Positions 1 through 64,000 of a stretch of 64,000 nt of DNA are shown piece after piece (positions within the stretch are counted from its first letter, which is position 1; every line of letters begins with the position of its first letter). A program made the position numbers and the translations under genes. The stretch is from positions 5,840-69,839 of the forward strand of contig DATHVN010000163.1 of assembly GCA_035461305.1 (NCBI GenBank). Reading direction: 5' to 3'. A model generated the notes under the pieces. It had not been told where the DNA came from, made no database searches, and was given only the letters and a program-made list of their open reading frames with translations. This stretch comes from Euzebyales bacterium. Lineage in GTDB: Bacteria > Actinomycetota > Nitriliruptoria > Euzebyales > JAHELV01.

Positions 1-557
1 TCGTCGTCGGCTCGGGGATGAAGTGGTTCGGCGGCCGGCTCCTGGGAAGCGTCAGCACAGGCCTGCTGCACACGGCGCGGACGTCGGTGCTCGTCGTGCA
101 CACCGCGCCGTCCGGGGTCCCCGGACCGGTGGTCGTCGGCGTCGACGGGTCCGACCACGCGGCCAGGGCGCTCGACGTCGCGACGGCGTTCCTCGACCCG
201 GAGCGCTGCGCCGTCACGGTGGTGTCCGCGGCAAAGCTGATGGCGCCCGCGCTCATGCCGCCCTACACGGGCTATGCCACGGTCGCGCCGTCACCCGAGA
301 TCGAGGCCGAGGTGCTCGCACCGTCACGGGAGCACGCGGACCGGGCGGCCGCGCTGCTGCGCGGGCGCGGCTTCGCCGCGGAGACGGCAGTGATGCTCGG
401 CCACCCCGTGAAGCGGTTGCTCGCCGAGGTCGACGACGTCGGTGCGGCGCTGGTCGTCGTCGGGTCGCGTGGCCTCGACGCGCTCGACCGCGCGGCGGTC
501 GGCTCGGTCAGCGACCAGGTCGTGCGGTACGCCCCGGCGACGCTCGTCGGGCGGTAG
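1..557 (+). CDS. universal stress protein (UspA family), N-terminus outside window
   Basis: The frame of ORF 18..557 stays open to the window edge; VVGSGMKWFGGRLLGSVS is the end of a first USP domain. The second domain (VVVGVDGS...VVVGSRGLDALDRAAVGSVSDQVV) carries the USP G-x2-G-x9-GS nucleotide-binding signature. Confidence 0.85.
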   Translation, partial: VVGSGMKWFGGRLLGSVSTGLLHTARTSVLVVHTAPSGVPGPVVVGVDGSDHAARALDVATAFLDPERCAVTVVSAAKLMAPALMPPYTGYATVAPSPEIEAEVLAPSREHADRAAALLRGRGFAAETAVMLGHPVKRLLAEVDDVGAALVVVGSRGLDALDRAAVGSVSDQVVRYAPATLVGR

Positions 558-567
558 GCGTCCACGC

Positions 568-1470
568 CTACCGGTGGTGGGGCACGGCGACCATCGGGCC
601 GGCGGCGTGATGCGCGCACTGGTGGCTGACCGAGCCGGGCCCGAGCTCTGCGAAGCCGCGGCGTCCCCGAGTTCCGACGACCAGCAGGTGCTCGGCGGTC
701 GCGTAGCGTTGCAGCGCGGCCACGGGCGCTCCGTCGTCGATGACGCGGTCCATGCGCGCGTCGCCGCCGACGGGCTCGGCCCGGTGGAGCAGCGCGTCGA
801 TCTCGTCGCGCGCGGCGGCGCGGGCCTCGGCGAGCCGTGCCGCGACAAGCTCCACCGGCAGGCCGAGCACACGCAGCGTCGCGGGATCGGGCAGGTCGAG
901 CCCGTGCACGGCGAGCATACCCACGCCGCGGCGGCACGCCTCGTCGACCGCCCAGCGCAGGGCGGTCTCCGACTCCGGCGATGCGTCGACACCGACCACG
1001 ACGGGTCGCCGTCCGTCCCGCTCCTCCCCGGTCGACGCCGGCTCGGACGTCGTCGAGCGGATCAGCGCGACCGGCACGGCCGCATGGGTCAGCACGCGAT
1101 GGCTCGTCGAGCCCAGCAGCAGCTCGCTGAACCCGCCGAGCCCACGGGTGCCGACGACGATCAGCTGGCTGTGCCGGCCCGCGTCGAGGAGGGCGTCGGC
1201 GGCGTGGGACGCGCGGATCACGACAGTGTCGTGGTCCGGCAGCCGCTCGAGCAGCGCACGGTGCCGCGCGACGACGTCGTGCACCAGCCGCCGCGCGAGC
1301 TCCTCGGCGGCGAACGTCGACGCGGACGTGACGCCGTCGTCGACGTACCCGTGCACCAGGGTGAGCGTCACGTTGCGCAGCTGTGCCTCGCGCACGGCCC
1401 AGCGCAGCGCGCGCTCCGAGTGCGCGGATCCGTCGATGCCCACGACGATCGGGGTCGTGACGTCCTGCAT
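568..1470 (-). CDS. tandem-domain universal stress protein
   Basis: Two USP domains are present (IVVGIDGS...VVGTRGLGGFSELLLGSTSHRVL and VVVGVDAS...VVGTRGRRGFAELGPGSVSHQC). Start placed at ATG 1470 (MQDVTTPIVVGIDGS); the extension to 1587 is Arg-rich and not protein-like. Confidence 0.9.
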   Translation of the reverse strand: MQDVTTPIVVGIDGSAHSERALRWAVREAQLRNVTLTLVHGYVDDGVTSASTFAAEELARRLVHDVVARHRALLERLPDHDTVVIRASHAADALLDAGRHSQLIVVGTRGLGGFSELLLGSTSHRVLTHAAVPVALIRSTTSEPASTGEERDGRRPVVVGVDASPESETALRWAVDEACRRGVGMLAVHGLDLPDPATLRVLGLPVELVAARLAEARAAARDEIDALLHRAEPVGGDARMDRVIDDGAPVAALQRYATAEHLLVVGTRGRRGFAELGPGSVSHQCAHHAAGPMVAVPHHR

Positions 1471-1691
1471 GGCGCTCCCGTCTCGAGCGTCGACGGTGAC
1501 GAGGCGCACGCTACGGCGGTCACGGACGTGTGCGCGGGTCGACGGCCCCGCCGCCCACCGACGATGGTCCCGGTCCGCCGGGGACACGGGCCGAAGGACT
1601 CATCGGTTGCGGGCCGTTGGCAGGGTCGCGCTGCGCCGGCCGGGACTACGGTCACCCTCGGGGACCTGATCGGTGTCGAGGAGTGTGCATC

Positions 1692-2837
1692 ATGAAGCAC
1701 TGGGTCATCGCATACCGCCACGTCCCAGGCGCCCCCGCCGCCCTGCGCCGGCGGCTGGTCACCGATGTGGCCGACATGCTGCGCACCGCGATGGACGGCG
1801 ATGACGGACAGGTCGAGCCCGACGGATCGTTGCTCCTGCAGCTGCCCGCCCACGTAGCCGGCGTCGACATGCACAAGCAGGTCAGGGTGCGGACCGGCGT
1901 CGCGTCGGACCATGGAGCCCGCACGTGCATCCCGCTGCAGTGGGAGGCCGAGCCGGGCCGGCACGCCTTCCCCGTGTTCACGGGCACGATCGAGCTCGAG
2001 CCGATGTCGTCGCGGATGGCCCAGCTGACCGTCGTCGGTGCGGTCACGCCGCCGCTCGGGCCGGTCGGCGGCCTCGCGGAAGCCACCGTCCTCGGAGCGC
2101 TCGCCGAGCGCACCACCCAGGACCTGGCCGACCGCCTCGCGGAAGCGCTGGTCGAGGGTCGGGAGGAGCCGGCGGCCAAAGCGGCGACCGGCGGGCCAGC
2201 GGCACAGCTGACGGTCGCCGACATCATGACCGTCAATCCGCTCGTCCTGCACGTCGACACGCCGGTGCGCACGGCCGCGCTGCTGCTGTTCTACTTCGAC
2301 GTGGCAGGCGCGCCCGTCCGCACCGACGACGGCGGCCTGGTCGGGGTGCTCAGCGAGTCGGACCTGCTCGCCGTGCAGGCCACGCCGAGGCTGGGGCTCG
2401 GCGGGCGCGCGGAGGACAGCCGCGTCCGGCACCGCGCCCGCACCGTCGGGGAGGCCTGCAGCCGTCCCGCGCACGTCGTCGCGCCCGACGCGACGGTCTC
2501 CGAGGCGGCAGCGATGCTGTGGGACGCCGACATCGGCCGTCTGATCGTCGTGTCCGGGGCGGAGGTCGTCGGCGTCGTGTCCCGCCACGACGTGCTGCGT
2601 GCGCTGCTGCGCGACGACGCCGAGACCCAGGCCGCCCTCGACGAGCTGCTGCGCGCACGTGACGACGACGTGATCGTCCAGGTCGAGTGGGGCGTCGCCA
2701 CGCTCATGGGCGTGGTGACCTACCACAGCACCGCTCGCCGGCTGGCCCAGATGGTGCGGGAGGTCGACGGCGTCGTCGACGTCGACTCCCAGGTCGACTG
2801 GAAGATCGACGACCTGGTCCCGCCCGTCCTGCCCTGA
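1692..2837 (+). CDS. CBS-pair domain protein with C-terminal BON domain and uncharacterised N-terminal domain
   Basis: Start MKHWVIAY at 1692 is preceded by GAGGAG. Two CBS motifs are present (VADIMTVNPLVLHVDTP...VGVLSESDLL and ACSRPAHVVAPDATVSEAA...VGVVSRHDVL). The BON-like tail reads VQVEWGVATLMGVVTYHSTARRLAQMVREVDGVVDVDSQV. Confidence 0.85.
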   Translation: MKHWVIAYRHVPGAPAALRRRLVTDVADMLRTAMDGDDGQVEPDGSLLLQLPAHVAGVDMHKQVRVRTGVASDHGARTCIPLQWEAEPGRHAFPVFTGTIELEPMSSRMAQLTVVGAVTPPLGPVGGLAEATVLGALAERTTQDLADRLAEALVEGREEPAAKAATGGPAAQLTVADIMTVNPLVLHVDTPVRTAALLLFYFDVAGAPVRTDDGGLVGVLSESDLLAVQATPRLGLGGRAEDSRVRHRARTVGEACSRPAHVVAPDATVSEAAAMLWDADIGRLIVVSGAEVVGVVSRHDVLRALLRDDAETQAALDELLRARDDDVIVQVEWGVATLMGVVTYHSTARRLAQMVREVDGVVDVDSQVDWKIDDLVPPVLP

Positions 2838-2869
2838 CCGACGCGGGCGTGCCGCCGCGCCCGTGCCGG

Positions 2870-5434
2870 TCAACTGCGCTGCCACCGCTTGTCCAGCGCG
2901 TCGACGGCGACCACCACCGGCGCGGCGAGCAGCGCGACCGTCCACCCGGTTGCGTCGGGTGGTGCGTGGCCGAGCGCGTCGGCCACGACCGGCACGAACA
3001 GGAACACGGCGGTGATCGCCAGCTCGATCACGACCGCCACGAGCAGCAGCCGGTTGCCGCCCCAGTCGAGCGCGCCGACCCAGCGGGTATCGCTGCGGCA
3101 GGCGAAGGCGTTCGCGGTCTGGCCGATGACCACCGCGGCGAACGTCGCGCCGGACGCGGCGAGCTGCGTGGCGCCCGCGGGGAACGCCATGCCCGGCCGC
3201 CAGCCCGCGGCGACCATGGTGGCGACGAAGGCGCACATGCCCATCAACGCCTCGGACGGGCCGAGCACGCCGAAGCCGCGGCGGGCGACCCTCGCGTCGA
3301 GCAGCCGCCCGCTCGCCGGCGCCGACCGCAGCGTGTTCCGCGTGGGTGGCTCCGCCCCGAGGGCCACGGCCGACAGCGTGTCGGTCCCGATGTCGAGCGC
3401 GAGCACCTGCAGGACACCGAGCGCCAGCGGGAACCGTCCACCAGACAGTGCCCACACGACGAACGGCGTCAGCTCCGCGACGTTGTCGGACAGGTGGTAG
3501 GCCAGGAACCGCCGGATGTTGGCGAACGTCGCCCGGCCGTACTCGATGGCGGCGACGATCGTCGCAAAGTCGTCGTCGAGCAGCACGAGGTCGGCGGCCT
3601 CGCGGGCCACGTCGGTGCCCGACCGGCCCATCGCCACGCCAATGTCGGCCGCGTGCAGCGCCGGACCATCGTTGACGCCGTCGCCGGTCATGGCGACCAC
3701 GTGGTCCCGCCGCTGGAGCGCCGCGGCGATGTGCAGCTTGTCCTCGGGCGCCACCCGGGCGACGACGACCCCGTCGCGATCGACCAGTGCGCCGATGTGC
3801 TCGAGGTCGGAGGGCAGGTCGTCCGATGTCAGCACCGGCGCGTCGGCGTCCGCGAGGCCGACTTCGCGCGCGATCGCCAGCGCTGTGGCGGGGTGGTCGC
3901 CCGTGACCATCGCCACCTTCACGCCCGCCTTTCGGCACGCAGCGACGGCGGCAGCGGCTGCCGGCCTCGGCGGGTCCTCGAGGCCGACCAGGCCCAGCAG
4001 CTCGAGGTGGCGTTCGGCCTCGTCGGCGGTGGCGGCGCGGTCGTCCTCCCAGCGCCGTCGGGCGATCGCCAGGACGCGCAGGCCGCGTGTGGTGAAGCGG
4101 GCGAGCGCGGCGTCCGCCGCGCTGGTCTCGCCAGCGCAGCGCGGCAGCACCGCGTCGGGCGCGCCCTTGACGTACAGCGTCCCGTCGACGACCACCGACA
4201 TCCGGCGACGTCGCGCATCGAAGGGGAAGCGTCGGGTCGGCGGTGAGATCGTCCCGGCGCCGTCGCCGGAGACCCGCCGCGCGAGGGCGTCGAGTGCCGC
4301 CTCCATCGGATCGCCCTGCGCGATCCAGCGGTCGGCGTCACGCACGACCCGGCCCGACGAGCAGCGGACCCCCGCCAGGGCCAGCGCACGCACGGCCGTC
4401 ATGGCGGCGTCAGAGTCGGTGTCGACGGTGCCGGTCGGCTCGTAGCCGGCCCCGCTGACGCGCGCCGCCCCGGCCGCCGTCCATGCCTCCACCACCTGCA
4501 TCTCGTTGCGGGTCAGCGTGCCGGTCTTGTCGGTGCACACGAACGTCGTCGACCCCAGGGTCTCGACGGCGTCGAGGCGGCGGACCAGCGCGTTGCGTCG
4601 TGCCATGCGCTGGGCGCCGATCGCGAGCGACAGCGTCACCGTCGGCAGCAGCCCCTCCGGCACGAGCGCGACGGTCACCCCGATCGCAAACACGACGGCC
4701 TCTGTCGCAGCCGTGCCGACCAGCATTGACACGAGGAAGAACGCGACGCCGACGCCGACCGCGATGGTCGCGATGGTCCGCACCACGCGGTGCAGCTCGC
4801 GCGTCAGGGGGCTGGGCGGGCGGGGCCCGGTCTGGGTGAGCGTGGCGATCTCCGCAAGCCGGGTGTCGCCGCCCGTGGCGGTCACCACCGCCTCGGCTTC
4901 GCCCTCCGTCACGAACGTCCCTGCGAACAGCGGATCTCCGGCGGAGACGTGTGTGGGGACGCTCTCTCCTGTGAGGGTCGACGTGTCGACCGACAGCGCA
5001 TGTGCCGAGGTCGTGGCCAGGTCCGCCGAGATCCGGTCGCCGGCTTCGAGGACGACCACGTCGTCCGGGACGAGCTCGGCGGCATCGATCTGCCGTCGCC
5101 TGCCGCCGCGGATGACGGTGACCTGCCGGGGCAGCAGCTCCCGCAGCCGCTCGGCCGCGCGGTCCGCCCGGTGCTCCTCGACGAACGCGAACACGGCGTT
5201 GACGACCACGACGATCACGATTGCCACCCCGAGCTGTGGCAGGCCGGCCACGAACGCGAACGCCGCGGCGATCCACAGCATCAGGGCGAAGAAGTGGATC
5301 AGCTGGTCGACCAGCCGCCGCCAGGCCGGCGTCGCCGGTGCCCGCGGCAGGACGTTGGGTCCGTGGTCCGCCAGAAGCGCGCCGGCCTCGGCCTCGGTCA
5401 GGCCTGACGGCGGGGACATGTCGACGGCGGGCAT
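2870..5434 (-). CDS. P2-type cation-transporting P-type ATPase (CtpF/Ca2+-ATPase-like)
   Basis: Motifs TGES, PEGLLPT, CTDKTGTLT and TGDGVNDGPAL are present. Start placed at MPAVDMSPPSGLTEAEA (5434; alternative 5419). The 381-codon upstream extension of track ORF 2870..6577 is antisense to the hydrogenase gene and was rejected. Confidence 0.9.
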   Translation of the reverse strand: MPAVDMSPPSGLTEAEAGALLADHGPNVLPRAPATPAWRRLVDQLIHFFALMLWIAAAFAFVAGLPQLGVAIVIVVVVNAVFAFVEEHRADRAAERLRELLPRQVTVIRGGRRRQIDAAELVPDDVVVLEAGDRISADLATTSAHALSVDTSTLTGESVPTHVSAGDPLFAGTFVTEGEAEAVVTATGGDTRLAEIATLTQTGPRPPSPLTRELHRVVRTIATIAVGVGVAFFLVSMLVGTAATEAVVFAIGVTVALVPEGLLPTVTLSLAIGAQRMARRNALVRRLDAVETLGSTTFVCTDKTGTLTRNEMQVVEAWTAAGAARVSGAGYEPTGTVDTDSDAAMTAVRALALAGVRCSSGRVVRDADRWIAQGDPMEAALDALARRVSGDGAGTISPPTRRFPFDARRRRMSVVVDGTLYVKGAPDAVLPRCAGETSAADAALARFTTRGLRVLAIARRRWEDDRAATADEAERHLELLGLVGLEDPPRPAAAAAVAACRKAGVKVAMVTGDHPATALAIAREVGLADADAPVLTSDDLPSDLEHIGALVDRDGVVVARVAPEDKLHIAAALQRRDHVVAMTGDGVNDGPALHAADIGVAMGRSGTDVAREAADLVLLDDDFATIVAAIEYGRATFANIRRFLAYHLSDNVAELTPFVVWALSGGRFPLALGVLQVLALDIGTDTLSAVALGAEPPTRNTLRSAPASGRLLDARVARRGFGVLGPSEALMGMCAFVATMVAAGWRPGMAFPAGATQLAASGATFAAVVIGQTANAFACRSDTRWVGALDWGGNRLLLVAVVIELAITAVFLFVPVVADALGHAPPDATGWTVALLAAPVVVAVDALDKRWQRS

Positions 5435-5596
5435 GCGACCACTGTGTAGCGTCGAGAGGCGACCGCCGCCAGTGTGGGCGCGGACCCGTCGGAGGCGAGG
5501 GCCGAAAGCCCCGCAGGTTGCGGGCCGCCAGCCCGTGGCCATGACGTCGTCGGCGCGGCACCGTGTGGCGACCGCTCTCGGGGAAGGCGACGTGCG

Positions 5597-6730
5597 ATGG
5601 TCGACGTGATGGATGCGGCAGCACTCGCGGACCTGCTGGACGGGCTCGGACGGCAGGGCTACACGGTCGTCGGCCCCACCGTCGGGGACGGCGCGATCGT
5701 CTACGACGAGCTCGACTCCGTCGACGACCTGCCACGTGGCTGGACCGACGAACAGGCACCCGGGCACTACCGGTTGGCGCAGCGTGACGATGACGCGCTG
5801 TTCGGCTACGCGGTCGGTCCCCACTCGTGGAAGCGGTACCTGCTGCCGTCGACCCACACGGTGTGGTCGGCCGAGCGGACCGACGACGGCGGTCTGCGGG
5901 TCCTCGACGAGCCGACGCCGGCGCCGCGCTACGCCTTCGTGGGCGTGCGCTCGTGCGAGCTGGCGGCCATCGCCGTCCAGGATCGCGTGTTCATCCAGGG
6001 CCCCGCGGTCGACACCGTGTATGCACGACGGCGTGACGAGGTGCTGTTGATCGCGGTGAACTGCGGGGATCCCGCGGGCACCTGCTTCTGCGTGTCGATG
6101 GGCACCGGACCGCGTGCGACCGGTGGCTTCGACCTGGCGCTGACGGAGGTGCTCGACGACGACGGCCACCGGTTCGTGGTCGAGGTCGGCACCGACGCCG
6201 GCAGGGCCGCGCTCGACGCCGCCGCGCACCGGCCGGCCACTGCCGACGACGCCGCAGCGGCGCACGCGGTGACCGACCGTGCGGCGCAGCGCATGGGACG
6301 CGTCATGGACACGACCGCCATCAAGGAGCTGCTGTACGGCAACCTCGAGCACCCACGATGGGACGACGTCGCCAGCCGCTGCCTGGCGTGTGGCAACTGC
6401 ACGATGGCCTGCCCCACGTGCTTCTGCACGAGCGTGACCGACGTGACCGACCTTTCGGGCGAGCACGTCGAACGGCATCGTGACTGGGACTCGTGCTTCA
6501 CGCTGGACTTCACGTGGACCGCCGGCACGTCGGTCCGCTCCACGACCAGATCGCGCTACCGGCAGTGGATGACGCACAAGCTCGCGACCTGGATCGACCA
6601 GTTCGGCACATCGGGCTGCGTCGGCTGTGGGCGCTGCATCACGTGGTGCCCGGTCGGCATCGACATCACCGAGGAGGTCGCGGCGATCCGGGCCGACGAC
6701 CCCATCGAGGACGCGGAGGACCTGCCGTGA
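5597..6730 (+). CDS. hydrogenase-associated 4Fe-4S subunit (sulfhydrogenase beta / AsrA-like)
   Basis: Start MVDVMDAA at 5597 follows GGGAAGG. Cys clusters [16 protein letters not shown] and [12 protein letters not shown] are present. It is the first gene of a translationally coupled hydrogenase operon. Confidence 0.85.
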
Positions 6731-7194
6731 ACACCGCCCACATGCTCGCTCTGCACCCGTTCGTCGCCGGGCTGAGCAACGAGCAGCTCGTCGCGCTGTC
6801 GGGATGTGCGACGCCGGTGCGGTTCGATCCGGGGGACGTGATCTTCCGCGAAGGCGACCCCGCGGACGCGTGCTACCTGGTGCGGGCGGGCCACGTCGCG
6901 CTGCAGCTGCACGCCCCGGACGGACCGCTGGTCATCGAGACGCTCGTCGGTGAGCACGTGCTCGGCTGGTCGTGGCTGGTGGCACCGCACCGCTGGCGCT
7001 TCGACGCGGTGGCGGTCGACGAGGTCGACACGATCCACCTCGACGCGGCGTGCGTCCGCGGGCTCATGCGCGACGACCCGCAGCTGGGCTCCGCCGTGGC
7101 GCAGCAGTTGCTGGCCGTGGTCGGCGACCGTCTGGAGCACACGCGGGTCAGGCTGCTCGACGTCTACGGACACCACCATGCGCGCAGCATCTGA
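6727..7194 (+). CDS. cyclic-nucleotide-binding-domain protein (stand-alone CNB fold, divergent phosphate-binding cassette)
   Basis: The GTG start overlaps the upstream stop (GTGA at 6727-6730). CNB-like strands include [27 protein letters not shown]...[10 protein letters not shown]. There is no DNA-binding HTH after the domain. Confidence 0.75.
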
Positions 7195-8044
7195 CCAGCT
7201 GCTCGCACCGGCGCTCACGCCGCAGCTCGCGCGGCTCGAGCGCACCGTCCGCGAGACCGCCGACACCGTCACCCTCCACGTGCGTGCGCTCGACGCGGAG
7301 TGGTCGCCGTTCGCGCCCGGCCAGTTCGACATGCTCACCGCGTTCGGCGTCGGCGAGGTGCCGATCTCGGTCAGCGGCGACCCCAACGACCGGGTCATGC
7401 GCCAGTACACGATCCGCGCGGTGGGTGCGGTGACGCGGGCCCTGACCGCTCTCGGCCCGGGTGCGCACCTGGGCGTGCGCGGTCCCTACGGCACGCCGTG
7501 GCCGGTCGACGTCGCGGTGAACACCGACGTGCTCGTCGTCGCCGGCGGCCTGGGGTTGGCTCCGCTGCGTCCCGCGATCCACCACCTGCTCGCGCACCGT
7601 GACCGCTACCGGCGCGTCACCATCCTGTACGGCGCGCGGACGCCCGACGACATGCTGTTCGTCGACGAGGTGGTCCAGTGGCGCGGTCGCTTCGACGTCG
7701 ACGTGGCGGTGACGGTCGACGCCCCGAGCCCGCCACCCACGGCCACCGCGCCCTGGCGGGGGCACGTCGGGCTGGTGACCACGCTGATCCGTCCGGCGAT
7801 GGGCGATCCGGACCGCACGACGGCCCTGGTCTGCGGTCCCGAGATCATGATGCGCTTCACCGTCCGCGCGCTCGCGGACCACGGCATCGTCAGTGACAGG
7901 ATCCACGTGTCGCTGGAGCGCTCGATGGACTGCGGCGTCGGCCTGTGTGGTCACTGCCAGCTCGGCCCGTTCTTCGTCTGCGTCGACGGTCCCGTCATGT
8001 CCCAGCGCCGCGTCGGCCCGTGGCTGGTGGTGAGGGAGCTGTGA
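7178..8044 (+). CDS. FAD/NAD(P)-binding oxidoreductase with C-terminal 2Fe-2S (sulfhydrogenase gamma / AsrB-like)
   Basis: Motifs RQYTIRA (FAD), [13 protein letters not shown] (NAD(P)) and the C-terminal [12 protein letters not shown] cluster are present. It overlaps the upstream gene by 17 nt. Confidence 0.9.
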
Positions 8045-8832
8045 GCACCGTGACCGATCGTCCGACGCTGGCCGTGTGGAAGTTCGCGTCATGTGACGGG
8101 TGCCAGCTGCAGGTCCTCAGCCTCGCCGACCGCCTGCTCACCCTGACCGAGCGCGTTGACGTCGCCATGTTCCTGGAGGCCACGCGGAGCCAGGTCGCCG
8201 GCCCTTACGACGTGTCGCTGGTCGAGGGCTCGATCACCACGCCGGACGACGCGCGGCGCATCAGGGAGATCCGCGCGCAGTCCCGGTACCTGGTCACCAT
8301 CGGCGCGTGCGCGACGTCCGGCGGCATCCAGGCGTTGCGCAACCTCGTCGACGTCAGCGACTGGACGTCCCTCGTCTACGCCAACCCCGAGTACGTCGAC
8401 ACGTTGGCGACGTCGACGGGCATCGCCGATCACGTCGCCGTCGACTTCGAGCTGCGGGGGTGCCCGATCTCGATCACCCAGCTCGCGGAGGTCGTCGCGG
8501 CCCTGCTCGACGGGCGGCGGCCCGCCGTCGCCGCGTCAAGCGTGTGCGGGGAGTGCAAGCGCCGTGGCAACGTCTGCGTGATGGTCGCGCACGGCACCCC
8601 GTGCCTGGGACCCATCACCCAGGCCGGGTGCGGCGCGCTCTGCCCGACCTACGACCGCGGCTGCTACGGCTGCTTCGGCCCAGCTGAGACTGCGAACACC
8701 GCATCCCTGATGGACTGGTGGGGCGACGTGTTGGGCGTCGGCGCCGGCGAGCGGGTCCGGATGCTGCGGACGTTCAACGCCAACGCGCCGGAGTTTCGCG
8801 AGGCTGCCGCGGCGCAGGAGGATGCCACATGA
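8041..8832 (+). CDS. [NiFe]-hydrogenase small (delta) subunit, group 3 type
   Basis: GTGA start/stop overlap at 8041. Motifs [16 protein letters not shown] and GCP are present, plus the distal Cys cluster [11 protein letters not shown]...[27 protein letters not shown]. Confidence 0.9.
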
Positions 8833-10133
8833 CCCACCAGGAGGGTTGGAGCCGGACGCTGTCTGTCGAGGCGCTGGCCCGCGTCGAGGGTGAGGGCGCC
8901 ATGCGCGTCCGCGTCCACGACGGGCAGGTCACCGATGTGCAGCTGCGGATCTACGAGCCCCCGCGGTTCTTCGAGGCCCTTCTCCGCGGCCGCTCGTGGA
9001 CCGAGCCGCCCGACATCACTGCGAGGATCTGCGGCATCTGCCCGATCGCGTACCAGATGAGCGCCTGCCAGGCCCTCGAGGACGCGTGTGGTGTGACCGT
9101 CGACGCACCGTTGCAGGATCTGCGGCGCCTGCTGTACTGCGGCGAGTGGATCTCCAGCCACGCCCTCCACGTCTACCTGCTGCACGCGCCCGACTTCCTC
9201 GGGTACGAGAGCGCGATCGAGATGGCCGCCGAGCATCGGGTCGTGGTCGAGCGCGGACTGCGGCTGCGCAAGGCGGGCACCGACCTGCTCACGCTGGTGG
9301 GTGGTCGCGAGAGCCACCCGGTCAACGTCCGGGTGGGCGGCTTCTACCGGGCACCGACCCGTCGCGAGCTGGCGTCGCTGCGTCCGCGGCTCGAGCAGGC
9401 CCGCGACGACGCGTTCGAGACCGTCCGCCTGGTCGCGGGCTTCGACGTCCCGGACTTCACCCAGGACGTGGTGCTGGTCGCGCTGTCGGATCCGGACCGC
9501 TACGCGATCGAGCGCGGCCGGCTCGCCTCGACCGCCGGGCTCGACGCCCCGGTCGCGGCGTTCAGCGAGCACGTCACCGAGCACCACGTCGCCCACTCGA
9601 ACGCGCTCCACGCCGAGCTCGACGGCGGGACCACCTTCGCGGTCGGGCCCATGGCGCGGTTCGCGCTGAACTTCGACCGGCTGTCGCCGGTCGCGCTGGA
9701 GGCCGCCGCTCTGGCCGACATCGGCCCCGACTGCCGCAACCCGTTCCGCAGCATCGTCGTGCGCAGCATCGAGACGCTCTACGCTATCGACGAGGCGCTG
9801 CGCCTGATCGACGGCTACGAGCGGCCGGAGCGTCCGTTCGTCCCGATCGTGCCCCGGGCGGCGACGGGCCACGGCGCGACCGAGGCGCCGCGCGGGACCC
9901 TGTACCACCGCTACACCATCGGGGACGACGGCCTGCTGACCGACGGCGTGATCGTGCCGCCGACCTCGCAGAACCAGCGGTCGATCGAGGAGGACCTCGC
10001 GCGGTTCGTGCAGGCACGGCTGGACATGGACGACGACGCGCTGCAGTGGGCGTGCGAGCAGGCGATCCGCAACTACGACCCGTGCATCTCGTGCGCGACG
10101 CACTTCCTGGACCTCACCATCGAGCGCACGTGA
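8829..10133 (+). CDS. [NiFe]-hydrogenase large (alpha) subunit, group 3b-like
   Basis: ATGA overlap at 8829. The N-terminal Ni-binding motif RICGICP and the C-terminal DPCISCATH are present, followed by a 9-residue tail typical of protease-processed large subunits. Confidence 0.92.
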
Positions 10134-10588
10134 CCGCGCGGGTGTTCGGCCTCGGCCACCCCGACCGTGGTGACGACGCCGTCGGGCTGCTGGTCGCCGA
10201 CGACGTCCGGCGGCGGGCGCCCCTGGGGGTGGAGGTCCGTCGGCTCGAGGGGTCGCCACTGGAGCTGCTGACGTCGTGGGACGACGCCGACGACGTGATC
10301 GTCGTCGACGCCGTGCGGGCCCCGACAGCACCGGGGCTGGTCCGGCGCTTCGACGTCCTCGCGGGTCAATTGCCGGTGATGGGGTCGACGGGCGGCACGC
10401 ACGACGCGTCGCTGATCGACGCCATCGAGCTGGCGCGTGCGCTCGGACGGCTGCCGGCAGGCCTCGTGGTCTACGGCGTGTACGGCGCCAGCTTCGGCGT
10501 CGGTGACGCGATGACCCCGGCCGTGCGGGACGCCGCCCAGGCCCTGGGCGAGCGCATCGCGGGTGAGGTCGTGCCGCGCCGCGGGTGA
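10130..10588 (+). CDS. hydrogenase maturation endopeptidase (HycI/HoxW family)
   Basis: GTGA overlap at 10130. The N-terminus [15 protein letters not shown] and the later GGTHDASL are typical of the family. Confidence 0.85.
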
Positions 10589-10601
10589 CCGGTCCGGGCC
10601 G

Positions 10602-10826
10602 TCAGGTGACCGCCGTGTCCCCCGGGAGCGTGTCCGCGGGGCGCGGGGCGATCTTGATGTCGATGCCGCCGAACATGACCAAGCGCGCGCACGCGCAGCG
10701 TCGCGGCGGGGTCGCGCGCAGCAGGTCCGGTTCGATGCCTTCGAAGACGGCGGTGAGCGATCCACCGCTGGACTCCGGCGAGTTGTTCATCAGCTCATTG
10801 CCCGAGAACAACACGGTCACGCTCAC
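10602..10826 (-). CDS. small hypothetical protein; start uncertain
   Basis: About 90% G/C at third codon positions, strongly coding-like. It lies directly downstream of, and co-oriented with, the PRT-DLH gene. The frame is open upstream to at least 10919, with no ATG/GTG/TTG before GTG 10826. Confidence 0.45.
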   Translation of the reverse strand: MSVTVLFSGNELMNNSPESSGGSLTAVFEGIEPDLLRATPPRRCACARLVMFGGIDIKIAPRPADTLPGDTAVT

Positions 10827-10909
10827 GTCGTCGCCGCTGTCGACCGCCGACCGTCGGACGCGGCGCCCGGTGATGCACCACGGGTCGGCATCGGTCTCCC
10901 GTTCCTCGA

Positions 10910-12304
10910 TCAGGCCCCACTGGCCGGCGGCCTGTTGGACACCGCCGGTTCGGACCGCGCGGGATCGCCCGTCCCGTCGGCAGGCGACAGGTGGGTGGTG
11001 AACCAGTCTTTCGCCAGCTCGGCGACACGTTCGAGCGCACCGGGTTCGCTGAACAGGTGGGTGGCGCCGGGCACGACCTCGAGCCGGCTGCCGTGCCCGA
11101 GCTGCGTCAGTGCGCTCGTGTTCAGGTCGAGGACCGGTTCGTCACGACCACCCACGATCAGGAGGGTGGGCGCCTCCACCTGACCGAGCGTCCGCGCCAG
11201 GTCGGGACGGCCACCGCGCGACACGACCGCCGCGACCGCGGGACGCCAGGCGGCCGCGACCAGTGCCGCAGCGGCGCCGGTGCTCGCGCCGAAGTAGCCG
11301 ACCGGTAGTCCCGCGGCCTCCGGTTGCGACTCGAGCCACCGGGTCGCAGTGTCGAGGCGGTTCGCGAGCAACCCGATGTCGAAGACGTTGTTGCGGTCCG
11401 CCGCCTCGTTGGCGTCGAGCAGGTCGAACAGCAGGGTCGCGAGACCGGCGGCGTTGAGCGTCCGAGCGACGGCGGTGTTGCGTGGGCTCTGCCGGCTGCT
11501 GCCGCTACCGTGCGCGAACACCACCATCCCGATCGGATCGGGTGGGACCGACAGGGTGCCGGGCAACCGGGTCCCGTCAGCGGGGATGCGCACGTCACGC
11601 GTCTGGTGCCGCCGCGGGGTCCCGGACGACTCCGCTGCGGCGTGGCCCGAGCCATGGCGGGCCAGCAGGGCCGCCACCTCGTCGTCGCCGACCTGCGTGA
11701 AGTCGGCGTACCACCGGCCGATCGCCATGAAGTGCGTCGGTGTGCGCAGGCAGACCACCTCGTCGGCGCGGTCCCGCATGGCGTCAACGGTCTCCGATGG
11801 TGCCACGGGCACGGCCAGCACGACCTTGGCGGGGTGGCGGGCGCGCACGATGTCGAGGGCGGCGCGCGCCGTGAAGCCGGTCGCCAACCCGTCGTCGACC
11901 ACGATGGCCGTGCGGCCCTCGACCGGCGCCGCCGGCCGGTCTCCCCGGTAGCGGCGGGCACGCCGGTCCACCTCGGCCTGCTCGGTGGCCGTGACGCGCG
12001 CCAACTCCTCCTCGGTGATGCCGAGGCTGGCGATCAGGGGATCGTTGCGGACCTCGAGCCCACCTTGGGCGATGGCACCGATCCCCAGCTCCGGGTGCTG
12101 CGGCCAGCCGAGCTTGCGGACGATGAGCACGTCGAGCGGTGCGTCGAGCCGTGCGGCCACCTCGGCGGCGACGGGCACGCCACCACGTGGGAGGGCGATG
12201 ACGACGGGATGCTCGTAGTCGCGTCGTGCCAGCGCGGCCGCGAGCTGACGCCCGGCGTCCCGCCTGTCGTCGAACCGTCTGGTGTCTGGCGATCGTCTCC
12301 GCAT
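10910..12304 (-). CDS. phosphoribosyltransferase - dienelactone hydrolase (alpha/beta hydrolase) fusion protein (Rv0571c-type architecture)
   Basis: The N-terminal PRT domain has LPRGGVPVA and the PRPP loop VVDDGLATG. The C-terminal hydrolase has FAHGSGSS and the nucleophile elbow GASTGA. Start at MRRRSPDT (12304). Confidence 0.9.
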   Translation of the reverse strand: MRRRSPDTRRFDDRRDAGRQLAAALARRDYEHPVVIALPRGGVPVAAEVAARLDAPLDVLIVRKLGWPQHPELGIGAIAQGGLEVRNDPLIASLGITEEELARVTATEQAEVDRRARRYRGDRPAAPVEGRTAIVVDDGLATGFTARAALDIVRARHPAKVVLAVPVAPSETVDAMRDRADEVVCLRTPTHFMAIGRWYADFTQVGDDEVAALLARHGSGHAAAESSGTPRRHQTRDVRIPADGTRLPGTLSVPPDPIGMVVFAHGSGSSRQSPRNTAVARTLNAAGLATLLFDLLDANEAADRNNVFDIGLLANRLDTATRWLESQPEAAGLPVGYFGASTGAAAALVAAAWRPAVAAVVSRGGRPDLARTLGQVEAPTLLIVGGRDEPVLDLNTSALTQLGHGSRLEVVPGATHLFSEPGALERVAELAKDWFTTHLSPADGTGDPARSEPAVSNRPPASGA

Positions 12305-12642
12305 GGTGGCGGCTCCCAACGCAACCTGTATCCCAGGGGCGCGCCGTCCACCCGGCCGCCGCGCCCGGATGAGCACCTGCCAGGATCGTGTCCGGCGCAT
12401 GCCGGGCCAGAGCCGAACGTCCCGCCGATTCGCGCCATCCGTCGTCGCTGGCGCTCCGTCGGGTCGACCGGCCCTGCCGCGGGCGGCCTCTGGACCGGTA
12501 TGCGTCCCGTCCGGTGTCCACGTTTCCTGCACGTGTGGGTCGTGCGCCGGCAGCCCGCGTGGGACCTTCCGCCGCATGTGCAAGGACGAGTGGACTGCAT
12601 ATGGCCCGGCGGTGACGTGACGCTGGGGCGCATGCACTGACC

Positions 12643-14994
12643 TTGTCGGCGGACATGCCCGGGACCCGCAACACCGTGATGCTTGTGGTGAGCTTCCTCG
12701 CCGTCGTGGCGGGGGGCGTCGCCGCGCTCGCGGGAGCCCGTGCTGTCGCCGATCTCGTATGGGCGGGCGCGACCGCCGCCGTCGCCATCCAGCTCGTCGT
12801 CGACATCATCGCGGACCTGGTGCGTCGCCGCGCCGGCGTGGACGTGATCGCGCTGCTGGCCATGGCGGGTGCGCTGGCGCTGGGACAGTACCTGGCCGGC
12901 GCCGTGATCGCGGTCATGCTGACCGGGGGGCAGGCGCTGGAGGCGCACGCCGCGGGCCGGGCGCGCCGTGAGCTGGCCGCACTGCTGGAAGGTGCGCCCA
13001 GGGCGGCGCACCGGCTGCTCGACGACCGTGTCGAGACCGTCGAGGTCGATGCCGTCGAACGCGGAGAGCTGCTCCTGGTGCGGTCGGGCGAAGCCGTCCC
13101 GGTCGACGCCGTCGTGGTCGACACCATCGGGTTGTTCGACGAGTCCGCGCTGACCGGTGAGACGCGCCCGGTGCGGCGCCGCGAGCACGCGCGCGTCGGC
13201 AGCGGCGCGATCAACGCCGGTGGGCCTGTCCGCGTGCGCGCGGTCAGCACGGCAGCGGACAGCACCTACGCGGGCATCGTCCGGCTCGTGCGTGAGGCGG
13301 CGGACGCCAGGACGACGTTCACGCGGATGGCCGACCGTTACGCGCTTGCGTTCGTGCCCGCGACACTGGTAGTGGCGGCCGGGGCGTGGATCGTGTCCGG
13401 TGACCCGGTGCGGGCGCTCGCGGTGCTGGTCGTGGCGACACCCTGTCCGCTGATCCTCGCCGCACCGATCGCGCTCGTCTCCGGCGTCTCGGTCGCGGCG
13501 CGACGTGGGATCATCGTCAAGGGCGCGTCCGCGCTCGAGCAGCTGGCGGAAGCGACGTCCGTGGTGTTCGACAAGACGGGCACGCTGACCGCCGGCGCCC
13601 CGCGGGTCGCCGAGGTCGTCGCTGTGCCCGGGACGGATCGCGACGAGGTGCTGCGGCTCGCCGCGAGCGTCGAGCAGGCCTCGTCGCACGTCTTCGCTGA
13701 CGCGATCATCGACGCCGCGCGTGACCGGGGTCTCCGGCTCACCTTCCCCGTGGAGGTCGTCGAGGATCCCGGGGTCGGGATCGCAGGGCAGGTCGACGGA
13801 GGCCGCGTCCGTCTCGGTTCGGCGGCGTGGGTCGCGGGCGGCTCGGCGGTGCCCGCGGCGGTCGAGGTCGCACAGCGCCGGGCGCGGCTGGAGGGCTCGT
13901 CGGCCGTCCTGGTCTCTGTCGACGACACGCCCCAGGGGGCGCTGCTCCTCGACGATCCGCTCCGTCCGGAGTCCGGCCGCGTCGTGCGCTCGCTGCGGGC
14001 GGCGGGGGTCGGCCACGTCGGCATGCTGACCGGTGATGATCGCGCTGTCGCCGAGGTGGTCGCCAGCGCCCTCGGACTCGACGACGTCCGACCCGAGCTG
14101 AGCCCGAGCGACAAGATCGTCGCGATCCAGGATGGCCAGGACCGCGGGCGGGGGCTGACGGTGATGGTCGGCGACGGTGTCAATGACGCTCCCGCCCTGG
14201 CCGGCGCCGACCTCGGCGTCGCCATGGGCGCTCGTGGCGCGTCCGCCTCGTCGGAGGCGGCGGACATCGTGATCACGGTCGACCGACTCGATCGGCTCAC
14301 CGAGGGGATGGCGATCGCCCGCTGGTCGCGGCACATCGCCACCCAGAGCGTCGTGGCTGGCATGGGGCTGTCGCTGGTGGCGATGGGCTTCGCGGCGGCG
14401 GGGAGCATCGCGCCACTCGCCGGGGCCGTCCTGCAGGAGGTCATCGATGTGGCGGTCATCCTCAACGCGCTGCGGGCGTTGCGGCCGCCCGGCACCAGTC
14501 GCGTGACGGCCTCGGACCGCCGCTCCAGCGCGCTGTTCCGGAACGAGCACCGCACCCTGCTGGCCGGGGTCGACGACGTCAAGGGCGTCGCCGACCGGCT
14601 CGAGTGGACGACCGCCGACCACGCGCGGCGGGACCTCGACGACGTTCGTTGCTTCCTCACCGACCGGCTGCTGCCGCACGAGCAGGCCGAGGAGCGGCAG
14701 CTCTACCCACGTCTGGCGTCCGTCAGCGATGGCAGGGATCCGACGGAGCCGCTGATCGGCGCACACCGGGAGATCGAGCGGATCGTCGCGCTGTTCGAGC
14801 GCCTGGCCACCAACCTGCCCGCCGACGGTCCCGGACCGGGCGACCGCCTCGAGCTGCGCCGCCTGCTGTACGGGTTGCACGCGATCCTGCGCCTGCATTT
14901 CGCGCAGGAGGAGGAGCTGTACCTGGGCCTGGACGACGGGACGGTCGCCGTGCCGGCGAACAGCACGGGCGCGCGACCGTCCGCCCGCCGCTGA
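12643..14994 (+). CDS. P1B-5-type heavy-metal P-type ATPase with C-terminal hemerythrin-like domain
   Basis: The TM motif is TPCP, with FDKTGTLT and GDGVNDAP also present and no N-terminal CxxC metal-binding domain. The C-terminal ~150 aa carry hemerythrin H/E ligand motifs (NEHR, HEQAEE, HREIE, HFAQEEE). The track start is TTG 12643; ATG 12655 is an alternative. Confidence 0.9.
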   Translation: MSADMPGTRNTVMLVVSFLAVVAGGVAALAGARAVADLVWAGATAAVAIQLVVDIIADLVRRRAGVDVIALLAMAGALALGQYLAGAVIAVMLTGGQALEAHAAGRARRELAALLEGAPRAAHRLLDDRVETVEVDAVERGELLLVRSGEAVPVDAVVVDTIGLFDESALTGETRPVRRREHARVGSGAINAGGPVRVRAVSTAADSTYAGIVRLVREAADARTTFTRMADRYALAFVPATLVVAAGAWIVSGDPVRALAVLVVATPCPLILAAPIALVSGVSVAARRGIIVKGASALEQLAEATSVVFDKTGTLTAGAPRVAEVVAVPGTDRDEVLRLAASVEQASSHVFADAIIDAARDRGLRLTFPVEVVEDPGVGIAGQVDGGRVRLGSAAWVAGGSAVPAAVEVAQRRARLEGSSAVLVSVDDTPQGALLLDDPLRPESGRVVRSLRAAGVGHVGMLTGDDRAVAEVVASALGLDDVRPELSPSDKIVAIQDGQDRGRGLTVMVGDGVNDAPALAGADLGVAMGARGASASSEAADIVITVDRLDRLTEGMAIARWSRHIATQSVVAGMGLSLVAMGFAAAGSIAPLAGAVLQEVIDVAVILNALRALRPPGTSRVTASDRRSSALFRNEHRTLLAGVDDVKGVADRLEWTTADHARRDLDDVRCFLTDRLLPHEQAEERQLYPRLASVSDGRDPTEPLIGAHREIERIVALFERLATNLPADGPGPGDRLELRRLLYGLHAILRLHFAQEEELYLGLDDGTVAVPANSTGARPSARR

Positions 14995-15060
14995 GTGCGG
15001 TGTGGGCGACGTCGAGGATCCGACCCGGCACATGGGTTCGGGCGCGCCACAACGCCTACC

Positions 15061-16593
15061 ATGTGGGGCCAGATGCACAGGTCCACGAACAGCACGACCA
15101 GTGAGTACCTGGTTCGCGATCACCGTGCGCCTGTGCGTCCTCTGCCCTGGCTGGCGTTGCTCGGCCTCGCGCTGCTGGCGATGGTCGCCGGCGTCACGAC
15201 CGCGCGGGCAGCGTCAGACGACCCCACCGTGCACGTCGTCGAGATCAGTGGGCCGATCGATCTGGGCTTGGCACCGTACCTCGACCGCGTACTGCAGGAC
15301 GCCGTCCAGGCCGACGCCGCGGCGGTCCTGCTCGACGTTGACACCCCCGGTGGACGACTCGACGCCGTGCTTCGGATGCGGGATGCCCTGATCGGCAGCC
15401 CGGTGCGGACCATCGCGTTCGTGGATCGGACGGCATTGTCGGCCGGGGCCCTCGTGACGATCGCCAGCGACGAGATCTACGTCGCCCCGGGCTCGACGCT
15501 GGGAGCGGCGACACCCGTGGTCGGCGGCTCCGGTGAACCCGCGGACGAGAAGACGGTGTCGGCCGTGCGCGCCACGTTCGCCGCCACTGCCGATGCCACC
15601 GGTCGTGATCCCAGAGTCGCCGAGGCGATGGTCGATCCCGACGTTGCGATCGAGGGTCTCGTCGAGACCGGCGAGTTGTTGACCCTCGGTCCCGACGAGG
15701 CTGTCGCGACCGGATACGCCGAGGACCTGATCGCGGACCGCGCCGGCGTGCTCGACGCCGCCGGACTAGCCGTCGCCGACGTTGTGGAGACTGCGCCGAG
15801 CCCCGCCGAGTCCATCGTCCGGTTCCTGACCAACCCGGTGGTCGCCTCGCTTCTGGTGACACTGGCGATGTGGCTGCTGATCGCCGACCTCACCACCGGC
15901 GGGATCGGCCTCGCGAGTGGCATCGCGGTTGCGGCGTTCGCGGTCTTCCTCTGGGGCCACCTGCTCGCGGGGCTCGCTGGGTGGGAGGAGGTCGTCCTGC
16001 TCGCAATCGGGCTGGTGTTGATCGGGTTGGAGCTGCTCGTCGTGCCCGGCGTGGGTCTTCCTGGCCTGCTCGGACTCGCCGCGGTGCTCGGCGGCATGTT
16101 CATGGCGCAGCTCAGTGGGCCCATCGTGACGGGAGCGGAGGTCCGGCGTGCGGCCGTGACCGTCGGCGCGACCTTCGCCGCCGTCGTCATCGGGCTGGTC
16201 GTCGCGGTGCGTCTGTTGACCCGGTACGGTGCGCCGCACGCACTGGTGCTCGACACCCAGCTCGGCAGTGGTGAGCTCGTCACCGAGCGGGCCACCGGGG
16301 GATGGGTGCGGTGGTTCGGCGGAGGCGAGGAGCTCGTGCTCGAGGGTGCGGGTGGGACCGCCACGGACGACTGGCACGGACGGCCCGTGTACCTGGGAGG
16401 TCGTCGCGGGGTGGCGGTGTCCAGCCTGCGACCGGCCGGGATCGCCGAGATCGACGGCCAACGCATTGACGTCGTCAGTTCCGGTGGCTACATCCCGGCC
16501 GGTGATCCCATCGAGGTCGTACGCGACGACGGCTACCGCCGGGTCGTCGAGCGTGTTCCGACGACGCCGGCGCACCTCCGGGCAGGTGAGTAG
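15061..16593 (+). CDS. NfeD-family membrane-bound ClpP-class serine protease
   Basis: A signal/TM segment is followed by a ClpP-like domain (VVEISGPID...DTPGGRLD...[27 protein letters not shown]). Hydrophobic TM segments and a C-terminal OB-like domain follow. Alternative start at 15073. Confidence 0.85.
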
Positions 16594-16682
16594 CCGTCCG
16601 CCTCCCGCTGTTGGCGCGACATGTGCGGAATCGGTCCGATCAACGTCGCAGTAGCGTGGCCACAGCGACGAAGGGACATCCA

Positions 16683-17633
16683 ATGGACGTCATACTGATC
16701 GTCATCGTCGTGGTCGGCATCCTCCTGGTTGCCGCTGTGCTGTACGTGATCCCGCTCGGGTTGTGGATCACCGCGCTGTTCGCCGGCGTGCGGATCAGCA
16801 TTGGCCGGCTCGTCGGCATGCGGTTGCGCAAGGTCGTGCCGGGCCAGATCATCCGCCCGTACATCAGTGCGGCCAAGGCTGGCCTCGACCTTGAGATCCC
16901 CCAGATGGAGGCGCACTATCTCGCCGGCGGCCAGGTCGGTCGCGTCGTGCAGGCGCTGATCTCAGCCGACCGGGCCAACATCGAGCTGTCATGGCGAAGG
17001 GCGACGGCGATCGACCTCGCAGGACGCAACGTGCTCGAGGCCGTGCAGGTGAGTGTGACCCCCAAGGTGATCGAGACCCCCCGGGTGGCAGCGGTAGCCA
17101 AGGACGGCATCCAGGTCGTGGCGGTCGCACGCGTCACGGTGCGCGCCAACATCGACCGCCTCGTCGGAGGCGCGGGTGAGGAGACGATCATCGCCCGGGT
17201 CGGAGAGGGCACGGTCTCGTCGATCGGCTCGTCGGAGACCCACAAGAAGGTGCTCGAGAACCCCGACAACATCTCCCGGTACGTGCTCGAACGGGGGCTC
17301 GACTCCGGCACAGCGTTCGAGATCCTGTCGATCGACATCGCCGATGTCGACGTCGGCCGCAACATCGGTGCCGAGCTCCAGACCAATCAGGCGGAGGCAG
17401 ACAAGAAGATCGCGCAGGCCAAGGCCGAGGAACGCCGGGCGATGGCCGTCGCGAAGGAGCAGGAGATGCGCGCCAAGGTCGTCGAGGCCGAGGCGCAGGT
17501 GCCGCAGGCCATCGCCGAGGCGTTCCGCCAGGGCAACCTCGGTGTGATGGACTATCGCCAGCTCCAGAACGTCGAGGCCGACACAAGGATGCGGTCGTCG
17601 CTGGCCGATGGCCGGGACGACGCTGGTGTCTGA
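16683..17633 (+). CDS. floA: flotillin-like protein FloA (YqfA/UPF0365 family)
   Basis: An N-terminal hairpin ([19 protein letters not shown]) is followed by an SPFH-type body and a C-terminal EA-rich coiled region ([37 protein letters not shown]). It is adjacent to nfeD, as in yqeZ-yqfA. Confidence 0.9.
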
Positions 17634-17886
17634 GTCGACCGCTCCGACCGGCAGGCACGTGGCCGACGAGCAGGAATCAGCAGGGGCCCCCGCGCAACCC
17701 TCACGGAGTCGGCCGCCACCGGCCGGCGCCGACCAGACCTCGGCATCAGCGCGGCGTCGCCGGCTGCGCGCCCTGCTTCACACCCCGGAGGGATTGCGGC
17801 AGGCGCTGCTGGCACGGGAGATCCTCGACCCACCGGAGGCTGTCCGTCCGCGCGCTCGCCGGAGACGCGCTCAGCGCACCTGGTGA
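17608..17886 (+). CDS. possible small hypothetical protein downstream of floA
   Basis: The ORF overlaps the floA 3' end. It has moderate GC3 and one helical-looking segment ([27 protein letters not shown]), but is otherwise low-complexity. Confidence 0.25.
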
Positions 17887-18281
17887 TCGCAGTGACGCCC
17901 GGGGGTGGTGGCTCCCACAGCATGGGCATGGCCAGGAATCCGTCCGCCTGGGTCCGGTCGCCACGCGGCCAGGAGCACGTTGGCACGTTCCGTGATCGTC
18001 GCCAGCACACGTTGGGCCGTAGCGAGATCGTCGCTGCCCAGACCCGCCCACATCTGCGAACGTCGTTCCGGGCCGCTCGGCGTCGAACACCCTCGCCGGT
18101 GACCGCCCGATGCCGGCCACGCCCGCGAACTGGCCGCCGGCGCGTCGCCCCAGCCACCAGGACCAGCCGATCAGCAACGGCGGGGGCCCGTCCGAGCAGG
18201 GTGTCCGAGTGCCCAGAGTCCGCGCGGGCCTGGTGAAACGGGCCTCAGCTTCGCCGCGGGCGCATGCATCGATGATGTGCG

Positions 18282-19283
18282 ATGACACCGATCGACGCGC
18301 ACAACGGAGGACGCATGCTGACTGTGCGATGGCGCCCCGACGAAGGACTGGTCGACGAGGTCGTCGGCCCGCAGGAGGCCCGGCGGCTGCTCGGCGACAC
18401 CGCACCTGGGGTCGGGGCGTCGTGGATCGACGTCGAGCACCCGGAGGGTGACGAACTGGACGTCGTGGCAGCGGCCGGGGGGATCGCTCGGGAGGCCCTC
18501 GCGAAGGTGCTCGCCTCGACCCGGCCTGGCGTCCACGGTGGCGACCCCCACAGGACGGTGCTGGTCCCGGCGATGCGGGCCGATGATCGTGGCCTGCACG
18601 CCGACGTGCTCGCGGTCATGATCGGCCCGGCCGAGGTCGTGACGTGCAGTCGCGCCGGCGGTGCCGGTCGAGCTGGTCTCATCGCTGCCATCGGCTCGCG
18701 GCTGGCGGCCTTGGACCGGGTGCGGACGGGTGACGCGTTCGCGGTGATCATCGACGAGGTGGTCGACGCTCTGTGGGACGTCAGCGACGAGCTCGACGAC
18801 CGGCTGGTGGCGGCCGAACGCACATCGCTGGACGACGCGGAGACCCCGCACGAGGCACTGCAGTCGCTCCGGCGCGACATCCTGGTGCTCCACCGCGCTG
18901 TCGGTCCCCTTCGTCGCGTGCTGGCCGACCTGATCGACATGCGGTTCCACCCGCTCGACGTTGAGCACGTCGCCGAGCTGCGCCAGAGCCACGACGCTGT
19001 CGTCGAGCTGCGAGGACAGATCGACACGCAGCTCCTGCTGCTCAACGGTCTGTCGCAGACCCAGGTGGTCGCGGCGTCGAACCGGGCGAACGAGGTCATG
19101 CAGGCGACGTCGTCGTGGGGGGCGATCCTCGTCGTCGCGACCCTCATCACAGGCGTCTACGGCATGAACTTCCCTACGATGCCCGAGCTCAGGTGGGAGT
19201 TCGGCTACCCGTTCGCCATCGCGCTTATCGTGGCCAGCACGGTGGCGTTGTACGCGCTGTTCAAGTCCCGCGGGTGGCTGTGA
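18282..19283 (+). CDS. corA: CorA-family Mg2+/Co2+ transporter
   Basis: Two C-terminal TM helices carry the signature YGMNF motif (ITGVYGMNFPTMPEL). Alternative start at ATG 18315. Confidence 0.88.
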   Translation: MTPIDAHNGGRMLTVRWRPDEGLVDEVVGPQEARRLLGDTAPGVGASWIDVEHPEGDELDVVAAAGGIAREALAKVLASTRPGVHGGDPHRTVLVPAMRADDRGLHADVLAVMIGPAEVVTCSRAGGAGRAGLIAAIGSRLAALDRVRTGDAFAVIIDEVVDALWDVSDELDDRLVAAERTSLDDAETPHEALQSLRRDILVLHRAVGPLRRVLADLIDMRFHPLDVEHVAELRQSHDAVVELRGQIDTQLLLLNGLSQTQVVAASNRANEVMQATSSWGAILVVATLITGVYGMNFPTMPELRWEFGYPFAIALIVASTVALYALFKSRGWL

Positions 19284-19399
19284 CCGGTCGCTCGCCGCCG
19301 GTCCGGTCCCGGCGGCGGTCCGCCGGACCCGGGACGTTGGACCCTGCCCGACCCGCCGTCGATCCTGCAGGCTTGGCACTGCATGGGAGGTGGGATGCG

Positions 19400-19810
19400 A
19401 TGACGAGCACGCCCGCGCGCGTTGGCACCCCGGTGGACGGTTTCAGTCGCGCATCCGCGTCGGTGAGCGGCCAAAGCCAGGCCGCCCGCGTCGTGAGCGC
19501 CCGGCGGGGCACAGCGCACGTGGCCCGGCGCGCGCTGCTGGTGGGCGCGCTACTGCTGGTCACCGCCTGCGCGCCAGGTCCGAATCCGGAGATCGGGACG
19601 GCCGCCCAGGACGGCGTCGTCGCCGGGTTCTGGCTGGGTCTGTGGCACGGCGTCATCGCGCCCATCACGTTCGTGGTCTCGCTGTTCACCGACGAAGTGA
19701 CGATCTACGAGGTCCACAACAGCGGCAACTGGTACGACGCCGGGTTCTTCCTTGGGTTCGGCGTCCTGCTCGGCGGCGGCGCGTCCGGCTCGCGTGCGAC
19801 GTGGCGCTGA
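19400..19810 (+). CDS. putative lipoprotein/small membrane protein
   Basis: Start MTSTP follows GGGAGGTGGG. A lipobox-like LLLVTAC is present, followed by two hydrophobic segments (GFWLGLWHGVIAPITFVVSLF and GFFLGFGVLLGGG). Confidence 0.6.
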   Translation: MTSTPARVGTPVDGFSRASASVSGQSQAARVVSARRGTAHVARRALLVGALLLVTACAPGPNPEIGTAAQDGVVAGFWLGLWHGVIAPITFVVSLFTDEVTIYEVHNSGNWYDAGFFLGFGVLLGGGASGSRATWR

Positions 19811-19821
19811 TGCCGCGCACG

Positions 19822-20292
19822 TCACAGGTACGGCTGCGTGGCACGCGACGTCGACCGGTCGTCGGCGCGCTGCGTTGCCAGCCGCATCTCCTCGAGCTGA
19901 TGCTGCGCCGTGAGCTGCTGGCTCCACAGCGTCGCGTGCACCCCCTGCATCAGGCCCTCGAGCCACCCCGTCAGCTGTGCCTGCGCGACGCGCAGCTCCC
20001 CCTGGGTGGGGACCTCGGTGTCGAGCTCGGGCAGCAGGGCACCAAGCTCGTCGGCGAGCTGCGGGCCGACGGCGTCGCGCAGGACGGCGACCGACCGCGC
20101 GTAGATGTCACGGAAGCGGGCACGGGCACGCTCGTCCAGCTCGGTCCCGTGCAGCTCCTGCAGCAGGATACGGGCCATCCATGCCAGCCGCAGCGCCGTG
20201 AACGGTGAGATCTCGTCGCCGCGTGCGTCCTCGGGCTGCGCCTCCGGCACGCCGGAGCGCGGCACGATCACGTGGTCGGACGTCTCGTTCAT
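19822..20292 (-). CDS. bpa: bacterial proteasome activator Bpa/PafE
   Basis: The segment ELRVAQAQLTGWLEGLMQGVHATLWSQQLTAQHQLEEMR matches the conserved Bpa helix of mycobacterial Rv3780. The C-terminus ends in PYL (penultimate Tyr, as in GQYL). Confidence 0.85.
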   Translation of the reverse strand: MNETSDHVIVPRSGVPEAQPEDARGDEISPFTALRLAWMARILLQELHGTELDERARARFRDIYARSVAVLRDAVGPQLADELGALLPELDTEVPTQGELRVAQAQLTGWLEGLMQGVHATLWSQQLTAQHQLEEMRLATQRADDRSTSRATQPYL

Positions 20293-20504
20293 GGCTCGTC
20301 ACCAGGTTCGGGCGTGCGCAGCTGCTGTCGCGCTCGCGAGCTGTCAGGACCCAGCCTGCGCGCACCCGACCGACGGGAGCAGGGGCGAAGGTCCCACCGG
20401 GCGGCGACGGTCGGAGGGGTCCAGACGCGGGCCCGCGGGGGGCGCTCTGCGACCCTGCCGCAGCGGGTCGGGCACCTGGCGCGATCAACGGTGACGGTAC
20501 GGGA

Positions 20505-20822
20505 ATGGAGGGCGCCATGACGGCGATCCGCCGGTTCGCGGCGTCAGGGCTCTGGGTGGTGTGCGGCCGCGCGCGGACAGTTGGCGTGTTGTTGCTGGTG
20601 GCTGTCCTGCTGCCACCGGCCTGTACCAGCGACGGGGAGACGGACCGGGCGCGCCTGCCCAATCCCGCCAGCGTCCACTGTGAGGAGCATGGCGGCCGGG
20701 TGGAGATCGTCGAGGATCCGGATGGCTCGCAGCGTGGACAGTGCGTGTTCCCCGACAGCTCCCGGTGCGACGAGTGGGCGTTCTACCATGGGCGTTGCGC
20801 ACCTGGCGACCACCCCTCCTGA
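20505..20822 (+). CDS. DUF333-family lipoprotein (putative hemolysin-like)
   Basis: A signal peptide with lipobox LLPPAC is followed by the DUF333 signature NPASVHCEEHGG...GQCVFPDSSRCDEWAFYHGRC. Confidence 0.8.
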   Translation: MEGAMTAIRRFAASGLWVVCGRARTVGVLLLVAVLLPPACTSDGETDRARLPNPASVHCEEHGGRVEIVEDPDGSQRGQCVFPDSSRCDEWAFYHGRCAPGDHPS

Positions 20823-20892
20823 CGTACCACACCGCTCGCCCTGTGGGGACCGAGGACTCTGGTGTGCGCTGACAGGTCACGGAGCGTGGGGC

Positions 20893-21190
20893 ATGACGAC
20901 CGACGACGTCCGTGCCCGCACGCTCACACCGCAGCCACGGCTGTTGGCGGGGCCACGTTGAGCGTGGCCGACATCGGCCCCTGGCTAGCGCGACACCTAC
21001 GGGACGATCGCCGGCGTCCTCGGGGCGCGGGGCGAAGTCGTCGACGGCCCGCCGTTCACACGGTTTCACCACCTTGGATGATGGACGGTTCAGGGTCGAG
21101 GCGGGGTTCCCGGTCGGACACGACGTGAGCAGTCGTGATGAGGTGGACGCCCGGTGCCATGCGGACACGGCACCGAGCGTCGCGTCACCT
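20893..21190 (+). pseudogene. decayed GyrI-like small-molecule-binding domain gene (stops and frameshifts)
   Basis: GyrI-like pieces lie in different frames: MTTDDVRARTLTPQPRLLAGPR then TGA (20959-20961); VADIGPWLARHL; TYGTIAGVLGARGEVVDGPPFTRFHHLG then TGA; DDGRFRVEAGFPVGHDV. Confidence 0.45.
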
Positions 21191-22092
21191 CACGGCTCGA
21201 GGCACGCGGGGATCGAGTCGGACCGTCCGGTCGGGATCTCGGTCGTGCCCTGGGGGTCGTAGACCTTGACCCACCGCACGGTGGGGAACTGCCGCAGCGT
21301 CGGCATGATCTCACCGGCCACGGTCACCGTGGAACCGCCACTGTCGCACCCGCCCGTCAGCTGCACCCTGGCGATCCTGCGCCTGTTGACCGACAGGTTC
21401 GTGAACCCCGTCGACTGCGAGCGCAGGAGCGTGAGGCCGTCCCTTCGCTCCGCACGCGTGGGCCCGGCGTACACGCGGTGCAGCGCTCCGCGGGCGACCG
21501 CCGGCACCGGCACCGAGCGACGGACCGCACGGAAGAACGGCGGCGCGTTGGCCACGAACCGGTCCTCGTCGAAGAACCACGTCTTCACGCGCGTACGCTC
21601 GAAGTTGGTACGGATGTCGATGACGTAGCGGCTCGGGTGCCGCAGACGCATGGTGCGCAGGATCGACGTCTTCTTCATCAGGCCGACGCCGAACGACACG
21701 ACGGCCTCGAAGTCGCCGCTGTTGACAACCGTGCCGGTGTTGGGAAGATCGTACGCGCGGCGGCGCGCCCCGTAGGTGGTCGTGCCGTCCTCGTTGTGTG
21801 CGACCACCGGGAACGTCGAGACCTCGAGGAACGCGTCGCCGGCGACGCGCACGGGGAGGCCGGACGGGTCGGCGACGATCCGTTCGACCCAGCGCACCCT
21901 CGTGCGATCGGGCAACCTGCCCGAGAACTCGAACACCAGCCGGTCGTACCCGCTGTGATGCGCGGCGCGGATCTCCCGCAGCGTCGGCACCCCCCGTGCC
22001 TGTGTTCCTGTGGTCGCTCCTGCGCCGACCGTGCTCGCGATGAGGGCGAACACAGTCAGCAGCGCGACCGCGATGATGCGGAGCCGTCCCAT
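21190..22092 (-). CDS. secreted GerMN-domain protein
   Basis: Start MGRLRIIAVALLTVFALIAS (signal peptide) follows GGAGGTGG. The C-terminal half is GerMN-like (FFDEDRF...ALHRVYAGPT...IMPTLRQFPTVRWVKVYD). Confidence 0.8.
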   Translation of the reverse strand: MGRLRIIAVALLTVFALIASTVGAGATTGTQARGVPTLREIRAAHHSGYDRLVFEFSGRLPDRTRVRWVERIVADPSGLPVRVAGDAFLEVSTFPVVAHNEDGTTTYGARRRAYDLPNTGTVVNSGDFEAVVSFGVGLMKKTSILRTMRLRHPSRYVIDIRTNFERTRVKTWFFDEDRFVANAPPFFRAVRRSVPVPAVARGALHRVYAGPTRAERRDGLTLLRSQSTGFTNLSVNRRRIARVQLTGGCDSGGSTVTVAGEIMPTLRQFPTVRWVKVYDPQGTTEIPTGRSDSIPACLEP

Positions 22093-22112
22093 GGACCACC
22101 ACCTCCGAAGCG

Positions 22113-22367
22113 TCAATGCAGCCGTCCCCTGCATGGCGCGGCCGCACCGCTCCCTCCCGACGGGCAGACCGCGGGGCGCTCCGCACCGTTGGCGAGGATG
22201 ACCGCCGAGCCGTCGTCGTGCCAGAGGACGACGGCCTGTCCGGTCGCGGCGTTCGGCACGGTCTTCGCGTCCCCGGACGTCGCACCGGCACAGGGACCTT
22301 GGCCCTGGCTGGCCGCCCGGTTCGCTGTCAGCGTCGACCCCGACGTGACGACGCTCGGAGGCACCAT
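22113..22367 (-). CDS. possible small Cys-containing hypothetical protein
   Basis: An 84-aa ORF ends 20 nt upstream of the GerMN gene start. GC3 is about 80%. No recognisable family. Confidence 0.3.
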   Translation of the reverse strand: MVPPSVVTSGSTLTANRAASQGQGPCAGATSGDAKTVPNAATGQAVVLWHDDGSAVILANGAERPAVCPSGGSGAAAPCRGRLH

Positions 22368-22538
22368 GTCGGCGCAGGCGCGCGGGATCGTCGCCTGCCG
22401 GTGGTTTCGCTCGTCGTGGCTGCATGCGGTGGCGGGCTGGGTCGGATGCCGCCACTGCTGCGACCTCGGTCCATGGTCCGTGTGGTATGAGGGCCGGTCG
22501 TCTCTCGCGCCGGCCCCACGAAGGCGTCACCATGGGGG

Positions 22539-23441
22539 ATGACGGCATTCGTCGCTCATGCGGCGGCGGTGGCGGTGGGAGAGGACATGGCGTTGGTCGC
22601 GGGCACCGCGTCGCGCACCGCATCGGGCGCGTCGCGGGCTGCAAGGCGGCCCGGGACCTTCACCGAGATCGAGTTCTCTGGGCTACCTGAGCCGGTTGGG
22701 CGCTACTTCGCCGCGGCGATCACGCCCGGAGTCCCGCTGGATCGGTCGGTCCACGTCGACGTACGCGGCACCGTCCGACACCGTCGCTGGGTGCCGTTCC
22801 GCGCCCGCTACGAGCTCACGCGCACCTTCGACTTCGTCGGGCTCGGGCACGCGGCAGAGCTCGGCGTCGGGGTCGAGCAGTATGTCGCCGGTGTCGCGGT
22901 ACAGCACGTGCGGTTGGCGGGCCTGGTGCCGTTGCGACGGGCCTCAGGCGTGCAGCTGTCACGCAGCACGGCGGGCCGGGCGGCGATCGGCGCGCTGGTC
23001 CTGCCGACGGCGTTGCTCCCGAGGTTCGGTGCGCGGTGGGCGGCCGAGGACGACCACCTGATCCGTGGGGAGCTGCGGGTGCACGGTGAGCCGGTCGTGC
23101 TGCGGCTCCGCATCGACGGTGGCGGCCGCCCACTGGCGGCCGTCGTGGACAGGTGGGGCGACCCGCTGCGCAGTGGCTGGTGCACCCGGCACACGTTCGG
23201 CGCGGTGTTCACCGAGCAGGCGACGTTCGACGGCCTCACGGTCCCCAGCGCCGGACGTGCCGGCTGGTTCATCGACACCGAGCGGTGGCGTGACGGCGAG
23301 AACATCCGGTTCCGGGTGACCGCGTCGTCTCCGGGCAGGTTCGACGGCTGGTCGGACTGGCGGCTCCGCTATCCTGTCGCACGCCACGCGCGGTCGAGAT
23401 CGCGCCCGGGCGCGTGGAGTGACGGTGTCGGAGGGCCGTGA
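22539..23441 (+). CDS. DUF6544-like hypothetical protein
   Basis: The pattern LPEPVGRYF...RWVPFRARYE...LPTALLP...FDGLTVPSAGRAGWF is typical of this family. Its stop overlaps the next start (ATGA at 23438). Confidence 0.65.
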   Translation: MTAFVAHAAAVAVGEDMALVAGTASRTASGASRAARRPGTFTEIEFSGLPEPVGRYFAAAITPGVPLDRSVHVDVRGTVRHRRWVPFRARYELTRTFDFVGLGHAAELGVGVEQYVAGVAVQHVRLAGLVPLRRASGVQLSRSTAGRAAIGALVLPTALLPRFGARWAAEDDHLIRGELRVHGEPVVLRLRIDGGGRPLAAVVDRWGDPLRSGWCTRHTFGAVFTEQATFDGLTVPSAGRAGWFIDTERWRDGENIRFRVTASSPGRFDGWSDWRLRYPVARHARSRSRPGAWSDGVGGP

Positions 23442-25555
23442 TGGCGACGTTCCCATCGGGAGCGATGGACGAGATCGTGTGCGTCGAACGCGACTCGTTC
23501 TGCCTGTCCGCCCCATCCGGGCAGGTCGTCGACGGCGGCGATCACGGCCTGTTCATCCGGGACACCCGCGTGCTCAGCAGGTTCGAGGTCGCGATCAACG
23601 GCCGTGAGCCGGCCGCGCTCACCGGCACGCTCGTCGGCGGCGGCGCCGCCCGGTTCTGCTCGTCGTCGTTCGGTGCCGACCGGACCGACGACCCGACCCT
23701 GTTCATCGATCGCCGGCGGGTCGTCGCGGATTCCATGGTCGACGACATCCGCCTGACCAACTTCGGCACGACGGATCGCAAGGTGATCGTGGAGCTGTTC
23801 GCCGTGTCGGACTTCGCCTACATCTTCGACGTCAAGCACGGGCGCAGGCTGGCGCCTGCGCGCGTCACCGGCACCGACGGCGGCCTGCAGTTCACGGATC
23901 GCCAGGCCGACCGGCAGGTCATCCTGCGTCCCACGCCACCCGCCGACGTCATCGACCCCGACAGCGGCCGGCTGTTGTGGTCGGTGACGATCCCGGCCCG
24001 CGCGGCGTGGGACCTGACCGTTGCGGTCGGCTTCAGCGGTCCGGACTGGGTCACGTGGCCGACGCGGAGCTGGGCCGTCGCCACCGAACACCCCGAGCAG
24101 CCGACGGCCCCGCCGTGGACGTCGCCGACGATCACGTGCACCGGTCCCGGGCTCCCACGGCTCATCGAGCGGTCCCTGACCGACCTCGCATCGCTGCTCG
24201 TGGAGGATCCGCTCGACACGTCCGACGTGTTCCTCGCTGCTGGAAGCCCCTGGTTCCTGACGCTGTTCGGACGGGACGCGCTGTGGGCTGCGCGCATGAT
24301 GCTGCCGGTCACCGTCGATCTGGCCCACCACACGCTGCGCGTGCTGGCGCGTCGCCAAGGCGCGCGCCGCGACGAGCGGACCGAGGAGGCGCCGGGCAAG
24401 ATCCTGCACGAGGTCCGCCACGGTGGGCTCGTCGAGCGCGCCGACCTGCCGGCACGCTACTACGGCAGCGTCGACGCAACGCCGCTGTGGATCATCCTGC
24501 TGTCGGATGCGTGGCGATGGGGGTTGCCTGACGACGACGTCGCGGCGCTGCTGCCCGCGTGCGAACGCGCACTGGAGTGGATGGCGCGCGACGGCGACCC
24601 CGACGGCGACGGGTTCCTGGAGTACGCCGGGTCCGCCGATGGCCTGGCGAACCAGGGATGGAAGGACTCGCACGACGCGATCCCGTTCGCGGCCGGCGGC
24701 CTCGCGTCGCCGCCGATCGCGTTGTGCGAGGTGCAGGGGTACGCCCACGACGCGGCGGTGCGCGGCGCCGAGCTGCTCGACCACTTCGACCGGTCGGGCG
24801 GCGACCGCTGGCGCGCATGGGCCGGCGGTCTCCGCGAGCGCTTCCGTGCCAGCTACTGGGTCGATGACGGCGCAGGTGCGTACCCCGCCCTGGCCCTCGA
24901 CGGCGCGAAGCGCCGCGTGGACGCCGTCGCCTCGAACATGGGCCATCTGCCGGGCACCGGCATCGTCGACCGCAGCGAGATCGCCTGCATCGCAGCGCGG
25001 TTGTCCGCGCCCGACATGGCCAGCGGCTGGGGCCTGCGCACGCTGTCCGCGACGTCGCCGCGGTTCAACCCGCTGTCGTACCACGGGGGGTCGGTGTGGC
25101 CACACGACACGGTCATCGCCGCAGCGAACCTCGCGCTCGCCGGCCACGGTGCCGCGGCGATGCGCCTCGCCGGCGGGCTCGTGGAGGCGGCCTCGGCCTT
25201 CCGTGGCAGGCTCCCGGAGCTGTTCGGTGGGGAGCAGCGCGTCGACGGCCTACCACCGCTGCCGTATCCGGCGGCGTGCCGTCCGCAGGCGTGGTCCGCG
25301 GCATCGTCGATGCTCCTGTTGCGCTGTCTGCTCGGTCTCGACCCGCACGTTCCGCACGGCACGCTACGCCTTCGTCCCGTGTGGCCACCACCGTTCGTGG
25401 GGTTGGAGGTGACGGGACTAGGGGTCGGCGGCTGCGACCTGTCGGTCGCCGTCAATGCCGATGGCGTGTGGGTCGACGCGGTGCCGGCGGAGCTGAGGGT
25501 CGAGGTGGTCGGCGCGCCGACCCTGTCCCGTCCGCCGGGGCCTCGCGCGGTCTGA
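23438..25555 (+). CDS. amylo-alpha-1,6-glucosidase / glycogen-debranching-enzyme-like protein
   Basis: An N-terminal GDE_N-like beta domain is followed by an (alpha/alpha)6 catalytic domain, with motifs AAGSPWFLTLFGRDALW, GKILHE, DATPLWI, NQGWKDS and SYHGGSVWPHD. Confidence 0.88.
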   Translation: MMATFPSGAMDEIVCVERDSFCLSAPSGQVVDGGDHGLFIRDTRVLSRFEVAINGREPAALTGTLVGGGAARFCSSSFGADRTDDPTLFIDRRRVVADSMVDDIRLTNFGTTDRKVIVELFAVSDFAYIFDVKHGRRLAPARVTGTDGGLQFTDRQADRQVILRPTPPADVIDPDSGRLLWSVTIPARAAWDLTVAVGFSGPDWVTWPTRSWAVATEHPEQPTAPPWTSPTITCTGPGLPRLIERSLTDLASLLVEDPLDTSDVFLAAGSPWFLTLFGRDALWAARMMLPVTVDLAHHTLRVLARRQGARRDERTEEAPGKILHEVRHGGLVERADLPARYYGSVDATPLWIILLSDAWRWGLPDDDVAALLPACERALEWMARDGDPDGDGFLEYAGSADGLANQGWKDSHDAIPFAAGGLASPPIALCEVQGYAHDAAVRGAELLDHFDRSGGDRWRAWAGGLRERFRASYWVDDGAGAYPALALDGAKRRVDAVASNMGHLPGTGIVDRSEIACIAARLSAPDMASGWGLRTLSATSPRFNPLSYHGGSVWPHDTVIAAANLALAGHGAAAMRLAGGLVEAASAFRGRLPELFGGEQRVDGLPPLPYPAACRPQAWSAASSMLLLRCLLGLDPHVPHGTLRLRPVWPPPFVGLEVTGLGVGGCDLSVAVNADGVWVDAVPAELRVEVVGAPTLSRPPGPRAV

Positions 25556-25669
25556 CACCCGTACGGCGACGACACGGACGGGATGCCGACGGATACCGGG
25601 CCGTTGGGCCCTGTTTGTGTGCGCAGCGCAGGGCAGTGTTGGGTGGGCCCAGCGGCGGAAAGGGGAGGC

Positions 25670-26758
25670 ATGCGGATCCTGCAGATCGCGCCACCGTGGT
25701 TTGCCGTGCCGCCGACCGGCTACGGCGGCATCGAGCGTGTGGTCGCGAACCTGGCCGATGGCCTGGTCGCTGGCGGACACGACGTGACGCTGCTGGCGTC
25801 GGGTGGCTCACGGACGACCGCGCGGCTGTGGACCGTCTTCGACGAGCCACCGTCGCGGGCGCTCGGCTGTCCCGCGCACGAGATCACGCATTGGATGCGC
25901 GCGCACGAGGCACGGGACGACTTCGATATGATCCACGACCACTCGTCCATCGTGGGCGCGGCGCTGGCGGCGGTAGGGGGCGGGCCGCCCGTCGTGCACA
26001 CGATGCACGGGCCGTGGGAGCCCCACATCGCCGCGGCCTACCGCGCGTTGCCGCCGGGCCTGCACATCGCCGCGATCAGTGAGGACCATGCGCGCCGGGC
26101 GCCGAGCGGTCTGGACGTCGAGGTCGTCCACAACGGCATCGACCTGTCGCGGTTCCCGTTCCGCGGCACGCCCGACAGCCAGGGTCACCTGGCCTTCGTG
26201 GGTCGCGCAAACCCGGAGAAGGGGCCGGACGTCGCGATCCGCGTGGCGCGCCACCTCGGCCGGCCGCTGCGCATGGCGTTGAAGATCAACGAGCCGAACG
26301 AGTGCCGCTACCTCGACGAGGTGCTCCGACCGCTGCTGACCGACGTCGACGTCGATCTCGTGCTCAACGGCTCGGCGGCCCAGTCGGCTGCGATCCTGGC
26401 CGGCGCGATCGCGACGCTGGCGCCACTGGCGTGGGACGAGCCGTTCGGACTCGCGCTGGCCGAGTCGATGGCCTGCGGCACCCCTGTCGTCGCCTACGAC
26501 AGGGGCGCGGCCGGCGAGGTCATCGTCGACGGCGAGACCGGCTACCTTGTCGCGCCGGGTGACGTGGACGGCCTGTGCACGGCTGTCGAGAAGGCCACCG
26601 GCCTGTCCCGGACGGCCTGCCGTCGCCGGGTGGCCGACCGCTTCTCGGCCTCGGCGATGGTCTCCCGATACACGGCCCTGTACGAGCGCGTGATCGGCAG
26701 AACGCACCCCCAGATCCTCAGGGTCGCCTCGCGCGTCCTGTCGAGCGTGCGCGGCTGA
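25670..26758 (+). CDS. GT4-family glycosyltransferase
   Basis: Start MRILQIAPPW follows AAAGGGGAGG. The N-terminus reads GYGGIERVV and the C-terminal GT-B motif is EPFGLALAESMACGTPVVAYDRGAAGEVIVDGETGYLV. Confidence 0.9.
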   Translation: MRILQIAPPWFAVPPTGYGGIERVVANLADGLVAGGHDVTLLASGGSRTTARLWTVFDEPPSRALGCPAHEITHWMRAHEARDDFDMIHDHSSIVGAALAAVGGGPPVVHTMHGPWEPHIAAAYRALPPGLHIAAISEDHARRAPSGLDVEVVHNGIDLSRFPFRGTPDSQGHLAFVGRANPEKGPDVAIRVARHLGRPLRMALKINEPNECRYLDEVLRPLLTDVDVDLVLNGSAAQSAAILAGAIATLAPLAWDEPFGLALAESMACGTPVVAYDRGAAGEVIVDGETGYLVAPGDVDGLCTAVEKATGLSRTACRRRVADRFSASAMVSRYTALYERVIGRTHPQILRVASRVLSSVRG

Positions 26759-26877
26759 CACGGGTGCCGCGCGTACGGCGCGGCCAGCTTCGTGGCCGGT
26801 CCGACACGGTCGTCCGCCCCGGAAACGGCAGGCCGACGGTTCTGCGACGCCGCATGACGCCTTGCCTGGACACGCCG

Positions 26878-28113
26878 CTAGAGGATGCGCGCCACCACCG
26901 GCACGCGGCTGATGAGCAACCAGGCGAGCGCGAACGAGCCGGCGATGCCGCCCCCTGCCACGATGAGCGCCTTGGCCTCGGCCGGCAGCGGTGCGGCGCG
27001 CAGGGCGACGGCGAGTCCGATCAGGACGACGCCCTGCACCATGAATGCACCGTAGGCTCTGCGGGCGAGCACCGGACCCCACCGGATACGACGATCGAGA
27101 CGGCGCTGCGCGACGCCGAGCAGCCACACCGATCCGAACACGGTCAGCGCGGTCTCGATGACGGCGAACACGACCGCCGACCAGTGCCAGCTCCCCATGG
27201 CGGCATCCATCACGTCGAGGACGCTCGCGACGGCCAGGAAAACCGCCATGGCCGCGACCGCCCACAGCGTGATGGCGCCGCACCGTCGGCGGAGCTGGGC
27301 GGGGACGGCTGCCAGCCAGCCCCGCCGGGAGCCGGTGATCCCCAGCGCGAAGACCGCGAGGCACGCGGGCCACTCCCAGTAGTTCAGGTCCCAGAAGCCG
27401 CTCTCGCTCGCGTACGGGTACGCCAGGCGGACCAGGAACGCCGCCGGTGCGGTGGCGGCAGCGACGAGCAGCAGGTGGCGTGCGGTGATCTGGGCGGGTG
27501 CACGTCGGCCGGGGCGGTGCGGCCACACGCGTGCCCATGCCGCATAGGCGAGGGAGAACAGCAGCAGCACACCGACGAACCACAGGACACCGGTGTCGAG
27601 CTGTCGTTCGGGGCCGAGGTAGGCGTCCCAGTAGGAGCCGGGTGCGGCACCCAGTGGGTGCTCGAGCGCGTACATCATCGTGGGCTGCACCACCCCGACG
27701 AATAGGGCGAACGGAACCCCCAGCCGCAGCAGCCGGTCACGCATGAACCGTGCAGTGCCCTTGCGTTCCAGCGATGGCGGGGTGAGCAGGCCGGCGACGA
27801 GGAACAGCAGCGCGATCATGAACAGCCCGAACGGGGTGACGACGACCAGCAGCACCCCCTCGGTCACCGGCGACAGCGTGACCTCCCGCACGCCTGTGTA
27901 CGACCACGCCTCGATCGTTCCCGCGTAGCCCAGGATCGCGTGGAGCGCGATGATCGCCGCGATCAGGACGACCTTGAGGTTGTCGACGTACACGTGCCGC
28001 GTCGACGCCCACTGTTGCACCGCGGAGCCATGTCCGCCTGCTCCCGTCTCGCGAGCAGCACCCGGAGCCGTGATCGTCACGACCTGACCGTCGTGTGCGC
28101 CCCTGCCTGGCAC
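26878..28113 (-). CDS. acyltransferase family 3 integral membrane protein
   Basis: About 10 predicted TM segments and the N-terminal VDNLKVVLIAAIIALH motif typical of acyltransferase_3. Exact start uncertain. Confidence 0.75.
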   Translation of the reverse strand: MPGRGAHDGQVVTITAPGAARETGAGGHGSAVQQWASTRHVYVDNLKVVLIAAIIALHAILGYAGTIEAWSYTGVREVTLSPVTEGVLLVVVTPFGLFMIALLFLVAGLLTPPSLERKGTARFMRDRLLRLGVPFALFVGVVQPTMMYALEHPLGAAPGSYWDAYLGPERQLDTGVLWFVGVLLLFSLAYAAWARVWPHRPGRRAPAQITARHLLLVAAATAPAAFLVRLAYPYASESGFWDLNYWEWPACLAVFALGITGSRRGWLAAVPAQLRRRCGAITLWAVAAMAVFLAVASVLDVMDAAMGSWHWSAVVFAVIETALTVFGSVWLLGVAQRRLDRRIRWGPVLARRAYGAFMVQGVVLIGLAVALRAAPLPAEAKALIVAGGGIAGSFALAWLLISRVPVVARIL

Positions 28114-28169
28114 AAGGGCCGAAGGTCCTCGCCGGTCCGACGACCTGCCTGGATCGAACGGGTGTCGTC

Positions 28170-29309
28170 TCAGGTGTGTTCGGGGCGCCGGGGACGCAAC
28201 GCTGCGATCTCGAGTCGGCGAACGACGTCGCTCGGCGAGACCAGGCCGACGAGGCGGTCCCCGTCGACGACCAGCGCGCGGCCGTCCGTGGCCGTGGTCA
28301 TCCGGGGCAGCAGGTCTGACAGCGCATCGTCAGATCGGGCGACCGGAACGTCGGCCAGCGGGCAGGCGACCTGGCCGACGGGCGTGGCGGCCCGCCGGCC
28401 GACAGGGATCCGCTTGACCCGTTGCAGCGTCACCATGCCGGTCAGCCGCCCATCATCGGTCACCGGGAACGTCGAGTGACGGTGTGCGAAGACGTAGGCA
28501 TCGAGGAACCGCGCGACCGTGATCTCCGCCGGCACCGTGACCGGGTCGGGCGACATCACGTCCGCGACCCGCACGCCCGCGAGTGCACCAGTGACCTCGG
28601 CCTGCTGCTCCTCCGCCGTCGCCGCCGTGGTGATGAACCAGCCGAGCAGCATGAGCCACAGCCCGCCCGGGTCGGCCATGACGAACTGGACGAGACCGAG
28701 AGCCACGAGCAGCCAGCCGAACCGTCTGCCCGCCCGGGAGGCTGTGACGGCGGCACCCACGCGGTCGCCCCGCAGCCGCCAGAGCAGCGCACGAAGGAGG
28801 CGGCCACCGTCCAGCGGCGCGGCCGGGATCAGGTTGAACACCGCCAGCACCAGGTTGATCGTGGCCAGCCACATGCATACGCCAGTCGGCAGGCCCGCCG
28901 ATCCGATGGCCCGCAACCCTACGCCGATCAGGGCGAACCCGGCCGCGAGCGCCAGGCTCACCGCCGGTCCGACGCCGGCGATCCTCAGCTCCGCGGATGG
29001 TGTCGCCGGCTCCCCCTGCAGCCGTGCGACCCCACCGAGCATCCACAGCGTGATGCCGTCGACCTCGACACCGTTGTGGCGCGCGACGACCGCGTGGGCG
29101 ATCTCGTGCGCCAGCAGCGACAGGAAGAACAGCATCCCGGCGATCAGCCCGGCAAGGGCGTAGGCCGCGGTGGTCCTCCCGGGATACACCATCGGGAACT
29201 GACCCGCGGCCAGCCCGAGCGTCACGAGCGCGAAGATGACGAGGACGCTCCAGTTGAATCCCACGGTGACGCCTGCGATCCGACCGAGTCGAACGTGCTC
29301 GTGCATCAT
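28170..29309 (-). CDS. M50 (site-2 protease family) zinc metalloprotease with C-terminal CBS pair (Rv2625c-type)
   Basis: The HExxH motif (LLAHEIAHAV) and the NLIPAAPLDGG motif are present, followed by two CBS motifs (VADVMSPDPVTVPAE...GMVTLQRV and LVGLVSPSDVV). Confidence 0.9.
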   Translation of the reverse strand: MMHEHVRLGRIAGVTVGFNWSVLVIFALVTLGLAAGQFPMVYPGRTTAAYALAGLIAGMLFFLSLLAHEIAHAVVARHNGVEVDGITLWMLGGVARLQGEPATPSAELRIAGVGPAVSLALAAGFALIGVGLRAIGSAGLPTGVCMWLATINLVLAVFNLIPAAPLDGGRLLRALLWRLRGDRVGAAVTASRAGRRFGWLLVALGLVQFVMADPGGLWLMLLGWFITTAATAEEQQAEVTGALAGVRVADVMSPDPVTVPAEITVARFLDAYVFAHRHSTFPVTDDGRLTGMVTLQRVKRIPVGRRAATPVGQVACPLADVPVARSDDALSDLLPRMTTATDGRALVVDGDRLVGLVSPSDVVRRLEIAALRPRRPEHT

Positions 29310-29432
29310 GGACCCCTTGGGGCGGCATCGCCGGATCAGGCGCCGCACCCAGCGTCGCTCGCACCGGTGTCGCGGTCCGGGCCGTTCGGCCCGGCATCGG
29401 CCTGCGTTGGCCTCGTGTGGCCCACGACCGCG

Positions 29433-29663
29433 TCACTTCGCGAGGTCGTGGGCACGATGGCCCTGTCCCGGCGGGTCGACCGGCCTGGCGTCGGTCGACC
29501 GTAGCCCTCCGGCCTCCAGGTCGACCGGATGGCCGGCACCGGGCCCGCGGCCGGTCTGCTGCTCGAGCACGCCGGTGCGGACGCGCTGCTGGTCGTCGGC
29601 ACTCGGGGGCACGGGGCGGTCGGGCAGATGCTTGTCGGATCGGTGACCCACCAGTGCCTGCAT
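29433..29663 (-). CDS. small hydrophilic hypothetical protein
   Basis: A 76-aa ORF (MQALVGHRSDKHLPDRPVPPSADDQQRV...) with about 85% GC3. It lies between the USP and M50 genes on the same strand. No recognisable family. Confidence 0.4.
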   Translation of the reverse strand: MQALVGHRSDKHLPDRPVPPSADDQQRVRTGVLEQQTGRGPGAGHPVDLEAGGLRSTDARPVDPPGQGHRAHDLAK

Positions 29664-29718
29664 CACGCGACCGGGACGGTGGCGGTCGTCCCGTAGCACC
29701 CGCCGTCGGACGCCGTGG

Positions 29719-30477
29719 TCAGGACCCTCGGTGCGCCGGAGCGAGCAGGACCGGCACTGGCGAGCGGGCGAGCATGGCACGCACGACCGGCGCGTGCTCA
29801 CTGCTCAGGTCCTGCGACCAGGTCAGCGCGACGAGGTCGATTGACGCGCTGTCGACGACGTCGAGCAGGGCGTCCGCCACGTCGCCTGATCGCAGCCACA
29901 GGTCCCCGGCGTCTCGCGGTCCGAACCGTGACACGAAGTCGGCCGACCACGCGGGCGCCGCGTGGTGCGGCTGATCCCAGAACGACGGCACGGTGGAGGG
30001 CGTGAACACGTGGAGCGGCACGATCTCGACCCCGTGCTCGGCGAGCCGCCCGAGCAGGTCGGTCGCGTCGCCGGGGTCGGCGGTGCCCTCCACGGGCACG
30101 AGCACCCTCCGCACGTCGGTGATCGGCGCGGTCGGCGGCGTCACGACGACGGGGCACCGCGTCCGTGCCGTGACGGCGAGGGCCGTGCGGCCCGCCGGCA
30201 GCTTCCCGGAGGAGGTGCCGCGGGCGCCGATGACGACGACCATGTCGCCGCGTGCCGCCGCATCGGTGATGGCTGGGATGGCACGACGGTCGACCACGAC
30301 GAGATCCGCTCCGTGCCGCTCGGCGATGGCGGCGATGCGGTTCGTGGCCGTCGGCTCCCCGTCCCGGCGTGCGTGCATGGCACCGATGTCGGCGGCGAGG
30401 CGGTCGGCCACCACCCGCGCCGTCGCCATGACAGCGGGTGCTGCTGTGCTCGTGTCGAGGGCCGCGATGACCTTCAT
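29719..30477 (-). CDS. tandem USP-like protein (degenerate nucleotide-binding motifs)
   Basis: Two USP-fold halves are present (MKVIAALDTS...VVVIGARGTS and RVLVPVEGT...IDLVALTWSQ). Its start overlaps the stop of the upstream GH65 gene (ATGA at 30474-30477). Confidence 0.75.
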   Translation of the reverse strand: MKVIAALDTSTAAPAVMATARVVADRLAADIGAMHARRDGEPTATNRIAAIAERHGADLVVVDRRAIPAITDAAARGDMVVVIGARGTSSGKLPAGRTALAVTARTRCPVVVTPPTAPITDVRRVLVPVEGTADPGDATDLLGRLAEHGVEIVPLHVFTPSTVPSFWDQPHHAAPAWSADFVSRFGPRDAGDLWLRSGDVADALLDVVDSASIDLVALTWSQDLSSEHAPVVRAMLARSPVPVLLAPAHRGS

Positions 30478-33038
30478 GCAATGCCCTCCGTCCGCCCCGG
30501 CAGCGGCAGTTCACGTCCAGGCGGCGCCACGGTCACGCCGTGACGGTCAGGCCCGAGGCGGACGGACACCGGACGCTCGCACGCCACGTGGACATGGTGA
30601 TGGTGCGCACGCACGACCACGCGTCCACCACGGAAGCGCAGCATGACCTCGAGGCTGTTCCACGTCGCCGGCAGAACGGGATCGAGCAGGAGCGCTGCTC
30701 CGGCTGGACGCAACCCCAGGAAGCCGAACACCAGCGCCTGCCAGACCCCGCCGAACGTGGCGACGTGCAGCCCACCGGCCGTCGTGCCGGTCATGTCGTC
30801 GAGATCCAGCCGCAGGGCGACCCGCAGCAGGTCGAGGGCGCGGTCGGGTCGGCCCGCTCGGGCCCACAGGGCGGCATGGATGGCCGGCGACAGCGAGCTG
30901 CCGTGCGCCGTGCGCGGGGCGTAGTAGTCGAGGTTCGGCCGGAGCGATCCCGGTGCGACCTCGTCCGGCAGCAGGTGGTGCAGCATCAGGACGTCGGCCT
31001 GCTTGACCACCTGGGACGCGTGCACGACATCGCGTCCCAGCAGCAGGTCGGCAGCCACCGGCGGATGGGCGATGTCGCTGATGATCAGGGGTGTGAGGCC
31101 GTAGAAGCCGGCGAACTGCTCGTAGCGCCCCGTCCGCGGGTCGTGGTTGTCGACGAGCGCGTCGGCAACCTCCCGCCAGCGTCTGGCCTCCGCTGGAGAC
31201 GCGACGCCGTACCGCTCGGCCAGCGCAGCCGCGGCACGCAGATGCCACCGTGCCATGACGTTGGTGAACGCGTTGTCGTCGACGAGCTCGTGGTACTCGT
31301 CGGGTCCGATGACGTCGCGGACGTGCGCCCGACCGTCGTCGTCGTGGTCCACGCGTGACGCCCAGAACCGCGCGCCCTCGGTGACCAGCGGCATGCCGGG
31401 CCCCTCGAGGAACGCATCGTCGCCGGTCCATCCGGCGTAGTGCATCACAGCCCACGCGATGTCGGCCACGACATGCTGCTCGGCCGCGCCGGTGCGGATG
31501 GGCACCAGCGTCCCGGACCGGTCGAAGGTGGCCCGCGGGGTCACGTCGTCGCCGTCGTCGGCGGACTCCCAGGGCCACAGCGCGCCCACGAAGCCGAGAG
31601 CGGCAGCCCGCCGCCGGCTCGCGTCGAGCCGCGCCACCCGGTAGCGCAGCATCGCCTGTGCGGCGGAGGGGTGGGTCGCGGCGAGCACGGGCAGCACGAA
31701 CACGTCGGCGTCCCAGAACACGTGGCCGTCATAGGCGGGTCCGCTCAGGCCGCGGGCGCCGACCGCCGCCTCGCCGCCGTCGGCGACCGTCGACAGCAGG
31801 TGGAACAGCGCGAACCGAGCGGCGAGCTGCGCGTCGGGGTCGCCATCGATCGTGATCGCCGCATCGCTCCAGCGCCTCGCCCACGCCGCCCGCTGCTCGG
31901 CGAGCAAAACGTCGAAGCCCGCGGCGGCGGCGTCCTCGAGGACCTCCTGAGCGTCGGCAGAGCGTGGGCGTCGGGTCGGATGCGCCACGTAGCCGGCCAG
32001 CCGCTCGATGCGCGTCAGGGCGCCGGCAGCCTGGGTCTGGCGCGCGGCCGCGACGACACCGCCGCCACGGTTCGCACGCGCGGTCGCGGTGCAGTCGTCC
32101 GCCCAGCCTCCGTCACGTGGCCGCAACGCGTCACCGGGGGACAAGCCGGCCGCCGCCTCGGCACGCATCACCATCACTCCGGGACGCACGCCCGACGCGA
32201 ACCGCATGGACCTGAACCCGTCGTCCGACTCGCGCAGGAGGACGCCGGTGCGCAGGTCGAGGACGCGCCGGCCCGCGCGGCTGGTCACGCCGTCGAACGC
32301 CGTCCATGCCGGCCCGGGGAGCAGGATCCGACGGTCACCACTGTCGGTGTAGACGCCGGCCGCGACGACCGCTCCGGAGCCGGGCGCGTCCTCCTCCAGA
32401 CACCCCCGACTGCCGAAGCTTCCGTCGGCGAGTGTCAGCAGCGTCGCCTGGACGGCCGCGTCCGCGGGGTGGTCGGGGACCCGCAGGGCGAGTGTCCAGG
32501 ACGGATCGGCATCGATGTCGGGTACGCGGCCGTCGGCCCGCCGCCGAAGCTGGCCGTCGATCAGGTCGCACAGCTGTGGCGGGCCAGCGACCGCACCGGT
32601 CCGGTGCCACGCCGGATCGGCTGCGACGACGGTGGCGCGGGCGAGTTCGGGGACCGCGCACACGCCGGCGGCGTCGGGCCGCACGAGGGACGCGAGGCGG
32701 GCACCGACGACCAGGACGAGGCCGGCACCGATGCCGCAGTGAGCCAGCACTGCGGCCATCCAGCGTGCGGCGGCGGCCATGGCGCCTCCCGCCCCGCCTG
32801 GATCCTCCGGTACGACGGTGCTTCGGCGCAGGCCGTCCGGGCCGCACGCGTGCACGCCGACCCCACCGTCCGTGAGAAGATGCAGGGTGCCGGGTCCGTC
32901 AGGACGCGTGGCCAGGTCATCGTCGACCACGCGCGCGGACGCGTCGCTGAAGATCCCGACATGCACGCCCGCGCGGCACGCCGCCTGGATGCGGTCGCGG
33001 AGCACTGACCGATCCCTGCCGGCGATCTCCTCCCACAC
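30474..33038 (-). CDS. glycoside hydrolase family 65 protein (trehalose/maltose/kojibiose phosphorylase-like; OtsB1/Rv2006-like)
   Basis: GH65 central catalytic-domain motifs are present: GLSGPAYDGHVFWDADVFVLP, EQHVVADIAWA, DEYHELVDDNAFTN and QVVKQADVLML. An N-terminal ~200 aa HAD-like remnant is present. Confidence 0.88.
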   Translation of the reverse strand: MWEEIAGRDRSVLRDRIQAACRAGVHVGIFSDASARVVDDDLATRPDGPGTLHLLTDGGVGVHACGPDGLRRSTVVPEDPGGAGGAMAAAARWMAAVLAHCGIGAGLVLVVGARLASLVRPDAAGVCAVPELARATVVAADPAWHRTGAVAGPPQLCDLIDGQLRRRADGRVPDIDADPSWTLALRVPDHPADAAVQATLLTLADGSFGSRGCLEEDAPGSGAVVAAGVYTDSGDRRILLPGPAWTAFDGVTSRAGRRVLDLRTGVLLRESDDGFRSMRFASGVRPGVMVMRAEAAAGLSPGDALRPRDGGWADDCTATARANRGGGVVAAARQTQAAGALTRIERLAGYVAHPTRRPRSADAQEVLEDAAAAGFDVLLAEQRAAWARRWSDAAITIDGDPDAQLAARFALFHLLSTVADGGEAAVGARGLSGPAYDGHVFWDADVFVLPVLAATHPSAAQAMLRYRVARLDASRRRAAALGFVGALWPWESADDGDDVTPRATFDRSGTLVPIRTGAAEQHVVADIAWAVMHYAGWTGDDAFLEGPGMPLVTEGARFWASRVDHDDDGRAHVRDVIGPDEYHELVDDNAFTNVMARWHLRAAAALAERYGVASPAEARRWREVADALVDNHDPRTGRYEQFAGFYGLTPLIISDIAHPPVAADLLLGRDVVHASQVVKQADVLMLHHLLPDEVAPGSLRPNLDYYAPRTAHGSSLSPAIHAALWARAGRPDRALDLLRVALRLDLDDMTGTTAGGLHVATFGGVWQALVFGFLGLRPAGAALLLDPVLPATWNSLEVMLRFRGGRVVVRAHHHHVHVACERPVSVRLGPDRHGVTVAPPGRELPLPGRTEGIA

Positions 33039-33115
33039 GCACAGGATCGCCTCGTGGGTGCGCGCGTCGGCGGGCGTCGACGCGGTTGGATCCGTTGCGA
33101 GGTCGTGCTGGCGCG

Positions 33116-33325
33116 TCAGTCGTCCGGCTCGTCGAAGTGCTGGACGAACGCGTCCGACCCCGGGAGGAAGTAGCCGACGCGGCCGTCATCGGCCCACCGC
33201 ACGACGTACGGGGGGCGACCGTCCTCCCCCCGGATCTCCAGGATCTCGGCGTCGCGGTCCGGCTCACCGACGTGGTGCCGCCTGATCACCAGGCGGTCGC
33301 CGACGCGTGCGCGCAGGTCTTTCAT
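33116..33325 (-). CDS. DUF1918-domain small protein
   Basis: MKDLRARVGDRLVIRRHHVGEPDRDAEILEIRGEDGRPPYVVRWADDGRVGYFLPGSDA matches the DUF1918 pattern. Start at 33325 by codon count. Confidence 0.8.
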   Translation of the reverse strand: MKDLRARVGDRLVIRRHHVGEPDRDAEILEIRGEDGRPPYVVRWADDGRVGYFLPGSDAFVQHFDEPDD

Positions 33326-33353
33326 GGTGCGCGTCTCCTGCTGTCGCGGTCTC

Positions 33354-33372
33354 GATGCACACACTGTGCATC
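33354..33372. promoter_or_regulatory. 19-bp perfect palindrome GATGCACA-CAC-TGTGCATC, candidate operator or 5'-UTR hairpin
   Basis: Read directly from the sequence. It is relatively AT-rich for this window. It lies 29-47 nt upstream of the DUF1918 start and about 210 nt upstream of the arcD stub. Confidence 0.4.
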
Positions 33373-33579
33373 CTCCACCTCGCGGATGGAAGGGCGTTGC
33401 GCCCGCCCGTGCCGGGACCATCGCATCTGGTCGGTCCGAGCGGGCGGTACGGCCGTGCGCACAAGGCCCTTGGACCCTGGGCGCTGCGGAGCCTCCAGGG
33501 CGATCCTGAAGGATCTCGTGAGGGAGTGGGCACATGGCCTCCACGACGTCCACCGGCTCGTCCCGTCTGGGGATGGGGC

Positions 33580-33793
33580 ATGACGACCGCACTGGTGATC
33601 GGCAACATGATCGGGCGCCCGGCTCGGGCGGGACGCCGTGATCGCGGGACTGGCCTTCGCCTACGCGATGTGGGCGATCGCCGGTGCAGGCGACGAGGTG
33701 GTGTTCAAGGGGTTCCTGATGCTCCTGGCCGGCATCCCCGTGTACGTCTGGATCCGCTGGCGTGAGCAGGAGAAACCGTCGACGGGGCCCTGA
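33580..33793 (+). pseudogene. arcD: arginine/ornithine antiporter (APC family, ArcD-like) remnant with large internal deletion
   Basis: The N-terminal permease string MTTALVIGNMIG is joined within about 40 nt, in a different frame, to a permease C-terminus. That C-terminus reads DAVIAGLAFAYAMWAIAGAGDEVVFKGFLMLLAGIPVYVWIRWREQEKPSTGP and ends at stop 33791-33793. Confidence 0.5.
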
Positions 33794-33854
33794 CCGGCCC
33801 TACGCCCAGCCCACGGCCGTCTCATGAGCGACGACGCACCCGGAGGACATTGAC

Positions 33855-35186
33855 ATGCGCACCGTGGTGATCATGGGAGCCGGCGGCCGCGACTTCCACA
33901 ACTTCAACGTCGCGTACCGCGACGATCCTGACACGACCGTCGTGGCCTTCACGGCGGCGCAGATCCCCGGGATCGCCGACCGGACCTACCCCGCGAGCCT
34001 CGCCGGGCCGCGTTACCCGGACGGCATCCCGATCGTCGGTGAGGAGCGGCTGTCGGAGGTCGTGCGGGACCACGACATCGACGAGGTCGTGTTCGCCTAC
34101 TCGGACCTGCCTCACGTCGAGGTCATGCATCGCGGCTCGATCGCCATGGCGGCGGGCGCGGACTTCCGGCTCCTGGGACCCGACGCGACGATGCTGCACA
34201 GCACCAGGCCGGTCGTCGCCGTGTGCGCGACCCGGACCGGTGCGGGGAAGAGCCAGACGAGCCGGCGCGTCGGCCGCCTGCTGATCGATGCGGGCCACCG
34301 AGTGGCGCTCGTGCGGCACCCCATGCCGTACGGGGACCTGGAGGCGATGCGCGTACAGCGCTTCGCCACACTGGCCGACATCGACGCGGCGAACCCGACG
34401 ATCGAGGAGCTCGAGGAGTACGAGGAGCCGGTGCGCCAGGGGATGGTGATGTACGCCGGGGTCGACTACGAGGCGATCCTGCGCCGGGCGGAGGCCGAAG
34501 CCGACGTGGTCATCTGGGACGGCGGCAACAATGACTTCCCCTTCTTCGTGCCGGACCTGATGATCACGGTCACGGACCCGCTGCGGCCCGGCGACGAGCT
34601 GTCCTACCACCCGGGCGAGGTCAACCTGCGCATGGCCGACGTCGTGGTCGTCAACAAGGTGGATTCGGCCCCGCTCTCGGCGATCGCCGAGGTCGTCGAG
34701 ACGGTCGCCCGGACGAACCCTGCTGCGACCGTCGTGAAGGCGGCCTCGCCGGTGACGCTCGAACCCGGTCCGGCGCTCGCCGGGCAGCGGGTGCTCGTCG
34801 TCGAGGACGGCCCGACGCTGACCCACGGTGGCATGCCGCTGGGCGCCGGCACGGTCGCGGCGCGCCACGCCGGCGCGCGCGAGCTGATGGACCCGCGTCC
34901 GTACGCGATCGGGTCGATCGCCAGCACCTTCGCGCGCTACCCGCACATCGGGCCGCTGCTGCCGGCCATGGGCTACGGCAAGGAACAGATCGACGAGCTC
35001 GCGGCGACGATCACGGCGACGCCGTGCGACGTCGTGGTCACCGGCACGCCGATCGACCTGCGACGCATCCTGCACGTCGAGGTCCCGATCCGGCACGCGA
35101 CCTATGAGCTGCGTGACGCGGGGCGCCCCACCCTGGCCGACGCGCTCGAGCCACTGCTGGACAACCTCGCCGCCTCGCGGCGGTGA
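33855..35186 (+). CDS. cyclic 2,3-diphosphoglycerate synthetase-like protein (COG2403 predicted GTPase/P-loop family)
   Basis: MRTVVIMGAGGRDFHNFN... with the P-loop-like CATRTGAGKSQTS and VVVNKVD. It is full length (443 aa). Its stop overlaps the arcC start (GTGA at 35183). Confidence 0.75.
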   Translation: MRTVVIMGAGGRDFHNFNVAYRDDPDTTVVAFTAAQIPGIADRTYPASLAGPRYPDGIPIVGEERLSEVVRDHDIDEVVFAYSDLPHVEVMHRGSIAMAAGADFRLLGPDATMLHSTRPVVAVCATRTGAGKSQTSRRVGRLLIDAGHRVALVRHPMPYGDLEAMRVQRFATLADIDAANPTIEELEEYEEPVRQGMVMYAGVDYEAILRRAEAEADVVIWDGGNNDFPFFVPDLMITVTDPLRPGDELSYHPGEVNLRMADVVVVNKVDSAPLSAIAEVVETVARTNPAATVVKAASPVTLEPGPALAGQRVLVVEDGPTLTHGGMPLGAGTVAARHAGARELMDPRPYAIGSIASTFARYPHIGPLLPAMGYGKEQIDELAATITATPCDVVVTGTPIDLRRILHVEVPIRHATYELRDAGRPTLADALEPLLDNLAASRR

Positions 35187-35914
35187 GGGTCGTCGCCGCA
35201 CTCGGAGGCAACGCGCTGCTGCGGCGGGGCCAGCGCCGCACGTGTCGGTCCAGCGGACCAACGTGGCCGTCGCGGCGGCGGCGATCGCCGAGCTCGCCAC
35301 CGAGCACGACGTCATCGTCACCCACGGCAACGGTCCACAGGTCGGGCGGCTCGCATTGCAGAGCATGGCGCAGGTGTCAACCGAACCGAGGCCGCTGGAC
35401 GTCCTCGACGCCGAGAGCGAGGGGCTGATCGGCTACCTGCTGGACCAGGCGCTCTGCAACGCCCTGCCGGGACGGGAGGTCGCGACGGTGCTGACGCAGA
35501 CGCTCGTCGACCCGGGCGATCCCCGCGTTCGGCGCGCCGAGCAAGCCCATCGGACCCGTCTACAGTGAGGTCGACGCACGCCGCCTCGCCTCGGAGCATG
35601 GCTGGAGCGTGGCACCCGACGGCGACGGGTTCCGCCGCGTCGTGGCGTCCCCGGAGCCAGGTGAGATCGTCGAGGCCCGCACCATCGCGCTTCTCGTGCA
35701 CGCGGGCGTGCTGGTCGTGTGTGCAGGTGGCGGAGGGATCCCCGTCACGTCGGACGACGGTGTGCTCAGGGGCGTGGAGGCGGTCGTGGACAAGGTCGCC
35801 GCGGCGTTGCTGGCCCGGCGGGCCCGGGCCCAAGCGTTGCTGCTGCTGACCGACGCCGCAGCCATCGTGCGTGGCGAACGCGGCACCGTCGTCGCGCGCG
35901 ACCCGGCGCGGTGA
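35183..35914 (+). pseudogene. arcC: carbamate kinase pseudogene (two frameshifts plus internal deletion)
   Basis: Carbamate kinase segments lie in alternating frames. They read (M)RVVAALGGNALLRRGQ, then VQRTNVAVAAAAIAELATEHDVIVTHGNGPQVG...TQTLVDPGD, then PAFGAPSKPIGPVYSE...VCAGGGGIPV...LLLLTD. The shifts are near 35236 and at the C4 run 35521-35524. The LTD motif is joined directly to the C-terminal IVRGERGTVV, so the GSMGPK region is missing. Confidence 0.75.
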
Positions 35915-36042
35915 GGGTGTGGCCTCCTCCGTCAGGGCCTCGGGCCGTTGTTCTCATGCGCGCAGGGCCCACCGGCCTGCCCGACGTCGTGCGCGCGATG
36001 TCCAATGGGGTCACGAGCCGTCCCGGCGGATGAGGTGGCGCG

Positions 36043-36578
36043 ATGACACGAGCACTGGTGGTGTTCGAGTCGATGTTCGGGAACACGGCGACCATTGCGC
36101 GGGCGGTCGCTGACGGCGTGGGCGGAGGCGTTGACGTCGACCTGGTCGAGGTCGGCGACGCGCCGACCGCGATCGCTGACGACGTCAGCCTGCTGGTGCT
36201 CGGGGGACCGACGCACGCGTTCGGGATGAGCCGGCCCGGTACGCGGCGGTCTGCGGCGCAGCAGGCGGAGCATGCCCTGGTCTCGCGGGGGATCGGGCTG
36301 CGTGAGTGGCTCGCTGCGGTCGACGTCGGGGACGCCAGGCCGTCCGCGGCGACGTTCGACACGATGCTCGCCGGCCCGCGGTGGATCCGGTGGATGCCCT
36401 CGGCCGGACGCGGCGCCCATCGGGGCCTGCGCAAGCTCGGGCTGCACATGGTGGCGCCGCCGGAGACCTTCTACGTAACGGACACGACGGGCCACTGGTC
36501 GACGATGACGAGGAGCGCGCACGCCAGTGGGGCGAGCGGCTCGTGGCCGAGGCCCACCGGCCCAGTGCCGCGACCTGA
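36043..36578 (+). pseudogene. flavodoxin-like protein, interrupted by one frameshift (or assembly indel)
   Basis: MTRALVVFESMFGNTATIARAVADG...LVLGGPTHAFGM runs in frame 1 up to ETFYVTDTTG. The family C-terminus PLVDDDEERARQWGERLVAEA continues in the frame of ORF 36306..36578. The shift is near 36490 (GGCC-ACTGG). The uncorrected read-through to 36780 is Arg/Ser-rich. Confidence 0.65.
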
Positions 36579-36629
36579 TCGCCGGTCGGTTGTCGTCGTT
36601 CATCCGATGTCGTCGAGGAGGAGAGGACC

Positions 36630-36839
36630 ATGCAGTACCAGATCGCCGACGAGCACGCGGAGGTCCTGCGTGAGGTGCTCGACGCGGCGTTGCGTGAGCT
36701 GCGGTACGAGATCTCGGACACGGACAACTCACGGTACAAGCAGGAACTGCGCGAACGTGAGGAGGCGCTGCGTGCGTTGATGGCGCCGCTCGGAGGGCCA
36801 CTGCCGGACGCGCCGCGGCGGTCGGTCACCCGGCGCTGA
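36630..36839 (+). CDS. small helical hypothetical protein
   Basis: A strong RBS (GAGGAGGAGAGGACC) sits immediately before the ATG. The 69-aa sequence (MQYQIADEHAEVLREVLDAALRELRYEISDTDNSRYKQELREREEALRAL) is protein-like and not low-complexity. Confidence 0.7.
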   Translation: MQYQIADEHAEVLREVLDAALRELRYEISDTDNSRYKQELREREEALRALMAPLGGPLPDAPRRSVTRR

Positions 36840-36844
36840 CGATC

Positions 36845-37398
36845 GTGCGGCGTCGCCTTCGTGGTCGGCTGCCTGAGCACCACGGCGATGCTGCGGCGCT
36901 CGAACCCGTGATCGAGATCCCCCGGGGCTGTCGCAACAAGTACGAGTTCGACCCGGACCACGGTGTGATCCGGCTGGACCGGACGCTCTTCACCGCGACC
37001 CAGTTCCCCGCCGACTACGGGTTCATCCGGCACACCTCGTCGGAGGACGGCGATCCGCTCGACACGATGGCGCTGCTGCAGGAGCCGACCTTCCCCGGCT
37101 GCTGGATCGTCGTCCGGGCGGTCGGCGGATTCTGGATGCACGACGAAGCGGGGACCGACCCGAAGCTGCTGTGCGTCCCGTCGCGCGATCCGTGGTGGGC
37201 GCACGTCCGGGGGACGTCGACGACGCCCCGCGGTTCTCCTCGCCGAGATCCGGCACTTCCTTCACGGTCTACAAGCAGCTCGAGCCCGGCAAGTCCACCC
37301 GGTGCTACGGGCGGGAGGGCGTCGAGGTTGCCGACGCCGTCGTGCGCGCGGCCCAGCGCCGGGCGCGTCGCGCGGCAACTACTGGCACGAAGCCATAG
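36845..37398 (+). pseudogene. ppa: inorganic pyrophosphatase (family I) with three indels
   Basis: The family core is intact: IEIPRGCRNKYEFD...LDRTLFTATQFPADYGFI...EDGDPLD...DEAGTDPKLLCVPSRDP. The frame is then lost at the G5 run 37209-37213. The conserved LLAEIRHF lies in a third frame between a -1/+1 pair (about 37236 and 37260). FTVYKQLEPGK then resumes. Confidence 0.7.
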
Positions 37399-37409
37399 GG
37401 GTGATCGCA

Positions 37410-37868
37410 ATGACCTGGACCGGTCGGCGTGAACGTGCGCGTGCGAGTTCAGGGGCACGACGGACGGGCTACGTGATCACGATCGTGATCAACGCGATGG
37501 TGCTGTACGTCGTCGACAACGTCCTGGAGTGGGACCTCCTAACGTTCCTCACCGACGACTTCGCCAGCGTGCTGCCCCTGCTGGAGCTGTCGCTGCTGGC
37601 GACGATCGCGGTCAACGTCGTGTACCTGGCGTACGACGAGCCGACGTTTCGAACGGTCATGCAGCTCGGGCTGTCCGGCATCTCGCTGGCCGTGGTGCTC
37701 CGCCTGTACGACGTCTTCCCGTTCGACTTCTCGGACTACGACCCGGCGTGGGGCACGGTGGCGCGTGCCGTTCTGATCCTCGCGATCGTCGGGACCGGCA
37801 TCGGGCTCGTCGTCGAGGCCGGCCGGCTGGTGCAGGCGCTCGCACGAGGTCCCGCTGCGCGGCAGTGA
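37410..37868 (+). CDS. four-TM membrane protein of unknown function
   Basis: Start at MTWTGRRERA. Hydrophobic segments include YVITIVINAMVLYVV, LPLLELSLLATIAVNVVYLAY, LGLSGISLAVVLRLY and ARAVLILAIVGTGIGLVV. Confidence 0.65.
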   Translation: MTWTGRRERARASSGARRTGYVITIVINAMVLYVVDNVLEWDLLTFLTDDFASVLPLLELSLLATIAVNVVYLAYDEPTFRTVMQLGLSGISLAVVLRLYDVFPFDFSDYDPAWGTVARAVLILAIVGTGIGLVVEAGRLVQALARGPAARQ

Positions 37869-37885
37869 CCCGGAAGGAGGACGCC

Positions 37886-38834
37886 ATGGCCATGCCGGCG
37901 TTGATCCTGGCCGTCATGGGCGTGACCTGGGCCGTGGGGGTCGAGCGCTGGTCCGACCGCTGGGGCGCCACCGATGGTGAGGTCACCAGCACGTTGCCCG
38001 GCGACGACCTCATCGAGGAACCCGCGATGGCGACGACCCGGGCCGTCACCGTCGACGCCTCGCCGCAGCTCGTGTGGCCGTGGATCGCCCAGTTCGGCCA
38101 GGGCCGCGGCGGGTTGTACAGCTACGACTGGCTCGAGCGCGTGTTCGGCATGGACATCACGTCGATCGACGAGATCCTGCCGGGCGAGCAGGACATCGGC
38201 GTCGGGGATCAGATCTGGATCACCCAGCCCGGGTACCCGGCCCACCTCGGACTGGTGGTCGCCGACGTGGAGCCCGGCCGGGCGCTGGTGCTGGCGTCGC
38301 CGACGCCCGACCGGCCCGCCGCGCCCGAGGAAAGCGCCGTGGACCTGGACGTTCGGCGTCCGTCCGGACGGTGAAGGCGGGACGCGGTTGATCGTGCGGA
38401 ACCGCAACGCCACGGTCGGCGCGCTCGGCGATGTCGTGTGGGACCGCGTCGTCGGCCCGATCGGCTTCGCGATGGAACGTCGGACGATCCTGGGCATCGC
38501 GCAGCGCGCCGAGGTGGCAGCCGGACGCGACGCTGCGCCGGCCTGGCGCGAGCCGCTGTGGTTCGGCGCCCTGCTGCTGACAGGCCTGGCCATCCTGGCG
38601 ATCACCATCACACGAGCGCCGCTCGGACGTCGCGTCACCTACGTCGTGGCGCTCACGACCGCGGCGACCCTCGTGCTGTTCCGTTTCCCGTCGCCGTGGC
38701 TGTCGGTGGTGCTCGTGACGCTCGCCGGGTTCCTCGCGTTGCTGCTGTGGCGTGCCTGGCCGCCGGGTGCGGGTGCGCAACGACGGCGGGTGCGATCAGC
38801 GGCAGACGATCGGCTGGTCACCGTGCGGGGGTGA
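37886..38834 (+). pseudogene. SRPBCC-family protein with C-terminal TM region, interrupted by one frameshift (or assembly indel)
   Basis: Start MAMPALILAV follows GGAAGGAGGA. The SRPBCC core (ASPQLVWPWIAQFGQGRGGLYSYDWLE...) ends prematurely at 38374. It continues in another frame as WTWTFGVRPDGEGGTRLIVRNRN...FAMERRTILGIAQRAE plus two TM helices, to stop 38834. The shift is near 38330-38345. Confidence 0.65.
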
Positions 38835-39120
38835 CGATCACCGCATCGCCACGGTGAAATCTCGCCCGGATCGTGCCGAACGGGCACGTGTGGCGGCACC
38901 GGGACCGGTCCGGCCGCCCTGTCGAGGAACGCGACCACGCGTCGTTCGCACTGCCGCGGTCTGCTATGGAGCCCACCCGTGGCGACCTCTGACGGGTGAC
39001 GAGCCCGGGGTCACGGCCTGGCGGTCCTGCCCCTCCGACGGGCCCGCTGCCGACAGGCCGAACGGCCGCGACCAGACCGGCACGGCGTGCGTCCGACCGG
39101 CAGGACGCGCGACATCCAGG

Positions 39121-40824
39121 TCAGGGCAGAGGCGCCCGCCACTGGATGCGCGTGCCCGACGGGTCGCTGTCGATCTGCATCGAGCCGCCGAACCGTTCGG
39201 CGCGTGCGGCGACGTTGGTCAACCCACTGCGTCGACCACCGGCGGGTATGCCGCGGCCGTCGTCGGACACCTCCAGGTGCACGCTCTCCTCGACGATCTG
39301 CAGGCGGAGGGTCACGTGCGACGCCTGCGCGTGGCGGCCGATGTTGCTCACAAGCTCGCGGGCCGCGGCGAGCAGGTCGACCACGATCTCGTCGGGGACA
39401 TCGATGTCGACCGCCGGGTCGATCTCGCACACCGGGGCGAAGCCCAGCAACTGCTCGCCCGTCCGACAGATCTCCGCGAGCTGCCGGCTGACCGTCGACG
39501 CCCCGCTGCGCCGGGCGTGCAGCCCGAAGATGGACGACCGCAGATCGGTGATCGCCGCGTCGATCTCGTCGACGGCGCCTCGGATGCGATCGGCGGCCAC
39601 CGGGTCGTCGGTGCGCGCCGTGACGCTGTCGAGCTCGAGGCCGGCCGCGAACAGGCGCTGGATCACGAGGTCGTGCAGGTCGTGGCTGATCCGATCGCGA
39701 TCGGTGAAGATCGCCGCCCGCCGCCGCTGCGCCTGCGCGTGTTCGTAGTCGAGCGCGAGCGCGGCCTGCGCGGCGAGATCCTCGGCCGCCCGCAGGTCGT
39801 CGGCGCTGAACTGACCGTTGCCCTTCTGACGGGTGATCGTGATCACGCCCAGTGGCTCGTCCCGTACGCGCATGGGCACGACCATCGCCGGACCCCCTGC
39901 CCTCGTGCTCGGCAGTGGATCTCCCGCGCGCTCGAGCGACGAGAGGTCGTCGACGGCGAGGGCATGGCCCTCCGCGTACGCCTGTGTCATGATCGAGTCA
40001 TCGCGCGAGAGCCGCAGCCCGACCAGTTCGTCCGCGTCGAGCCCGTCGGAGGCGACCACGACGAGGTCGTCGCCGACGGCCATCGCCAGATGACAGGTCA
40101 CAGCCTCGGCCAGCTCCCGGAAGCGCGCGACGACCATCTGCTGCACCTGCGCCTCGTCGGACCCCCGGAGCAGCGCTCCTGTGAGGTCGCGTGTCGCCTC
40201 CAGCCAGCGCTGACGGCGTAGTGCCACGCCGTGCAGCCGGGCGTTGGCGATCACCACGCCGGCCGCCGCGGCCAGCGTCTTCACGAGCTCGAGGTCGTCG
40301 TCGGTGAACCCGTGGCCGCCTCGCCGGTTCGTCAGGTACAGGTTGCCGTAGATCTCGTCCCGGACCGCGATCGGCGCCCCGAGGAAGGAGTGCATCGGCG
40401 GGTGGTGCTCGGGGAAGCCGACCGACGCCGGGTGCGTGGAGAGGTCGTCGAGCCGCAGCTCCCTGGGCTCGGTGATCAGCAGCCCAAGGATCCCGTGCCC
40501 TTCGGGGAGGTGGCCGATCTGTTCGACCGTGTCGTCGGGCATGCCGGTGTGCACGAACTCGCGGAGTCGGCCGTCCTCGCCGATCACACCCAGGGCCGCA
40601 TACTCGGCGTCGACCATGTCGGCGGCCACCTCGACGATGCGGTCGAGCACGCTCGCGAGGGACAGCTCCGCCGAGGCGACCCTCACGATGGCCTCGATCA
40701 GGCGCCACAGCCCGTCACGGACCCCGACGATCTCCTGGGTCTGGCGTAGGAGCTCACCGAGCAGGTCGTCGAGGGTCAGCCGCGCGTGCTTGGGCGCTCG
40801 CAGGGGGTCCGTGCGCCGCTCCAC
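39121..40824 (-). CDS. DevS/DosT-like heme-binding GAF-GAF sensor histidine kinase (HisKA_3 + HATPase_c)
   Basis: The GAF-A string FPEHHPPMHSFLGAPIAVRDEIYGNLYLTNRRGGHGFTDDDLELVKTLAAAAGVVIANARL closely parallels the DevS/DosT heme pocket. A second GAF domain follows, then the H-box DRDRISHDLHDLVIQRLFAAG and an ATPase domain (VSNIGRHAQA...DDGRGIP). Confidence 0.9.
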   Translation of the reverse strand: MERRTDPLRAPKHARLTLDDLLGELLRQTQEIVGVRDGLWRLIEAIVRVASAELSLASVLDRIVEVAADMVDAEYAALGVIGEDGRLREFVHTGMPDDTVEQIGHLPEGHGILGLLITEPRELRLDDLSTHPASVGFPEHHPPMHSFLGAPIAVRDEIYGNLYLTNRRGGHGFTDDDLELVKTLAAAAGVVIANARLHGVALRRQRWLEATRDLTGALLRGSDEAQVQQMVVARFRELAEAVTCHLAMAVGDDLVVVASDGLDADELVGLRLSRDDSIMTQAYAEGHALAVDDLSSLERAGDPLPSTRAGGPAMVVPMRVRDEPLGVITITRQKGNGQFSADDLRAAEDLAAQAALALDYEHAQAQRRRAAIFTDRDRISHDLHDLVIQRLFAAGLELDSVTARTDDPVAADRIRGAVDEIDAAITDLRSSIFGLHARRSGASTVSRQLAEICRTGEQLLGFAPVCEIDPAVDIDVPDEIVVDLLAAARELVSNIGRHAQASHVTLRLQIVEESVHLEVSDDGRGIPAGGRRSGLTNVAARAERFGGSMQIDSDPSGTRIQWRAPLP

Positions 40825-40948
40825 CGACCCTCCTGACCAGCGCTGTCACGGCGCTCACACACAGCACGCCTCGGCGGGCCGCGCTGCTGAGGCGTTCATG
40901 GTAGGAAACGGCTCCGCTGCGGTCAATGCGTCCCGGCGTGCCGGGTCG

Positions 40949-41149
40949 TCAGTCCGCGACGCCCTGCGACGTGCCGTTCCACGACCCGCCCCGTCCGCCG
41001 GCGAGCGCGCCGAGGACCCTGTCGGCGAGGTCGTGCACGGCTGCGACCACCTCGGGTGAGACACCCGCCTGCGGCGTGAACCACCGTCCCTCAATGCAGA
41101 AGAGCTCGACGACGAGGTCGGTGCGATCGCTCCCGGCGGCGTCGATCAC
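40949..41149 (-). CDS. possible small protein or C-terminal piece of a frameshifted gene
   Basis: A 66-aa GTG-started ORF with about 88% GC3 (IDAAGSDRTDLVVELFCIEGRWFTPQAGVSPEVVAAVHDLADRVLGAL). Protein-like pieces continue upstream in two other frames (ADILEQHGPGGLTVVRAP; VTTDGPTAVVAFGRCDHGDD). Confidence 0.3.
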   Translation of the reverse strand: MIDAAGSDRTDLVVELFCIEGRWFTPQAGVSPEVVAAVHDLADRVLGALAGGRGGSWNGTSQGVAD

Positions 41150-41359
41150 GTCGACGAGGCTGACCTGCTGGCCACCGTGGGGGTAGGAGGTGGGCAGACG
41201 GTCAGTGCGGGAGCCCTGACGACCGTCAGCCCGCCCGGACCGTGCTGTTCGAGGATGTCCGCGAGATCAGTCCTGCCGCGTCGTCACCGTGGTCACACCG
41301 GCCGAAGGCGACGACCGCGGTCGGTCCGTCCGTCGTGACGTCACTCCTCGCTCTGTGCA

Positions 41360-41391
41360 GCGGGATGCGGCGTCCGGTGATCGCATCCCGC
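41360..41391. promoter_or_regulatory. inverted repeat GCGGGATGCG-N12-CGCATCCCGC in a divergent promoter region
   Basis: Perfect 10-bp arms read from the sequence. It lies 150-180 nt upstream of USP start 41541. Confidence 0.35.
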
Positions 41392-41540
41392 GGTGCCTGG
41401 CCTTGGCGACCAGTGTGCCGGGACCGGGAGCAGGCCTCCGGGGACTTCTCCCTTGCCGAGGAGGGACCTTTGCACCGCGACCGCCGCGCGCGCGTGCTGC
41501 AGAGTGTGCGCACGGTTCGAGTGACGAGGATCGAGTCGAG

Positions 41541-42443
41541 ATGAGGATCCTTGTGGGCGTGGACGGCTCCGTACGGTCGGAGCGCGCGCTGCGCTGGGCC
41601 CTGCGCGAGGCCAGGGCACGAAACGCCGACGTGTCCGTCGTCCACGCCTTCGACGTCCCCAGCCTCCGTGGTCCCCTGGATCGGGAGGTGCCGCTCGACG
41701 ACGAGCACGCGAGGGCTCGCGAGCACGTCGACCGCATGGTCGCGCGGTCGGGCCGGCGCGCCGCGGCCGTGCCGGTCGACGTCGAGGTGGTTGCGACGAC
41801 GGACCACCGCACCCCGGCCAACGTGCTGCTAGGGCGCAGCCGACACGCCGACCTCGTCGTCGTCGGCGCCAGGGGCCTGGGCGGGTTCGCAGGGCTGCTG
41901 CTGGGCAGCGTCAGCCAGCAGGTCGCCGCCCACGCCAACGTCCCGGTCGCGGTCATCCCCGGCCCCGCGGCGCCTGGCGGCGCCAGCATCGCGCTCCCGC
42001 GATCGGTCGTGGTCGGCGTCGACGGCTCGTCGCACGCGGCCGCGGCGTTGCGGTGGGCCGTCGACCATGCGGCGGTGCACGTCCGCCCGGTCACGGCGGT
42101 GTACGTGCATCCGCCCGTGCCCGCGACGTTGACGGCCGGCATCGCCAGTGGCGTCGAGCACGCCGCGGTCGACAGGCTCTGGACCCACGGCCACGCCGAG
42201 GCGCAGCAGGCGCTCGAGGACCTGGTGGCCAAGGCCACGGCGGGGGTCGAGGTGACCGTCGACGCCGTCGCGATCTCCGGCAGCGCGCCCGCCCACCGCC
42301 TGCTCGAGTACGCCGCCGGGCACGACGGCCTACTGGTCGTGGGCAGCCGAGGCCGGGGAGGCTTCCCCGGCCTGCTGCTCGGCTCGGTCAGCATGCAGTG
42401 CCTGCACCACGGCGCGCTGCCCGTGGTGGTCGTCCACGGCTGA
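41541..42443 (+). CDS. tandem-domain universal stress protein
   Basis: Two USP domains are present: MRILVGVDGS...VVVGARGLGGFAGLLLGSVSQQV and VVVGVDGSS...LVVGSRGRGGFPGLLLGSVSMQC. Confidence 0.92.
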   Translation: MRILVGVDGSVRSERALRWALREARARNADVSVVHAFDVPSLRGPLDREVPLDDEHARAREHVDRMVARSGRRAAAVPVDVEVVATTDHRTPANVLLGRSRHADLVVVGARGLGGFAGLLLGSVSQQVAAHANVPVAVIPGPAAPGGASIALPRSVVVGVDGSSHAAAALRWAVDHAAVHVRPVTAVYVHPPVPATLTAGIASGVEHAAVDRLWTHGHAEAQQALEDLVAKATAGVEVTVDAVAISGSAPAHRLLEYAAGHDGLLVVGSRGRGGFPGLLLGSVSMQCLHHGALPVVVVHG

Positions 42444-42473
42444 CGTGTCGCGCCGCCCGCCGTAGCCGGCGCG

Positions 42474-44231
42474 TCAGAGGTCGTTGAGCCTGCCGAGGAT
42501 CGGCCACAGCGCGGCGGGGGTGGTGGCGTAGTCGTAGTGGGAGCCACCGATGGCGCCGCCGTCGATCACCGCATCGACGAAGCGGGACACGCGGGCGGTG
42601 GTCACCGGCGTGTTCTCGGTGCCGGGATCATCGACGCCGCCCTCCACCGTGACGGGCCGCCCGCTGAGCGCGCGTGCGCGCACGGTCTGGCTTCGGACCC
42701 ACGTGTAGACCTGGTCGGCCGTGAACGCGTCGCGCTTCGACCACAGCGCCATCGGGACGACCACGTCGCTGCGCGCGCCGACAGCCGCCCAGGGGAAGCC
42801 CACCCAGTTGCTACCTGGATCGGTCGCGTACGGCGACGGCACGATCGCGGCGGTCATGGTGTCCGTCGCGGCGCGCACCCGTGCGAGGTGGTCGACGAGC
42901 CGCGTGTTGAACTGGGCGCGGGTGACCTCGTCGAGGCGCTCGATGTCGACACCGACACCGTCGAAGCGCTGTCCACCAGGACTGGTGAAGGTCGCGATCG
43001 CAACGGTGCGTCGGACGTCGCGGTCCATGTTGCCGTAGGCCGGCAGGTACCAGCCGACCACGCGGATGCCGGCCGCGTGGGCGGCGTCGAGCCAGGCCCC
43101 GGCCTCCGCGGCGTTGTGGAAGTCGTTGGTGCTGGTGAACCGCGCGGTCGCCAGGAACAGTGTCCGTACGTCGCGCGTGGCCATGTGGGCGACGGCGGTC
43201 TCCGGGTCGAGGCTCGCGTAGTCGAACACGTCGACCCAGGTCGACAGACGGCGGAACGGCAGCAGGGCATCGACGCTGGACCAGCGACCCCATGCGGCGG
43301 TCGGAGCGGACCGGGTCGCGGTGGCGTAGCGGCCGCCGGTCCGCTTGGCGGCTACGCGGACCGTGTCGCCGGCCGCGGTGGCCGACGGGCCCGACGCGGG
43401 CGTGTCACCCAGCGACGTCCAGCCGCTCCAGGTGCCGTTCACCTGCCGGCGGGTCCACATCGCGGTGCCGGTGCGGCGGGCGAACACATCCAGCCTGCCG
43501 GGGACGGGCGCGGCGACCGCGGGCTGGGAGATCAACCCACCCGACAGCGTCCGCCACGCCGACCAGCCGGCGCCCTCCCTGAACGACCGGTGCAGCAGTG
43601 CGCTGCCGGCGCCGCGGGCGACGACGTCGATGCGGCCGGGACCCCATGACGTCGCGGCCGGGCTCGAGGTCAGCGCGCCTCCCCGCTTGCCCCAGCCGGA
43701 CCAGCCCTGTCCCGACACATAGGTCCGCTGGCGTAGCGCACCGTTGGTCGCACGGATGAACACATCGAGCCGGCCGGGTTCCCACGACGCGACCGCGGGT
43801 GCCGACGCGAGCGTACCGCCGAGCGACTCCCATCCGGACCAGGAGCCGTTGCGGTACCAGCCGTGCACCAGCGTGTTGTCCGTACCGCGCGCGAACACGT
43901 CGATGCGGCCCGGCGCCCACGACACGGCGGCGGGCTGGGACGCCAGCGTGCCGCCAAGGCCGAGCTGGCGGGTCCAGGATCCGCCGGCCGGGCGGTAGCG
44001 GTGTGCCAGGCGTCCCGACGTGGTCCGCCAGAACAGGTCGACGCGGCCCGGCTCCAGCCCGGTCACGGCCGGTGACGTGACCTCCGTCGACGGCACCGGC
44101 GCCACGGCGGCTGTGGCCGGCACCGGAGCGGTGACCACCGCGCACGCGACGGCCAGTGTCGCGACGGTGGCGAACATACGCCATCGACCGGCGCGGCGTT
44201 GCGATGGGTGGTCGGCTCGGCTGTCTGTCAT
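42474..44231 (-). CDS. secreted protein: lectin-like beta-propeller repeats fused to a glycoside-hydrolase-like TIM-barrel domain
   Basis: A signal peptide ([23 protein letters not shown]) is followed by 5-6 repeats of about 46 aa with the pattern SxPAxxSWxPGRxDVFxRG...W.GW..LGG. The C-terminal domain (VDVFDY...IRVVGWYLP...GVGVDIE) resembles uncharacterised GH-like families. Alternative start at 44177. Confidence 0.8.
43272..44075 (-). repeat. intragenic tandem repeats encoding the beta-propeller blades (about 138-141 nt period)
   Basis: The repeated peptide units [69 protein letters not shown] and [23 protein letters not shown] are visible in the translation. Confidence 0.7.
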
Positions 44232-44256
44232 GACGTCCCCCGGGCTCCGACGCCGA

Positions 44257-44541
44257 TCAGGCGTCGAGCTTCGTGACGGGCGTTCCCGTCACACCCTCGA
44301 TGTCCTCCGCGGCCGCGTGCAGGAGCTGGTGCGCGAGGTCCGACAGCGCTCGGGCGGCCGCAAGCTCGTCGCCGATCTCGGGCACGTCCCTGTCAGCGGG
44401 GTGCTTGCGCGCGTCGCCACGGCCTCGCAGGTCGGTGGCGTCCTGCGTGTGCAGTCGCGCCTCGGCGTGGGTTCGGACGCCGGCCGCGTCGGAAAGCTCG
44501 GTGAGGTAGATGTCGACGCTCCATTGCTTGGCGATCTGCAT
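44257..44541 (-). CDS. DUF1876 (Rv2632c/Rv1738-like) small protein
   Basis: Start [13 protein letters not shown] follows GGGAGG. The conserved core is THAEARL...[34 protein letters not shown]. Confidence 0.85.
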
Positions 44542-44850
44542 TATGCCTCCCGCGGTGGACGGTGCCGTGCAGCTGAAGCATTGCGTCGAGCGATGGGCGG
44601 TGCGAGAGACCAACGTCCCGGTTGCGGCAGGCCAACGGGCGTCCCCCGATCGGGTGACGCGGACGGCCAGCGCTGGCGGGCTCGTAGCCCGGTGTCCGAC
44701 CTGTCACCCTCCGTCGTCGCACGTGAGCCGCAACAGCTCGGCCTGACGTTCCGGCGCGTGACGGAAGACCCGTGTGGGAGGGGGCGGAGTGCCCATGCTC
44801 CGCCTGCGTCGGGCACCTACCGTCTGCAGCAACCTGCAGGAGGCGGTCGG

Positions 44851-46691
<1,841 letters not shown>

Positions 46692-46695
<4 letters not shown>

Positions 46696-47705
46696 TGACC
46701 ACGCCCGCACCCGCACCATCGCCCGCCACCGACCGGGAGCATGCACATGTCCTGCTGCGGCGCATGCTGCTGGTCCGGCGCTTCGAGGAGCGCTGCGCCG
46801 AGCTGTACAGCGAGACGAAGATCCGCGGCTTCCTGCACCTCTACATCGGGCAGGAGGCGGTCGCCGCTGGTGCGCTCGGCGTACTCGACGCCGACGACGC
46901 GGTCGTGGCCACCTACCGCGAGCACGGGCACGCGCTGCTGCGCGGCGTGTCGGCCCGCGCGGTGATGGCGGAGATGTTCGGCAAGGTGGAGGGTTGCAGC
47001 CGCGGCCGCGGCGGGTCGATGCACCTGTTTGATGCGGCCACCCGCTTCTACGGCGGCAACGCGATCGTCGGCGGTGGCCTGCCGCTGGCCGTCGGGTTGG
47101 CGCTGGCGGACAAGCTCGCGGGGAGGAGGCGTGTCACTGCGTGCTTCTTCGGCGAGGGTGCCGTCGCTGAGGGCGAGTTCCACGAGTCGCTCAACCTGGC
47201 GGCGCTGTGGGACCTGCCGGTGCTGTTCTGTTGCGAGAACAACCGGTACGCCATGGGCACCGCACTGCGGCGCTCGGAGTCCGAAATCGATCTGTCGCTG
47301 AAAGCCGCGGCCTACGAGATGCCAGCCTGGCCCGTCGACGGCATGGACGTCCTCGCGGTCGAGGACGCGGCGGCCAACGCGGTCCGTGCGATCCGCGGTG
47401 GTGGTGGCCCGCACTTCCTGGAGCTGCGGACCTACCGCTTCCGCGCGCACTCGATGTTCGACCCGCAGCGCTACCGGTCGTCGGAGGAGGTCGAGTATGA
47501 GCGGACGCACCACGATCCGATCGCGCAGTTCGACGAGCGGCTGCGCGCGGCCGGCCTGCTCGACGACCAGGATGTCGGTCGGATCGAGCAGGACGTGACC
47601 CGCGAGATCGACGACGCGGTCGCGTTCGCCGAGGCGGGCACGCTCGAGCCCGTCGCCGAGCTGACCCGGTTCGTCTACAGCGACTCGGCGGAGGAGGAGG
47701 CGTGA
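46692..47705 (+). CDS. 2-oxoacid (pyruvate/acetoin) dehydrogenase E1 alpha subunit, TPP-dependent
   Basis: Motifs [57 protein letters not shown] and [10 protein letters not shown] are present. The start overlaps the acs stop. Confidence 0.9.
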
Positions 47706-48679
47706 AGCTCACCTACCGCGAGGCCATGCGCGAGGCACTGCGCGACGCGCTTGCCCGGGACGACCGTGTGTTCCTGATGGGGGAGGACGTGGGTGCGTAC
47801 GGTGGGTGCTTCGCGGTCAGCCTCGGGCTGTTCGAGGAGTTCGGCCCCGAACGCGTCCGTGACACCCCGCTGTCGGAGTCGGCGTTCGTGGGCGCGGGCA
47901 TCGGCGCCGCACTCGGTGGCATGCGACCGATCGTCGAGATCATGACGGTCAACTTCAGCCTGCTGGCGCTCGACCAGATCATGAACAACGCCGCCACGAT
48001 CCTGCACATGTCCGGAGGCCAGTTCAACGTGCCGTTGGTGATCCGCATGACCACGGGGGCAGGCCGCCAGCTGGCTGCACAGCACTCCCACAGCCTGGAG
48101 GGCTGGTACGGGCACATTCCCGGCATCAAGGTGCTCGCGCCGGCGACGGTCGCGGACGCGCGCTGGATGCTGTGGACCGCGCTGGAGGACCCCGATCCGG
48201 TCCTCATCTTCGAGCACGGCAGCCTCTACGGGGTGGAGGGCGACGCGACGGAGTCCGGCCCGGTCGACATCGACCGTGCGGTGATCCGCCGCTCCGGCCG
48301 GCATGTGACGATGGTCACCTACGGTGGCAGCCTGCCGAAGACGCTCGCCGCCGCCGAGCAGCTCTCCGGTGAGGGCATCAGTGCCGAGGTCATCGACCTC
48401 AGGTCGCTGCGACCCCTCGACGCCGACGCGTTCCTGGTGTCGGTGGCGCGGACCCACCGCGTCGTCATCGTCGACGAGGGTTGGCGCAGCGGCAGCATCT
48501 CCGCTGAGATCAGCGCGACCATCGCCGAGCACGCCCTGCACGAGCTCGACGCGCCGATCCTGCGGGTCTGCGCCGCGGAGGTGCCGATGCCGTATCCCGC
48601 ACACCTGGAGCAGGCCGCACTGCCGCAGCCGGCAGCCATCGTCGCGGCCGCACACACTGCGGTGACGGGCGATGCCTGA
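47702..48679 (+). CDS. 2-oxoacid dehydrogenase E1 beta subunit
   Basis: [13 protein letters not shown]...[12 protein letters not shown]...[26 protein letters not shown]...RSLRPLD. GTGA overlap with E1 alpha. Confidence 0.92.
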
Positions 48680-50079
48680 ATTCCGCATGCCCTCGCTCGG
48701 TGCCGACATGGATGCCGGCACCCTGGTCGAGTGGCGCGTGGGCCCCGGCGATGTCGTCCATCGCGGGGACATCGTGGCCGTCGTCGACACCGACAAGTCG
48801 GCGATCGAGGTCGAGGTGTTTGACAGCGGCGTCGTCGACGAGTTGCTCGTCGACGAGGGCGCGCACGTGCCGGTCGGCACGCCGCTCGCCCGCATCCGCG
48901 CGCCGGTCGACGGCGTGCCCGCAGCCGAGGTCGCGGCACCCTCGACCGCGGCCGAGCCTGCGGGCGTGACGCGGCCGACGGTCTCCGCTGAAAGCACCCG
49001 CGCCGGTGCCACCGGCCCCGTTGGAGCCACCTGCCCCGGTGTCGGCCCATGTGGAACCTGCGCCAGTCCAGGCCCGGGTGGGACCAGCCCCCTCCGAGGA
49101 AGGTGCGGCCGCACCCGCCCACTCCCCGCTGGTGCGCCGCCTGGCGCGGATGCACGGGATCGACCTCGCCACGGTGATCGGCACCGGGCCCGCCGGGGAG
49201 GTCACGCGAGCCGACGTCGAGCAGGCGGTCGCGCGTGCCGGACGACCGCGCATCTCGCCGTATGCGCGCCGGCTGCTCGCCGGCACCGGGGTCGACGCGA
49301 CCCGGATCCGTGGCACCGGACCGCATGGCATGATCGTCGCGCGCGACGTCGTCGCGCTGTCCGGTCCGGCGGCGCCGGCGCCCGCCGGCCCGGAGGCGCC
49401 GGGCAGAGCCGACCGGCGGTCGGCGCAGCAGCGCGTGACCGCAGCGCTGATGGCCAGGTCGAAGCAGCAGATCCCGCACTACTACCTGCGCACCGACATC
49501 GACCTGACGCGCGCGACGACGTGGCTGGCGGACCGCAACGAGGGCCAGCTGATCACCGAGCGCGTGCTACCGTCCGCCTTGCTGCTCAAGGCCGCCGCCG
49601 TCGCCGCGGCGCAGGCGCCGGACATGAACGGGCACTGGGTCGACGGTGCCTTCCGGCCCGCCGACGAGGTACGGCTGGGCGTCGCGATCTCGCAGCGCGG
49701 TGGAGGGCTGATCGCACCCGCCATCCCTGGTGCCGATGCGCTGTCCGTCGACGACCTCATGGCGGCCCTGCGGGAGCTGATCGCCGGCGCGCGTGCCGGC
49801 ACGCTGCGCAGCTCGCACATGGTCGAGCCGACGATCACCGTCACCAACCTCGGCGACCGGGGCGCGGACGTCGTCCACGGCGTGATCTACCCGCCGCAGG
49901 TCGCACTGGTCGGCTTCGGCCGCATCGCCGCTCGCCCGTGGGTGGTGGACGGCACCGTCACGGCGCGTACCGGCGTCATCGGAACGCTCGCCGGCGACCA
50001 CCGGGTCAGCGACGGCCACCGCGGCGGCCGCTACCTGGCCACCGTGGACCGCCTCCTGCAGGAGCCAGCACAGCTATGA
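48672..50079 (+). pseudogene. dihydrolipoamide acyltransferase (E2): lipoyl domain, two E3-binding domains and catalytic domain, split by one frameshift in the first linker (or assembly indel)
   Basis: The lipoyl domain ([23 protein letters not shown]...[13 protein letters not shown]) is in frame 0. From about 48991 (the AAA run) the protein continues in the frame of ORF 49006..50079. That part holds the linker [15 protein letters not shown], two PSBD motifs and the catalytic [14 protein letters not shown]. Confidence 0.8.
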
Positions 50080-50327
50080 CCACGACCGACGACCTGCGCG
50101 ACACGATCCTGGACGTCGTGCGCACCATCGCGCCCGACGCCGACGTCGAGGGCCTCGGCCCGCACACCGACATGCGGGACCACCTCGATCTCGACTCGTT
50201 CGACTTCCTCAACGTGCTCGTCGAGCTCTCCGCGCGCACCGGCGTCGACATCCCCGAGGGCGACTACGCCAAGGTGTCGACGCTCGACGACTGCATCGCG
50301 TACATCGAGGCGCGCACGGCGGCCTGA
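50076..50327 (+). CDS. acyl carrier protein (phosphopantetheine-binding)
   Basis: An 83-aa protein whose ATG overlaps the E2 stop (ATGA at 50076-50079). The attachment motif is [16 protein letters not shown]. In the track it is hidden in the tail of chimeric ORF 48672..50327. Confidence 0.8.
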
Positions 50328-50371
50328 CGACACCTGGTCGGACGCGACGGCGCTGAACGATCCGCGTCCTT

Positions 50372-52104
<1,733 letters not shown>

Positions 52105-52108
<4 letters not shown>

Positions 52109-52590
52109 GGCTGCCCCTCACACGACACCAGCGGCCAAGGGATGCCGGTAAACCGCCATGCGCCGACCTCGCGGGTGAGCCTGAACAGCTCCGTCGTGCT
52201 GTCCACCGCCTCGAAGGGCGGCAGTGCCGTGTTCGGGTGCAGCACGACGCGCACCTCAGCGCGGTCGCCCGTGACCTGGACGTCGTCGAGGTCTGCGGTC
52301 AGGCCCTCGGGGACCCACGTCGCGCGGAACGCCGACGCGGGGCAGCGCTCGGCCGTCGCCTCGGACAGGTAGCCTGTCGCAGCTGCGTGGTCATGCTCGA
52401 GCACGGCCTGCAGGTATGCCTGGACGACGCCCTCGGGGCGGCCGATGTCGAGCGACGTCGGTGGGCGCAGCGCCGCGATGACCAGGCCGACGACGAGGGC
52501 GACGACCACCAGGCCAGCGAGGATCCACAGCAGCGACGTCGGGCGTCGCAGCCGGGTCCGGTGCGGCTCGAGGTCGCTGGCGGTCATCAC
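52105..52590 (-). CDS. single-pass membrane-anchored protein of unknown function
   Basis: One TM segment (LLWILAGLVVVALVVGLVIAAL) is followed by a soluble domain (VVQAYLQAVLEHDHAAATGYL...). It lies 32 nt downstream of the SdhD-like gene on the same strand. Confidence 0.65.
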
Positions 52591-52622
52591 GGGTCACTGT
52601 CCTCCGTCCGAGCGTCCAATGG

Positions 52623-53009
52623 TCAGCGCGCGACGACCCAGAGCAGCCAGACGCCGTAGACGACCGTCGCGACCCCGACGCCGGTGACCCAGCGCGTGAT
52701 GCGCCGCTCGATCGCCGGCGTCGGTCCGAGGTCGAACAGCACGGCGCGGACGCCCAACATCGCGTGCAGGGTCACGGTCGCGAGGAACAGGTGCTCAACG
52801 ACGAAGATGACCGGTGATCGCAGGTAGTCGACGACCTCGGCGTACGTCCGCAGCCCACCCTCCACGATGAAGTGATGGGCGACCATGTGCACGGTCAGCA
52901 GCACGAGCAGGGCGACGCCCGTCGCGGCCTGCCACAGCCACGCGGTGCTCGACCGCTCGCGGGTGGCGAACGGCGATGCGGCTTCGGTCATCCGGGTGTC
53001 GGTCGTCAT
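52623..53009 (-). CDS. succinate dehydrogenase/fumarate reductase-type membrane anchor subunit (SdhD-like)
   Basis: A 128-aa protein with three TM helices and His-containing helices (LLTVHMVAHHF, TLHAMLG). Its position after the SdhC-like gene supports the call. Confidence 0.7.
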   Translation of the reverse strand: MTTDTRMTEAASPFATRERSSTAWLWQAATGVALLVLLTVHMVAHHFIVEGGLRTYAEVVDYLRSPVIFVVEHLFLATVTLHAMLGVRAVLFDLGPTPAIERRITRWVTGVGVATVVYGVWLLWVVAR

Positions 53010-53010
53010 G

Positions 53011-53409
53011 TCAGTCCCCGAACAGGAGCACGGCCGCGGTCACCGTGGCCACCGCGCCGGCGACGGAGGCGACGATCAGCATCGTGCGCTGCGCCCGCAC
53101 CCCGAACCCCAGTCCTACGATGGTCAGGCGCAGGCCGTTGAGCGCGTGGATCACCCACCCGGCCACCAGGACCACGTCCAGCGCCAGGAACACCGGCGAG
53201 CGCATCACGTCGACGAAGCGGTCGTAGGACCCGGGTCCGCGTGCGAGCAGGCTCAGCACGGCCAGGTGGATGTAGAGGTAGCCGACCAGCGCAAGGCCGG
53301 TGATCCGGTTGGCCACGTAGGCCCAGGTACCCGAGCCGCGGTGCCGCACGGCGACCCAGCGCGATGTCGCGCGGAGCCTCGACGATCGGGCTGGTGGGCC
53401 CGTGCTCAT
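53011..53409 (-). CDS. succinate dehydrogenase/fumarate reductase-type cytochrome b subunit (SdhC-like)
   Basis: A 132-aa protein. The string AYVANRITGLALVGYLYIHL is typical of SdhC helix I. It has three TM helices and a conserved His (VIHALNGLR). Confidence 0.7.
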   Translation of the reverse strand: MSTGPPARSSRLRATSRWVAVRHRGSGTWAYVANRITGLALVGYLYIHLAVLSLLARGPGSYDRFVDVMRSPVFLALDVVLVAGWVIHALNGLRLTIVGLGFGVRAQRTMLIVASVAGAVATVTAAVLLFGD

Positions 53410-53413
53410 GGTG

Positions 53414-54172
53414 TCACCTCACGCGTCCGCGCAGCCGTCGTCGCAGCAGGTCGCGACGTTGCTGCATGATCGACTCCGCCGGATCGACCTGCTGCGGGCA
53501 GCGCGTCGTGCACTCCCACGCACCGTGGCAACGCCACACGCCGTGCTCACCGTCGGCGAGGTCGAGCAGGCGCTCGCGCTCCTGCGGGTCGTCGGTCTCG
53601 ACACGTGCTCGAGCGAGCGCCGCCAGCATCGCCGGGCCGCGGAACCGGTCGTCGGTCGCCATCGTCGGGCACGCACTGATGCAGATCCCGCACTCGACGC
53701 AGTTCTCGAACCGGTTGAACCGCGCGAGGCCGTCCGCGACCTCGACGGGCCGGGCACGCAGGTCGCCACCGTCCGTTGGGATCGGCAGCCGGTCCTCGGC
53801 TGTGCGCGTGATCGTCATGGTCGACGCGCGCATGCGGTCGAAGAACCCGGCGACGTCCACAGTGAGGTCGCCGGCGAGCGGCAGGTTGCGCAATGGCTCG
53901 ACCCGGACGGGGCTGCGCTGCCGCAACGCCTCCGACAGGTCCGCGATGCACGGCAGCGCCTCGACGCCGTTGACCAGTATCCCGCAGGTCCCGCAGGACG
54001 CGTGGTGGCAGGCGTGGCGAAACGTCAGCGACCGGTCGTGGCGCGCCCAGACCGCCTCGATCGCGTCGAGCACGGTGGCGTCGTCGTGGACGGTGACCTC
54101 ATGCTCCTCGAACCGGCGGTCGGTGCCGCCCGGCCCGCAACGGAACACCTCCAGGGTCGCGGTGATCGTCAT
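53414..54172 (-). CDS. succinate dehydrogenase/fumarate reductase-type iron-sulfur subunit (SdhB/FrdB-like)
   Basis: 2Fe-2S ligands CHHASCGTCGILVNGVEALPC, 4Fe-4S CVECGICISACP and a third cluster CHGAWECTTRCP are present. Start [10 protein letters not shown] at 54172 by codon count. Confidence 0.85.
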   Translation of the reverse strand: MTITATLEVFRCGPGGTDRRFEEHEVTVHDDATVLDAIEAVWARHDRSLTFRHACHHASCGTCGILVNGVEALPCIADLSEALRQRSPVRVEPLRNLPLAGDLTVDVAGFFDRMRASTMTITRTAEDRLPIPTDGGDLRARPVEVADGLARFNRFENCVECGICISACPTMATDDRFRGPAMLAALARARVETDDPQERERLLDLADGEHGVWRCHGAWECTTRCPQQVDPAESIMQQRRDLLRRRLRGRVR

Positions 54173-55332
54173 GACCTCGCGTGGAAGCGTCGATGGTCGA
54201 CGAGCGGGATGTCTGTTGTGCGGCACGGCGCGTCGACGCCGAGCTTGCCGCACACGATGTCGGCGACCTTCTCGGCCATGGCACGGGCCGTCGTCGTCTT
54301 TCCACCCGAGATCGTCACGAAGCCCTCCACGCCGTCGGCCTTGTGGTCGAAGCACTCGAACGTGCGGCTGACCAGCCGGGCGTCGACCCCCGGCTTGCTG
54401 ATCAGCGGACGGGCCACCGCCATGACGCCGCGGATGCTGGCGGCGGCGATCTCCGGGAGCAGGTCCCGGCCACGGTCGAGCATCCGCGTGACGTGGTCGG
54501 CGGGGATCGGGATGTGGTCGGGGTCGTCGACGCTCCACGACGTCGTGCCGATGATCGACGTCGTGCGCTGGGGCACCACGATGTCGCCGTCGGACGGCAC
54601 GTTGAGCCGGTTGATGACCATGTTGTTGAGCCGTCGCCCCATCGTCACCATCACCCCGGGCGTCGGGCTGACCGGGACGTCGACCTCCGCCATGGACGCC
54701 AGGTGCTCCGCCCACGGCCCACCGGCGTTTATGACGAGGTCGGCGCCCAGTGTGTCGGTGCGTCCCGTGAGGCGGTCCACGACGGTCACGCCCGTGACGT
54801 AGCCGTTGGTGCTGTCGAGGTCGACGACCTCGGTGAAGGTCCTGACCTGCGCGCCGTTGGCCTGCGCGGTCGCGAGGAACGCGAGGCAGAACCGGTAGGG
54901 CTCGAACACGCCGTCGGGCACCTGCACCGCCGCGAGGACGTCTGGTGTGAGGAACGGCTCGAGCTGCCTCGCGCGGTCCGGTTCCAGCTCGCGCGCCGGG
55001 ATGTGGCAGCGGGCGCAGGCCTCGAGGAAGGCGTCCTTGTAGGCCAGGTCTTCCTCGGTGGTCGCCACGAACAGCCCGTCGTTCAGCTCCAGCAGGTCGG
55101 GCATGATCCGGCGCAGCGCCAGGTTCTCGTCGATGCACTCGATGCCCGCCTCGTCGTCGGTCACGCAGTAGCGACCACCGGAGTGCAGCAGGCAGTGGTT
55201 GCGCCCGGTCGTGCCGGACGCAACCTCACCGCGTTCGACGACGACGACGTCGACGCCGCGCAGCGCGAGGTCGTGCGCCGTCGCGGCCCCTGTCGAGCCC
55301 GCGCCGATCACGATGACCCGTGGACGACCCAT
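54169..55332 (-). CDS. GlpA-like FAD-dependent glycerol-3-phosphate dehydrogenase core, lacking the C-terminal BFD-like 2Fe-2S domain
   Basis: [64 protein letters not shown]...IIGTTS and [27 protein letters not shown] closely parallel E. coli GlpA. It is 387 aa versus 542 aa for GlpA. Its stop overlaps the SdhB-like start (ATGA). Confidence 0.85.
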
Positions 55333-55583
55333 GTCACGTCCGCTCCTCGCCGAGCGCCGACCCAAGGAAACCCGCAGGCGCCGGGGTGTGCCCAGGGCCG
55401 AAGTCCCGGTCGGACGGTACCGTTCGGCGATCCACGCCGGTCCACCGACCATCGTCCGTCCGATTCCGCGCCGTTCGGCCCTGTCCTTCTGCCGACGGTC
55501 CCACAGGCTGGACCTGGTCCGGGACCGCGCGAGGTCCCTCGCATGCGACTGCGGTGACCCGGCACAGGTGGAGGTGGCACACG

Positions 55584-57035
55584 ATGACTGCGACACGCGT
55601 GACCCTGTTGGTCGTGGGCGCCATCGCCGGTCTGATCGGCATGGCGCTGGTCGCTGCCGGCCTCGCACTGCTGGTGTTCGACGCCGCAGGACAGGACGCC
55701 GACGGCTACTTCACCAGCCCGTCCTACGAGCTGGCGACGAACGGGTACGCGATCACGTCAGAGGACATCGATTTGCGCGTGGAGGCCGAGCCGGCCGCCT
55801 GGACTCCGGACTTCGGCGACGTCAGCGCCCGGGTGACCGTGACGCCCGACGACCCCACGAGCGAGGTCTTCGTGGGCATCGCGCCCAAGGACGACGTGGA
55901 TCGGTACCTGGGCGGCGTCAACCACGCCGTCATCAGCCGGCTCGGGGACCAGCCCGAGGACGTCAGCTACGGTCAGATCGCGGGTGAGCGGACGCCGCAG
56001 CCTCCGGACACCCAGACGTTCTGGGATGAGTCGAGCGTGGGCGCCGGGGAGCAGGCCATCACCTGGGACGTCCGGTCCGGGCAGTGGGCGGTGGTCATCA
56101 TGGCTGCCGACGCATCGGCCGGTGTCGCGGTGGACGCCACGGCCGGCGTCGCGTCGTCGCTGCTCGTTCCCATCGGTGTGGGCCTGCTGTTGTTCGGACT
56201 GCTCGCGCTCGGCGGCGCGGTCACCCTGGTGGTCGCGGCCGTCGCGGGAGCCGCCGAGCGACCGCCCGGCGAGCCCATCCCGGTGGGCGGGCCCGGCATG
56301 CCGGCGGATCGTGTGTACCCCGTGGTGGTCGAGGCGACGCTGGACGATCCCAGCCGCGGGCTGTGGCTGGTCAAGTGGCTGCTGCTGATCCCGCACTACA
56401 TCGTGCTGTTCCTGCTGTGGATCGCGTTCGCGCTGCTGACCCTGGTCGCGGGGATCGTGATCCTGTTCACCGGTCGCTACCCCAGTGGGATCTTCGCGTT
56501 CACCAGCGGCGTGCTGCGGTGGACGTGGCGCGTCGGCTACTACGGCTACAGCGCGCTGGGCACCGACCGGTACCCGCCCTTCACCCTGGCCGACGTCGAC
56601 TACCCGGCGCGGCTCGACGTCGCCGAGCCCGGTCCGCTGTCGCGCGGCCTCGTGCTGATCAAGTGGTGGCTGCTGGCGATCCCGCACTACATCGTGCTGG
56701 GTGTGCTGGTCGGCAACGGCGTCACCTGGACGACCACCGAGGGCACGGCGGGCCGTGTCCAGGTCGCCACGGGCGGGCTGATCTTCCTGCTCGTGATCAT
56801 CGCCGGGTTCGCGCTGCTGTTCACCGGCCGCTACCCGCCGGGCCTGTTCGACTTCGTCATGGGGCTCAACCGGTGGGTGTACCGCGTGATCGCCTACGTC
56901 GCGCTGATGACCGACGAGTACCCGCCGTTCCGGCTCGATGCCGGGGGCAGTGAACCGACGCCGACTCCGCCGCCACCGACCGACGACGAGCCGTCCGCAG
57001 CGTCACGTCCGGGCGACCAGCCGGCCGAGGTCTGA
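55584..57035 (+). CDS. membrane protein with two DUF4389-like domains
   Basis: Start [12 protein letters not shown] follows AGGTGGAGGTGG. Two internal repeats are present ([20 protein letters not shown]...[10 protein letters not shown]...YPPF and [20 protein letters not shown]...[10 protein letters not shown]...YPPF). Confidence 0.8.
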
Positions 57036-57056
57036 CAGCCGTCGCGCCGGTCGCAG

Positions 57057-57087
57057 GTGACCGGCCATCACGTCGATGGCCGGTCAC
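57057..57087. terminator. perfect 13-bp inverted repeat (GTGACCGGCCATC-ACGTC-GATGGCCGGTCAC) between convergent genes
   Basis: Read from the sequence. It lies between the stops at 57035 (+) and 57238 (-). It has no U-tract, so it is a hairpin-only candidate terminator. Confidence 0.45.
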
Positions 57088-57237
57088 GGTGCCGGCGATC
57101 GGCGCGGTCAGCGATCGGCCACGGTGCGCCGCCCACCGGCACGGACGGTGCCGTGCCCGGCGCCCGGCAGCGTCGGCGACGCGTCACGCCGGCGGCATCG
57201 ACCCGGGTGACACCGCCGGCGGCGCGCCACGCGGCCG

Positions 57238-57894
57238 TCACGCGGTGTCGATCGGAGCTGTCGACGCGTGGGCCGCGAAGAGTGCGGCGACCTCGTCGTC
57301 GCCGATGGGCGCGAAGTGGTTGTACCACTGCCGGATGGACGTGAACGCGTGGGGAGCGTGCAGGCACACGACCTCGTCGGCGTGGTCCCGCAGGTCGCGC
57401 ACGGTCCGGGCTGGACCGACCGGCACCGCCACGACGACCTGCCGGACGTTGCGTCGGCGCATCACCTCGACGGCCGACTTCGCGAGCAGGCCGGTCGCGA
57501 CGCCGTCATCGACGACGATCACCGTGCGGCCCTCCACGGTCAGCGGGGATCGCGTACCGCGGTACCAGCGGGTCCGGCGGTCGAGTTCGGCTTCCTCGTC
57601 CGCGACCACGCCCTCGAGCTGGGCCGGTGTGATGTCGAGGCGAGACACGAGGTCGTCGTCGATGATGCGGAAGCCGCCCTCGGCGACCGCTCCCATGCCG
57701 ACCGCTGGGTCCAGCGGATAGGCCAGCTTGCGCACGACCAGCAGGTCGAGGGGCGCCTGGAGCCGCTCGGCGACCTGGGTCGCGACGGGGATGCCGCCCC
57801 GTGGCAGCCCGATCACGATCGGTTGGTCGAACGAACGCAGCGCCAGGTTGTAGCCCAGGCGGCGTCCCGCGTCCTCACGGTTGACGAAGCGCAT
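57238..57894 (-). CDS. stand-alone phosphoribosyltransferase (paralog of the N-terminal domain of 10910..12304)
   Basis: LPRGGIPVATQVAERLQAPLDLLVVRKL, the PRPP loop VVDDGVATG and EVVCLHAPHAF are collinear with the PRT half of the fusion protein. Confidence 0.88.
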   Translation of the reverse strand: MRFVNREDAGRRLGYNLALRSFDQPIVIGLPRGGIPVATQVAERLQAPLDLLVVRKLAYPLDPAVGMGAVAEGGFRIIDDDLVSRLDITPAQLEGVVADEEAELDRRTRWYRGTRSPLTVEGRTVIVVDDGVATGLLAKSAVEVMRRRNVRQVVVAVPVGPARTVRDLRDHADEVVCLHAPHAFTSIRQWYNHFAPIGDDEVAALFAAHASTAPIDTA

Positions 57895-58071
57895 GGCCGG
57901 CTCCTGTCCACGGCGACGGGGTCTTGCCTTCCGCGTCGGTGTTCGATATCCCCCCAGCCTTCCGCCACGCGCGGTGTGGCGCGGGGTCGATCGTCACGAT
58001 CCCCCCCGTCGGAGGTCCCTGTCGGACGGCAGCGCAACGCCGAGACTGGAGGGCGAAGGACAGGACAGGAC

Positions 58072-58782
58072 ATGGCCGGGTCGACGCGTGAGCGGCCAGA
58101 GAGGACACGGCCGGCGTCGTGGGACGCCGCGCCGGTCGCGACGGGCACGCACCGTCGTCACTTGCCCTGGATCCTGGCGCCGGGGCTGCTCGTGGTCCTG
58201 GTGCTGGCGGCGGCCGTCCTCCTGCTGTCCGATGGAGAGGTGCGCCGGCTGGTACCTGTACCACTCACGTCGACGACGACGTTCGACGTCACCGTGCACG
58301 TCGCCGACGTCGTCGAGATGGACAACGACGGCGTCTTCGGACGACGGCCCCCGGTGGCGGATGACGCCGTGGTGGACGCCGCGGCACGCGACATCGCCAC
58401 CGTCGTCACCCGCTACCTCGATGCGGAGTTCGTGGCGACAGAGACGAGGTTCACCGACGATCCGCTGCCGGCCCTGCTCAGTGACCGCGCGCTGGCTGTC
58501 TCGCGCAGCACAGACCGCGCCGGGCTGGGTGTCGTCGACGTGGCGGTCCGGGAGGTGGAGCCGCAGCAGGTGCGGCTGACCGCGCGCATGGTCACAAGCG
58601 GCGGTGAGGTGGTGCTGGCGGCGGTCCGCTACGACGCCCGCGCGCGGCTCGTGACCGCGGACGGTGCCTCGGACGAACTGCACCAGCGCGCCCGCATGGC
58701 GTTCGTGTCGCAGGGCAGCGGTTGGCGGGCCGACGTGGTCGAGGCCGACCTCACCCTGCCCACGGGGGAGGCTGAGCGGTGA
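58072..58782 (+). CDS. membrane-anchored hypothetical protein
   Basis: Start at MAGSTRER. One TM segment is present (LPWILAPGLLVVLVLAAAVLLL). Its stop overlaps the LCP gene start (GTGA). Confidence 0.6.
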   Translation: MAGSTRERPERTRPASWDAAPVATGTHRRHLPWILAPGLLVVLVLAAAVLLLSDGEVRRLVPVPLTSTTTFDVTVHVADVVEMDNDGVFGRRPPVADDAVVDAAARDIATVVTRYLDAEFVATETRFTDDPLPALLSDRALAVSRSTDRAGLGVVDVAVREVEPQQVRLTARMVTSGGEVVLAAVRYDARARLVTADGASDELHQRARMAFVSQGSGWRADVVEADLTLPTGEAER

Positions 58783-59648
58783 GCCGCCGGACCAGGCGCA
58801 TGGGCGTGGGCACCGTCGTCCTGGCGGTGGTGATGCTGGGCGCGCTGGCGCTGTCGACGTACCGCACGGTCCTGCGTCCGGCGTATGCGCACGACGGGAT
58901 CCTGGTCGTGCTCGTCGTCGGCTCGGACGTTGGCCGGCCCTACCGTCCCGGCGATCCACTGCGCGGGCGTGCCGACGCCATCCACCTGGTGGCCGTCGAC
59001 GTCGGCGCGCGGCGTGCGACGGTCGTCGACATCCCGCGCGACTCGGTGATCGGGGGCACGAAGGTCAACGCGCACCTCGCGACCGGCGGTCCCGAGGCGC
59101 TGGTGGCGCAGCTCGAATCCTTCACCGGCCTGACCATCGACCACTGGGTGCTCACCACGTTCCATGGCTTCGAACGGCTGACCGCCGAGCTCGGTGGCGT
59201 GAACGTCGTGGTCGACGAGCCGATGCACGACAGCTCCTCAGGGTCGGACTTCGAGCCGGGACCTGCCCACGTCCAGGGAGCGACGGCGCTGGCGTTCGCC
59301 CGCGACCGGCACTCGCTGTCCGACGGGGACTTCGGGCGCACGCGGCACCAGGGCGAGTTGCTGCTGGCCATCCACCGACGGGTGGTCGGACACCGGCCGG
59401 GGCCGCGTGAGCTCGTCGACCTGGTTGCCACGGTGGGCCGCACCACGGTCTCGGACGTCCCGCTGCCCGATCTGCTCCCCCTCGCGGTGCTGGCCATCGA
59501 CATCGAGCCCGATGCGGTCGACCACGTTCCCCTGTCCGGGCGCACCGCGATGCTGGGCGATGCCTCGGTCGTCTACCTCGAGCCCGGTGACACGTTCGCC
59601 CGTCTCGTCGACGGCCACGTCGGTCCGTCTCCGCCCGCTTCGGACTGA
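58779..59648 (+). CDS. LytR-CpsA-Psr (LCP) family cell-envelope glycopolymer transferase
   Basis: An N-terminal TM segment is followed by VLVVGSD...RADAIHLVAVD...VVDIPRDS...GGPEALVAQLESFTGLTIDHWV...ALAFARDRH. Confidence 0.85.
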   Translation: MSRRTRRMGVGTVVLAVVMLGALALSTYRTVLRPAYAHDGILVVLVVGSDVGRPYRPGDPLRGRADAIHLVAVDVGARRATVVDIPRDSVIGGTKVNAHLATGGPEALVAQLESFTGLTIDHWVLTTFHGFERLTAELGGVNVVVDEPMHDSSSGSDFEPGPAHVQGATALAFARDRHSLSDGDFGRTRHQGELLLAIHRRVVGHRPGPRELVDLVATVGRTTVSDVPLPDLLPLAVLAIDIEPDAVDHVPLSGRTAMLGDASVVYLEPGDTFARLVDGHVGPSPPASD

Positions 59649-59650
59649 CC

Positions 59651-60202
59651 GTGCCTGCCGACGCGCGGCATCGGCTCACAGCATGGGCGGCGGACGCCCT
59701 GACCTTCGGACGGGCCGTGGTGGCGATCGTCATGCCCGGTGTCCTGGCCGCCGGCAACCTCGATGCCGCCGCCATGCTGGTGGCCAGTGCATGGTGCAGC
59801 GACGCGCTGGACGGACGGCTCGCTCGTGCCAGCACACACGAGACACGGCTGCACGGTGTCGACCTCGTGGTTGACACGGCGGTGGGCGTTGGCGTGCTGC
59901 TGGGCCTGGCGCTGGCCGGGTACGCGCCTGTCCTGCCCGTCGTCCTCGCCGTTGCGGCGCTCGGGGGCGCGTTCCTCGTGACAGGCGCCGACGCGCTCGG
60001 CATGGGCCTGCAAGCCGTCGCCTACGCGTGGTTCATGGCCACGCTGTGGGCTGCGGGAGCGGCCTCGCGGTGGCTGCTGCCGTGCGTCGTCGTGGCGTTG
60101 CTCGTCCTCGAGTTCGAGCGGTTCACAACGGTCGTCGCCCCGGGGTTCATCAGCGGCGTGGCCGCCCTGGGACGACGTGTGGCTCGGCGCGGGCGCCGCT
60201 GA
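59651..60202 (+). CDS. CDP-alcohol phosphatidyltransferase family membrane protein
   Basis: The motif SDALDGRLAR...G..DLVVD (D-x2-DG-x2-AR...D-x3-D) sits in a polytopic hydrophobic protein. Confidence 0.7.
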   Translation: MPADARHRLTAWAADALTFGRAVVAIVMPGVLAAGNLDAAAMLVASAWCSDALDGRLARASTHETRLHGVDLVVDTAVGVGVLLGLALAGYAPVLPVVLAVAALGGAFLVTGADALGMGLQAVAYAWFMATLWAAGAASRWLLPCVVVALLVLEFERFTTVVAPGFISGVAALGRRVARRGRR

Positions 60203-60523
60203 GGGGCATGGGGTGCCGGGGTGATCGACGTGTGACAGGTCGGCCCGCTGCTCATCCCTTCACGACGCCCAGCGGGCGCAGCCAAACGCGGTGGCCGCCT
60301 GTGTGCCGACCATCACGTACGAGGCGGCGCCCATCGATCCTCGGATCAACGCTGGCTGGCCGGTCGCGGCGAGGTCGGCGGGGAGGTCGGGGTCGTCCGG
60401 GCGGCAGGATGCGGGTGGCGCGATCGTCGAGCATCATCAGGGTCACCGTCGTCGGTCGGGGACCCGCGCGCCAGGCCGGATGGTCCCCTGGTCAGCGCCA
60501 ACCGTCACGGCGTGTCGGTCCGC

Positions 60524-60571
60524 GGCGGCCACCCGGGGAGACCGGGTGGCGGCCACCCGGGGAGACCGGGT
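60524..60571. repeat. perfect tandem duplication of a 24-bp unit GGCGGCCACCCGGGGAGACCGGGT; each unit holds a 7-bp-stem hairpin CACCCGG-GGAGA-CCGGGTG
   Basis: Units at 60524-60547 and 60548-60571 are identical when read from the sequence. They lie 110-157 nt upstream of sqr start 60681, inside a 478-bp non-coding gap. Confidence 0.9.
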
Positions 60572-60680
60572 CTCGACGACCTGGGTCCAATGGTCCCGCG
60601 CGGTGCGAGGCGGACGCCCCTGCCACGAGGGTCGCGGAATGGGACCCTGATGCCGTCCGACAAGCCACCCGGAGGTCGTC

Positions 60681-61925
60681 ATGAAGCGCCTGCTCGTGCT
60701 CGGGGCCGGGACCGCCGGGACGATGGTGGTCAACACGCTGCGACCGCGCCTGGATCCGCGCGAGTGGCACATCCAGATCGTGGACCAGGACGCGGCGCAC
60801 CACTACCAGCCTGGGTACCTGTTCATCCCGTTCGGCACCTACACCCCCGATGAGGTCGTGCGGCCGCGCTCCAGGTTCATCCCCGACGGCGTCGAGCTCG
60901 TCACGGGCCAGATCGACGAGGTCCGTCCAGATGCGCGGGAGGTCGGGCTGGCCGACGGCGCAGTGCTCGACTACGACCAGCTGGTCATCGCCACCGGCGT
61001 GACGCCACGCCCCGACCAGACCCCGGGCATGCTCGGTCCGGAGTGGCGACGCAGCATCTTCGACTTCTACACGCTCGGCGGAGCGGTGGCGCTGCGGGAC
61101 GCGCTGGCCGGGTGGCAGGGTGGGCGCCTGGTCGTGCACATCACGGAACTGCCGATGAAGTGCCCGGTGGCGCCGCTGGAGTTCGCCTTCCTCGCCGACG
61201 CGCACCTGCGCCGGCGGGGGCTGCGCGATCGCGTCGAGCTGGTCTTCGTCACGCCGCTCGACGGGGCGTTCACCAAACCGATCGCGTCGGCGCGGTTGGG
61301 CGGCATGCTCGAGAAGCGCGGGATCGCCCTGGAGACCGACTTCATGGTCGAGCGCGTCGAGCTGGACACCAGGACGCTCGTGTCCTACGACGAGCGCGAG
61401 ATCCCGTTCGACCTGCTGGTCACGACCCCGGTGAACATGGGCGCAGACTTCGTGGCGCGCAGCGGTCTCGGCGACGAGCTGAACTGCGTACCGGTGGACA
61501 GGCACACGCTGCTGTCGACCCGCTACGACACGATCTTCGCGGTCGGCGACGCGGCCGACCTGCCGACCTCCAAGGCCGGGTCGACCGCGCACTTCTCGAT
61601 CGAGCTCTTCGCGGACAACTTCGTCCGCCACATCAGGGGCGAGGACATGACCGAGGCCTTCGACGGCCATGCAAACTGCTTCGTCGAGGCGGGTGACGGC
61701 AAGGCCCTGCTGCTCGACTTCAACTACGACACGCAACCGTTGCCGGGCAAGTACCCGCTGCCCGTGGTCGGCCCATTCAGCCTGCTCGACGCGTCCACGG
61801 TCAACCACTGGGGCAAGCACGCGTTCAAGTGGGCCTACTGGAACGTGCTGCTGCCCGGCAGGCGCCTGCCACTGCCCGCCCGGATGACCATGGCAGGCAA
61901 GATCCACGAGGAGGTGGCGCGATGA
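60681..61925 (+). CDS. sulfide:quinone oxidoreductase-like FAD-dependent pyridine nucleotide-disulfide oxidoreductase
   Basis: MKRLLVLGAGTAGT (FAD-binding GxGxxG), YQPGYLFIPFG, KCPVAPLEFAF and FAVGDAADLPTSKAGSTAHF are typical of SQR-type flavoproteins. Confidence 0.8.
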   Translation: MKRLLVLGAGTAGTMVVNTLRPRLDPREWHIQIVDQDAAHHYQPGYLFIPFGTYTPDEVVRPRSRFIPDGVELVTGQIDEVRPDAREVGLADGAVLDYDQLVIATGVTPRPDQTPGMLGPEWRRSIFDFYTLGGAVALRDALAGWQGGRLVVHITELPMKCPVAPLEFAFLADAHLRRRGLRDRVELVFVTPLDGAFTKPIASARLGGMLEKRGIALETDFMVERVELDTRTLVSYDEREIPFDLLVTTPVNMGADFVARSGLGDELNCVPVDRHTLLSTRYDTIFAVGDAADLPTSKAGSTAHFSIELFADNFVRHIRGEDMTEAFDGHANCFVEAGDGKALLLDFNYDTQPLPGKYPLPVVGPFSLLDASTVNHWGKHAFKWAYWNVLLPGRRLPLPARMTMAGKIHEEVAR

Positions 61926-62236
61926 CCCTGGCCACGATGGATGGACGCCAGATCCACGTCGACGACGAGGGCTTCCTGACCGAGTACGCCGAGTGGGACC
62001 CCGAGCTCGCGCGCGTCCTGGCCGCGAACATCGGGATCGATCTGACCGACGAGCACCTGCGGACGATCGCGTTCCTGCGCGAGGACTACCGCGAGCAGGG
62101 CGAGACGCCGACGTTGCGGCGCGTCACAGCGGTCGGCGGGATCCCCACCAAGGAGCTGTTCCGGCTGTTCCCGAAGAAGCCCGCCAAGAAGATGGCCTAC
62201 ATCGCCGGGCTGCCCAAGCCCGTGGGCTGTGTCTGA
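61922..62236 (+). CDS. TusE/DsrC-family sulfur-relay protein (single C-terminal Cys, TusE-type)
   Basis: ATGA overlap with sqr. DEGFLTEYAEWDPELA...DEHLRTIAFLREDY... ends in the family signature PKPVGCV. There is no second Cys 10-11 residues upstream. Confidence 0.85.
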   Translation: MTLATMDGRQIHVDDEGFLTEYAEWDPELARVLAANIGIDLTDEHLRTIAFLREDYREQGETPTLRRVTAVGGIPTKELFRLFPKKPAKKMAYIAGLPKPVGCV

Positions 62237-62257
62237 GCGGCGAGGAGGTCGCAGACC

Positions 62258-62770
62258 ATGACAACCATCGCTCCCGCGCCGATTCCGTCGTTCGACGACG
62301 ATCAGGAGACTGCCGGACGCAAGCTGTGCATCATCTGCTCGAAGGGCTCGCTGGACATGGCGTACCCGGGCCTGGTCCTGGCCAACGCCGCGTTGGGCGA
62401 GGGCATCGAGACGCACCTGTTCTTCACGTTCTGGGGCTTCGACATCATCAACCGCGCGACGATGGGCCGCCTGCAGTTCTCGCCGGTCGGCAACCCGGCG
62501 ACGCACATGCCGACAGCGCTGATGGGCCTGCCGGGCATGCAGGCGTTCGCAACGCACATGATGCGCAAGCAGATCGAGGGCATCGACGTGCCCGACGTGC
62601 CGGAGTTCCTCGAGCTGATCACCGATGCCGGAGGGCACCTGTGGGCGTGCCGCATGTCGGCCGACATGATGCATGTCACCGAGGACGACCTGTACGAGCG
62701 GGTCGAGGGCATCATCAGCGCCAGCGACTTCATCGAGCTGTCCGAGGGCGCGCAGACGATCTTCGTGTGA
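62258..62770 (+). CDS. DsrE/DsrF-like sulfur-transfer family protein
   Basis: KLCIICSKGSLDMAYPGLVLANAALGEGIETHLFFTFWG and the C-terminal LWACRMSADMM are typical of DsrE2/peroxiredoxin-like DsrE proteins. Confidence 0.8.
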   Translation: MTTIAPAPIPSFDDDQETAGRKLCIICSKGSLDMAYPGLVLANAALGEGIETHLFFTFWGFDIINRATMGRLQFSPVGNPATHMPTALMGLPGMQAFATHMMRKQIEGIDVPDVPEFLELITDAGGHLWACRMSADMMHVTEDDLYERVEGIISASDFIELSEGAQTIFV

Positions 62771-63759
62771 GCCCGGCTCGCCACGTGCACGGTGACGTCG
62801 TGGGCGATCCGGTGCCGGGTGGTCCGGCGGGGGCGACCGTACGCTCGTTGATCGCGTGGCTCATGGACGGCGATCCGGCCGTGCGCTGGCAGGTCATGCG
62901 GGACCTGCTCGGCGCACCGGATGCGGCGGTCGCCGAGGAGCGTGCGCAGGTCGCCACCCGAGGATGGGGTGCGCGGCTGCTCGCAGCGCAGGACCCGGAC
63001 GGCCGCTGGGCGGGCGGGCTGTACAGCCCGAAGTGGACGTCGACGACCTACACGCTGTTGTTGCTGCAGCGGTTCGGGCTGCCCGGCTCGGACCCACAGG
63101 CGCACGCCGGCTGCAGGCTGCTGTGGGACTCCGCTGCCCGCCATGACGGCGGGCTGACCTTCGGCCGGACGAGCCGCGAGCCGGAGACGTGCATCACCGG
63201 CATGCTGGTCCTGCTCGCCGCGGCCTTCGGCCTCGACGACGAGCGCGTCGACCGGACCGTGCACTGGTTGCTGCGCCAGCAGCTCCCCGACGGCGGCTGG
63301 AACTGCGACAGCATCCGGCGGGGCTCGACGCACGGCTCGTTCCACACGTCGATCACGGTGCTCGAGGCATTGCACGCCTACGGCGGCGCGGGTGGACAGG
63401 TGGCCGTCGACCGGCACGCGGAACGTGGCCGCGCGTTCTTCCTCGCGCACCGTCTGTACCGCTCCCACCGCACCGGGGCGGTGGTCGACCCGGCGCTCAC
63501 CCGCTTCCCGTTCCCGCCGCAGTGGCACTACGACATCGTCCGTGGCCTCGAGCACTTCCGCGCGGCCGGCGCCGAGCGCGACGGTCGGATGGCGGACGCG
63601 GTGGACGAGGTGCGGCGTCGCCGGGCGCGTGACGGCACCTGGAGGACGTACCGGCCGTACCCCGGCCGCTACTGGTTCGAGCTCGAGCGGTCGGGTGCTC
63701 CGAGCCGGTGGGCGACGTTCCGGGCGCTCCGGGTCCTGCGGTGGTGGCGTGCGGACTGA
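62767..63759 (+). CDS. prenyltransferase / squalene-cyclase-repeat (alpha-alpha toroid) protein of unknown function
   Basis: Repeats of the QxxDGGW type are present (AAQDPDGRWAGG, RQQLPDGGWNC, ARDGTW). The candidate GTG start at 62767 overlaps the dsrE-like stop. Alternative ATG at 62863 (MDGDPAVRW). Confidence 0.7.
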   Translation: MSPARHVHGDVVGDPVPGGPAGATVRSLIAWLMDGDPAVRWQVMRDLLGAPDAAVAEERAQVATRGWGARLLAAQDPDGRWAGGLYSPKWTSTTYTLLLLQRFGLPGSDPQAHAGCRLLWDSAARHDGGLTFGRTSREPETCITGMLVLLAAAFGLDDERVDRTVHWLLRQQLPDGGWNCDSIRRGSTHGSFHTSITVLEALHAYGGAGGQVAVDRHAERGRAFFLAHRLYRSHRTGAVVDPALTRFPFPPQWHYDIVRGLEHFRAAGAERDGRMADAVDEVRRRRARDGTWRTYRPYPGRYWFELERSGAPSRWATFRALRVLRWWRAD

Positions 63760-64000
63760 GGTCGGCATGCCCGACGCCGACACGGGCGAGCGACACGTCG
63801 AGGGGCGATCAGGACGCGCAGACCAGCCGCAGCCTGCCGCTTCTGGGGTCGGCCTGCGGTGGTTCGTCATCATGCGTACGGAGACTGGCGCGGCGCCCCG
63901 GGTGTCGAGGACGCGCGCACGCGGTCGTCGACAGCGATCCGGACCTGCGCGCGATCCGCATCTGGCCATAGCCGGATCGTCAGCGCACGCGGACCGGTGG

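Follow-up and report, generated by a model that had tools for sequence, protein, structure and literature searches.

The locus examined here raises the question of whether the genes gathered around a DevS/DosT-like sensor kinase constitute a dormancy neighbourhood of the DosR type, or a set of stress genes with no common control. The window, meaning the whole 64,000-nt stretch analysed, originates from an uncultured Euzebyales metagenome-assembled genome (class Nitriliruptoria) and belongs to a contig of about 70 kb in all, of which the 5.8 kb to the left of the window was also examined. Because the window has a G+C content of 72%, genes were called by third-codon-position G+C (GC3), and the called genes were scanned with Pfam, NCBIfam and PDB sequences. 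A first-pass annotation had described a DosR-regulon-like set at 1–44620, and the genes it listed were present at or near their reported positions with Pfam, NCBIfam or PDB support. Its core reading, that a heme kinase of the DevS/DosT type lies amid families typical of DosR regulons and lacks a nearby regulator, is supported. We consider the locus to be probably a hypoxia/redox "dormancy" neighbourhood, organised like the mycobacterial DosR/DevR regulon and the Streptomyces OsdR core regulon.

The sensor histidine kinase (39121–40824, minus strand) contains two GAF domains, a HisKA_3 and a HATPase_c domain according to Pfam, and no regulator gene is adjacent to it. The first GAF domain (GAF-A) matched DosT (PDB 2VZW, E=2e-50) and DevS structures (E about 3e-48), with approximately 60% identity to the DosT GAF-A across 141 residues. 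The string previously quoted as heme-pocket-like aligned to the DosT/DevS heme pocket, where the proximal His (HHPPM) and the distal Tyr (NLYLT) are both kept, and the H-box motif was conserved among the 12 orthologues compared. Judged by its sequence, this protein is a true DevS/DosT-type sensor. It is improbable that the kinase does not sense O2/NO/CO through heme or has a partner regulator of a non-DosR type, in which case its neighbours would resemble the DosR regulon by coincidence. Such a reading draws on the local absence of a partner regulator, on heme binding being predicted from sequence, and on the abundance of DevS-like kinases as actinomycete paralogues (at least 588 relatives confirmed among the 600 matched stretches listed). 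The GAF-A identity and both retained heme-pocket residues speak against it, as do the HisKA_3 dimerisation domains, which normally pair with NarL-family regulators, and the DevR-like character of the nearest regulator in a relative's cluster.

That regulator (Response_reg and GerE domains) is located in the kinase cluster of locus L013, 1.4 kb from the kinase. Its top PDB match is DevR (3C3W, E=5e-48, versus 4e-30 for NarL), and its recognition helix, EKTVKNYVSRvLAKL, is nearly identical to the DevR-type helix; none of its top 120 homologues was a Euzebyales-labelled DosR-like protein. In the window, six-frame tblastn with DosR, NarL and OmpR probes detected no receiver or LuxR domain (best E=0.3), in line with the earlier statement that no NarL/LuxR-type regulator is encoded there, and none was present in the 5.8 kb of contig to the left. 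The orphan state of the kinase is nothing special, as orphan DevS-like kinases are common: among 80 actinomycete DevS-like kinase loci (mostly Streptomyces), 50 had no DosR-like regulator within 10 kb.

Several families around the kinase are shared with Mycobacterium tuberculosis, in which Rv2623, Rv1738/Rv2632c, Rv2302/Rv0569, Rv2625c, Rv0571c, Rv2006 and CtpF represent the DosR regulon or its families. Four tandem USPs had been proposed, and three are demonstrably tandem. These comprise a gene whose 5' end is cut by the window edge (1–557, plus strand; Usp E=1.8e-22; 288 aa in full in L010) and two 300-aa proteins with two domains each. The first of the latter (568–1470, minus strand; Usp E=4.5e-44) starts at the ATG at 1470, preceded by the ribosome-binding site GGGAG, and its exact product is on record; the second (41541–42443, plus strand; Usp E=4.3e-50) is divergent from the kinase, with Rv2623 as top PDB match (3CIS/2JAX, E=3e-25). 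The fourth (29719–30477, minus strand) holds one weak Usp domain (E=8.7e-10) and lies downstream of the GH65 gene, overlapping it. In the case of this GH65 glycoside hydrolase/phosphorylase (30474–33038, minus strand; Glyco_hydro_65m E=1.1e-101), the comparison with OtsB1/Rv2006 holds for the GH65 domains, with no OtsB1-type phosphatase domain detected. Rv2006 carries phosphatase domains, whereas Pfam assigned only GH65 domains to the window protein, with no HAD phosphatase and no assignment in the first ~190 residues.

Other shared members include the PRTase-DLH fusion of phosphoribosyltransferase and dienelactone hydrolase (10910–12304, minus strand, 464 aa; Pribosyltran E=1.2e-16, DLH/Abhydrolase_11), of the Rv0571c type, and an M50 metalloprotease with a CBS pair in the Rv2625c-type architecture (28170–29309, minus strand; Peptidase_M50 E=3.3e-18, CBS E=2.8e-16). 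A P2-type cation ATPase of CtpF's class (2870–5434, minus strand) was recognised by Pfam Cation_ATPase_N/C and E1-E2_ATPase, its top NCBIfam models being type IIA/IIC, every one below the cut-off. The small protein at 44257–44541 (minus strand) belongs to the Rv2632c/Rv1738 type, as had been suggested (Rv2632c-like E=6.3e-31; PDB matches to Rv1738, E=3.1e-16, and Rv2632c, E=3.1e-13). The first-pass annotation had missed a gene of the Rv2302/Rv0569 family at 33116–33325 (minus strand; DUF1918 E=5.9e-25; PDB 2A7Y, Rv2302, E=1.4e-12). As in the window, the sensor DosT of M. tuberculosis is encoded away from dosR. There, however, the regulon members are spread over several groups along the chromosome, with no group 3b hydrogenase among them. 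The reported CBS-pair protein (1692–2837, plus strand, 381 aa; CBS E=3e-20) was found to have a C-terminal BON domain as well (E=2e-7), and an Rv2626c-like identity was rejected, with no PDB match to Rv2626c. No Acg-type nitroreductase, tgs1, narK2 or hspX was found in the window, nor any nar gene; HSP20 and Pyridox_ox_2 genes occur in the clusters of relatives.

The group 3b [NiFe]-hydrogenase operon (5597–10588, plus strand), assigned by Pfam with gene models from L010, encodes in order beta (Fer4_22), a cNMP-binding protein, gamma (NAD-binding/FeS), delta (small), alpha (large) and a HycI-type protease. The class assignment made earlier was borne out by the large subunit, for which ShyA/HydA (sulfhydrogenase alpha) was the best NCBIfam model and 5YXY/9NEZ the PDB matches (E about 5e-63). 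The M. smegmatis enzyme of this group, Hyh, is under the positive control of DosS/T-DosR and gets rid of reductant by making H2 (bioRxiv 10.1101/2023.09.11.557286), which ties this enzyme class to a DosR-type hypoxia response. The window operon differs in the cNMP-binding gene between its beta and gamma genes. The Fsq-type flavoproteins (Pyridox_ox_2) and HspX, top-induced in M. smegmatis, have counterparts in the relatives' clusters. For the window hydrogenase, one weak OsdR-like palindrome at 5499 suggests that DosR-type regulation may apply.

Seven related metagenomic loci encode orthologous kinases (56–88% identical to the window kinase) amid the same families in shuffled order, and this recurrence points to a functional linkage to the kinase. 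The shared pool comprises USP, CBS, P2-ATPase, cNMP-binding, PRTase-DLH, GH65-USP, DUF1918, HSP20, Pyridox_ox_2, Rv2632c-like, PLL, AMIN-like, DUF6544, GDE and GT4 families and a GlpA/Sdh-like operon. With these families occurring a handful of times per genome, their co-location would lie far beyond chance. For instance, the PRTase-DLH fusion also adjoins the kinase in L008, the GH65-USP pair reappears in L009 and L013, and the USP/kinase pairing is maintained in L009 and L015. In the latter two loci, the secreted PLL/DUF346 beta-propeller protein (42474–44177, minus strand; Pfam DUF346, Beta-prop_PLL in L001) likewise stays beside USP and kinase. Orthologous kinases in L013 and L014 are also flanked by the families of the AMIN-like (21190–21990, minus strand), DUF6544 (22569–23441, plus strand), GDE_N_bis/MGH1-like glycosidase (23465–25555, plus strand), GT4 glycosyltransferase (25670–26758, plus strand) and Acyl_transf_3 (26878–28020, minus strand) genes, all assigned by Pfam.

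The set as first delimited retained its core but ended too early, since conserved members continue at 52.6–57.9 kb, beyond 44620. These are an operon for a GlpA-like flavoprotein, an SdhB-like Fe-S subunit and two Sdh_cyt membrane subunits (52623–55332, minus strand), a DUF4389 membrane protein (55599–57035, plus strand) and a second phosphoribosyltransferase (57238–57894, minus strand), each identified by Pfam. The NCBIfam GlpA match of the flavoprotein (E=2.7e-130) was under the cut-off and covered only the N-terminal 380 positions. Both L008 and L009 also have the GlpA/Sdh-like operon near the kinase, and in L009 a DUF4389 gene and a second PRTase gene adjoin this operon and the kinase cluster. 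In contrast, the proposed members NfeD/flotillin and CorA look like bystanders because no box lies upstream of them and none of the relatives carries them around its kinase. Like the sulfide module and the genes for an acetoin-type dehydrogenase, they most likely adjoin the set without belonging to it. The membership of the proteasome activator Bpa (19822–20292, minus strand; BPA E=8.8e-30) is uncertain, as one box is located ~96 nt upstream but the gene is missing from all relatives' clusters.

The first-pass annotation had suggested a single island rather than a dispersed regulon, a contrast that reaches beyond a single 70-kb contig. That the genes form a survival island gained by horizontal transfer, put together recently or moved as a unit, is very unlikely, even though many accessory stress genes are crowded into ~60 kb and a broken-gene patch at 35.1–37.4 kb could mark a recent rearrangement. 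The G+C content is even throughout the window (0.69–0.745), no tRNA genes were found in it, and its Pfam matches include no integrase, transposase or phage family. Related lineages share the families in a pattern of gradual rearrangement rather than block presence or absence.

Candidate operators were sought as a further line of evidence for the dormancy neighbourhood. Among matches to GGGACN4GTCCC with at most one mismatch, 9 of 18 were intergenic, intergenic DNA being 12.4% of the total; shuffles gave 2.5±1.6 and none of 300 attained 9. Among 80 palindromes of matched composition, this core showed the strongest intergenic bias (odds ratio 5.7, Fisher p=1.9e-4), and 10 matches were counted across a pooled 196 kb against 3.7±2.2 expected. 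In the whole window the core was not enriched (6 matches versus 9.5 expected). The relaxed OsdR-like pattern showed only weak enrichment (38 versus 29.9±5.5, attained by 17 of 200 shuffles). The full 20-nt M. tuberculosis consensus reached at best 14/20, at no intergenic site, and de novo searches gave no clear motif. Intergenic G+C-rich palindromes can also be terminator hairpins.

Two boxes are conserved at orthologous promoters. The candidate DosR-type box GGGACGTTGGTCTC (44606–44619, minus strand, 1 mismatch) precedes the Rv2632c-like gene by ~70 nt; L009 has a box at the matching position, and the two align. The GlpA-like gene is preceded at ~68 nt by the box GGGACTTCGGCCCT (55394–55407, minus strand), a block that the window shares with L009 and also with the distant L008, despite diverged flanks in the latter. 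The divergent USP/CBS-BON promoter carries the candidate GGGACTACGGTCAC (1642–1655, 1 mismatch to GGGACN4GTCCC), and its orthologue in L005 likewise has boxes. Further candidates are the OsdR-type palindrome GGGCCGAAAGCCCC (5499–5512, 1 mismatch to the relaxed GGGMCN4GKCCC) in the divergent P2-ATPase/hydrogenase promoter, and two boxes (12410–12423 and 12461–12474, scoring 13.2 and 11.5 with the weight matrix and each one mismatch away from the relaxed pattern) between PRTase-DLH and a divergent P1B-5 type heavy-metal ATPase with a C-terminal hemerythrin (12643–14994, plus strand; Pfam E1-E2_ATPase, Hemerythrin E=3.3e-15; NCBIfam ATPase-IB E=5.6e-151). Others are the Bpa box GGGGCGAAGGTCCC (20382–20395) and boxes at 22293 in the AMIN-like to Acyl_transf_3 region, at 33464–33477 for the DUF1918 gene and at 57984 for the second PRTase gene.

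A stress-gene neighbourhood without a single master regulator, arising for instance from co-inheritance or served by several local regulators such as cNMP-binding/Crp-like proteins, is possible but clearly the weaker reading; the reach of the kinase would then be limited to a few genes beside it, or its targets would lie elsewhere. It accords with the modest box evidence, including one intergenic box against 1.0 expected in three further loci (L013–L015), and with the many window genes that have no box, no strong one preceding the kinase, NfeD, FloA, CorA or GH65 genes. Moreover, cNMP-binding proteins recur in the clusters and in 21 of 80 surveyed Streptomyces-type kinase loci, and the L003 kinase lies amid housekeeping genes. 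Against this stand the promoter bias of a core chosen a priori, which topped the 80 control palindromes, its conservation despite diverged flanks, and the shuffled recurrence of the same families in seven loci. Since the independent replicate showed no box enrichment, DosR-type regulon status of the window genes is supported but not proven.

In the favoured dormancy neighbourhood, the first GAF domain of the kinase would bind heme, as the conserved ligand residues suggest, and the kinase would become active when O2 falls or NO/CO binds. It would then phosphorylate a DosR-type NarL-family regulator, presumably encoded off the 70-kb contig; such a regulator is seen in a relative's cluster. This regulator would bind GGGAC-N4-GTCCC-like palindromes before several operons, as indicated in part by the promoter-biased boxes and their conservation at the Rv2632c-like and GlpA/SdhBCD-like promoters. 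The USP/CBS-BON pair may be a further target, and the weaker boxes would add P2-ATPase/hydrogenase, PRTase-DLH/ATPase-hemerythrin, DUF1918 and the second PRTase. The induced products could sustain redox balance and ion homeostasis while the cells do not grow: the hydrogenase by fermentative H2 production, as Hyh of M. smegmatis, together with the USPs, the GH65/GT4/GDE glucoside module and the GlpA-like quinone-linked dehydrogenase.

Consolidation of a DosR-type cluster is already known from Streptomyces coelicolor, where the core regulon spans SCO0167–SCO0219 with OsdK/OsdR as SCO0203/SCO0204, and where GGG(A/C)C-N4-G(G/T)CCC palindromic operators precede most operons (PMC5069765). Both are physically consolidated clusters of high-G+C actinomycetes in which many USPs surround a DevS/DosT-like kinase. 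The window, too, has palindromes of this form as candidate operators before most operons, and several of its sites are similar to the OsdR consensus AGGGCCGATCGGCCCT (PMC5069765). In S. coelicolor the regulator is beside the kinase, whereas none is encoded within 70 kb here, and the S. coelicolor region contains a Nar2 nitrate reductase and pyruvate phosphate dikinase. The 10-kb surroundings of the 80 surveyed kinases (mostly Streptomyces) contained no hydrogenase, GDE, GT4 or GlpA gene. Compared with S. coelicolor, the window has the group 3b hydrogenase, the GH65/GT4/GDE module, the Rv2632c-like protein, M50-CBS, PRTase-DLH and the GlpA/SdhBCD-like operon.

The first-pass annotation had proposed a DosR-regulon-like supercluster at positions 1-44620 of the window, built around an orphan DevS/DosT-type sensor kinase. 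The core of this interpretation was right, but corrections apply to its boundaries, to some of the members it named and to the novelty it implied. The G+C content of the window is 72%, which made raw ORF lists useless; genes were therefore called by the G+C content of third codon positions (GC3), and the models were later adjusted to the deposited ones. ENA metagenome contigs of the same DNA cover window positions -5833 to 49801 and 54305 to 64586, so that 5.8 kb to the left of the window edge could also be read. G+C varies between 0.69 and 0.745 across the window without a compositional break, tRNA genes are absent (0 found), and no mobility families (integrase or transposase) occur among the Pfam matches of the window. 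On these grounds, the reading of the region as a mobile or horizontally acquired island was judged unlikely and rejected. An Rfam search of the long intergenic gaps returned no RNA family.

All protein types listed for the supercluster were recovered at or near their first coordinates through Pfam, NCBIfam and PDB matches. Pfam identified four universal stress protein (USP) genes, comprising a partial one (1-557), two with two USP domains each (568-1470 and 41541-42443) and one with a single weak USP domain (29719-30477). Other members include a CBS-pair protein (1692-2837), a P2-type ATPase (2870-5434, also matched by NCBIfam), a phosphoribosyltransferase (PRTase) fused to a dienelactone hydrolase (DLH) (10910-12304), an M50 protease with a CBS pair (28170-29309), a GH65 protein (30474-33038) and an Rv2632c-like protein (44257-44541). 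Among solved M. tuberculosis proteins, Rv2623 was matched by a tandem USP (E=3e-25), and the small protein at 44257-44541 matched Rv1738 (E=3e-16) and Rv2632c (E=3e-13). Two assignments stand in part. The CBS protein has its CBS pair, but Rv2626c was not matched among solved structures and a BON domain is carried in addition; the protein likened to OtsB1/Rv2006 contains GH65 domains, but an OtsB1-type phosphatase domain was not detected, Pfam giving GH65 domains only. A DUF1918 protein (33116-33325), matching Rv2302 in the PDB (E=1.4e-12), is added to the list; Rv0569, a paralogue of Rv2302, is a member of the DosR regulon. The gene content overlaps experimentally defined DosR regulons in the four USPs, the Rv1738/Rv2632c-like, DUF1918, M50-CBS, P2-ATPase, PRTase-DLH and GH65 proteins and a group 3b hydrogenase, and the HSP20 and Pyridox_ox_2 families were found in the clusters of relatives.

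Two further features were observed near these genes. In the interval separating the M50-CBS gene from the USP/GH65 operon, 55 aa of a USP C-terminus (…VGSVTHQCLHHATGTVAVVP) are encoded on the plus strand at about 29531-29698. The ENA models treat this fragment as a gene, and it was probably left behind by a fifth USP gene. The ENA contig L010 (positions 11794-13275, about 0.3-1.8 kb before the window begins) encodes a 493-aa AAA_33 (P-loop kinase-like) protein, which matched no NCBIfam model and adjoins the USP gene cut by the window edge. In the DosR regulon of M. tuberculosis, Rv2004c-Rv2005c would be a comparable pair.

The sensor at 39121-40824 (minus strand) is of the DevS/DosT type as proposed, its domain order and heme-pocket string being confirmed by Pfam and PDB. 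The 567-aa kinase contains GAF/GAF_2 twice, followed by HisKA_3 (376-437) and HATPase_c (484-566) in Pfam, and shows the features by which the DevS/DosT family is recognized, namely the order GAF-A, GAF-B, HisKA_3 and HATPase_c, a length of about 570 aa and no transmembrane segment. Its GAF-A domain matched that of DosT (2VZW, E=2e-50) and the DevS structures (about 3e-48). The string "fpehHppm...gnlYlt" was aligned with "fplhHppm...gnlYlt" of DosT, with the HHPPM histidine and the NLYLT tyrosine at the positions of the proximal ligand and the distal tyrosine of the DosT/DevS structures, and GAF-A is predicted from this alignment to bind heme. The H-box of the kinase is conserved in 12 orthologues.

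Seven loci of related organisms (metagenome or MAG contigs) encode kinases 56-88% identical to that of the window, surrounded by neighbours from the same families in differing order, with L003 as the exception. A single-protein search of genome contigs found no relatives, and one metagenome scan yielded two short loci. In L009 (81% kinase identity), the neighbourhood contains a PRTase, DUF4389, an operon of a GlpA-like protein, an FeS protein and two cytochromes, an Rv2632c-like gene, a PLL (DUF346 beta-propeller) gene, a USP, the kinase, DUF1918, GH65 and a probable USP gene truncated by the contig end. L008 (60%) encodes Pyridox_ox_2, CNNM, a USP, PRTase-DLH, a second USP, the kinase, another Pyridox_ox_2, HSP20, the GlpA-like operon and cytochrome bd. 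The Nitriliruptorales MAG locus L005 (63%) has two CBS and two USP genes before the kinase and a CBS gene after it, with Pyridox_ox_2 further on, and L014 (61%) contains cNMP-binding, P2-ATPase, HSP20, CBS/BON, Pyridox_ox_2 and AMIN-like genes, the kinase and Acyl_transf_3. In L013 (56%), a USP, GH65, a second USP, GT4, DUF1918, HSP20, a PAS kinase, a Response_reg+GerE regulator and DUF6544 are followed by the kinase and a GDE-type glycosidase, while L015/L016 (88%) show the PLL propeller, a USP and the kinase. Only in L003 (56%) does the kinase follow a pyruvate phosphate dikinase (PPDK) gene among housekeeping genes.

Because the AMIN-like, DUF6544, GDE, GT4, Acyl_transf_3 and PLL genes recur around the kinases of relatives, these seemingly dormancy-unrelated genes belong to the conserved set. 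The neighbourhoods of relatives also carry the set past its first proposed end at 44620 to the GlpA-like operon, DUF4389 and a second PRTase at 52.6-57.9 kb. NfeD/flotillin, CorA and Bpa, which had been named as island members, were found in none of the kinase neighbourhoods of relatives, and NfeD, FloA and CorA were rejected as members of the set. The stretch 12643-19283 contains a heavy-metal ATPase of the P1B class whose C-terminus carries a hemerythrin domain, an architecture already known as P1B-5 (PMC9388753); the genes directly after it encode NfeD, the flotillin FloA and a CorA-type channel. This stretch may constitute a separate metal-transport and membrane-microdomain module outside the hypoxia set. 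The 690-bp floA-corA gap gave no gene, Rfam family or Pfam match; at 17968-18034 it contains 2.1 copies of a 32-bp repeat unit (80% match).

The statement that no response regulator is encoded in the window was borne out by tblastn with DosR, NarL and OmpR probes of approximate sequence in all frames (best E=0.3) and by Pfam in the called genes. Nor did tblastn find a receiver domain in the 5.8 kb beyond the left edge or near the kinases of four relatives, and the orphan status of the kinase holds for the 70-kb contig. An orphan DevS-like kinase is not unusual. An alignment-based genome scan, which returned Streptomyces almost exclusively, served as a census rather than a synteny comparison. 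Among 80 DevS-like kinase loci of other actinomycetes, a DosR-like regulator lay within 10 kb in just 30-31 and was directly adjacent in just 10.

In L013, a Response_reg+GerE regulator is located 1.4 kb from the orthologous kinase. Its best solved match is DevR (3C3W, E=5e-48, compared with 4e-30 for NarL), and the recognition helix (EKTVKNYVSRvLAKL) is almost the same as in DevR. No DosR-like protein labelled Euzebyales was found among the top 120 homologues of the L013 regulator. At 6279-8545 of this locus, the DevR-like regulator, encoded at 7841-8545, is co-transcribed with the PAS-HisKA kinase and not with the DevS-like kinase. A protein identical to this regulator is recorded on a 49,955-bp contig; since the L008 kinase contig is also 49,955 bp long, this relative probably encodes a single regulator together with two DevS-like kinases in one cluster of roughly 50 kb. 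The arrangement suggests that two heme kinases and a third, PAS-type input converge on one regulator.

Candidate operators were searched with the pattern GGGAC-N4-GTCCC, fixed beforehand, which we take to be the DosR core. The stringent M. smegmatis consensus GGGACTTNNGNCCCT (PMC6448022) and the OsdR sites of S. coelicolor (PMC5069765) agree with this core. In the whole window, the core was not enriched (6 matches against 9.5 expected), the 20-nt M. tuberculosis DosR consensus gave nothing above 14/20, with top matches never intergenic, and de novo searches (perfect 5-mer dyads, and recurrent 14-mers with or without an A/T filter) returned G+C-rich noise only. An independent replicate on three further loci gave 1 intergenic match against 1.0 expected. 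A relaxed OsdR-like pattern was barely enriched (38 against 29.9±5.5) and was left out of the argument because it is too unspecific at 72% G+C.

The position of the core matches was also examined. Four of the six in the window are promoter-located, at 1642 (the USP/CBS-BON divergent region), 19331 (upstream of a small membrane protein gene), 20382 (upstream of bpa) and 44606 (upstream of the Rv2632c-like gene). In the window and four relatives together, 9 of 18 matches are intergenic, where intergenic DNA makes up 12.4%; the shuffle control gave 2.5±1.6, and none of 300 shuffles reached 9. In the pooled 196 kb, 10 were found against 3.7±2.2 expected, a count reached by 2 of 200 shuffles. Because terminator hairpins could inflate palindrome counts, a comparison was made with all 80 palindromes obtained by permuting the half-sites at constant composition. 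Among these, GGGAC had the strongest intergenic bias, with 10 intergenic and 12 coding matches against a mean of 4.35 and 29 (odds ratio 5.7, Fisher p=1.9e-4). A CCGGGAC(T/C)TC(G/C)G(C/T)CCT block, with its box at 55394-55407 in the window, lies about 60-70 nt before the GlpA-like start codon in the window, in L009 and in the distant L008, where it is kept in a promoter otherwise diverged from the other two. The box before the Rv2632c-like gene has the same position in the window and L009, and the CBS/USP divergent promoter contains boxes in both the window and L005. A nine-site weight matrix, circular for its own training sites, was used just for nominating candidates, and gave weaker ones at 12410 and 12461 (the PRTase-DLH/ATPase-hemerythrin promoter), 33464 (upstream of DUF1918) and 57984 (upstream of the second PRTase); another weaker candidate is at 5499, in the ATPase/hydrogenase promoter. 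A DosR-type operator is predicted at a subset of promoters, with support that is real but incomplete.

The most likely model of the window, in which we place somewhat better than even confidence, combines a heme kinase with a DosR-type regulator. The main rival, to which we assign a rather low probability, is that the stress genes form a conserved neighbourhood but are not governed by one master regulator. The kinase would sense a fall in O2, or NO or CO, and phosphorylate a DosR-type regulator encoded elsewhere in the genome, such a regulator being present in the cluster of a relative. The regulator would then bind GGGAC-type boxes before the core set of operons, a step for which the evidence is partial. 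The products would sustain a non-growing cell, with the group 3b hydrogenase disposing of reductant as H2 alongside the USPs, the ion pumps, the glucoside-handling module and a GlpA-type quinone-linked dehydrogenase. In M. smegmatis, Hyh disposes of reductant as H2 under DosR control (bioRxiv 10.1101/2023.09.11.557286).

The group 3b assignment of the hydrogenase operon (5597-10588) was upheld, the large subunit being closest to group 3b sulfhydrogenases. Its best NCBIfam models were ShyA (E=6.6e-72) and HydA (E=1.5e-67), both below the equivalog cut-offs, and its PDB matches 5YXY and 9NEZ (about 5e-63) came ahead of groups 3c and 3d. The N- and C-terminal CxxC nickel-ligand motifs were seen in the translated large subunit, DPCISCATH being one of the two strings. 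The genes are ordered as Fer4_22 (beta), NAD_binding_1+DHODB_Fe-S_bind (gamma), the Oxidored_q6 small subunit, the large subunit and a HycI protease, which gives the four-subunit alpha-beta-gamma-delta operon with one extra gene inserted. This gene (6727-7194) encodes a 155-aa cyclic-nucleotide-binding protein between beta and gamma, with overlapping stop and start codons; cNMP-binding proteins are also found near the kinase in L005 and L014.

A four-gene operon at 52623-55332 (minus strand) is conserved in three loci, the other two being L008 (15338-18043) and L009 (2349-5061). The flavoprotein of the operon aligns with just the first 380 of the 530 model positions of GlpA, the anaerobic glycerol-3-phosphate dehydrogenase (E=2.7e-130, below the family cut-off); the genes after it encode an SdhB-like Fe-S subunit and two cytochrome b subunits of the succinate-dehydrogenase type. 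In L008, the operon is divergent from hsp20 and adjoins the cytochrome bd genes.

A consolidated DosR-type cluster is already known, and what is new here is the little-studied lineage and some lineage-specific content. The published S. coelicolor cluster SCO0167-SCO0219 contains 8 of the 11 USP genes, and 20 of the 22 genes from SCO0198 to SCO0219 are under the control of binding sites (PMC5069765). Kinase and regulator (OsdK/OsdR) lie together there, whereas the window has a kinase without a regulator on a 70-kb contig. The S. coelicolor cluster also includes nitrate reductase and PPDK, neither of which is among the Pfam matches of the window; among the relatives, PPDK adjoins the kinase in L003 only. 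Conversely, the window has the group 3b hydrogenase, the Rv2632c-like, M50-CBS and PRTase-DLH proteins, the GH65/GT4/GDE genes and the GlpA/SdhBCD-like operon, which the S. coelicolor cluster does not. In the survey of 80 kinases, mostly from Streptomyces, no hydrogenase, GDE, GT4 or GlpA gene lay within 10 kb of a kinase. The DosR regulon of M. smegmatis may be clustered as well, a point given no weight in the argument here.

A literature search found no description of such a cluster in Nitriliruptoria, a poorly studied and mostly metagenome-derived class of Actinomycetota, to which the DosR/DevR-type dormancy system is extended. Families of the M. tuberculosis regulon (USPs, Rv1738/Rv2632c, DUF1918, M50-CBS, PRTase-DLH, P2-ATPase and GH65) accompany a DevS/DosT-type sensor far outside mycobacteria, which supports the view of this regulon as an ancient toolkit of actinobacteria and not an adaptation of pathogens. 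Through the conserved neighbours and the shared operator, several M. tuberculosis dormancy proteins whose function is unknown become accessible to comparison, and a candidate new hypoxia-linked respiratory complex is flagged; the current picture of how such regulons operate is unchanged. A more speculative joint reading, possible rather than probable in our view, is that the DosR-type response of Nitriliruptoria took in modules unknown from mycobacterial or streptomycete regulons, and that the heme sensor is stably separate from its regulator in most members of the lineage. These modules would be the hybrid GlpA/SdhBCD enzyme (the clearest case), the 3b hydrogenase with its cNMP-binding subunit and the GH65/GT4/GDE glucoside module. 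If so, the hybrid enzyme would represent a new hypoxia-induced point of electron entry or exit at the quinone pool, for example through a glycerol-3-phosphate:quinone reaction or a reverse, fumarate-reductase-like one.

Two other regions of the window were recorded. In a patch of broken genes at 35104-37432, a carbamate-kinase-like gene is split between three reading frames; at 35469-35470 the window carries two G's that the ENA assembly of the same DNA lacks, and both versions are out of frame. Next come a flavodoxin-like fragment (36043-36777) and an inorganic pyrophosphatase (36845-37429) that covers only 107 of 153 profile positions and has an intact counterpart (185 aa) in L009. The patch reflects either real gene decay or a MAG assembly error. 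At 60524-60571, a perfect 24-bp tandem duplication (GGCGGCCACCCGGGGAGACCGGGT, twice) contains an inverted repeat inside each copy. Genes for a sulfide:quinone-reductase-like flavoprotein, DsrC/TusE and DsrE begin about 110 nt downstream of this duplication, which may be an operator for a sulfide-responsive regulator.

Follow-up and report, generated by a model that had tools for sequence, protein, structure and literature searches.

A Cyclic-Nucleotide-Binding-Fold Protein Is a Candidate Accessory Subunit of Group 3b [NiFe]-Hydrogenases

The window analyzed here is a 64 kb stretch of DNA from a Euzebyales bacterium, and the six genes of interest occupy positions 5597–10588 of its + strand (Table 1). 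The open reading frames were derived again, and the chain of six overlapping genes described in the initial annotation was reproduced together with all of its coordinates and its five junctions. These are GTGA at 6727, a 17-nt overlap at 7178–7194, GTGA at 8041, ATGA at 8829, and GTGA at 10130. Such short overlaps of start and stop codons are common in high-GC operons and unremarkable per se. Each of the six frames contains a single terminal stop codon. The GC3 of the called frames is 0.905–0.947 in a genome of 72% GC, which indicates that the operon genes are real coding sequence. The alignments with homologues begin at residues 1–11 for every product of the operon, which supports the chosen starts.

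Table 1. Coordinates of the hydrogenase genes and of segments of the CNB-fold protein
Feature	Position	Strand	Basis
Beta subunit (HyhB/HydB-like, AsrA-like 4Fe-4S protein), 377 aa	5597..6730	+	Fer4_22, HydB/ShyB/AsrA models
Stand-alone CNB-fold protein, 155 aa, no HTH, proposed diaphorase-module accessory subunit	6727..7194	+	PF00027, AF2, Foldseek
Cassette-equivalent segment of CNB protein, aa 80-96 ([17 protein letters not shown]), family signature	6964..7014	+	Alignments
Long C-terminal helix of CNB protein, aa 118-154	7078..7188	+	DSSP on AF2 model
Gamma subunit (HyhG/HydG-like, AsrB-like FAD/NAD(P) + 2Fe-2S protein), 288 aa	7178..8044	+	Pfam, NCBIfam
Hydrogenase small subunit (delta), 263 aa	8041..8832	+	Oxidored_q6, ShyD/HydD
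[NiFe] large subunit (alpha), 434 aa	8829..10133	+	NiFeSe_Hases, ShyA/HydA, PDB
Hydrogenase maturation endopeptidase, 152 aa	10130..10588	+	HycI PF01750, TIGR00072

Five of the genes were assigned to the classical set using Pfam and NCBIfam models, as had been proposed. The beta subunit matches Fer4_22 with an E-value of 4e-32, and its best NCBIfam models are sulfhyd_HydB, ShyB, and AsrA. The best PDB match is the beta subunit of Pyrococcus furiosus sulfhydrogenase 1 (9nez_B, E 1.6e-36); residues 1 to ~110 do not align with HydB. The gamma subunit contains the NAD_binding_1 and DHODB_Fe-S_bind domains, and its best NCBIfam matches are cytochrome-c3 hydrogenase gamma (E 2e-58), AsrB, and ShyC. 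The small subunit matches Oxidored_q6 (E 6e-22), with ShyD/HydD as the best NCBIfam models. The large subunit (annotated at NCBI as HSJ46038.1) matches ShyA and HydA with E-values of 7e-72 and 2e-67, respectively. The motifs RICGICP (aa 66–72, nt 9024–9044) and DPCISCATH (aa 417–425, nt 10077–10103) are invariant in the large-subunit alignment. The TIGR00072 match of the endopeptidase (E 1.6e-25) lies above the cut-off of that model.

The group 3b-type classification was also upheld. The large subunit is closest in the PDB to the sulfhydrogenase alpha subunits of Thermococcus kodakarensis and P. furiosus (5yxy/9nez, E 5e-63); for groups 3c and 3d the values are 1e-45 and 4e-44, respectively. 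The Hyd and Shy equivalog cut-offs of NCBIfam are all missed by a wide margin, which points to a distant bacterial lineage of group 3b. On the basis of these similarities, the locus is classified as a cytosolic NAD(P)-linked group 3b [NiFe]-hydrogenase with a normal operon of its type. Homologues of the Hyp proteins were not found in the window by tblastn with HypA–F of Burkholderia and Cupriavidus, in agreement with the reported absence of hypABCDEF.

The four enzyme subunits are homologous to those of the P. furiosus enzymes SHI and SHII and of the cytosolic [NiFe]-hydrogenase of T. kodakarensis, and the gene order is the same except for the CNB insert. The solved complexes of these archaeal prototypes are without a CNB chain; no chain of the SHI structures 9nez, 9nf0, or 9e15 was matched by the CNB query. 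The Hyd3/Hyh enzyme of Mycobacterium smegmatis (msmeg_3931–3927) is of the same type, with the order beta, gamma, delta, alpha, protease, and no CNB gene is annotated between its beta and gamma genes. Hypoxia induces Hyd3, whose genes border DosR-type clusters (PMC2799521). Similarly, USP, CBS, and a DosS-like GAF-GAF kinase are encoded in the window, and the neighborhood of the operon is of the stress/hypoxia type.

The protein encoded between the beta and gamma genes (HSJ46035.1) was identified as a CNB fold by its match to PF00027 (50 bits, E 3e-13; cut-off 27.5 bits). Its GTG start at 6727 aligns with Met1 of the family. The AF2 model (pLDDT 89.5) is a beta-barrel followed by a long C-helix, and the best Foldseek matches are 3mdp, Mtb CRP, and GlxR. 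The CRP/FNR factors, among them M. tuberculosis CRP, Corynebacterium glutamicum GlxR, and Escherichia coli CAP, have the same sensor-domain fold and C-helix and are the best solved relatives (E ~2e-12, TM ~0.76). The C-helix is the counterpart of the CRP-type dimerization helix and ends in the conserved pattern RL..TR..LLD.YG; residues R135, L136, D145, and Y147 are kept in 93–97% of 74 operon-derived sequences. Unlike the CRP/FNR factors, the CNB protein lacks a C-terminal HTH: none was detected with Pfam, the model ends with the C-helix, and none is present in 121 aligned homologues, all of ~150–160 aa. The stand-alone character of the fold was thus confirmed.

The region equivalent to the phosphate-binding cassette carries a family signature, GWSWL-x-PP-Y-R-W-x-FDA. 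In the 74 operon-derived sequences G80, W83, and P87 are conserved at 99–100%, W81, S82, and L84 at ≥92%, and W90, F92, D93, and A94 at 82, 84, 80, and 93%, respectively. G80-W81-S82-W83-L84 and P87 are invariant in the 121 database homologues. The segment aligns with GE...PRTS of GlxR, and its initial GW aligns with the GE of GELGLF in CAP and of GELGFI in HoxI. The canonical Gly-Glu is thereby replaced with G80-W81, so that the ribose-contacting Glu corresponds to W81 (Trp in 92% of the family). The phosphate-contacting Arg-Thr/Ser is replaced with Trp90-Arg91, and the Arg position is Trp in 82%. Nearby there is only a moderately conserved Arg89. The cassette had previously been described as divergent and quoted as [22 protein letters not shown]. 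That string is present and the cassette is non-canonical, but the register was wrong: the GE of the string is not the cassette Gly-Glu, and in this family Trp occupies the Glu as well as the Arg position of the canonical cassette. These replacements make canonical binding of cAMP or cGMP unlikely.

Three cysteines are conserved in the family, namely, C27 (91–100%), C109 (88%), and C114 (89%). In the clade of the window C114 is replaced with Met or Leu and F49 with Cys in 24 of 25 sequences, leaving C27, C49, and C109 as the conserved set. Most of the cysteines are missing from operon-linked members in Planosporangium, Actinoallomurus, a Streptomyces, and a Nitriliruptoraceae MAG, and from a CNB-gamma fusion.

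The survey of group 3b operons across phyla that had been suggested was carried out on the evaluable operons with 57–67% identity in the large subunit (n = 75). Of these 75 operons, which come from more than 15 phyla, 71 (~95%) carry the CNB gene. The sources include Actinomycetota, Acidobacteriota, Bacteroidota, Chloroflexota, Planctomycetota, Ignavibacteriota, several proteobacterial classes, Deinococcota, Dormibacteraeota, a Bathyarchaeia MAG, and others. The gene was also found in operons of Burkholderia, Paraburkholderia, and Pandoraea and on Rhodococcus plasmids; the beta-CNB-gamma layout was verified in Rhodococcus sp. DK17 and Burkholderia savannae. Operons of this clade normally contain the insert, and that of the window is no exception. 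At 67 loci the beta-to-CNB junction is an overlap in 42 and ≤25 nt in 21 further cases; the values for the CNB-to-gamma junction are 51 and 13, respectively. The gene is kept in the cluster after operon splitting, as in Kribbella, where [beta-CNB-gamma] is divergent from [small-large-protease], and in Pseudosporangium, where [CNB-large] is divergent from [beta-gamma-small]. Pairwise identities of the CNB protein correlate with those of the four enzyme subunits with r of 0.57–0.70, compared with 0.65–0.77 among the subunits themselves. The CNB gene is co-inherited with the genes of the four enzyme subunits.

Two types of natural fusion were identified. A CNB-gamma protein of 468 aa occupies the operon position and forms an 11-member cluster, of which 10 members are full-length, from independent JGI and ENA contigs; its two variants have the same length and differ by substitutions, some of them in the linker. 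A beta-CNB protein of 542 aa also occurs in two variants; here a second, free CNB gene lies between the fusion and gamma, an arrangement that would provide two CNB domains per beta subunit, as needed for a dimer. Separate fusions to gamma and to beta support a physical association with the diaphorase module. With the conservation in 71 of 75 operons and the survival of rearrangement, they lend real comparative support to the initial reading of a subunit rather than a transcription factor.

The CNB gene is missing from 4 of the 75 operons, those of Paractinoplanes, a Mycobacterium MAG and its relative, and an Anaerolineae MAG, and from a Streptomyces plasmid operon. In the Mycobacterium sp. MAG (large subunit 61% identical), the family HMM detected no CNB gene within 7 kb on each side. 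Together with M. smegmatis Hyd3 and the archaeal complexes, these operons indicate that the CNB protein is dispensable for catalysis. Relaxed columns in the partner subunits of the CNB-less operons were searched for, and none were found. Close paralogues with the GWSW signature also occur outside hydrogenase loci: beside a CMD/AhpD-like gene, in Streptomyces with a CBS-domain gene (CBS-BON in a second case), and as a tandem CNB-CNB protein that adjoins RND efflux genes. Among the orphan copies, one sits near a sigma-70 region 4 protein. These paralogues point to a portable module and not an obligate hydrogenase subunit.

The closest precedent is HoxI of the group 3d NAD+-reducing soluble hydrogenase of Cupriavidus necator (Ralstonia eutropha) H16, a CNB-type homodimer on the diaphorase that is described as the NADPH activation site of that enzyme (PMC3702609, PMC3189943). 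HoxI (167 aa) is likewise a small, stand-alone CNB fold without an HTH that is encoded in a hydrogenase operon; it binds the diaphorase module and is dispensable for core catalysis. The two are not orthologues, with 26% identity (pairwise E 4e-4) and 16% over 128 columns in hhalign. HoxI retains the Gly-Glu, whereas the family described here has GWSWL; hoxI follows the protease gene, whereas the CNB gene lies between the diaphorase genes; and HoxI is partnered with the NuoF/NuoG-like HoxFU instead of an AsrA/AsrB-like beta/gamma pair. As judged from sequence comparison, the kinship is at the level of the fold or domain, which makes the analogy to NADPH binding weak.

The best explanation, slightly more likely than not, is a group 3b enzyme in which the CNB protein is a fifth, accessory subunit of the diaphorase module that does not bind DNA and has a non-canonical pocket. 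A ligand-less structural or assembly subunit is a less likely account; here the Trp-rich cassette would fill or replace the pocket, and the protein would stabilize beta/gamma or chaperone FeS/FAD loading with no signaling. Bulky Trp residues at both key cNMP contacts fit such a pseudo-receptor, and the near invariance of the aromatic signature is expected equally for an interface and for a pocket. A fusion shows proximity and not regulation, and some lineages dispense with the protein. The orphan paralogues near unrelated genes, however, are more in keeping with a portable sensor than with a dedicated scaffold, and the full CNB architecture is kept, including the hinge and C-helix. In other members of the fold these two elements transduce ligand binding. 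A thiol-based redox or O2 sensor, with the conserved cysteines as a switchable disulfide or metal site reporting redox state to the hydrogenase, is improbable. The conservation of the cysteines, the apparent relocation of the third one in the clade of the window, and the stress/hypoxia-type surroundings would suit it; the cysteine-poor operon-linked members and fusion argue that this site is not essential to the core function of the family.

Coupling of hydrogenase activity to second-messenger signaling through a true receptor for cAMP, cGMP, or another cyclic nucleotide is very improbable, even with a score above the Pfam gathering threshold and the cAMP-binding Mtb CRP and GlxR as nearest solved relatives: both contact positions are Trp, with no more than the moderately conserved Arg89 nearby. 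Least probable is regulation of operon transcription by a protein that has no DNA-binding domain of its own and works through partner switching, with either a sigma factor or a DNA-binding protein as the partner. In favor of this, the CNB protein has the CRP/FNR sensor-domain fold, pipelines label many members "CRP/FNR family transcriptional regulator", the Frankia gene has been termed a small transcriptional regulator (PMC11879354), and one orphan copy lies near a sigma-70 region 4 protein. Against this stand the missing HTH here and in the 121 aligned homologues, the absence of a conserved regulator gene beside the inspected operons, and a placement within structural genes, with overlapping codons and beta/gamma fusions, that is untypical of a regulator.

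As a fifth subunit, which it most likely is, the CNB protein would probably dimerize via the long C-helix, dock on the beta/gamma module in this organism, and modulate the enzyme by protein–protein contact without binding DNA. The pocket is rebuilt, Trp having replaced the Glu that contacts ribose as well as the Arg that contacts phosphate, and any small molecule sensed would not be cAMP or cGMP bound canonically. By analogy to HoxI, the foremost guess is a ligand of the pyridine-nucleotide or nucleoside type.

Previously, the gene was remarked on in passing in the group 3b clusters of Frankia casuarinae (Francci3_4499, between two diaphorase genes; PMC11879354) and Rhodococcus equi 103S (WP_013415449.1, mentioned as a CNB-domain gene) and in a paper on a methanotroph cluster, where it was equated with HoxI. 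No functional study of the gene was found in the literature search. What is new relative to those papers is the distribution, the signature, and the fusions of the CNB family.

The chain of six open reading frames and its five overlaps, as proposed in the initial annotation, were reproduced exactly. The junctions are, in order, GTGA, 17 nt, GTGA, ATGA, and GTGA. Third-position GC is 0.905–0.947 in every called frame, and the start codons are considered sound because alignments with homologues begin within the first few residues of every product. Such short overlaps are ordinary for high-GC operons, and the gene content is what counts. The NCBI annotation is generic (HSJ46035.1 for the CNB protein, the product with a cyclic-nucleotide-binding fold, and HSJ46038.1 for the large subunit). 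The coordinates of the genes and of the features compared with them are collected in the table below.

Features of the window and of the loci compared with its operon (L-numbers denote loci from other genomes or contigs)
Feature	Source	Coordinates	Strand	Remarks
beta, 377 aa	window	5597-6730	+	AsrA/HydB-like 4Fe-4S (Pfam, NCBIfam)
CNB protein, 155 aa	window	6727-7194	+	PF00027
CNB gene, codon 27	window	6805-6807		
CNB gene, codon 49	window	6871-6873		
CNB gene, codon 109	window	7051-7053		
CNB gene, codon 114	window	7066-7068		
gamma, 288 aa	window	7178-8044	+	AsrB/HydG-like FAD/NAD(P) + 2Fe-2S (Pfam, NCBIfam)
small subunit, 263 aa	window	8041-8832	+	Oxidored_q6
[NiFe] large subunit, 434 aa	window	8829-10133	+	RICGICP and DPCISCATH
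protease, 152 aa	window	10130-10588	+	HycI-type
USP gene	window	18-557	+	
USP gene	window	568-1587	-	
CBS-BON protein	window	1530-2837		counterpart in L090
phosphoribosyltransferase fused to alpha/beta (dienelactone-type) hydrolase	window	10910-12637	-	convergent with operon
P-type ATPase with C-terminal hemerythrin domain	window	12643-14994	+	counterpart in L090
flotillin-like FloA	window	16611-17633	+	downstream of operon
bacterial proteasome activator (Bpa)	window	19822-20292	-	downstream of operon
USP gene	window	29719-30477	-	
GAF-GAF-HisKA_3-HATPase kinase	window	39121-40824	-	DosS/DosT-like architecture
USP gene	window	41289-42443	+	
Pribosyltran gene	L005	9843-11213		
large-subunit locus	L020	7001-10445		
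small-large gene interval	L041	3698-7001		
CBS-BON protein	L090	23776-24453		
P-type ATPase with C-terminal hemerythrin domain	L090	25387-27723	-	
CNB-gamma fusion, 468 aa	L091	6001-7407		
operon variant with beta-CNB fusion (542 aa)	L093	2924-5110		
operon variant with beta-CNB fusion (542 aa)	L094	1739-3925		
orphan CNB subclade	L095	5001-5978		
orphan CNB subclade	L096	5001-5522		
orphan CNB subclade	L097	6001-6973		

On sequence comparison, the operon is classified as a group 3b-type [NiFe]-hydrogenase. The motifs RICGICP (residues 66–72) and DPCISCATH (residues 417–425) of the large subunit are both invariant in the large-subunit alignment and supply the nickel-binding signature. In phmmer searches of the PDB, the large subunit is closest to the alpha subunit of the group 3b sulfhydrogenases of T. 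kodakarensis and P. furiosus (5yxy, 9nez; 5e-63), followed by group 3c Mvh (1e-45), the group 3d soluble hydrogenase (4e-44), and group 3a Frh (~1e-33 or weaker). The beta subunit matches SHI beta with an E value of 1.6e-36, and an AsrA-like FeS beta accompanied by an AsrB-like FAD/NAD(P)/2Fe-2S gamma is the diaphorase pairing of group 3b. ShyA/HydA are the top NCBIfam models for the large subunit, and Hyd/Shy sulfhydrogenase models rank at or near the top for each of the four enzyme subunits; the equivalog cut-offs are all missed by a wide margin, which therefore places the enzyme in a distant lineage. The Pfam, NCBIfam, and PDB matches thus agree with the sulfhydrogenase-like five-gene set of the initial annotation. 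No hyp genes were found in the 64-kb window, as had also been stated, and a scan of positions 5250–11000 for sigma-70 promoters and terminators gave nothing useful.

The conservation of the CNB gene in orthologous 3b operons, for which a survey had been suggested, was determined by scanning one genome per GTDB species with the large-subunit alignment. This provided 80 loci with large subunits 57–67% identical to that of the window, and CNB presence was scored by tblastn and a family HMM. Five loci were set aside because the cluster ran into a contig end, part of it was masked, or the large subunit was an orphan. The CNB gene lies within the cluster at 71 of the 75 remaining loci and is found between beta and gamma in all 67 loci with measurable junctions. 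The beta-to-CNB junction is an overlap in 42 of these 67 and is at most 25 nt in 21 more; the corresponding values for the CNB-to-gamma junction are 51 and 13. Pairwise identities of the CNB protein correlate with those of the enzyme subunits (r of 0.57–0.70, and 0.65–0.77 among the subunits themselves). The CNB-positive loci are labelled with more than 15 phylum-level groups, although labels from metagenome-assembled genomes (MAGs) need caution; these include Actinomycetota, Acidobacteriota, Bacteroidota, Chloroflexota, Planctomycetota, Ignavibacteriota, Deinococcota, Dormibacteraeota, several proteobacterial classes, and one Bathyarchaeia MAG. The finding is neither unique to the window locus nor wholly new.

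At four loci (Paractinoplanes, a Mycobacterium MAG and a relative, and an Anaerolineae MAG) beta and gamma are adjacent and the CNB gene is absent within 7 kb. The nearest or second-nearest neighbour of each of these operons is CNB-positive at 71–79% identity, which fits several independent losses. In the plasmid collection, a CNB match is present in 15 of 15 records carrying such a large subunit. The match is inside the operon in Burkholderia, Paraburkholderia, Pandoraea, Rhodococcus, and S. rimosus, and is 9–18 kb from it in four other Streptomyces records. One of these four was inspected and contains a beta-gamma-small-large-protease operon with a CNB paralogue beside a CBS-BON gene. In a Candidatus Brocadia MAG (L041), ~3.3 kb separates the small and large genes of an otherwise normal operon that includes the CNB gene. 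A Verrucomicrobiae MAG (L020) encodes a large subunit with 63% identity, and small, beta, and gamma genes are absent within 7 kb. The opposite strand downstream carries two CNB-like ORFs with weaker matches, and one of them is fused to an acyltransferase domain (498 aa).

Rearranged operons and gene fusions bear on the partner of the CNB protein. In Kribbella, the CNB gene has stayed with the two diaphorase genes, beta-CNB-gamma forming one arm of a divergent cluster opposite small-large-protease. In Pseudosporangium, CNB-large is divergent from beta-gamma-small, and the CNB gene has moved yet is kept in the cluster. When 1.84 billion cluster representatives were searched with a profile, 885 matched at E ≤ 1e-30, with multi-domain proteins among the top matches. 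A CNB-gamma fusion identified with Pfam occupies the normal operon position between beta and the small subunit. The 90% cluster to which it belongs comprises 11 members, 10 of them full length from independent JGI and ENA contigs, and two variants carry many substitutions, some in the linker, at identical length and reading frame. These features, together with the operon position, argue that the fusion is not an assembly error. The natural linker joining the CNB C-terminus to the gamma N-terminus measures about 25–40 residues. The large-subunit gene of the same locus (L091) appears in two tblastn pieces, and a frameshift or assembly error there is possible. A beta-CNB fusion (Pfam) was found in two variants, with a linker of about 15 residues between the beta C-terminus and the CNB N-terminus. 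A second CNB gene, which is free and has a degenerate signature (GYCWL...PPYQCRFD), comes next, and gamma after it; two CNB domains are thus encoded per beta, the number needed for a dimer. Tandem CNB-CNB proteins are also present among the matches. The fusions with each neighbour are the strongest computational argument available that the CNB protein may contact the beta/gamma module.

Other apparent fusions were rejected. Read-through products at three loci (L030, L033, and L072) arose from tblastn HSPs that crossed a stop codon, and the translations and ORF lists contain normal genes of ~150 aa. A 773-aa "beta-CNB-gamma" database representative (P0262) is a frameshift artefact with out-of-frame stretches and a partial match to Fer4_22. 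A docking surface was sought in alignment columns with conservation of at least 93% among CNB-positive operons and a change in 3 or more of the 5 operons without the gene; beta, gamma, and the small subunit gave no such column, and the large subunit gave a single one, a trivial L/V/M position.

The CNB family also occurs outside hydrogenase loci. An orphan subclade with the motif PPYRYFGDARA is 47–49% identical to the window protein, on par with many operon-linked members, and one of its clusters has 98 members. No hydrogenase genes were found near its three loci (L095–L097); a CMD/AhpD-like gene is adjacent in two of the three and a CLC channel gene is near in all three. A Streptomyces fungicidicus paralogue is encoded with CBS and PNPOx genes beside narGHJI, and a tandem CNB-CNB protein adjoins RND efflux genes. 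Because members occur in these other settings the module is portable, and it probably works through protein-protein interactions with different partners. It is also dispensable, since the archaeal prototypes, M. smegmatis Hyd3, and a few of the surveyed operons do without it.

The nearest functional comparison is HoxI of the Cupriavidus necator soluble hydrogenase (group 3d), a CNB-type homodimer that is bound to HoxFU, is easily lost during purification, as at 150 mM KCl and pH 8, and is described as the NADPH activation site (PMC3702609, PMC3189943). The window protein is likewise a stand-alone CNB fold encoded within a soluble [NiFe]-hydrogenase operon. HoxI (pHG1) and the window protein share 26% identity by BLASTP (E of 4e-4), and hhalign of HoxI against the window family gives a probability of 94.6% with 16% identity, a similarity at the domain level only. 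HoxI retains the cassette Gly-Glu, whereas the window family does not, and HoxI is not among the best 40 of 95 plasmid records matched at E ≤ 1e-3. Orthology with HoxI was therefore rejected, and from these alignments the resemblance is judged to be functional analogy and at most ancient homology, not family membership. The CNB protein is accordingly rated as a HoxI-like accessory protein of a different family, with a different diaphorase and a rebuilt pocket. In the literature searched, three papers mention the CNB gene and no functional study of it was found. It is counted among the six ORFs of the Rhodococcus equi 3b cluster (PMC13332983), is named HoxI in a methanotroph 3b cluster (PMC12319191), and is Francci3_4499 of Frankia casuarinae, where it lies between the diaphorase genes and is termed a small transcriptional regulator (PMC11879354). 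Elsewhere the operon is routinely written hyhBGSL. The Thermococcales alpha-beta-gamma-delta tetramers, the archaeal 3b prototypes, differ in having no CNB protein, as does the hypoxia-induced Hyd3 of M. smegmatis (PMC2799521).

The stand-alone CNB fold described at the outset agrees with all three lines of structural evidence. The protein matches PF00027 with 50 bits (cut-off of 27.5), and the AF2 model (121-sequence alignment, pLDDT of 89.5) predicts an N-terminal helix, an eight-stranded barrel, a short B-helix, and a 37-residue C-helix reaching the C-terminus. Foldseek provided TM scores of 0.76–0.79 to 3mdp, a stand-alone CNB protein, and to the CRP (Mtb) and GlxR sensor domains; PDB sequence and structure comparisons brought up no chain from any solved hydrogenase. 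Such a fold would suit a true cyclic-nucleotide receptor, but the binding cassette makes that very improbable. The cassette had been described as divergent, and it is indeed non-canonical, although in a different register. By HMMER alignment to GlxR, the Gly-Glu position corresponds to G80-W81 and the phosphate-binding Arg-Thr to W90-R91; the Gly-Glu register was confirmed using MAFFT with CAP and HoxI, and the "GE" at residues 75–76 lies upstream. The consensus of 74 operon-derived sequences is G-W-S-W-L-x-P-P-Y-R-W-x-F-D-A-R-A, with G80 and P87 at 100%, W83 at 99%, W81 at 92%, and W90 at 82%, and G80-W81-S82-W83-L84 and P87 are invariant among 121 database homologues. The apparent divergence is therefore a strongly conserved family signature with Trp at both hallmark contacts, in place of the Glu of Gly-Glu and the Arg of Arg-Ser/Thr in functional receptors. 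A transcriptional regulator lacking its own DNA domain is still less probable. Homologues are 146–168 aa long, the product ends at the C-helix, and Pfam detects no HTH of the CRP/FNR type. The assignment as a hydrogenase subunit rather than a transcription factor has gained from the fusions and the conservation in the survey, and is tempered by the family members outside hydrogenase loci.

A thiol redox sensor is quite improbable. C27, C109, and C114 are ~90% conserved in the CNB family, and these cysteines are absent from several operon-linked members and from the CNB-gamma fusion. Most of the family has the pattern C27/F49/C109/K113/C114, and the clade of the window has C27/C49/C109/L113/M-or-L114. 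F49 is replaced by Cys in 24 of 25 sequences of this clade, where C114 is lost, and the third cysteine may thus have been relocated. A ligand-less subunit with a structural or assembly role is unlikely. The reading towards which we lean makes the CNB protein an accessory subunit of the hydrogenase, probably a dimer. It would dock on beta and gamma and would modulate the enzyme in response to a signal other than canonical cAMP or cGMP. The near-universal presence in the clade and the fusions to beta and gamma suggest a genuine sensor subunit.

Genes on either side of the operon encode two USPs, a CBS-BON protein, a P-type ATPase, the phosphoribosyltransferase-hydrolase fusion, and a second P-type ATPase, which ends in a hemerythrin domain. 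Additional USPs, a CBS-M50 protease, and the GAF-GAF-HisKA_3-HATPase kinase are located further along the window. Taken with four scattered USPs, the DosS/DosT-like kinase suggests that the hydrogenase lies in an island of the hypoxia or dormancy type, resembling the mycobacterial DosR regulon. It fits the hypoxia-induced role of M. smegmatis Hyd3 (PMC2799521). No DosR-type box (GGGACN4GTCCC, at most 1 mismatch) was found upstream of the operon, the window count of 6 being below the chance expectation of 9.5, and no DosR-like response regulator was found among the ORFs at 35.8–38.8 kb near the kinase. The ATPase-hemerythrin and CBS-BON genes are also near the hydrogenase operon of Streptomyces sp. 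NBC_01340 (L090), and this co-location recurs across distant actinomycetes. A Pribosyltran gene is near the operon of the closest relative (L005). The FloA and Bpa genes are ordinary actinobacterial genes unrelated to the hydrogenase finding.

Few hydrogenases are as widely distributed in bacterial genomes as those of group 3b, whose presumed role is the disposal of surplus reductant as H2 in hypoxia. The textbook enzyme is the four-subunit HyhBGSL, derived from the archaeal prototypes and M. smegmatis, both of which lack the extra gene. A broader model is put forward tentatively, as a possibility that we doubt somewhat. Most bacterial 3b enzymes would be five-component, with a dimeric, Trp-lined CNB sensor on the diaphorase that responds to a non-cyclic ligand (a pyridine nucleotide, nucleoside, or redox signal) and gates electron flow between NAD(P)H and [NiFe], and the same sensor family would control other small redox or stress proteins (AhpD-like, CBS-BON). 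The CNB family is also a clear example of a CNB fold in which the cyclic-nucleotide contacts have been swapped wholesale. If the CNB protein is a true sensor subunit, bacterial 3b hydrogenases would be regulated post-translationally by some metabolite. Activities could then mislead when the NADPH-linked enzymes are expressed heterologously, or put to biotechnological use, and the fifth gene is left out, as was the case for HoxI and the soluble hydrogenase.

What the first reader, a model, noticed from the sequence alone, without database searches (positions are those of the whole stretch)
60203..60680. 478-bp non-coding leader with a perfect 24-bp tandem hairpin duplication upstream of the sqr operon
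The gap between the CDP-alcohol transferase gene and sqr has no credible ORF; the track ORFs there are Arg-rich.

It contains GGCGGCCACCCGGGGAGACCGGGT twice in perfect tandem (60524-60547 and 60548-60571). Each unit folds as CACCCGG-GGAGA-CCGGGTG, a 7-bp stem with a 5-nt loop. This gives two identical adjacent hairpins or, at the DNA level, two identical palindromic operator sites spaced 24 bp apart (about two helical turns plus 3 bp).

Flanking it are further complementary segments: ATGGTCCC at about 60478 and 60591, and GGGACC at about 60641. Perfect identity of the two units in a non-coding region suggests either selection or a very recent duplication. Candidate roles are a repressor operator pair for a persulfide/sulfide-sensing regulator encoded elsewhere, or a structured RNA leader controlling the sulfur-relay operon.
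Basis: seen in the sequence. Interest (0 to 1): 0.55.

Follow-up and report, generated by a model that had tools for sequence, protein, structure and literature searches.

The report
Young tandem hairpin duplication upstream of sqr
The perfect 24-bp tandem repeat is real, but it is a recent, strain-specific duplication in unconstrained spacer DNA between a dead rtcB gene and the sqr promoter, so it is most likely ordinary; the conserved control elements lie just downstream of it.

Summary
GGCGGCCACCCGGGGAGACCGGGT occurs twice in perfect tandem at 60524-60571. An independent assembly of the same strain carries the same repeat.

The interpretation mostly fails. None of seven related sqr leaders (79-92% SQR identity) has the repeat or even one unit. 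Their homologous DNA is diverged and forms no hairpin. No other copy exists in the window, in 169 related loci or in viral contigs. There is no Rfam hit and no covariation. The unit does not match the CstR operator that 66 of 154 orthologous leaders carry.

Homology with relatives resumes exactly at the 3' end of the repeat. A 51-nt conserved block (60575-60625) follows, then a likely -35 (CTGCCA) and -10 (GACCCT). This puts the repeat about 84-131 bp upstream of the inferred transcription start, outside the mRNA leader.

The gap is also not purely non-coding. The minus strand at 60255-60446 is a frameshifted, internally deleted rtcB relic.

Best reading: a young, probably neutral slippage duplication. 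At most it acts as an incidental terminator or insulator.

Side finding: orthologous sqr promoters across Actinomycetota carry DosR/OsdR-type boxes overlapping the -35. The window's own copies are degenerate.

The parts
60524..60547 (.). Tandem unit 1, GGCGGCCACCCGGGGAGACCGGGT. With the first 7 nt of unit 2 it forms a 13-bp (one mismatch) stem with a 5-nt loop at 60524-60554.
   Evidence: TRF; repeats D1 and I7; fold -28.2 kcal/mol, z -5.8; the most stable of the 21 hairpins with stems of at least 11 bp (one mismatch allowed) found in the window.
60548..60571 (.). Tandem unit 2, identical to unit 1. Its own hairpin has only a 6-bp stem because 60572 is C.
   Evidence: fold -11.7 kcal/mol, z -0.1.
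60255..60446 (-). rtcB pseudogene relic. It is 5'-truncated and frameshifted, lacks about 70 codons including the CHGAG catalytic-histidine motif, and keeps the native C-terminus LRPLGVVKG plus stop. It is found only in this strain.
   Evidence: Pfam PF01139 E 6.8e-8 and 6.9e-7; PDB RtcB chains E 5e-6; tblastn reference residues 234-275 to 60400..60275, E 6e-13; residues 228-240 and 346-354 in the other frame; weak third-position GC signal; no RtcB hit in the 166 loci fetched by then.
60458..60495 (.). 38-nt block conserved with L001 (84%). It contains the inverted repeat GGGGACC-N15-GGTCCCC. Function unknown. It scores weakly as a DosR/OsdR-like box on the minus strand (6.5 bits).
   Evidence: blastn; alignments; matrix scan.
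60496..60523 (.). Diverged spacer, alignable with L001 at low identity.
60575..60625 (+). Conserved promoter-upstream block. It holds a distal palindrome GGGTCCAATGGTCCC (60583-60597; GGGNC-N4-GNCCC format with one extra base) and a proximal half-degenerate box GAGGCGGACGCCCCTG (60607-60622). The proximal box overlaps a putative -35, CTGCCA (60620-60625).
   Evidence: Homology with L001, L087, L002 and L005 starts at 60570-60574. Identity is 88-92% with L001/L087, against 76-78% at 4-fold sites. nhmmer finds it in all relatives and nowhere else in the window. Box comparison.
60643..60648 (+). Putative -10 hexamer GACCCT. All eight aligned leaders read NANNCT here. It sits 38 nt before the ATG, the same position as the TAGCGT -10 of other actinobacterial orthologues. 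Inferred, not mapped.
   Evidence: Alignments; position of CTAGCGT at median -38; no TA dinucleotide in 60572-60680; no canonical sigma-70 match.
60671..60675 (+). Shine-Dalgarno sequence GGAGG, 5 nt before the sqr ATG at 60681.
   Evidence: Sequence; conserved in alignments.
60681..62770 (+). sqr-like flavoprotein (60681-61925), DsrC/TusE-like gene (about 61930-62236) and DsrE-like gene (62258-62770).
   Evidence: Pfam; synteny in L001, L002, L005, L006 and L167.

Best explanation
The 2 x 24 bp repeat is a young, strain-specific tandem duplication. It probably arose by replication slippage or template switching at a small palindrome. It lies in the least constrained stretch of the intergenic DNA, between a decaying rtcB relic and the conserved sqr promoter.

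Shown:
- The repeat is exact and read-supported, since two assemblies carry it.
- It is absent from all relatives.
- It replaces a diverged homologous segment that does not fold.
- It ends 3 nt before the point where conservation with relatives begins.

Inferred:
- The ancestral single unit held only a 6-bp hairpin.
- The unit's 5' end, GGCGGCC, is nearly self-complementary. Duplication therefore automatically created the 13-bp stem of hairpin 1.
- The sqr promoter (-35 CTGCCA at 60620-60625, -10 GACCCT at 60643-60648) lies downstream. The repeat then sits about 84-131 bp upstream of the transcription start, is not part of the sqr mRNA, and is not needed for regulation.
- Regulation resides in the 51-nt conserved block, which looks like degenerate DosR/OsdR-type boxes overlapping the -35.
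- Any effect of the repeat is incidental, for example a U-less hairpin that damps read-through from the upstream operon.
For: - Exactness and uniqueness.
- Same repeat in a 99.9%-identical independent assembly.
- Absent from L001 and L087 (92% SQR identity), L088/L089, L002, L005 and L006.
- Homology boundaries at 60570-60574.
- The unit aligns to diverged DNA in L001.
- The equivalent segments of relatives have fold z-scores from -0.6 to +1.6.
- Four-fold-site divergence between window and L001 is K4 = 0.28, about 0.14 per lineage. The expected number of differences between the two copies is about 6.7 x f, where f is the fraction of the branch since the duplication. Zero observed differences give f below about 0.45 at 95%. 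No selection is needed to explain the identity.
- The adjacent rtcB relic shows that this gap has been decaying and rearranging.
- No coding signal across 60435-60660.
- No Rfam hit and no covariation.
- Promoter placed by conservation and by register with orthologues.
Against: - Hairpin 1 is the most stable of the long-stem hairpins found in 64 kb, and it abuts the conserved promoter block. Selection for a new terminator, insulator or operator cannot be excluded.
- The age bound is loose.
- Four-fold sites in a 72% GC genome are not strictly neutral.
- The transcription start is inferred, not mapped. A promoter upstream of the repeat is not excluded.
- Only 64 kb of this genome could be searched for further copies.
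Confidence: 0.62

Rival explanations
1. The duplication created a functional factor-independent terminator or insulator. Hairpin 1 (13-bp GC-rich stem) stops read-through from the LytR / CDP-alcohol transferase operon before it reaches the sqr promoter.
For: - It is the most stable long-stem hairpin found in the window (-28.2 kcal/mol).
- Other strong U-less hairpins in this window sit at gene ends, for example 57057-57087 between convergent genes.
- It lies between an upstream co-oriented operon and the promoter.
Against: - No T-tract, and the terminator scan found 0 sites.
- It lies 320 nt beyond the upstream stop codon.
- Relatives with the same gene order lack any comparable hairpin, so the function is at best new and dispensable.
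Confidence: 0.17
2. The two palindromes, plus the junction palindrome GGGTGGC-G-GCCACCC, form a lineage-specific operator array for an unidentified regulator of the sulfur operon encoded elsewhere.
For: - Exact palindromic symmetry and 24-bp spacing.
- Position immediately upstream of the promoter block.
- Orthologous leaders carry repressor boxes at comparable distances from the ATG, -28 to -163.
- The outer half-sites CCACC/GGTGG loosely recall ATACC/GGTAT.
Against: - Not conserved in any relative.
- The spacer is 11 nt, not 6, and the CstR matrix score is -37 to -51 bits.
- No match to the DosR/OsdR-type box.
- No second site in the window, the loci or viral contigs.
- No CsoR-family gene in the window.
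- A position 84-131 bp upstream of the inferred start is poor for simple repression.
Confidence: 0.1
3. The hairpins are part of a structured 5' leader RNA (attenuator, stabiliser or riboswitch-like element) of the sqr mRNA.
For: Strong local folding of the 61-nt segment (z -3.2).
Against: - No Rfam hit at E up to 10.
- The whole leader folds with z = -1.2.
- No conserved structure or covariation across eight leaders.
- Relatives lack the hairpins.
- The conserved promoter-like elements lie downstream.
Confidence: 0.04
4. The repeat is an assembly or sequencing artefact.
For: The window comes from a metagenome-assembled genome.
Against: An independently deposited MEGAHIT contig (contig name prefix k141) has the identical 478-bp gap, with 7 differences elsewhere in the 5.8 kb compared. 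A 48-bp repeat is shorter than a 141-base k-mer and than typical reads.
Confidence: 0.02

Closest known systems
Short tandem duplications from slipped-strand mispairing or template switching at palindromes in bacterial intergenic DNA
   Same: Exactly two head-to-tail identical copies of a short unit. The unit contains an inverted repeat. The repeat is strain-specific and sits in unconstrained DNA next to a decaying pseudogene.
   Different: No flanking microhomology is visible. The repeat is exactly 2.0 copies and the bases at 60523 and 60572 do not extend it. The duplication also happens to create an unusually stable 13-bp hairpin.
CsoR-family persulfide sensor operators: CstR, and ScCsoR of Streptomyces coelicolor (ATACC-N6-GGTAT, PMC7533328; S. 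mitis cst operator ATATACCCTTATGGGGTATAT, PMC8643695)
   Same: A GC-rich pseudo-palindrome upstream of a sulfide-oxidation operon. 66 of 154 orthologous sqr leaders carry a true box of this kind.
   Different: The window's unit is CCACC-N11-GGTGG, with the wrong half-site ends and the wrong spacing. Matrix score is -37 to -51 bits, against at least 11.9 for true boxes. No box was found anywhere in the window or in the seven closest leaders.
DevR/DosR (Mycobacterium tuberculosis) and OsdR (S. coelicolor) binding sites: TTSGGGACTWWAGTCCCSAA (PMC2275270); AGGGCCGATCGGCCCT, with listed sites CGGGACCTTCGGCCCT and AGGGACCTTCGGCCCC (PMC5069765). The proximal site overlaps the -35 (PMC3029386).
   Same: This applies to the conserved block, not to the repeat.
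- Orthologous sqr leaders carry GGGAC(C/G)TTCG(G/C)C(N)CTG exactly 36-37 nt before the -10.
- The window has five strong boxes elsewhere, including upstream of Rv1738-like and Rv0571c-like genes.
   Different: The window's own sqr promoter keeps only a weak distal palindrome with one extra spacer base (4.8 bits) and the right half of the proximal box. The tandem unit itself does not match. No DosR-type regulator is encoded in the window.
U-less ('I-shaped') stem-loop terminators proposed for high-GC Actinobacteria (from general knowledge, not checked in the literature here)
   Same: A GC-rich perfect stem without a T-tract in an intergenic region. Similar hairpins sit at gene ends in this window.
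   Different: It lies far (320 nt) from the nearest upstream stop codon and is not conserved in relatives with the same gene order.

Membership tests
CsoR/CstR operator | Pseudo-palindrome ATACC-N6-GGTAT with a central C/G tract | tested here: not met
   The unit is CCACC-N11-GGTGG. A matrix built from 66 orthologous boxes scores it -37 to -51 bits. The best score in the gap is -13.5 and the lowest true box scores 11.9.
CsoR/CstR operator | Present in orthologous promoters of the same operon | tested here: not met
   None of the 8 Nitriliruptoria-type leaders has a box, although 66 of 154 leaders overall do.
CsoR/CstR operator | A CsoR-family (DUF156) regulator encoded in the genome | tested here: inconclusive
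The rest of the genome was not available.
Intrinsic (factor-independent) terminator | GC-rich stem-loop | tested here: met
   13-bp stem, -28.2 kcal/mol.
Intrinsic (factor-independent) terminator | T/U tract immediately 3' of the stem | tested here: not met
   The hairpins are followed by CACCCGG and CTCGACG. The terminator scan found 0 sites.
Intrinsic (factor-independent) terminator | Transcript 3' ends at the hairpin | not testable with these tools
   No transcriptome data are available.
Cis-regulatory leader RNA (riboswitch or attenuator) | Match to a curated RNA family | tested here: not met
   An Rfam search at E up to 10 over 59500-61500 gave nothing in the gap.
Cis-regulatory leader RNA (riboswitch or attenuator) | Structure conserved, with compensatory changes, in orthologous leaders | tested here: not met
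   RNAalifold gave -7.6 kcal/mol with a covariation term of -0.11. The hairpins are absent in relatives.
Cis-regulatory leader RNA (riboswitch or attenuator) | Lies within the transcribed 5' UTR | tested here: inconclusive
   The inferred -35 and -10 lie 3' of the repeat. The transcription start is not mapped.
Dispersed repeat family (REP- or MITE-like) | Multiple copies in the genome or in related genomes | tested here: not met
   No other copy was found in the 64-kb window, in 169 loci totalling about 1 Mb (apart from same-strain L167) or in viral contigs.
DosR/DevR/OsdR box (conserved block 60575-60625, not the repeat) | 16-20 bp palindrome of the form GGG(A/C)C-N4-G(N)CCC | tested here: inconclusive
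   - Orthologues: 81 of 140 leaders score at least 12 bits (the matrix was trained on 59 of them).
- Window: the distal site scores 4.8 bits with a 5-nt spacer, and the proximal site keeps only its right half.
- Relatives: L005 distal site 13.6 bits, L089 proximal site 11.5 bits.
DosR/DevR/OsdR box (conserved block 60575-60625, not the repeat) | Proximal site overlaps the -35 at a fixed distance from the -10 | tested here: met
   The distance from the GGAC start to the -10 start is 36 nt (36 leaders) or 37 nt (14 leaders) in all 50 leaders that have both words. The window's proximal half-box sits in the same register, 36 nt before GACCCT.
DosR/DevR/OsdR box (conserved block 60575-60625, not the repeat) | The same box lies upstream of dormancy-regulon-type genes in the same genome | tested here: met
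   Five hits of at least 15 bits, against 0.23 in shuffles. They lie upstream of an Rv1738-like gene (PF08962; PDB 4wpy E 3e-16), a phosphoribosyltransferase plus dienelactone-hydrolase gene with Rv0571c-like architecture, a bacterial proteasome activator (BPA) gene and an Acyl_transf_3 gene.
DosR/DevR/OsdR box (conserved block 60575-60625, not the repeat) | Bound by a NarL-family DosR-type regulator; induced by hypoxia, NO, CO or H2S | not testable with these tools
   No DosR homologue lies in the window. L022 has one (E 2e-47) next to a 20-bit box.
rtcB pseudogene (60255-60446, minus strand) | Significant similarity to RtcB, with a disrupted reading frame | tested here: met
   Pfam E 6.8e-8; tblastn E 6e-13. 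The similarity is split over two frames, about 70 residues including the CHGAG motif are missing, and the N-terminal roughly 225 residues are absent.

The most novel reading that the evidence does not exclude
The duplicated palindromes are a newly evolved operator array: three palindromic centres 12 bp apart. They would bind a so-far unknown Euzebyales-specific regulator that took over sulfide or persulfide control of the sqr-tusE-dsrE operon. In this lineage the operon lacks the CstR box, and its DosR/OsdR-type boxes have degenerated.
Probability: 0.07. Interest if true: 0.5.

Novelty: new member of a known kind. Interest (0 to 1): 0.25.

Why it matters
As a regulatory element the repeat matters little. 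It is one strain's recent duplication, and it shows that perfect identity in non-coding DNA is more often a sign of youth than of selection.

The re-examination matters more for three other reasons.

1. **The gap is not a simple leader.** It holds a dead rtcB gene and a promoter that starts only after the repeat.
2. **Regulatory inputs in relatives.** Orthologous sqr-tusE-dsrE operons across Actinomycetota show two recognisable inputs. One is a CstR-type persulfide repressor box. The other is a DosR/OsdR-type activator box locked to the -35.
3. **A testable link to dormancy signalling.** If the second input is confirmed, sulfide oxidation would be tied to the hypoxia / NO / CO / H2S dormancy regulon. 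This fits the report that DosS binds H2S (PMC9062744).

Tried and rejected
- **Small ORFs across the repeat.** No frame-specific GC signal at 60435-60660, and the products are Arg/Pro-rich. Rejected.
- **RtcB relic extending under the repeat.** Pfam on all three minus-strand frames, and tblastn with a clean RtcB reference, gave only low-complexity noise above 60446. Rejected.
- **Word-indexed protein search with the relic.** No candidates found; the search was wasted. The exhaustive representative search then gave RtcB fragments.
- **Exact look-ups of the window's SQR protein.** Not on record. The same strain was reached instead through cluster member P0168.
- **A second copy of the conserved block in L002 (2963-3005).** blastn gave E 5e-5. 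A model built without that copy gave only 9 bits, E 2.4. Treated as unconfirmed.
- **ECF-sigma or sigma-54 readings of the conserved block.** By inspection of the alignments, the spacings do not fit (about 21 nt between GAAC and CGCC), and Actinobacteria lack sigma-54 (general knowledge). Dropped.
- **The GGGTC-NAAC-GACCC element as an RNA hairpin.** By inspection, the substitutions among leaders do not preserve pairing. Dropped.
- **A G-quadruplex from the four G3+ runs created by the duplication.** The middle loop would be 12 nt and the competing hairpin is far more stable. Considered only by inspection and not pursued.
- **Canonical sigma-70 and terminator scans.** 0 hits.

Full report
**1. 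The observation**

The gap between the stop codon of the upstream gene (TGA at 60200-60202) and the sqr ATG (60681) is 478 bp. Tandem Repeats Finder (TRF) reports 60524-60571 as period 24, 2.0 copies, 100% matches, score 96. This is the top score among 69 arrays in the window. The 24-mer matches only these two places at up to 3 mismatches, and no match appeared in 100 shuffles.

The palindrome is CACCCGG-N5-CCGGGTG. It is exact in unit 1 and has one mismatch in unit 2, because 60572 is C. Unit 1 pairs on into the start of unit 2, giving 13-nt arms that are 92% complementary. Folded as RNA:
- 60524-60554 gives -28.2 kcal/mol (z -5.8).
- Unit 2 alone gives -11.7 kcal/mol (z about 0).
- The 61-nt segment containing both gives -41.9 kcal/mol (z -3.2).

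A census of hairpins with stems of at least 11 bp (one mismatch allowed) found 21 in the window. This one is the most stable.

A contig from a separate ENA assembly (L167) is collinear with the window. It differs at 7 of 5820 positions, none of them in the gap, and therefore carries the same repeat. The repeat is real and not an assembly artefact.

**2. Context**

The window is 72% GC. Its SQR-like protein is 100% identical to one from a Euzebyales MAG.

Downstream of the gap lie the sqr-like gene, a DsrC/TusE-like gene and a DsrE-like gene. Upstream lie a LytR_cpsA_psr gene and a 183-aa ORF that just reaches the Pfam cut-off for CDP-alcohol phosphatidyltransferase.

**3. The gap is not purely non-coding**

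Codon-position GC shows a weak frame signal at about 60210-60434 and none at 60435-60660.

The minus-strand peptide ...DDPDLPADLAATGQPALIRGSMGAASYVMVGTQAATAFG... hits:
- Pfam RtcB, E 6.8e-8, above the curated cut-off.
- Solved RtcB structures.

I built a clean RtcB reference from representative hits and ran tblastn against the gap:
- Residues 234-275 align to 60400..60275 (57% identity, E 6e-13).
- Residues 228-240 (ATRAFPPGHPDLP) align in another frame at 60419..60381.
- The native C-terminus LRPLGVVKG plus stop lies at 60281..60255.

About 70 residues, including the CHGAG motif, are missing from the middle, and the N-terminal roughly 225 residues are absent. No RtcB signal is detectable above 60446. 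No other rtcB copy was found in the window or in the 166 loci held at that point. This is a decayed rtcB relic, convergent with the upstream gene.

**4. Comparative test of the repeat**

I fetched orthologous loci by three routes: exact protein look-ups, a scan of species-representative genomes and a scan of metagenome contigs.

The seven closest distinct leaders have 79-92% SQR identity. None contains the repeat or a single unit.

blastn shows where homology lies:
- Window against L001: 58701-60202, then a 38-nt block at 60458-60495, then 60570-62300.
- L087 starts at 60570, L002 at 60574 and L005 at 60572.

Conservation therefore begins exactly where the repeat ends.

A global alignment shows that one unit corresponds to diverged homologous DNA in L001: GGTGAACACACATACCGGTGCAACGGATCGCCACGTC. 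That segment folds no better than shuffles, and neither do the equivalent segments of L088, L006, L002 and L005 (z from -0.6 to +1.6).

The palindrome is absent from all 169 loci except the same-strain L167, and from viral contigs.

**5. Age of the duplication**

Four-fold-site divergence between the window and L001 is K4 = 0.28, about 0.14 per lineage. Two 24-nt copies would accumulate about 6.7 differences over that whole branch. Zero differences means the duplication is younger than about 45% of the branch at 95%, and it is probably much younger. Perfect identity therefore needs no selection.

The long stem of hairpin 1 is a by-product of the duplication. The unit's 5' end, GGCGGCC, is almost its own reverse complement. 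Placing a second unit after the first extends a 6-7 bp stem to 13 bp.

**6. RNA-leader hypothesis**

- Rfam at E up to 10 finds nothing in the gap.
- The 184-nt leader folds with z = -1.2.
- RNAalifold on eight leaders gives -7.6 kcal/mol with a covariation term of -0.11.

**7. Operator hypothesis**

66 of 154 unique orthologous leaders (Nocardioides, Terrabacter and others) carry ATACC-N6-GGTAT with at most 1 mismatch. This is the motif determined for ScCsoR (PMC7533328). It is close to the streptococcal cst operator (PMC8643695).

A matrix built from these boxes gives:
- at least 11.9 bits for every true box;
- -37 to -51 bits for the tandem units;
- -13.5 bits for the best site in the gap (the background median for 478-nt windows is -7.7);
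- no site above 12 bits anywhere in the window, and best scores of -3.7 or lower in the seven closest leaders.

No CsoR-family ORF is found in the window.

**8. What is conserved instead**

The block 60575-60625 is 88-92% identical to L001/L087. Four-fold sites are 76-78% identical. The block is 65-69% identical to L002, L005 and L006. An nhmmer model of the block finds every relative's leader and nothing else in the window.

There is no TA dinucleotide in 60572-60680 and no canonical sigma-70 match. All eight aligned leaders nevertheless read NANNCT at 60643-60648 (GACCCT in the window). This keeps the A at position 2 and the T at position 6 of a -10 hexamer. CTGCCA lies 17 nt upstream of it.

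This register matches the wider family. Among 146 leaders, the most over-represented 7-mers are:
- GGACCTT, in 47 leaders against 1.5 expected, median position -77;
- CTAGCGT, in 45 leaders, median position -38;
- ATACCCC, in 42 leaders.

In all 50 leaders that contain both GGAC(C/G)T and TA(G/A)C(G/T)T, the start-to-start distance is 36 or 37 nt.

I therefore infer a -35 at 60620-60625, a -10 at 60643-60648 and a transcription start near 60655. The repeat then lies about 84-131 bp upstream of the start. This step is inference, not mapping.

**9. Identity of the conserved box (side finding)**

GGGAC(C/G)TTCG(G/C)CCCT matches, almost base for base, OsdR sites listed for Streptomyces coelicolor: CGGGACCTTCGGCCCT and AGGGACCTTCGGCCCC (PMC5069765). 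It also fits the DosR consensus TTSGGGACTWWAGTCCCSAA (PMC2275270). DevR target promoters are characterised by a proximal site overlapping the -35 and by closely packed cooperative sites (PMC3029386).

A matrix built from the sqr leaders finds five sites of at least 15 bits in the window, against 0.23 in shuffles. The four that were examined are each followed at +35 or +36 by NANNNT. They lie upstream of:
- an Rv1738-like gene (PF08962 E 6.5e-33; PDB 4wpy E 3e-16);
- a phosphoribosyltransferase plus dienelactone-hydrolase gene with the architecture I recall for Rv0571c;
- a bacterial proteasome activator (BPA) gene;
- an acyltransferase gene.

Rv1738 and Rv0571c are DosR-regulon members. L022 encodes a DosR homologue (E 2e-47) beside a 20-bit box.

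Of 140 non-Nitriliruptoria leaders, 81 have a box of at least 12 bits, 64 have a CstR box and 41 have both. The matrix was trained on 59 of these leaders, so the box count is partly circular.

The window's own sqr promoter is degenerate:
- The distal palindrome GGGTCCAATGGTCCC has one extra spacer base and scores 4.8 bits on the minus strand.
- The proximal site GAGGCGGACGCCCCTG keeps only its right half.

Relatives retain better copies: L005 distal 13.6 bits and L089 proximal 11.5 bits. The tandem unit does not match this box.

**10. Verdict**

The repeat is a genuine, young, strain-specific tandem duplication in spacer DNA between an rtcB relic and the sqr promoter. It is most likely neutral (confidence about 0.6).

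An incidental terminator or insulator role (about 0.17) and a new operator (about 0.1) remain possible but have no comparative support.

H2S sensing by DosS has been reported (PMC9062744), which makes the DosR-box link to sulfide oxidation the more interesting lead from this locus.

Noticed in passing
window 60255-60446 (minus strand): Relic of an rtcB (RNA ligase) gene. It is frameshifted, internally deleted and 5'-truncated, and its native stop codon is retained. It was not found in any of the 166 related loci searched.
   Followed up: yes
Orthologous sqr leaders L009-L166; for example L048 and L016 (sqr at 3001) and L028: Rigid promoter architecture. A 16-nt DosR/OsdR-type box GGGAC(C/G)TTCG(G/C)C(N)CTG lies exactly 36-37 nt before a (C)CTAGCGT -10. 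It is present in 81 of 140 leaders at 12 bits or more. This suggests that sqr-tusE-dsrE operons of many Actinomycetota belong to a DosR-like regulon.
   Followed up: partly
window 44620(-), 28130(-), 20396(-), 19330(+), 12424(-): Five strong DosR/OsdR-type boxes (15.7-22.8 bits; 0.23 expected). The four minus-strand boxes precede an Rv1738-like gene (44257-44541), an acyltransferase (26878-28113), a bacterial proteasome activator (19822-20292) and a phosphoribosyltransferase plus dienelactone-hydrolase gene (ending at 10910). The gene downstream of 19330(+) was not identified.
   Followed up: partly
66 of 154 orthologous leaders, for example L053 -43, L146 -62, L047 -37: Canonical CsoR/CstR box ATACC-N6-GGTAT. 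It occupies one of three positions: abutting the DosR-type box upstream, in the spacer abutting the -10, or near the ATG. 41 leaders have both box types. Only 6 loci have a CsoR-like gene within the flanks fetched (up to about 3 kb).
   Followed up: partly
L022 1-606 (minus strand) and 615 (plus strand): A close DosR homologue (phmmer E 2e-47) lies 2.4 kb upstream of sqr, with a 20-bit box at its divergent promoter region.
   Followed up: no
window 60458-60495: 38-nt block conserved with L001 (84%) inside otherwise unalignable DNA. It holds the inverted repeat GGGGACC-N15-GGTCCCC. L001 has GGTTCCC, which keeps pairing only as a G-U pair on the plus strand. Its function is unexplained.
   Followed up: partly
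L002 2948-3022: Possible second copy of the conserved sqr promoter block, upstream of a 205-aa gene with no Pfam match (3048-3665). blastn gave E 5e-5, but an independent model gave only 9 bits (E 2.4).
   Followed up: yes
window 57057-57087: Perfect 13-14 bp GC-rich hairpin (-26 kcal/mol) without a T-tract, lying between two convergent genes. It is a likely U-less bidirectional terminator.
   Followed up: no
window 60203-60680: Only one TA dinucleotide (about 60317) occurs in the whole 478-bp gap, and none in 60572-60680. The -10 elements of this genome appear to be NANNNT rather than TANNNT.
   Followed up: partly
L062, L054, L073 (Trueperaceae MAGs): Close SQR homologues (66-67% identity) occur in Deinococcota contigs. 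Their leaders contain GGGGACGTTCCACC. This hints at horizontal transfer of the operon together with its promoter.
   Followed up: no
window 51995-52029 and 17968-18034: Other tandem arrays: (GTCGCC) x 5.8, perfect, and a 32-nt unit x 2.1 at 80% identity. Both are probably inside coding regions.
   Followed up: no
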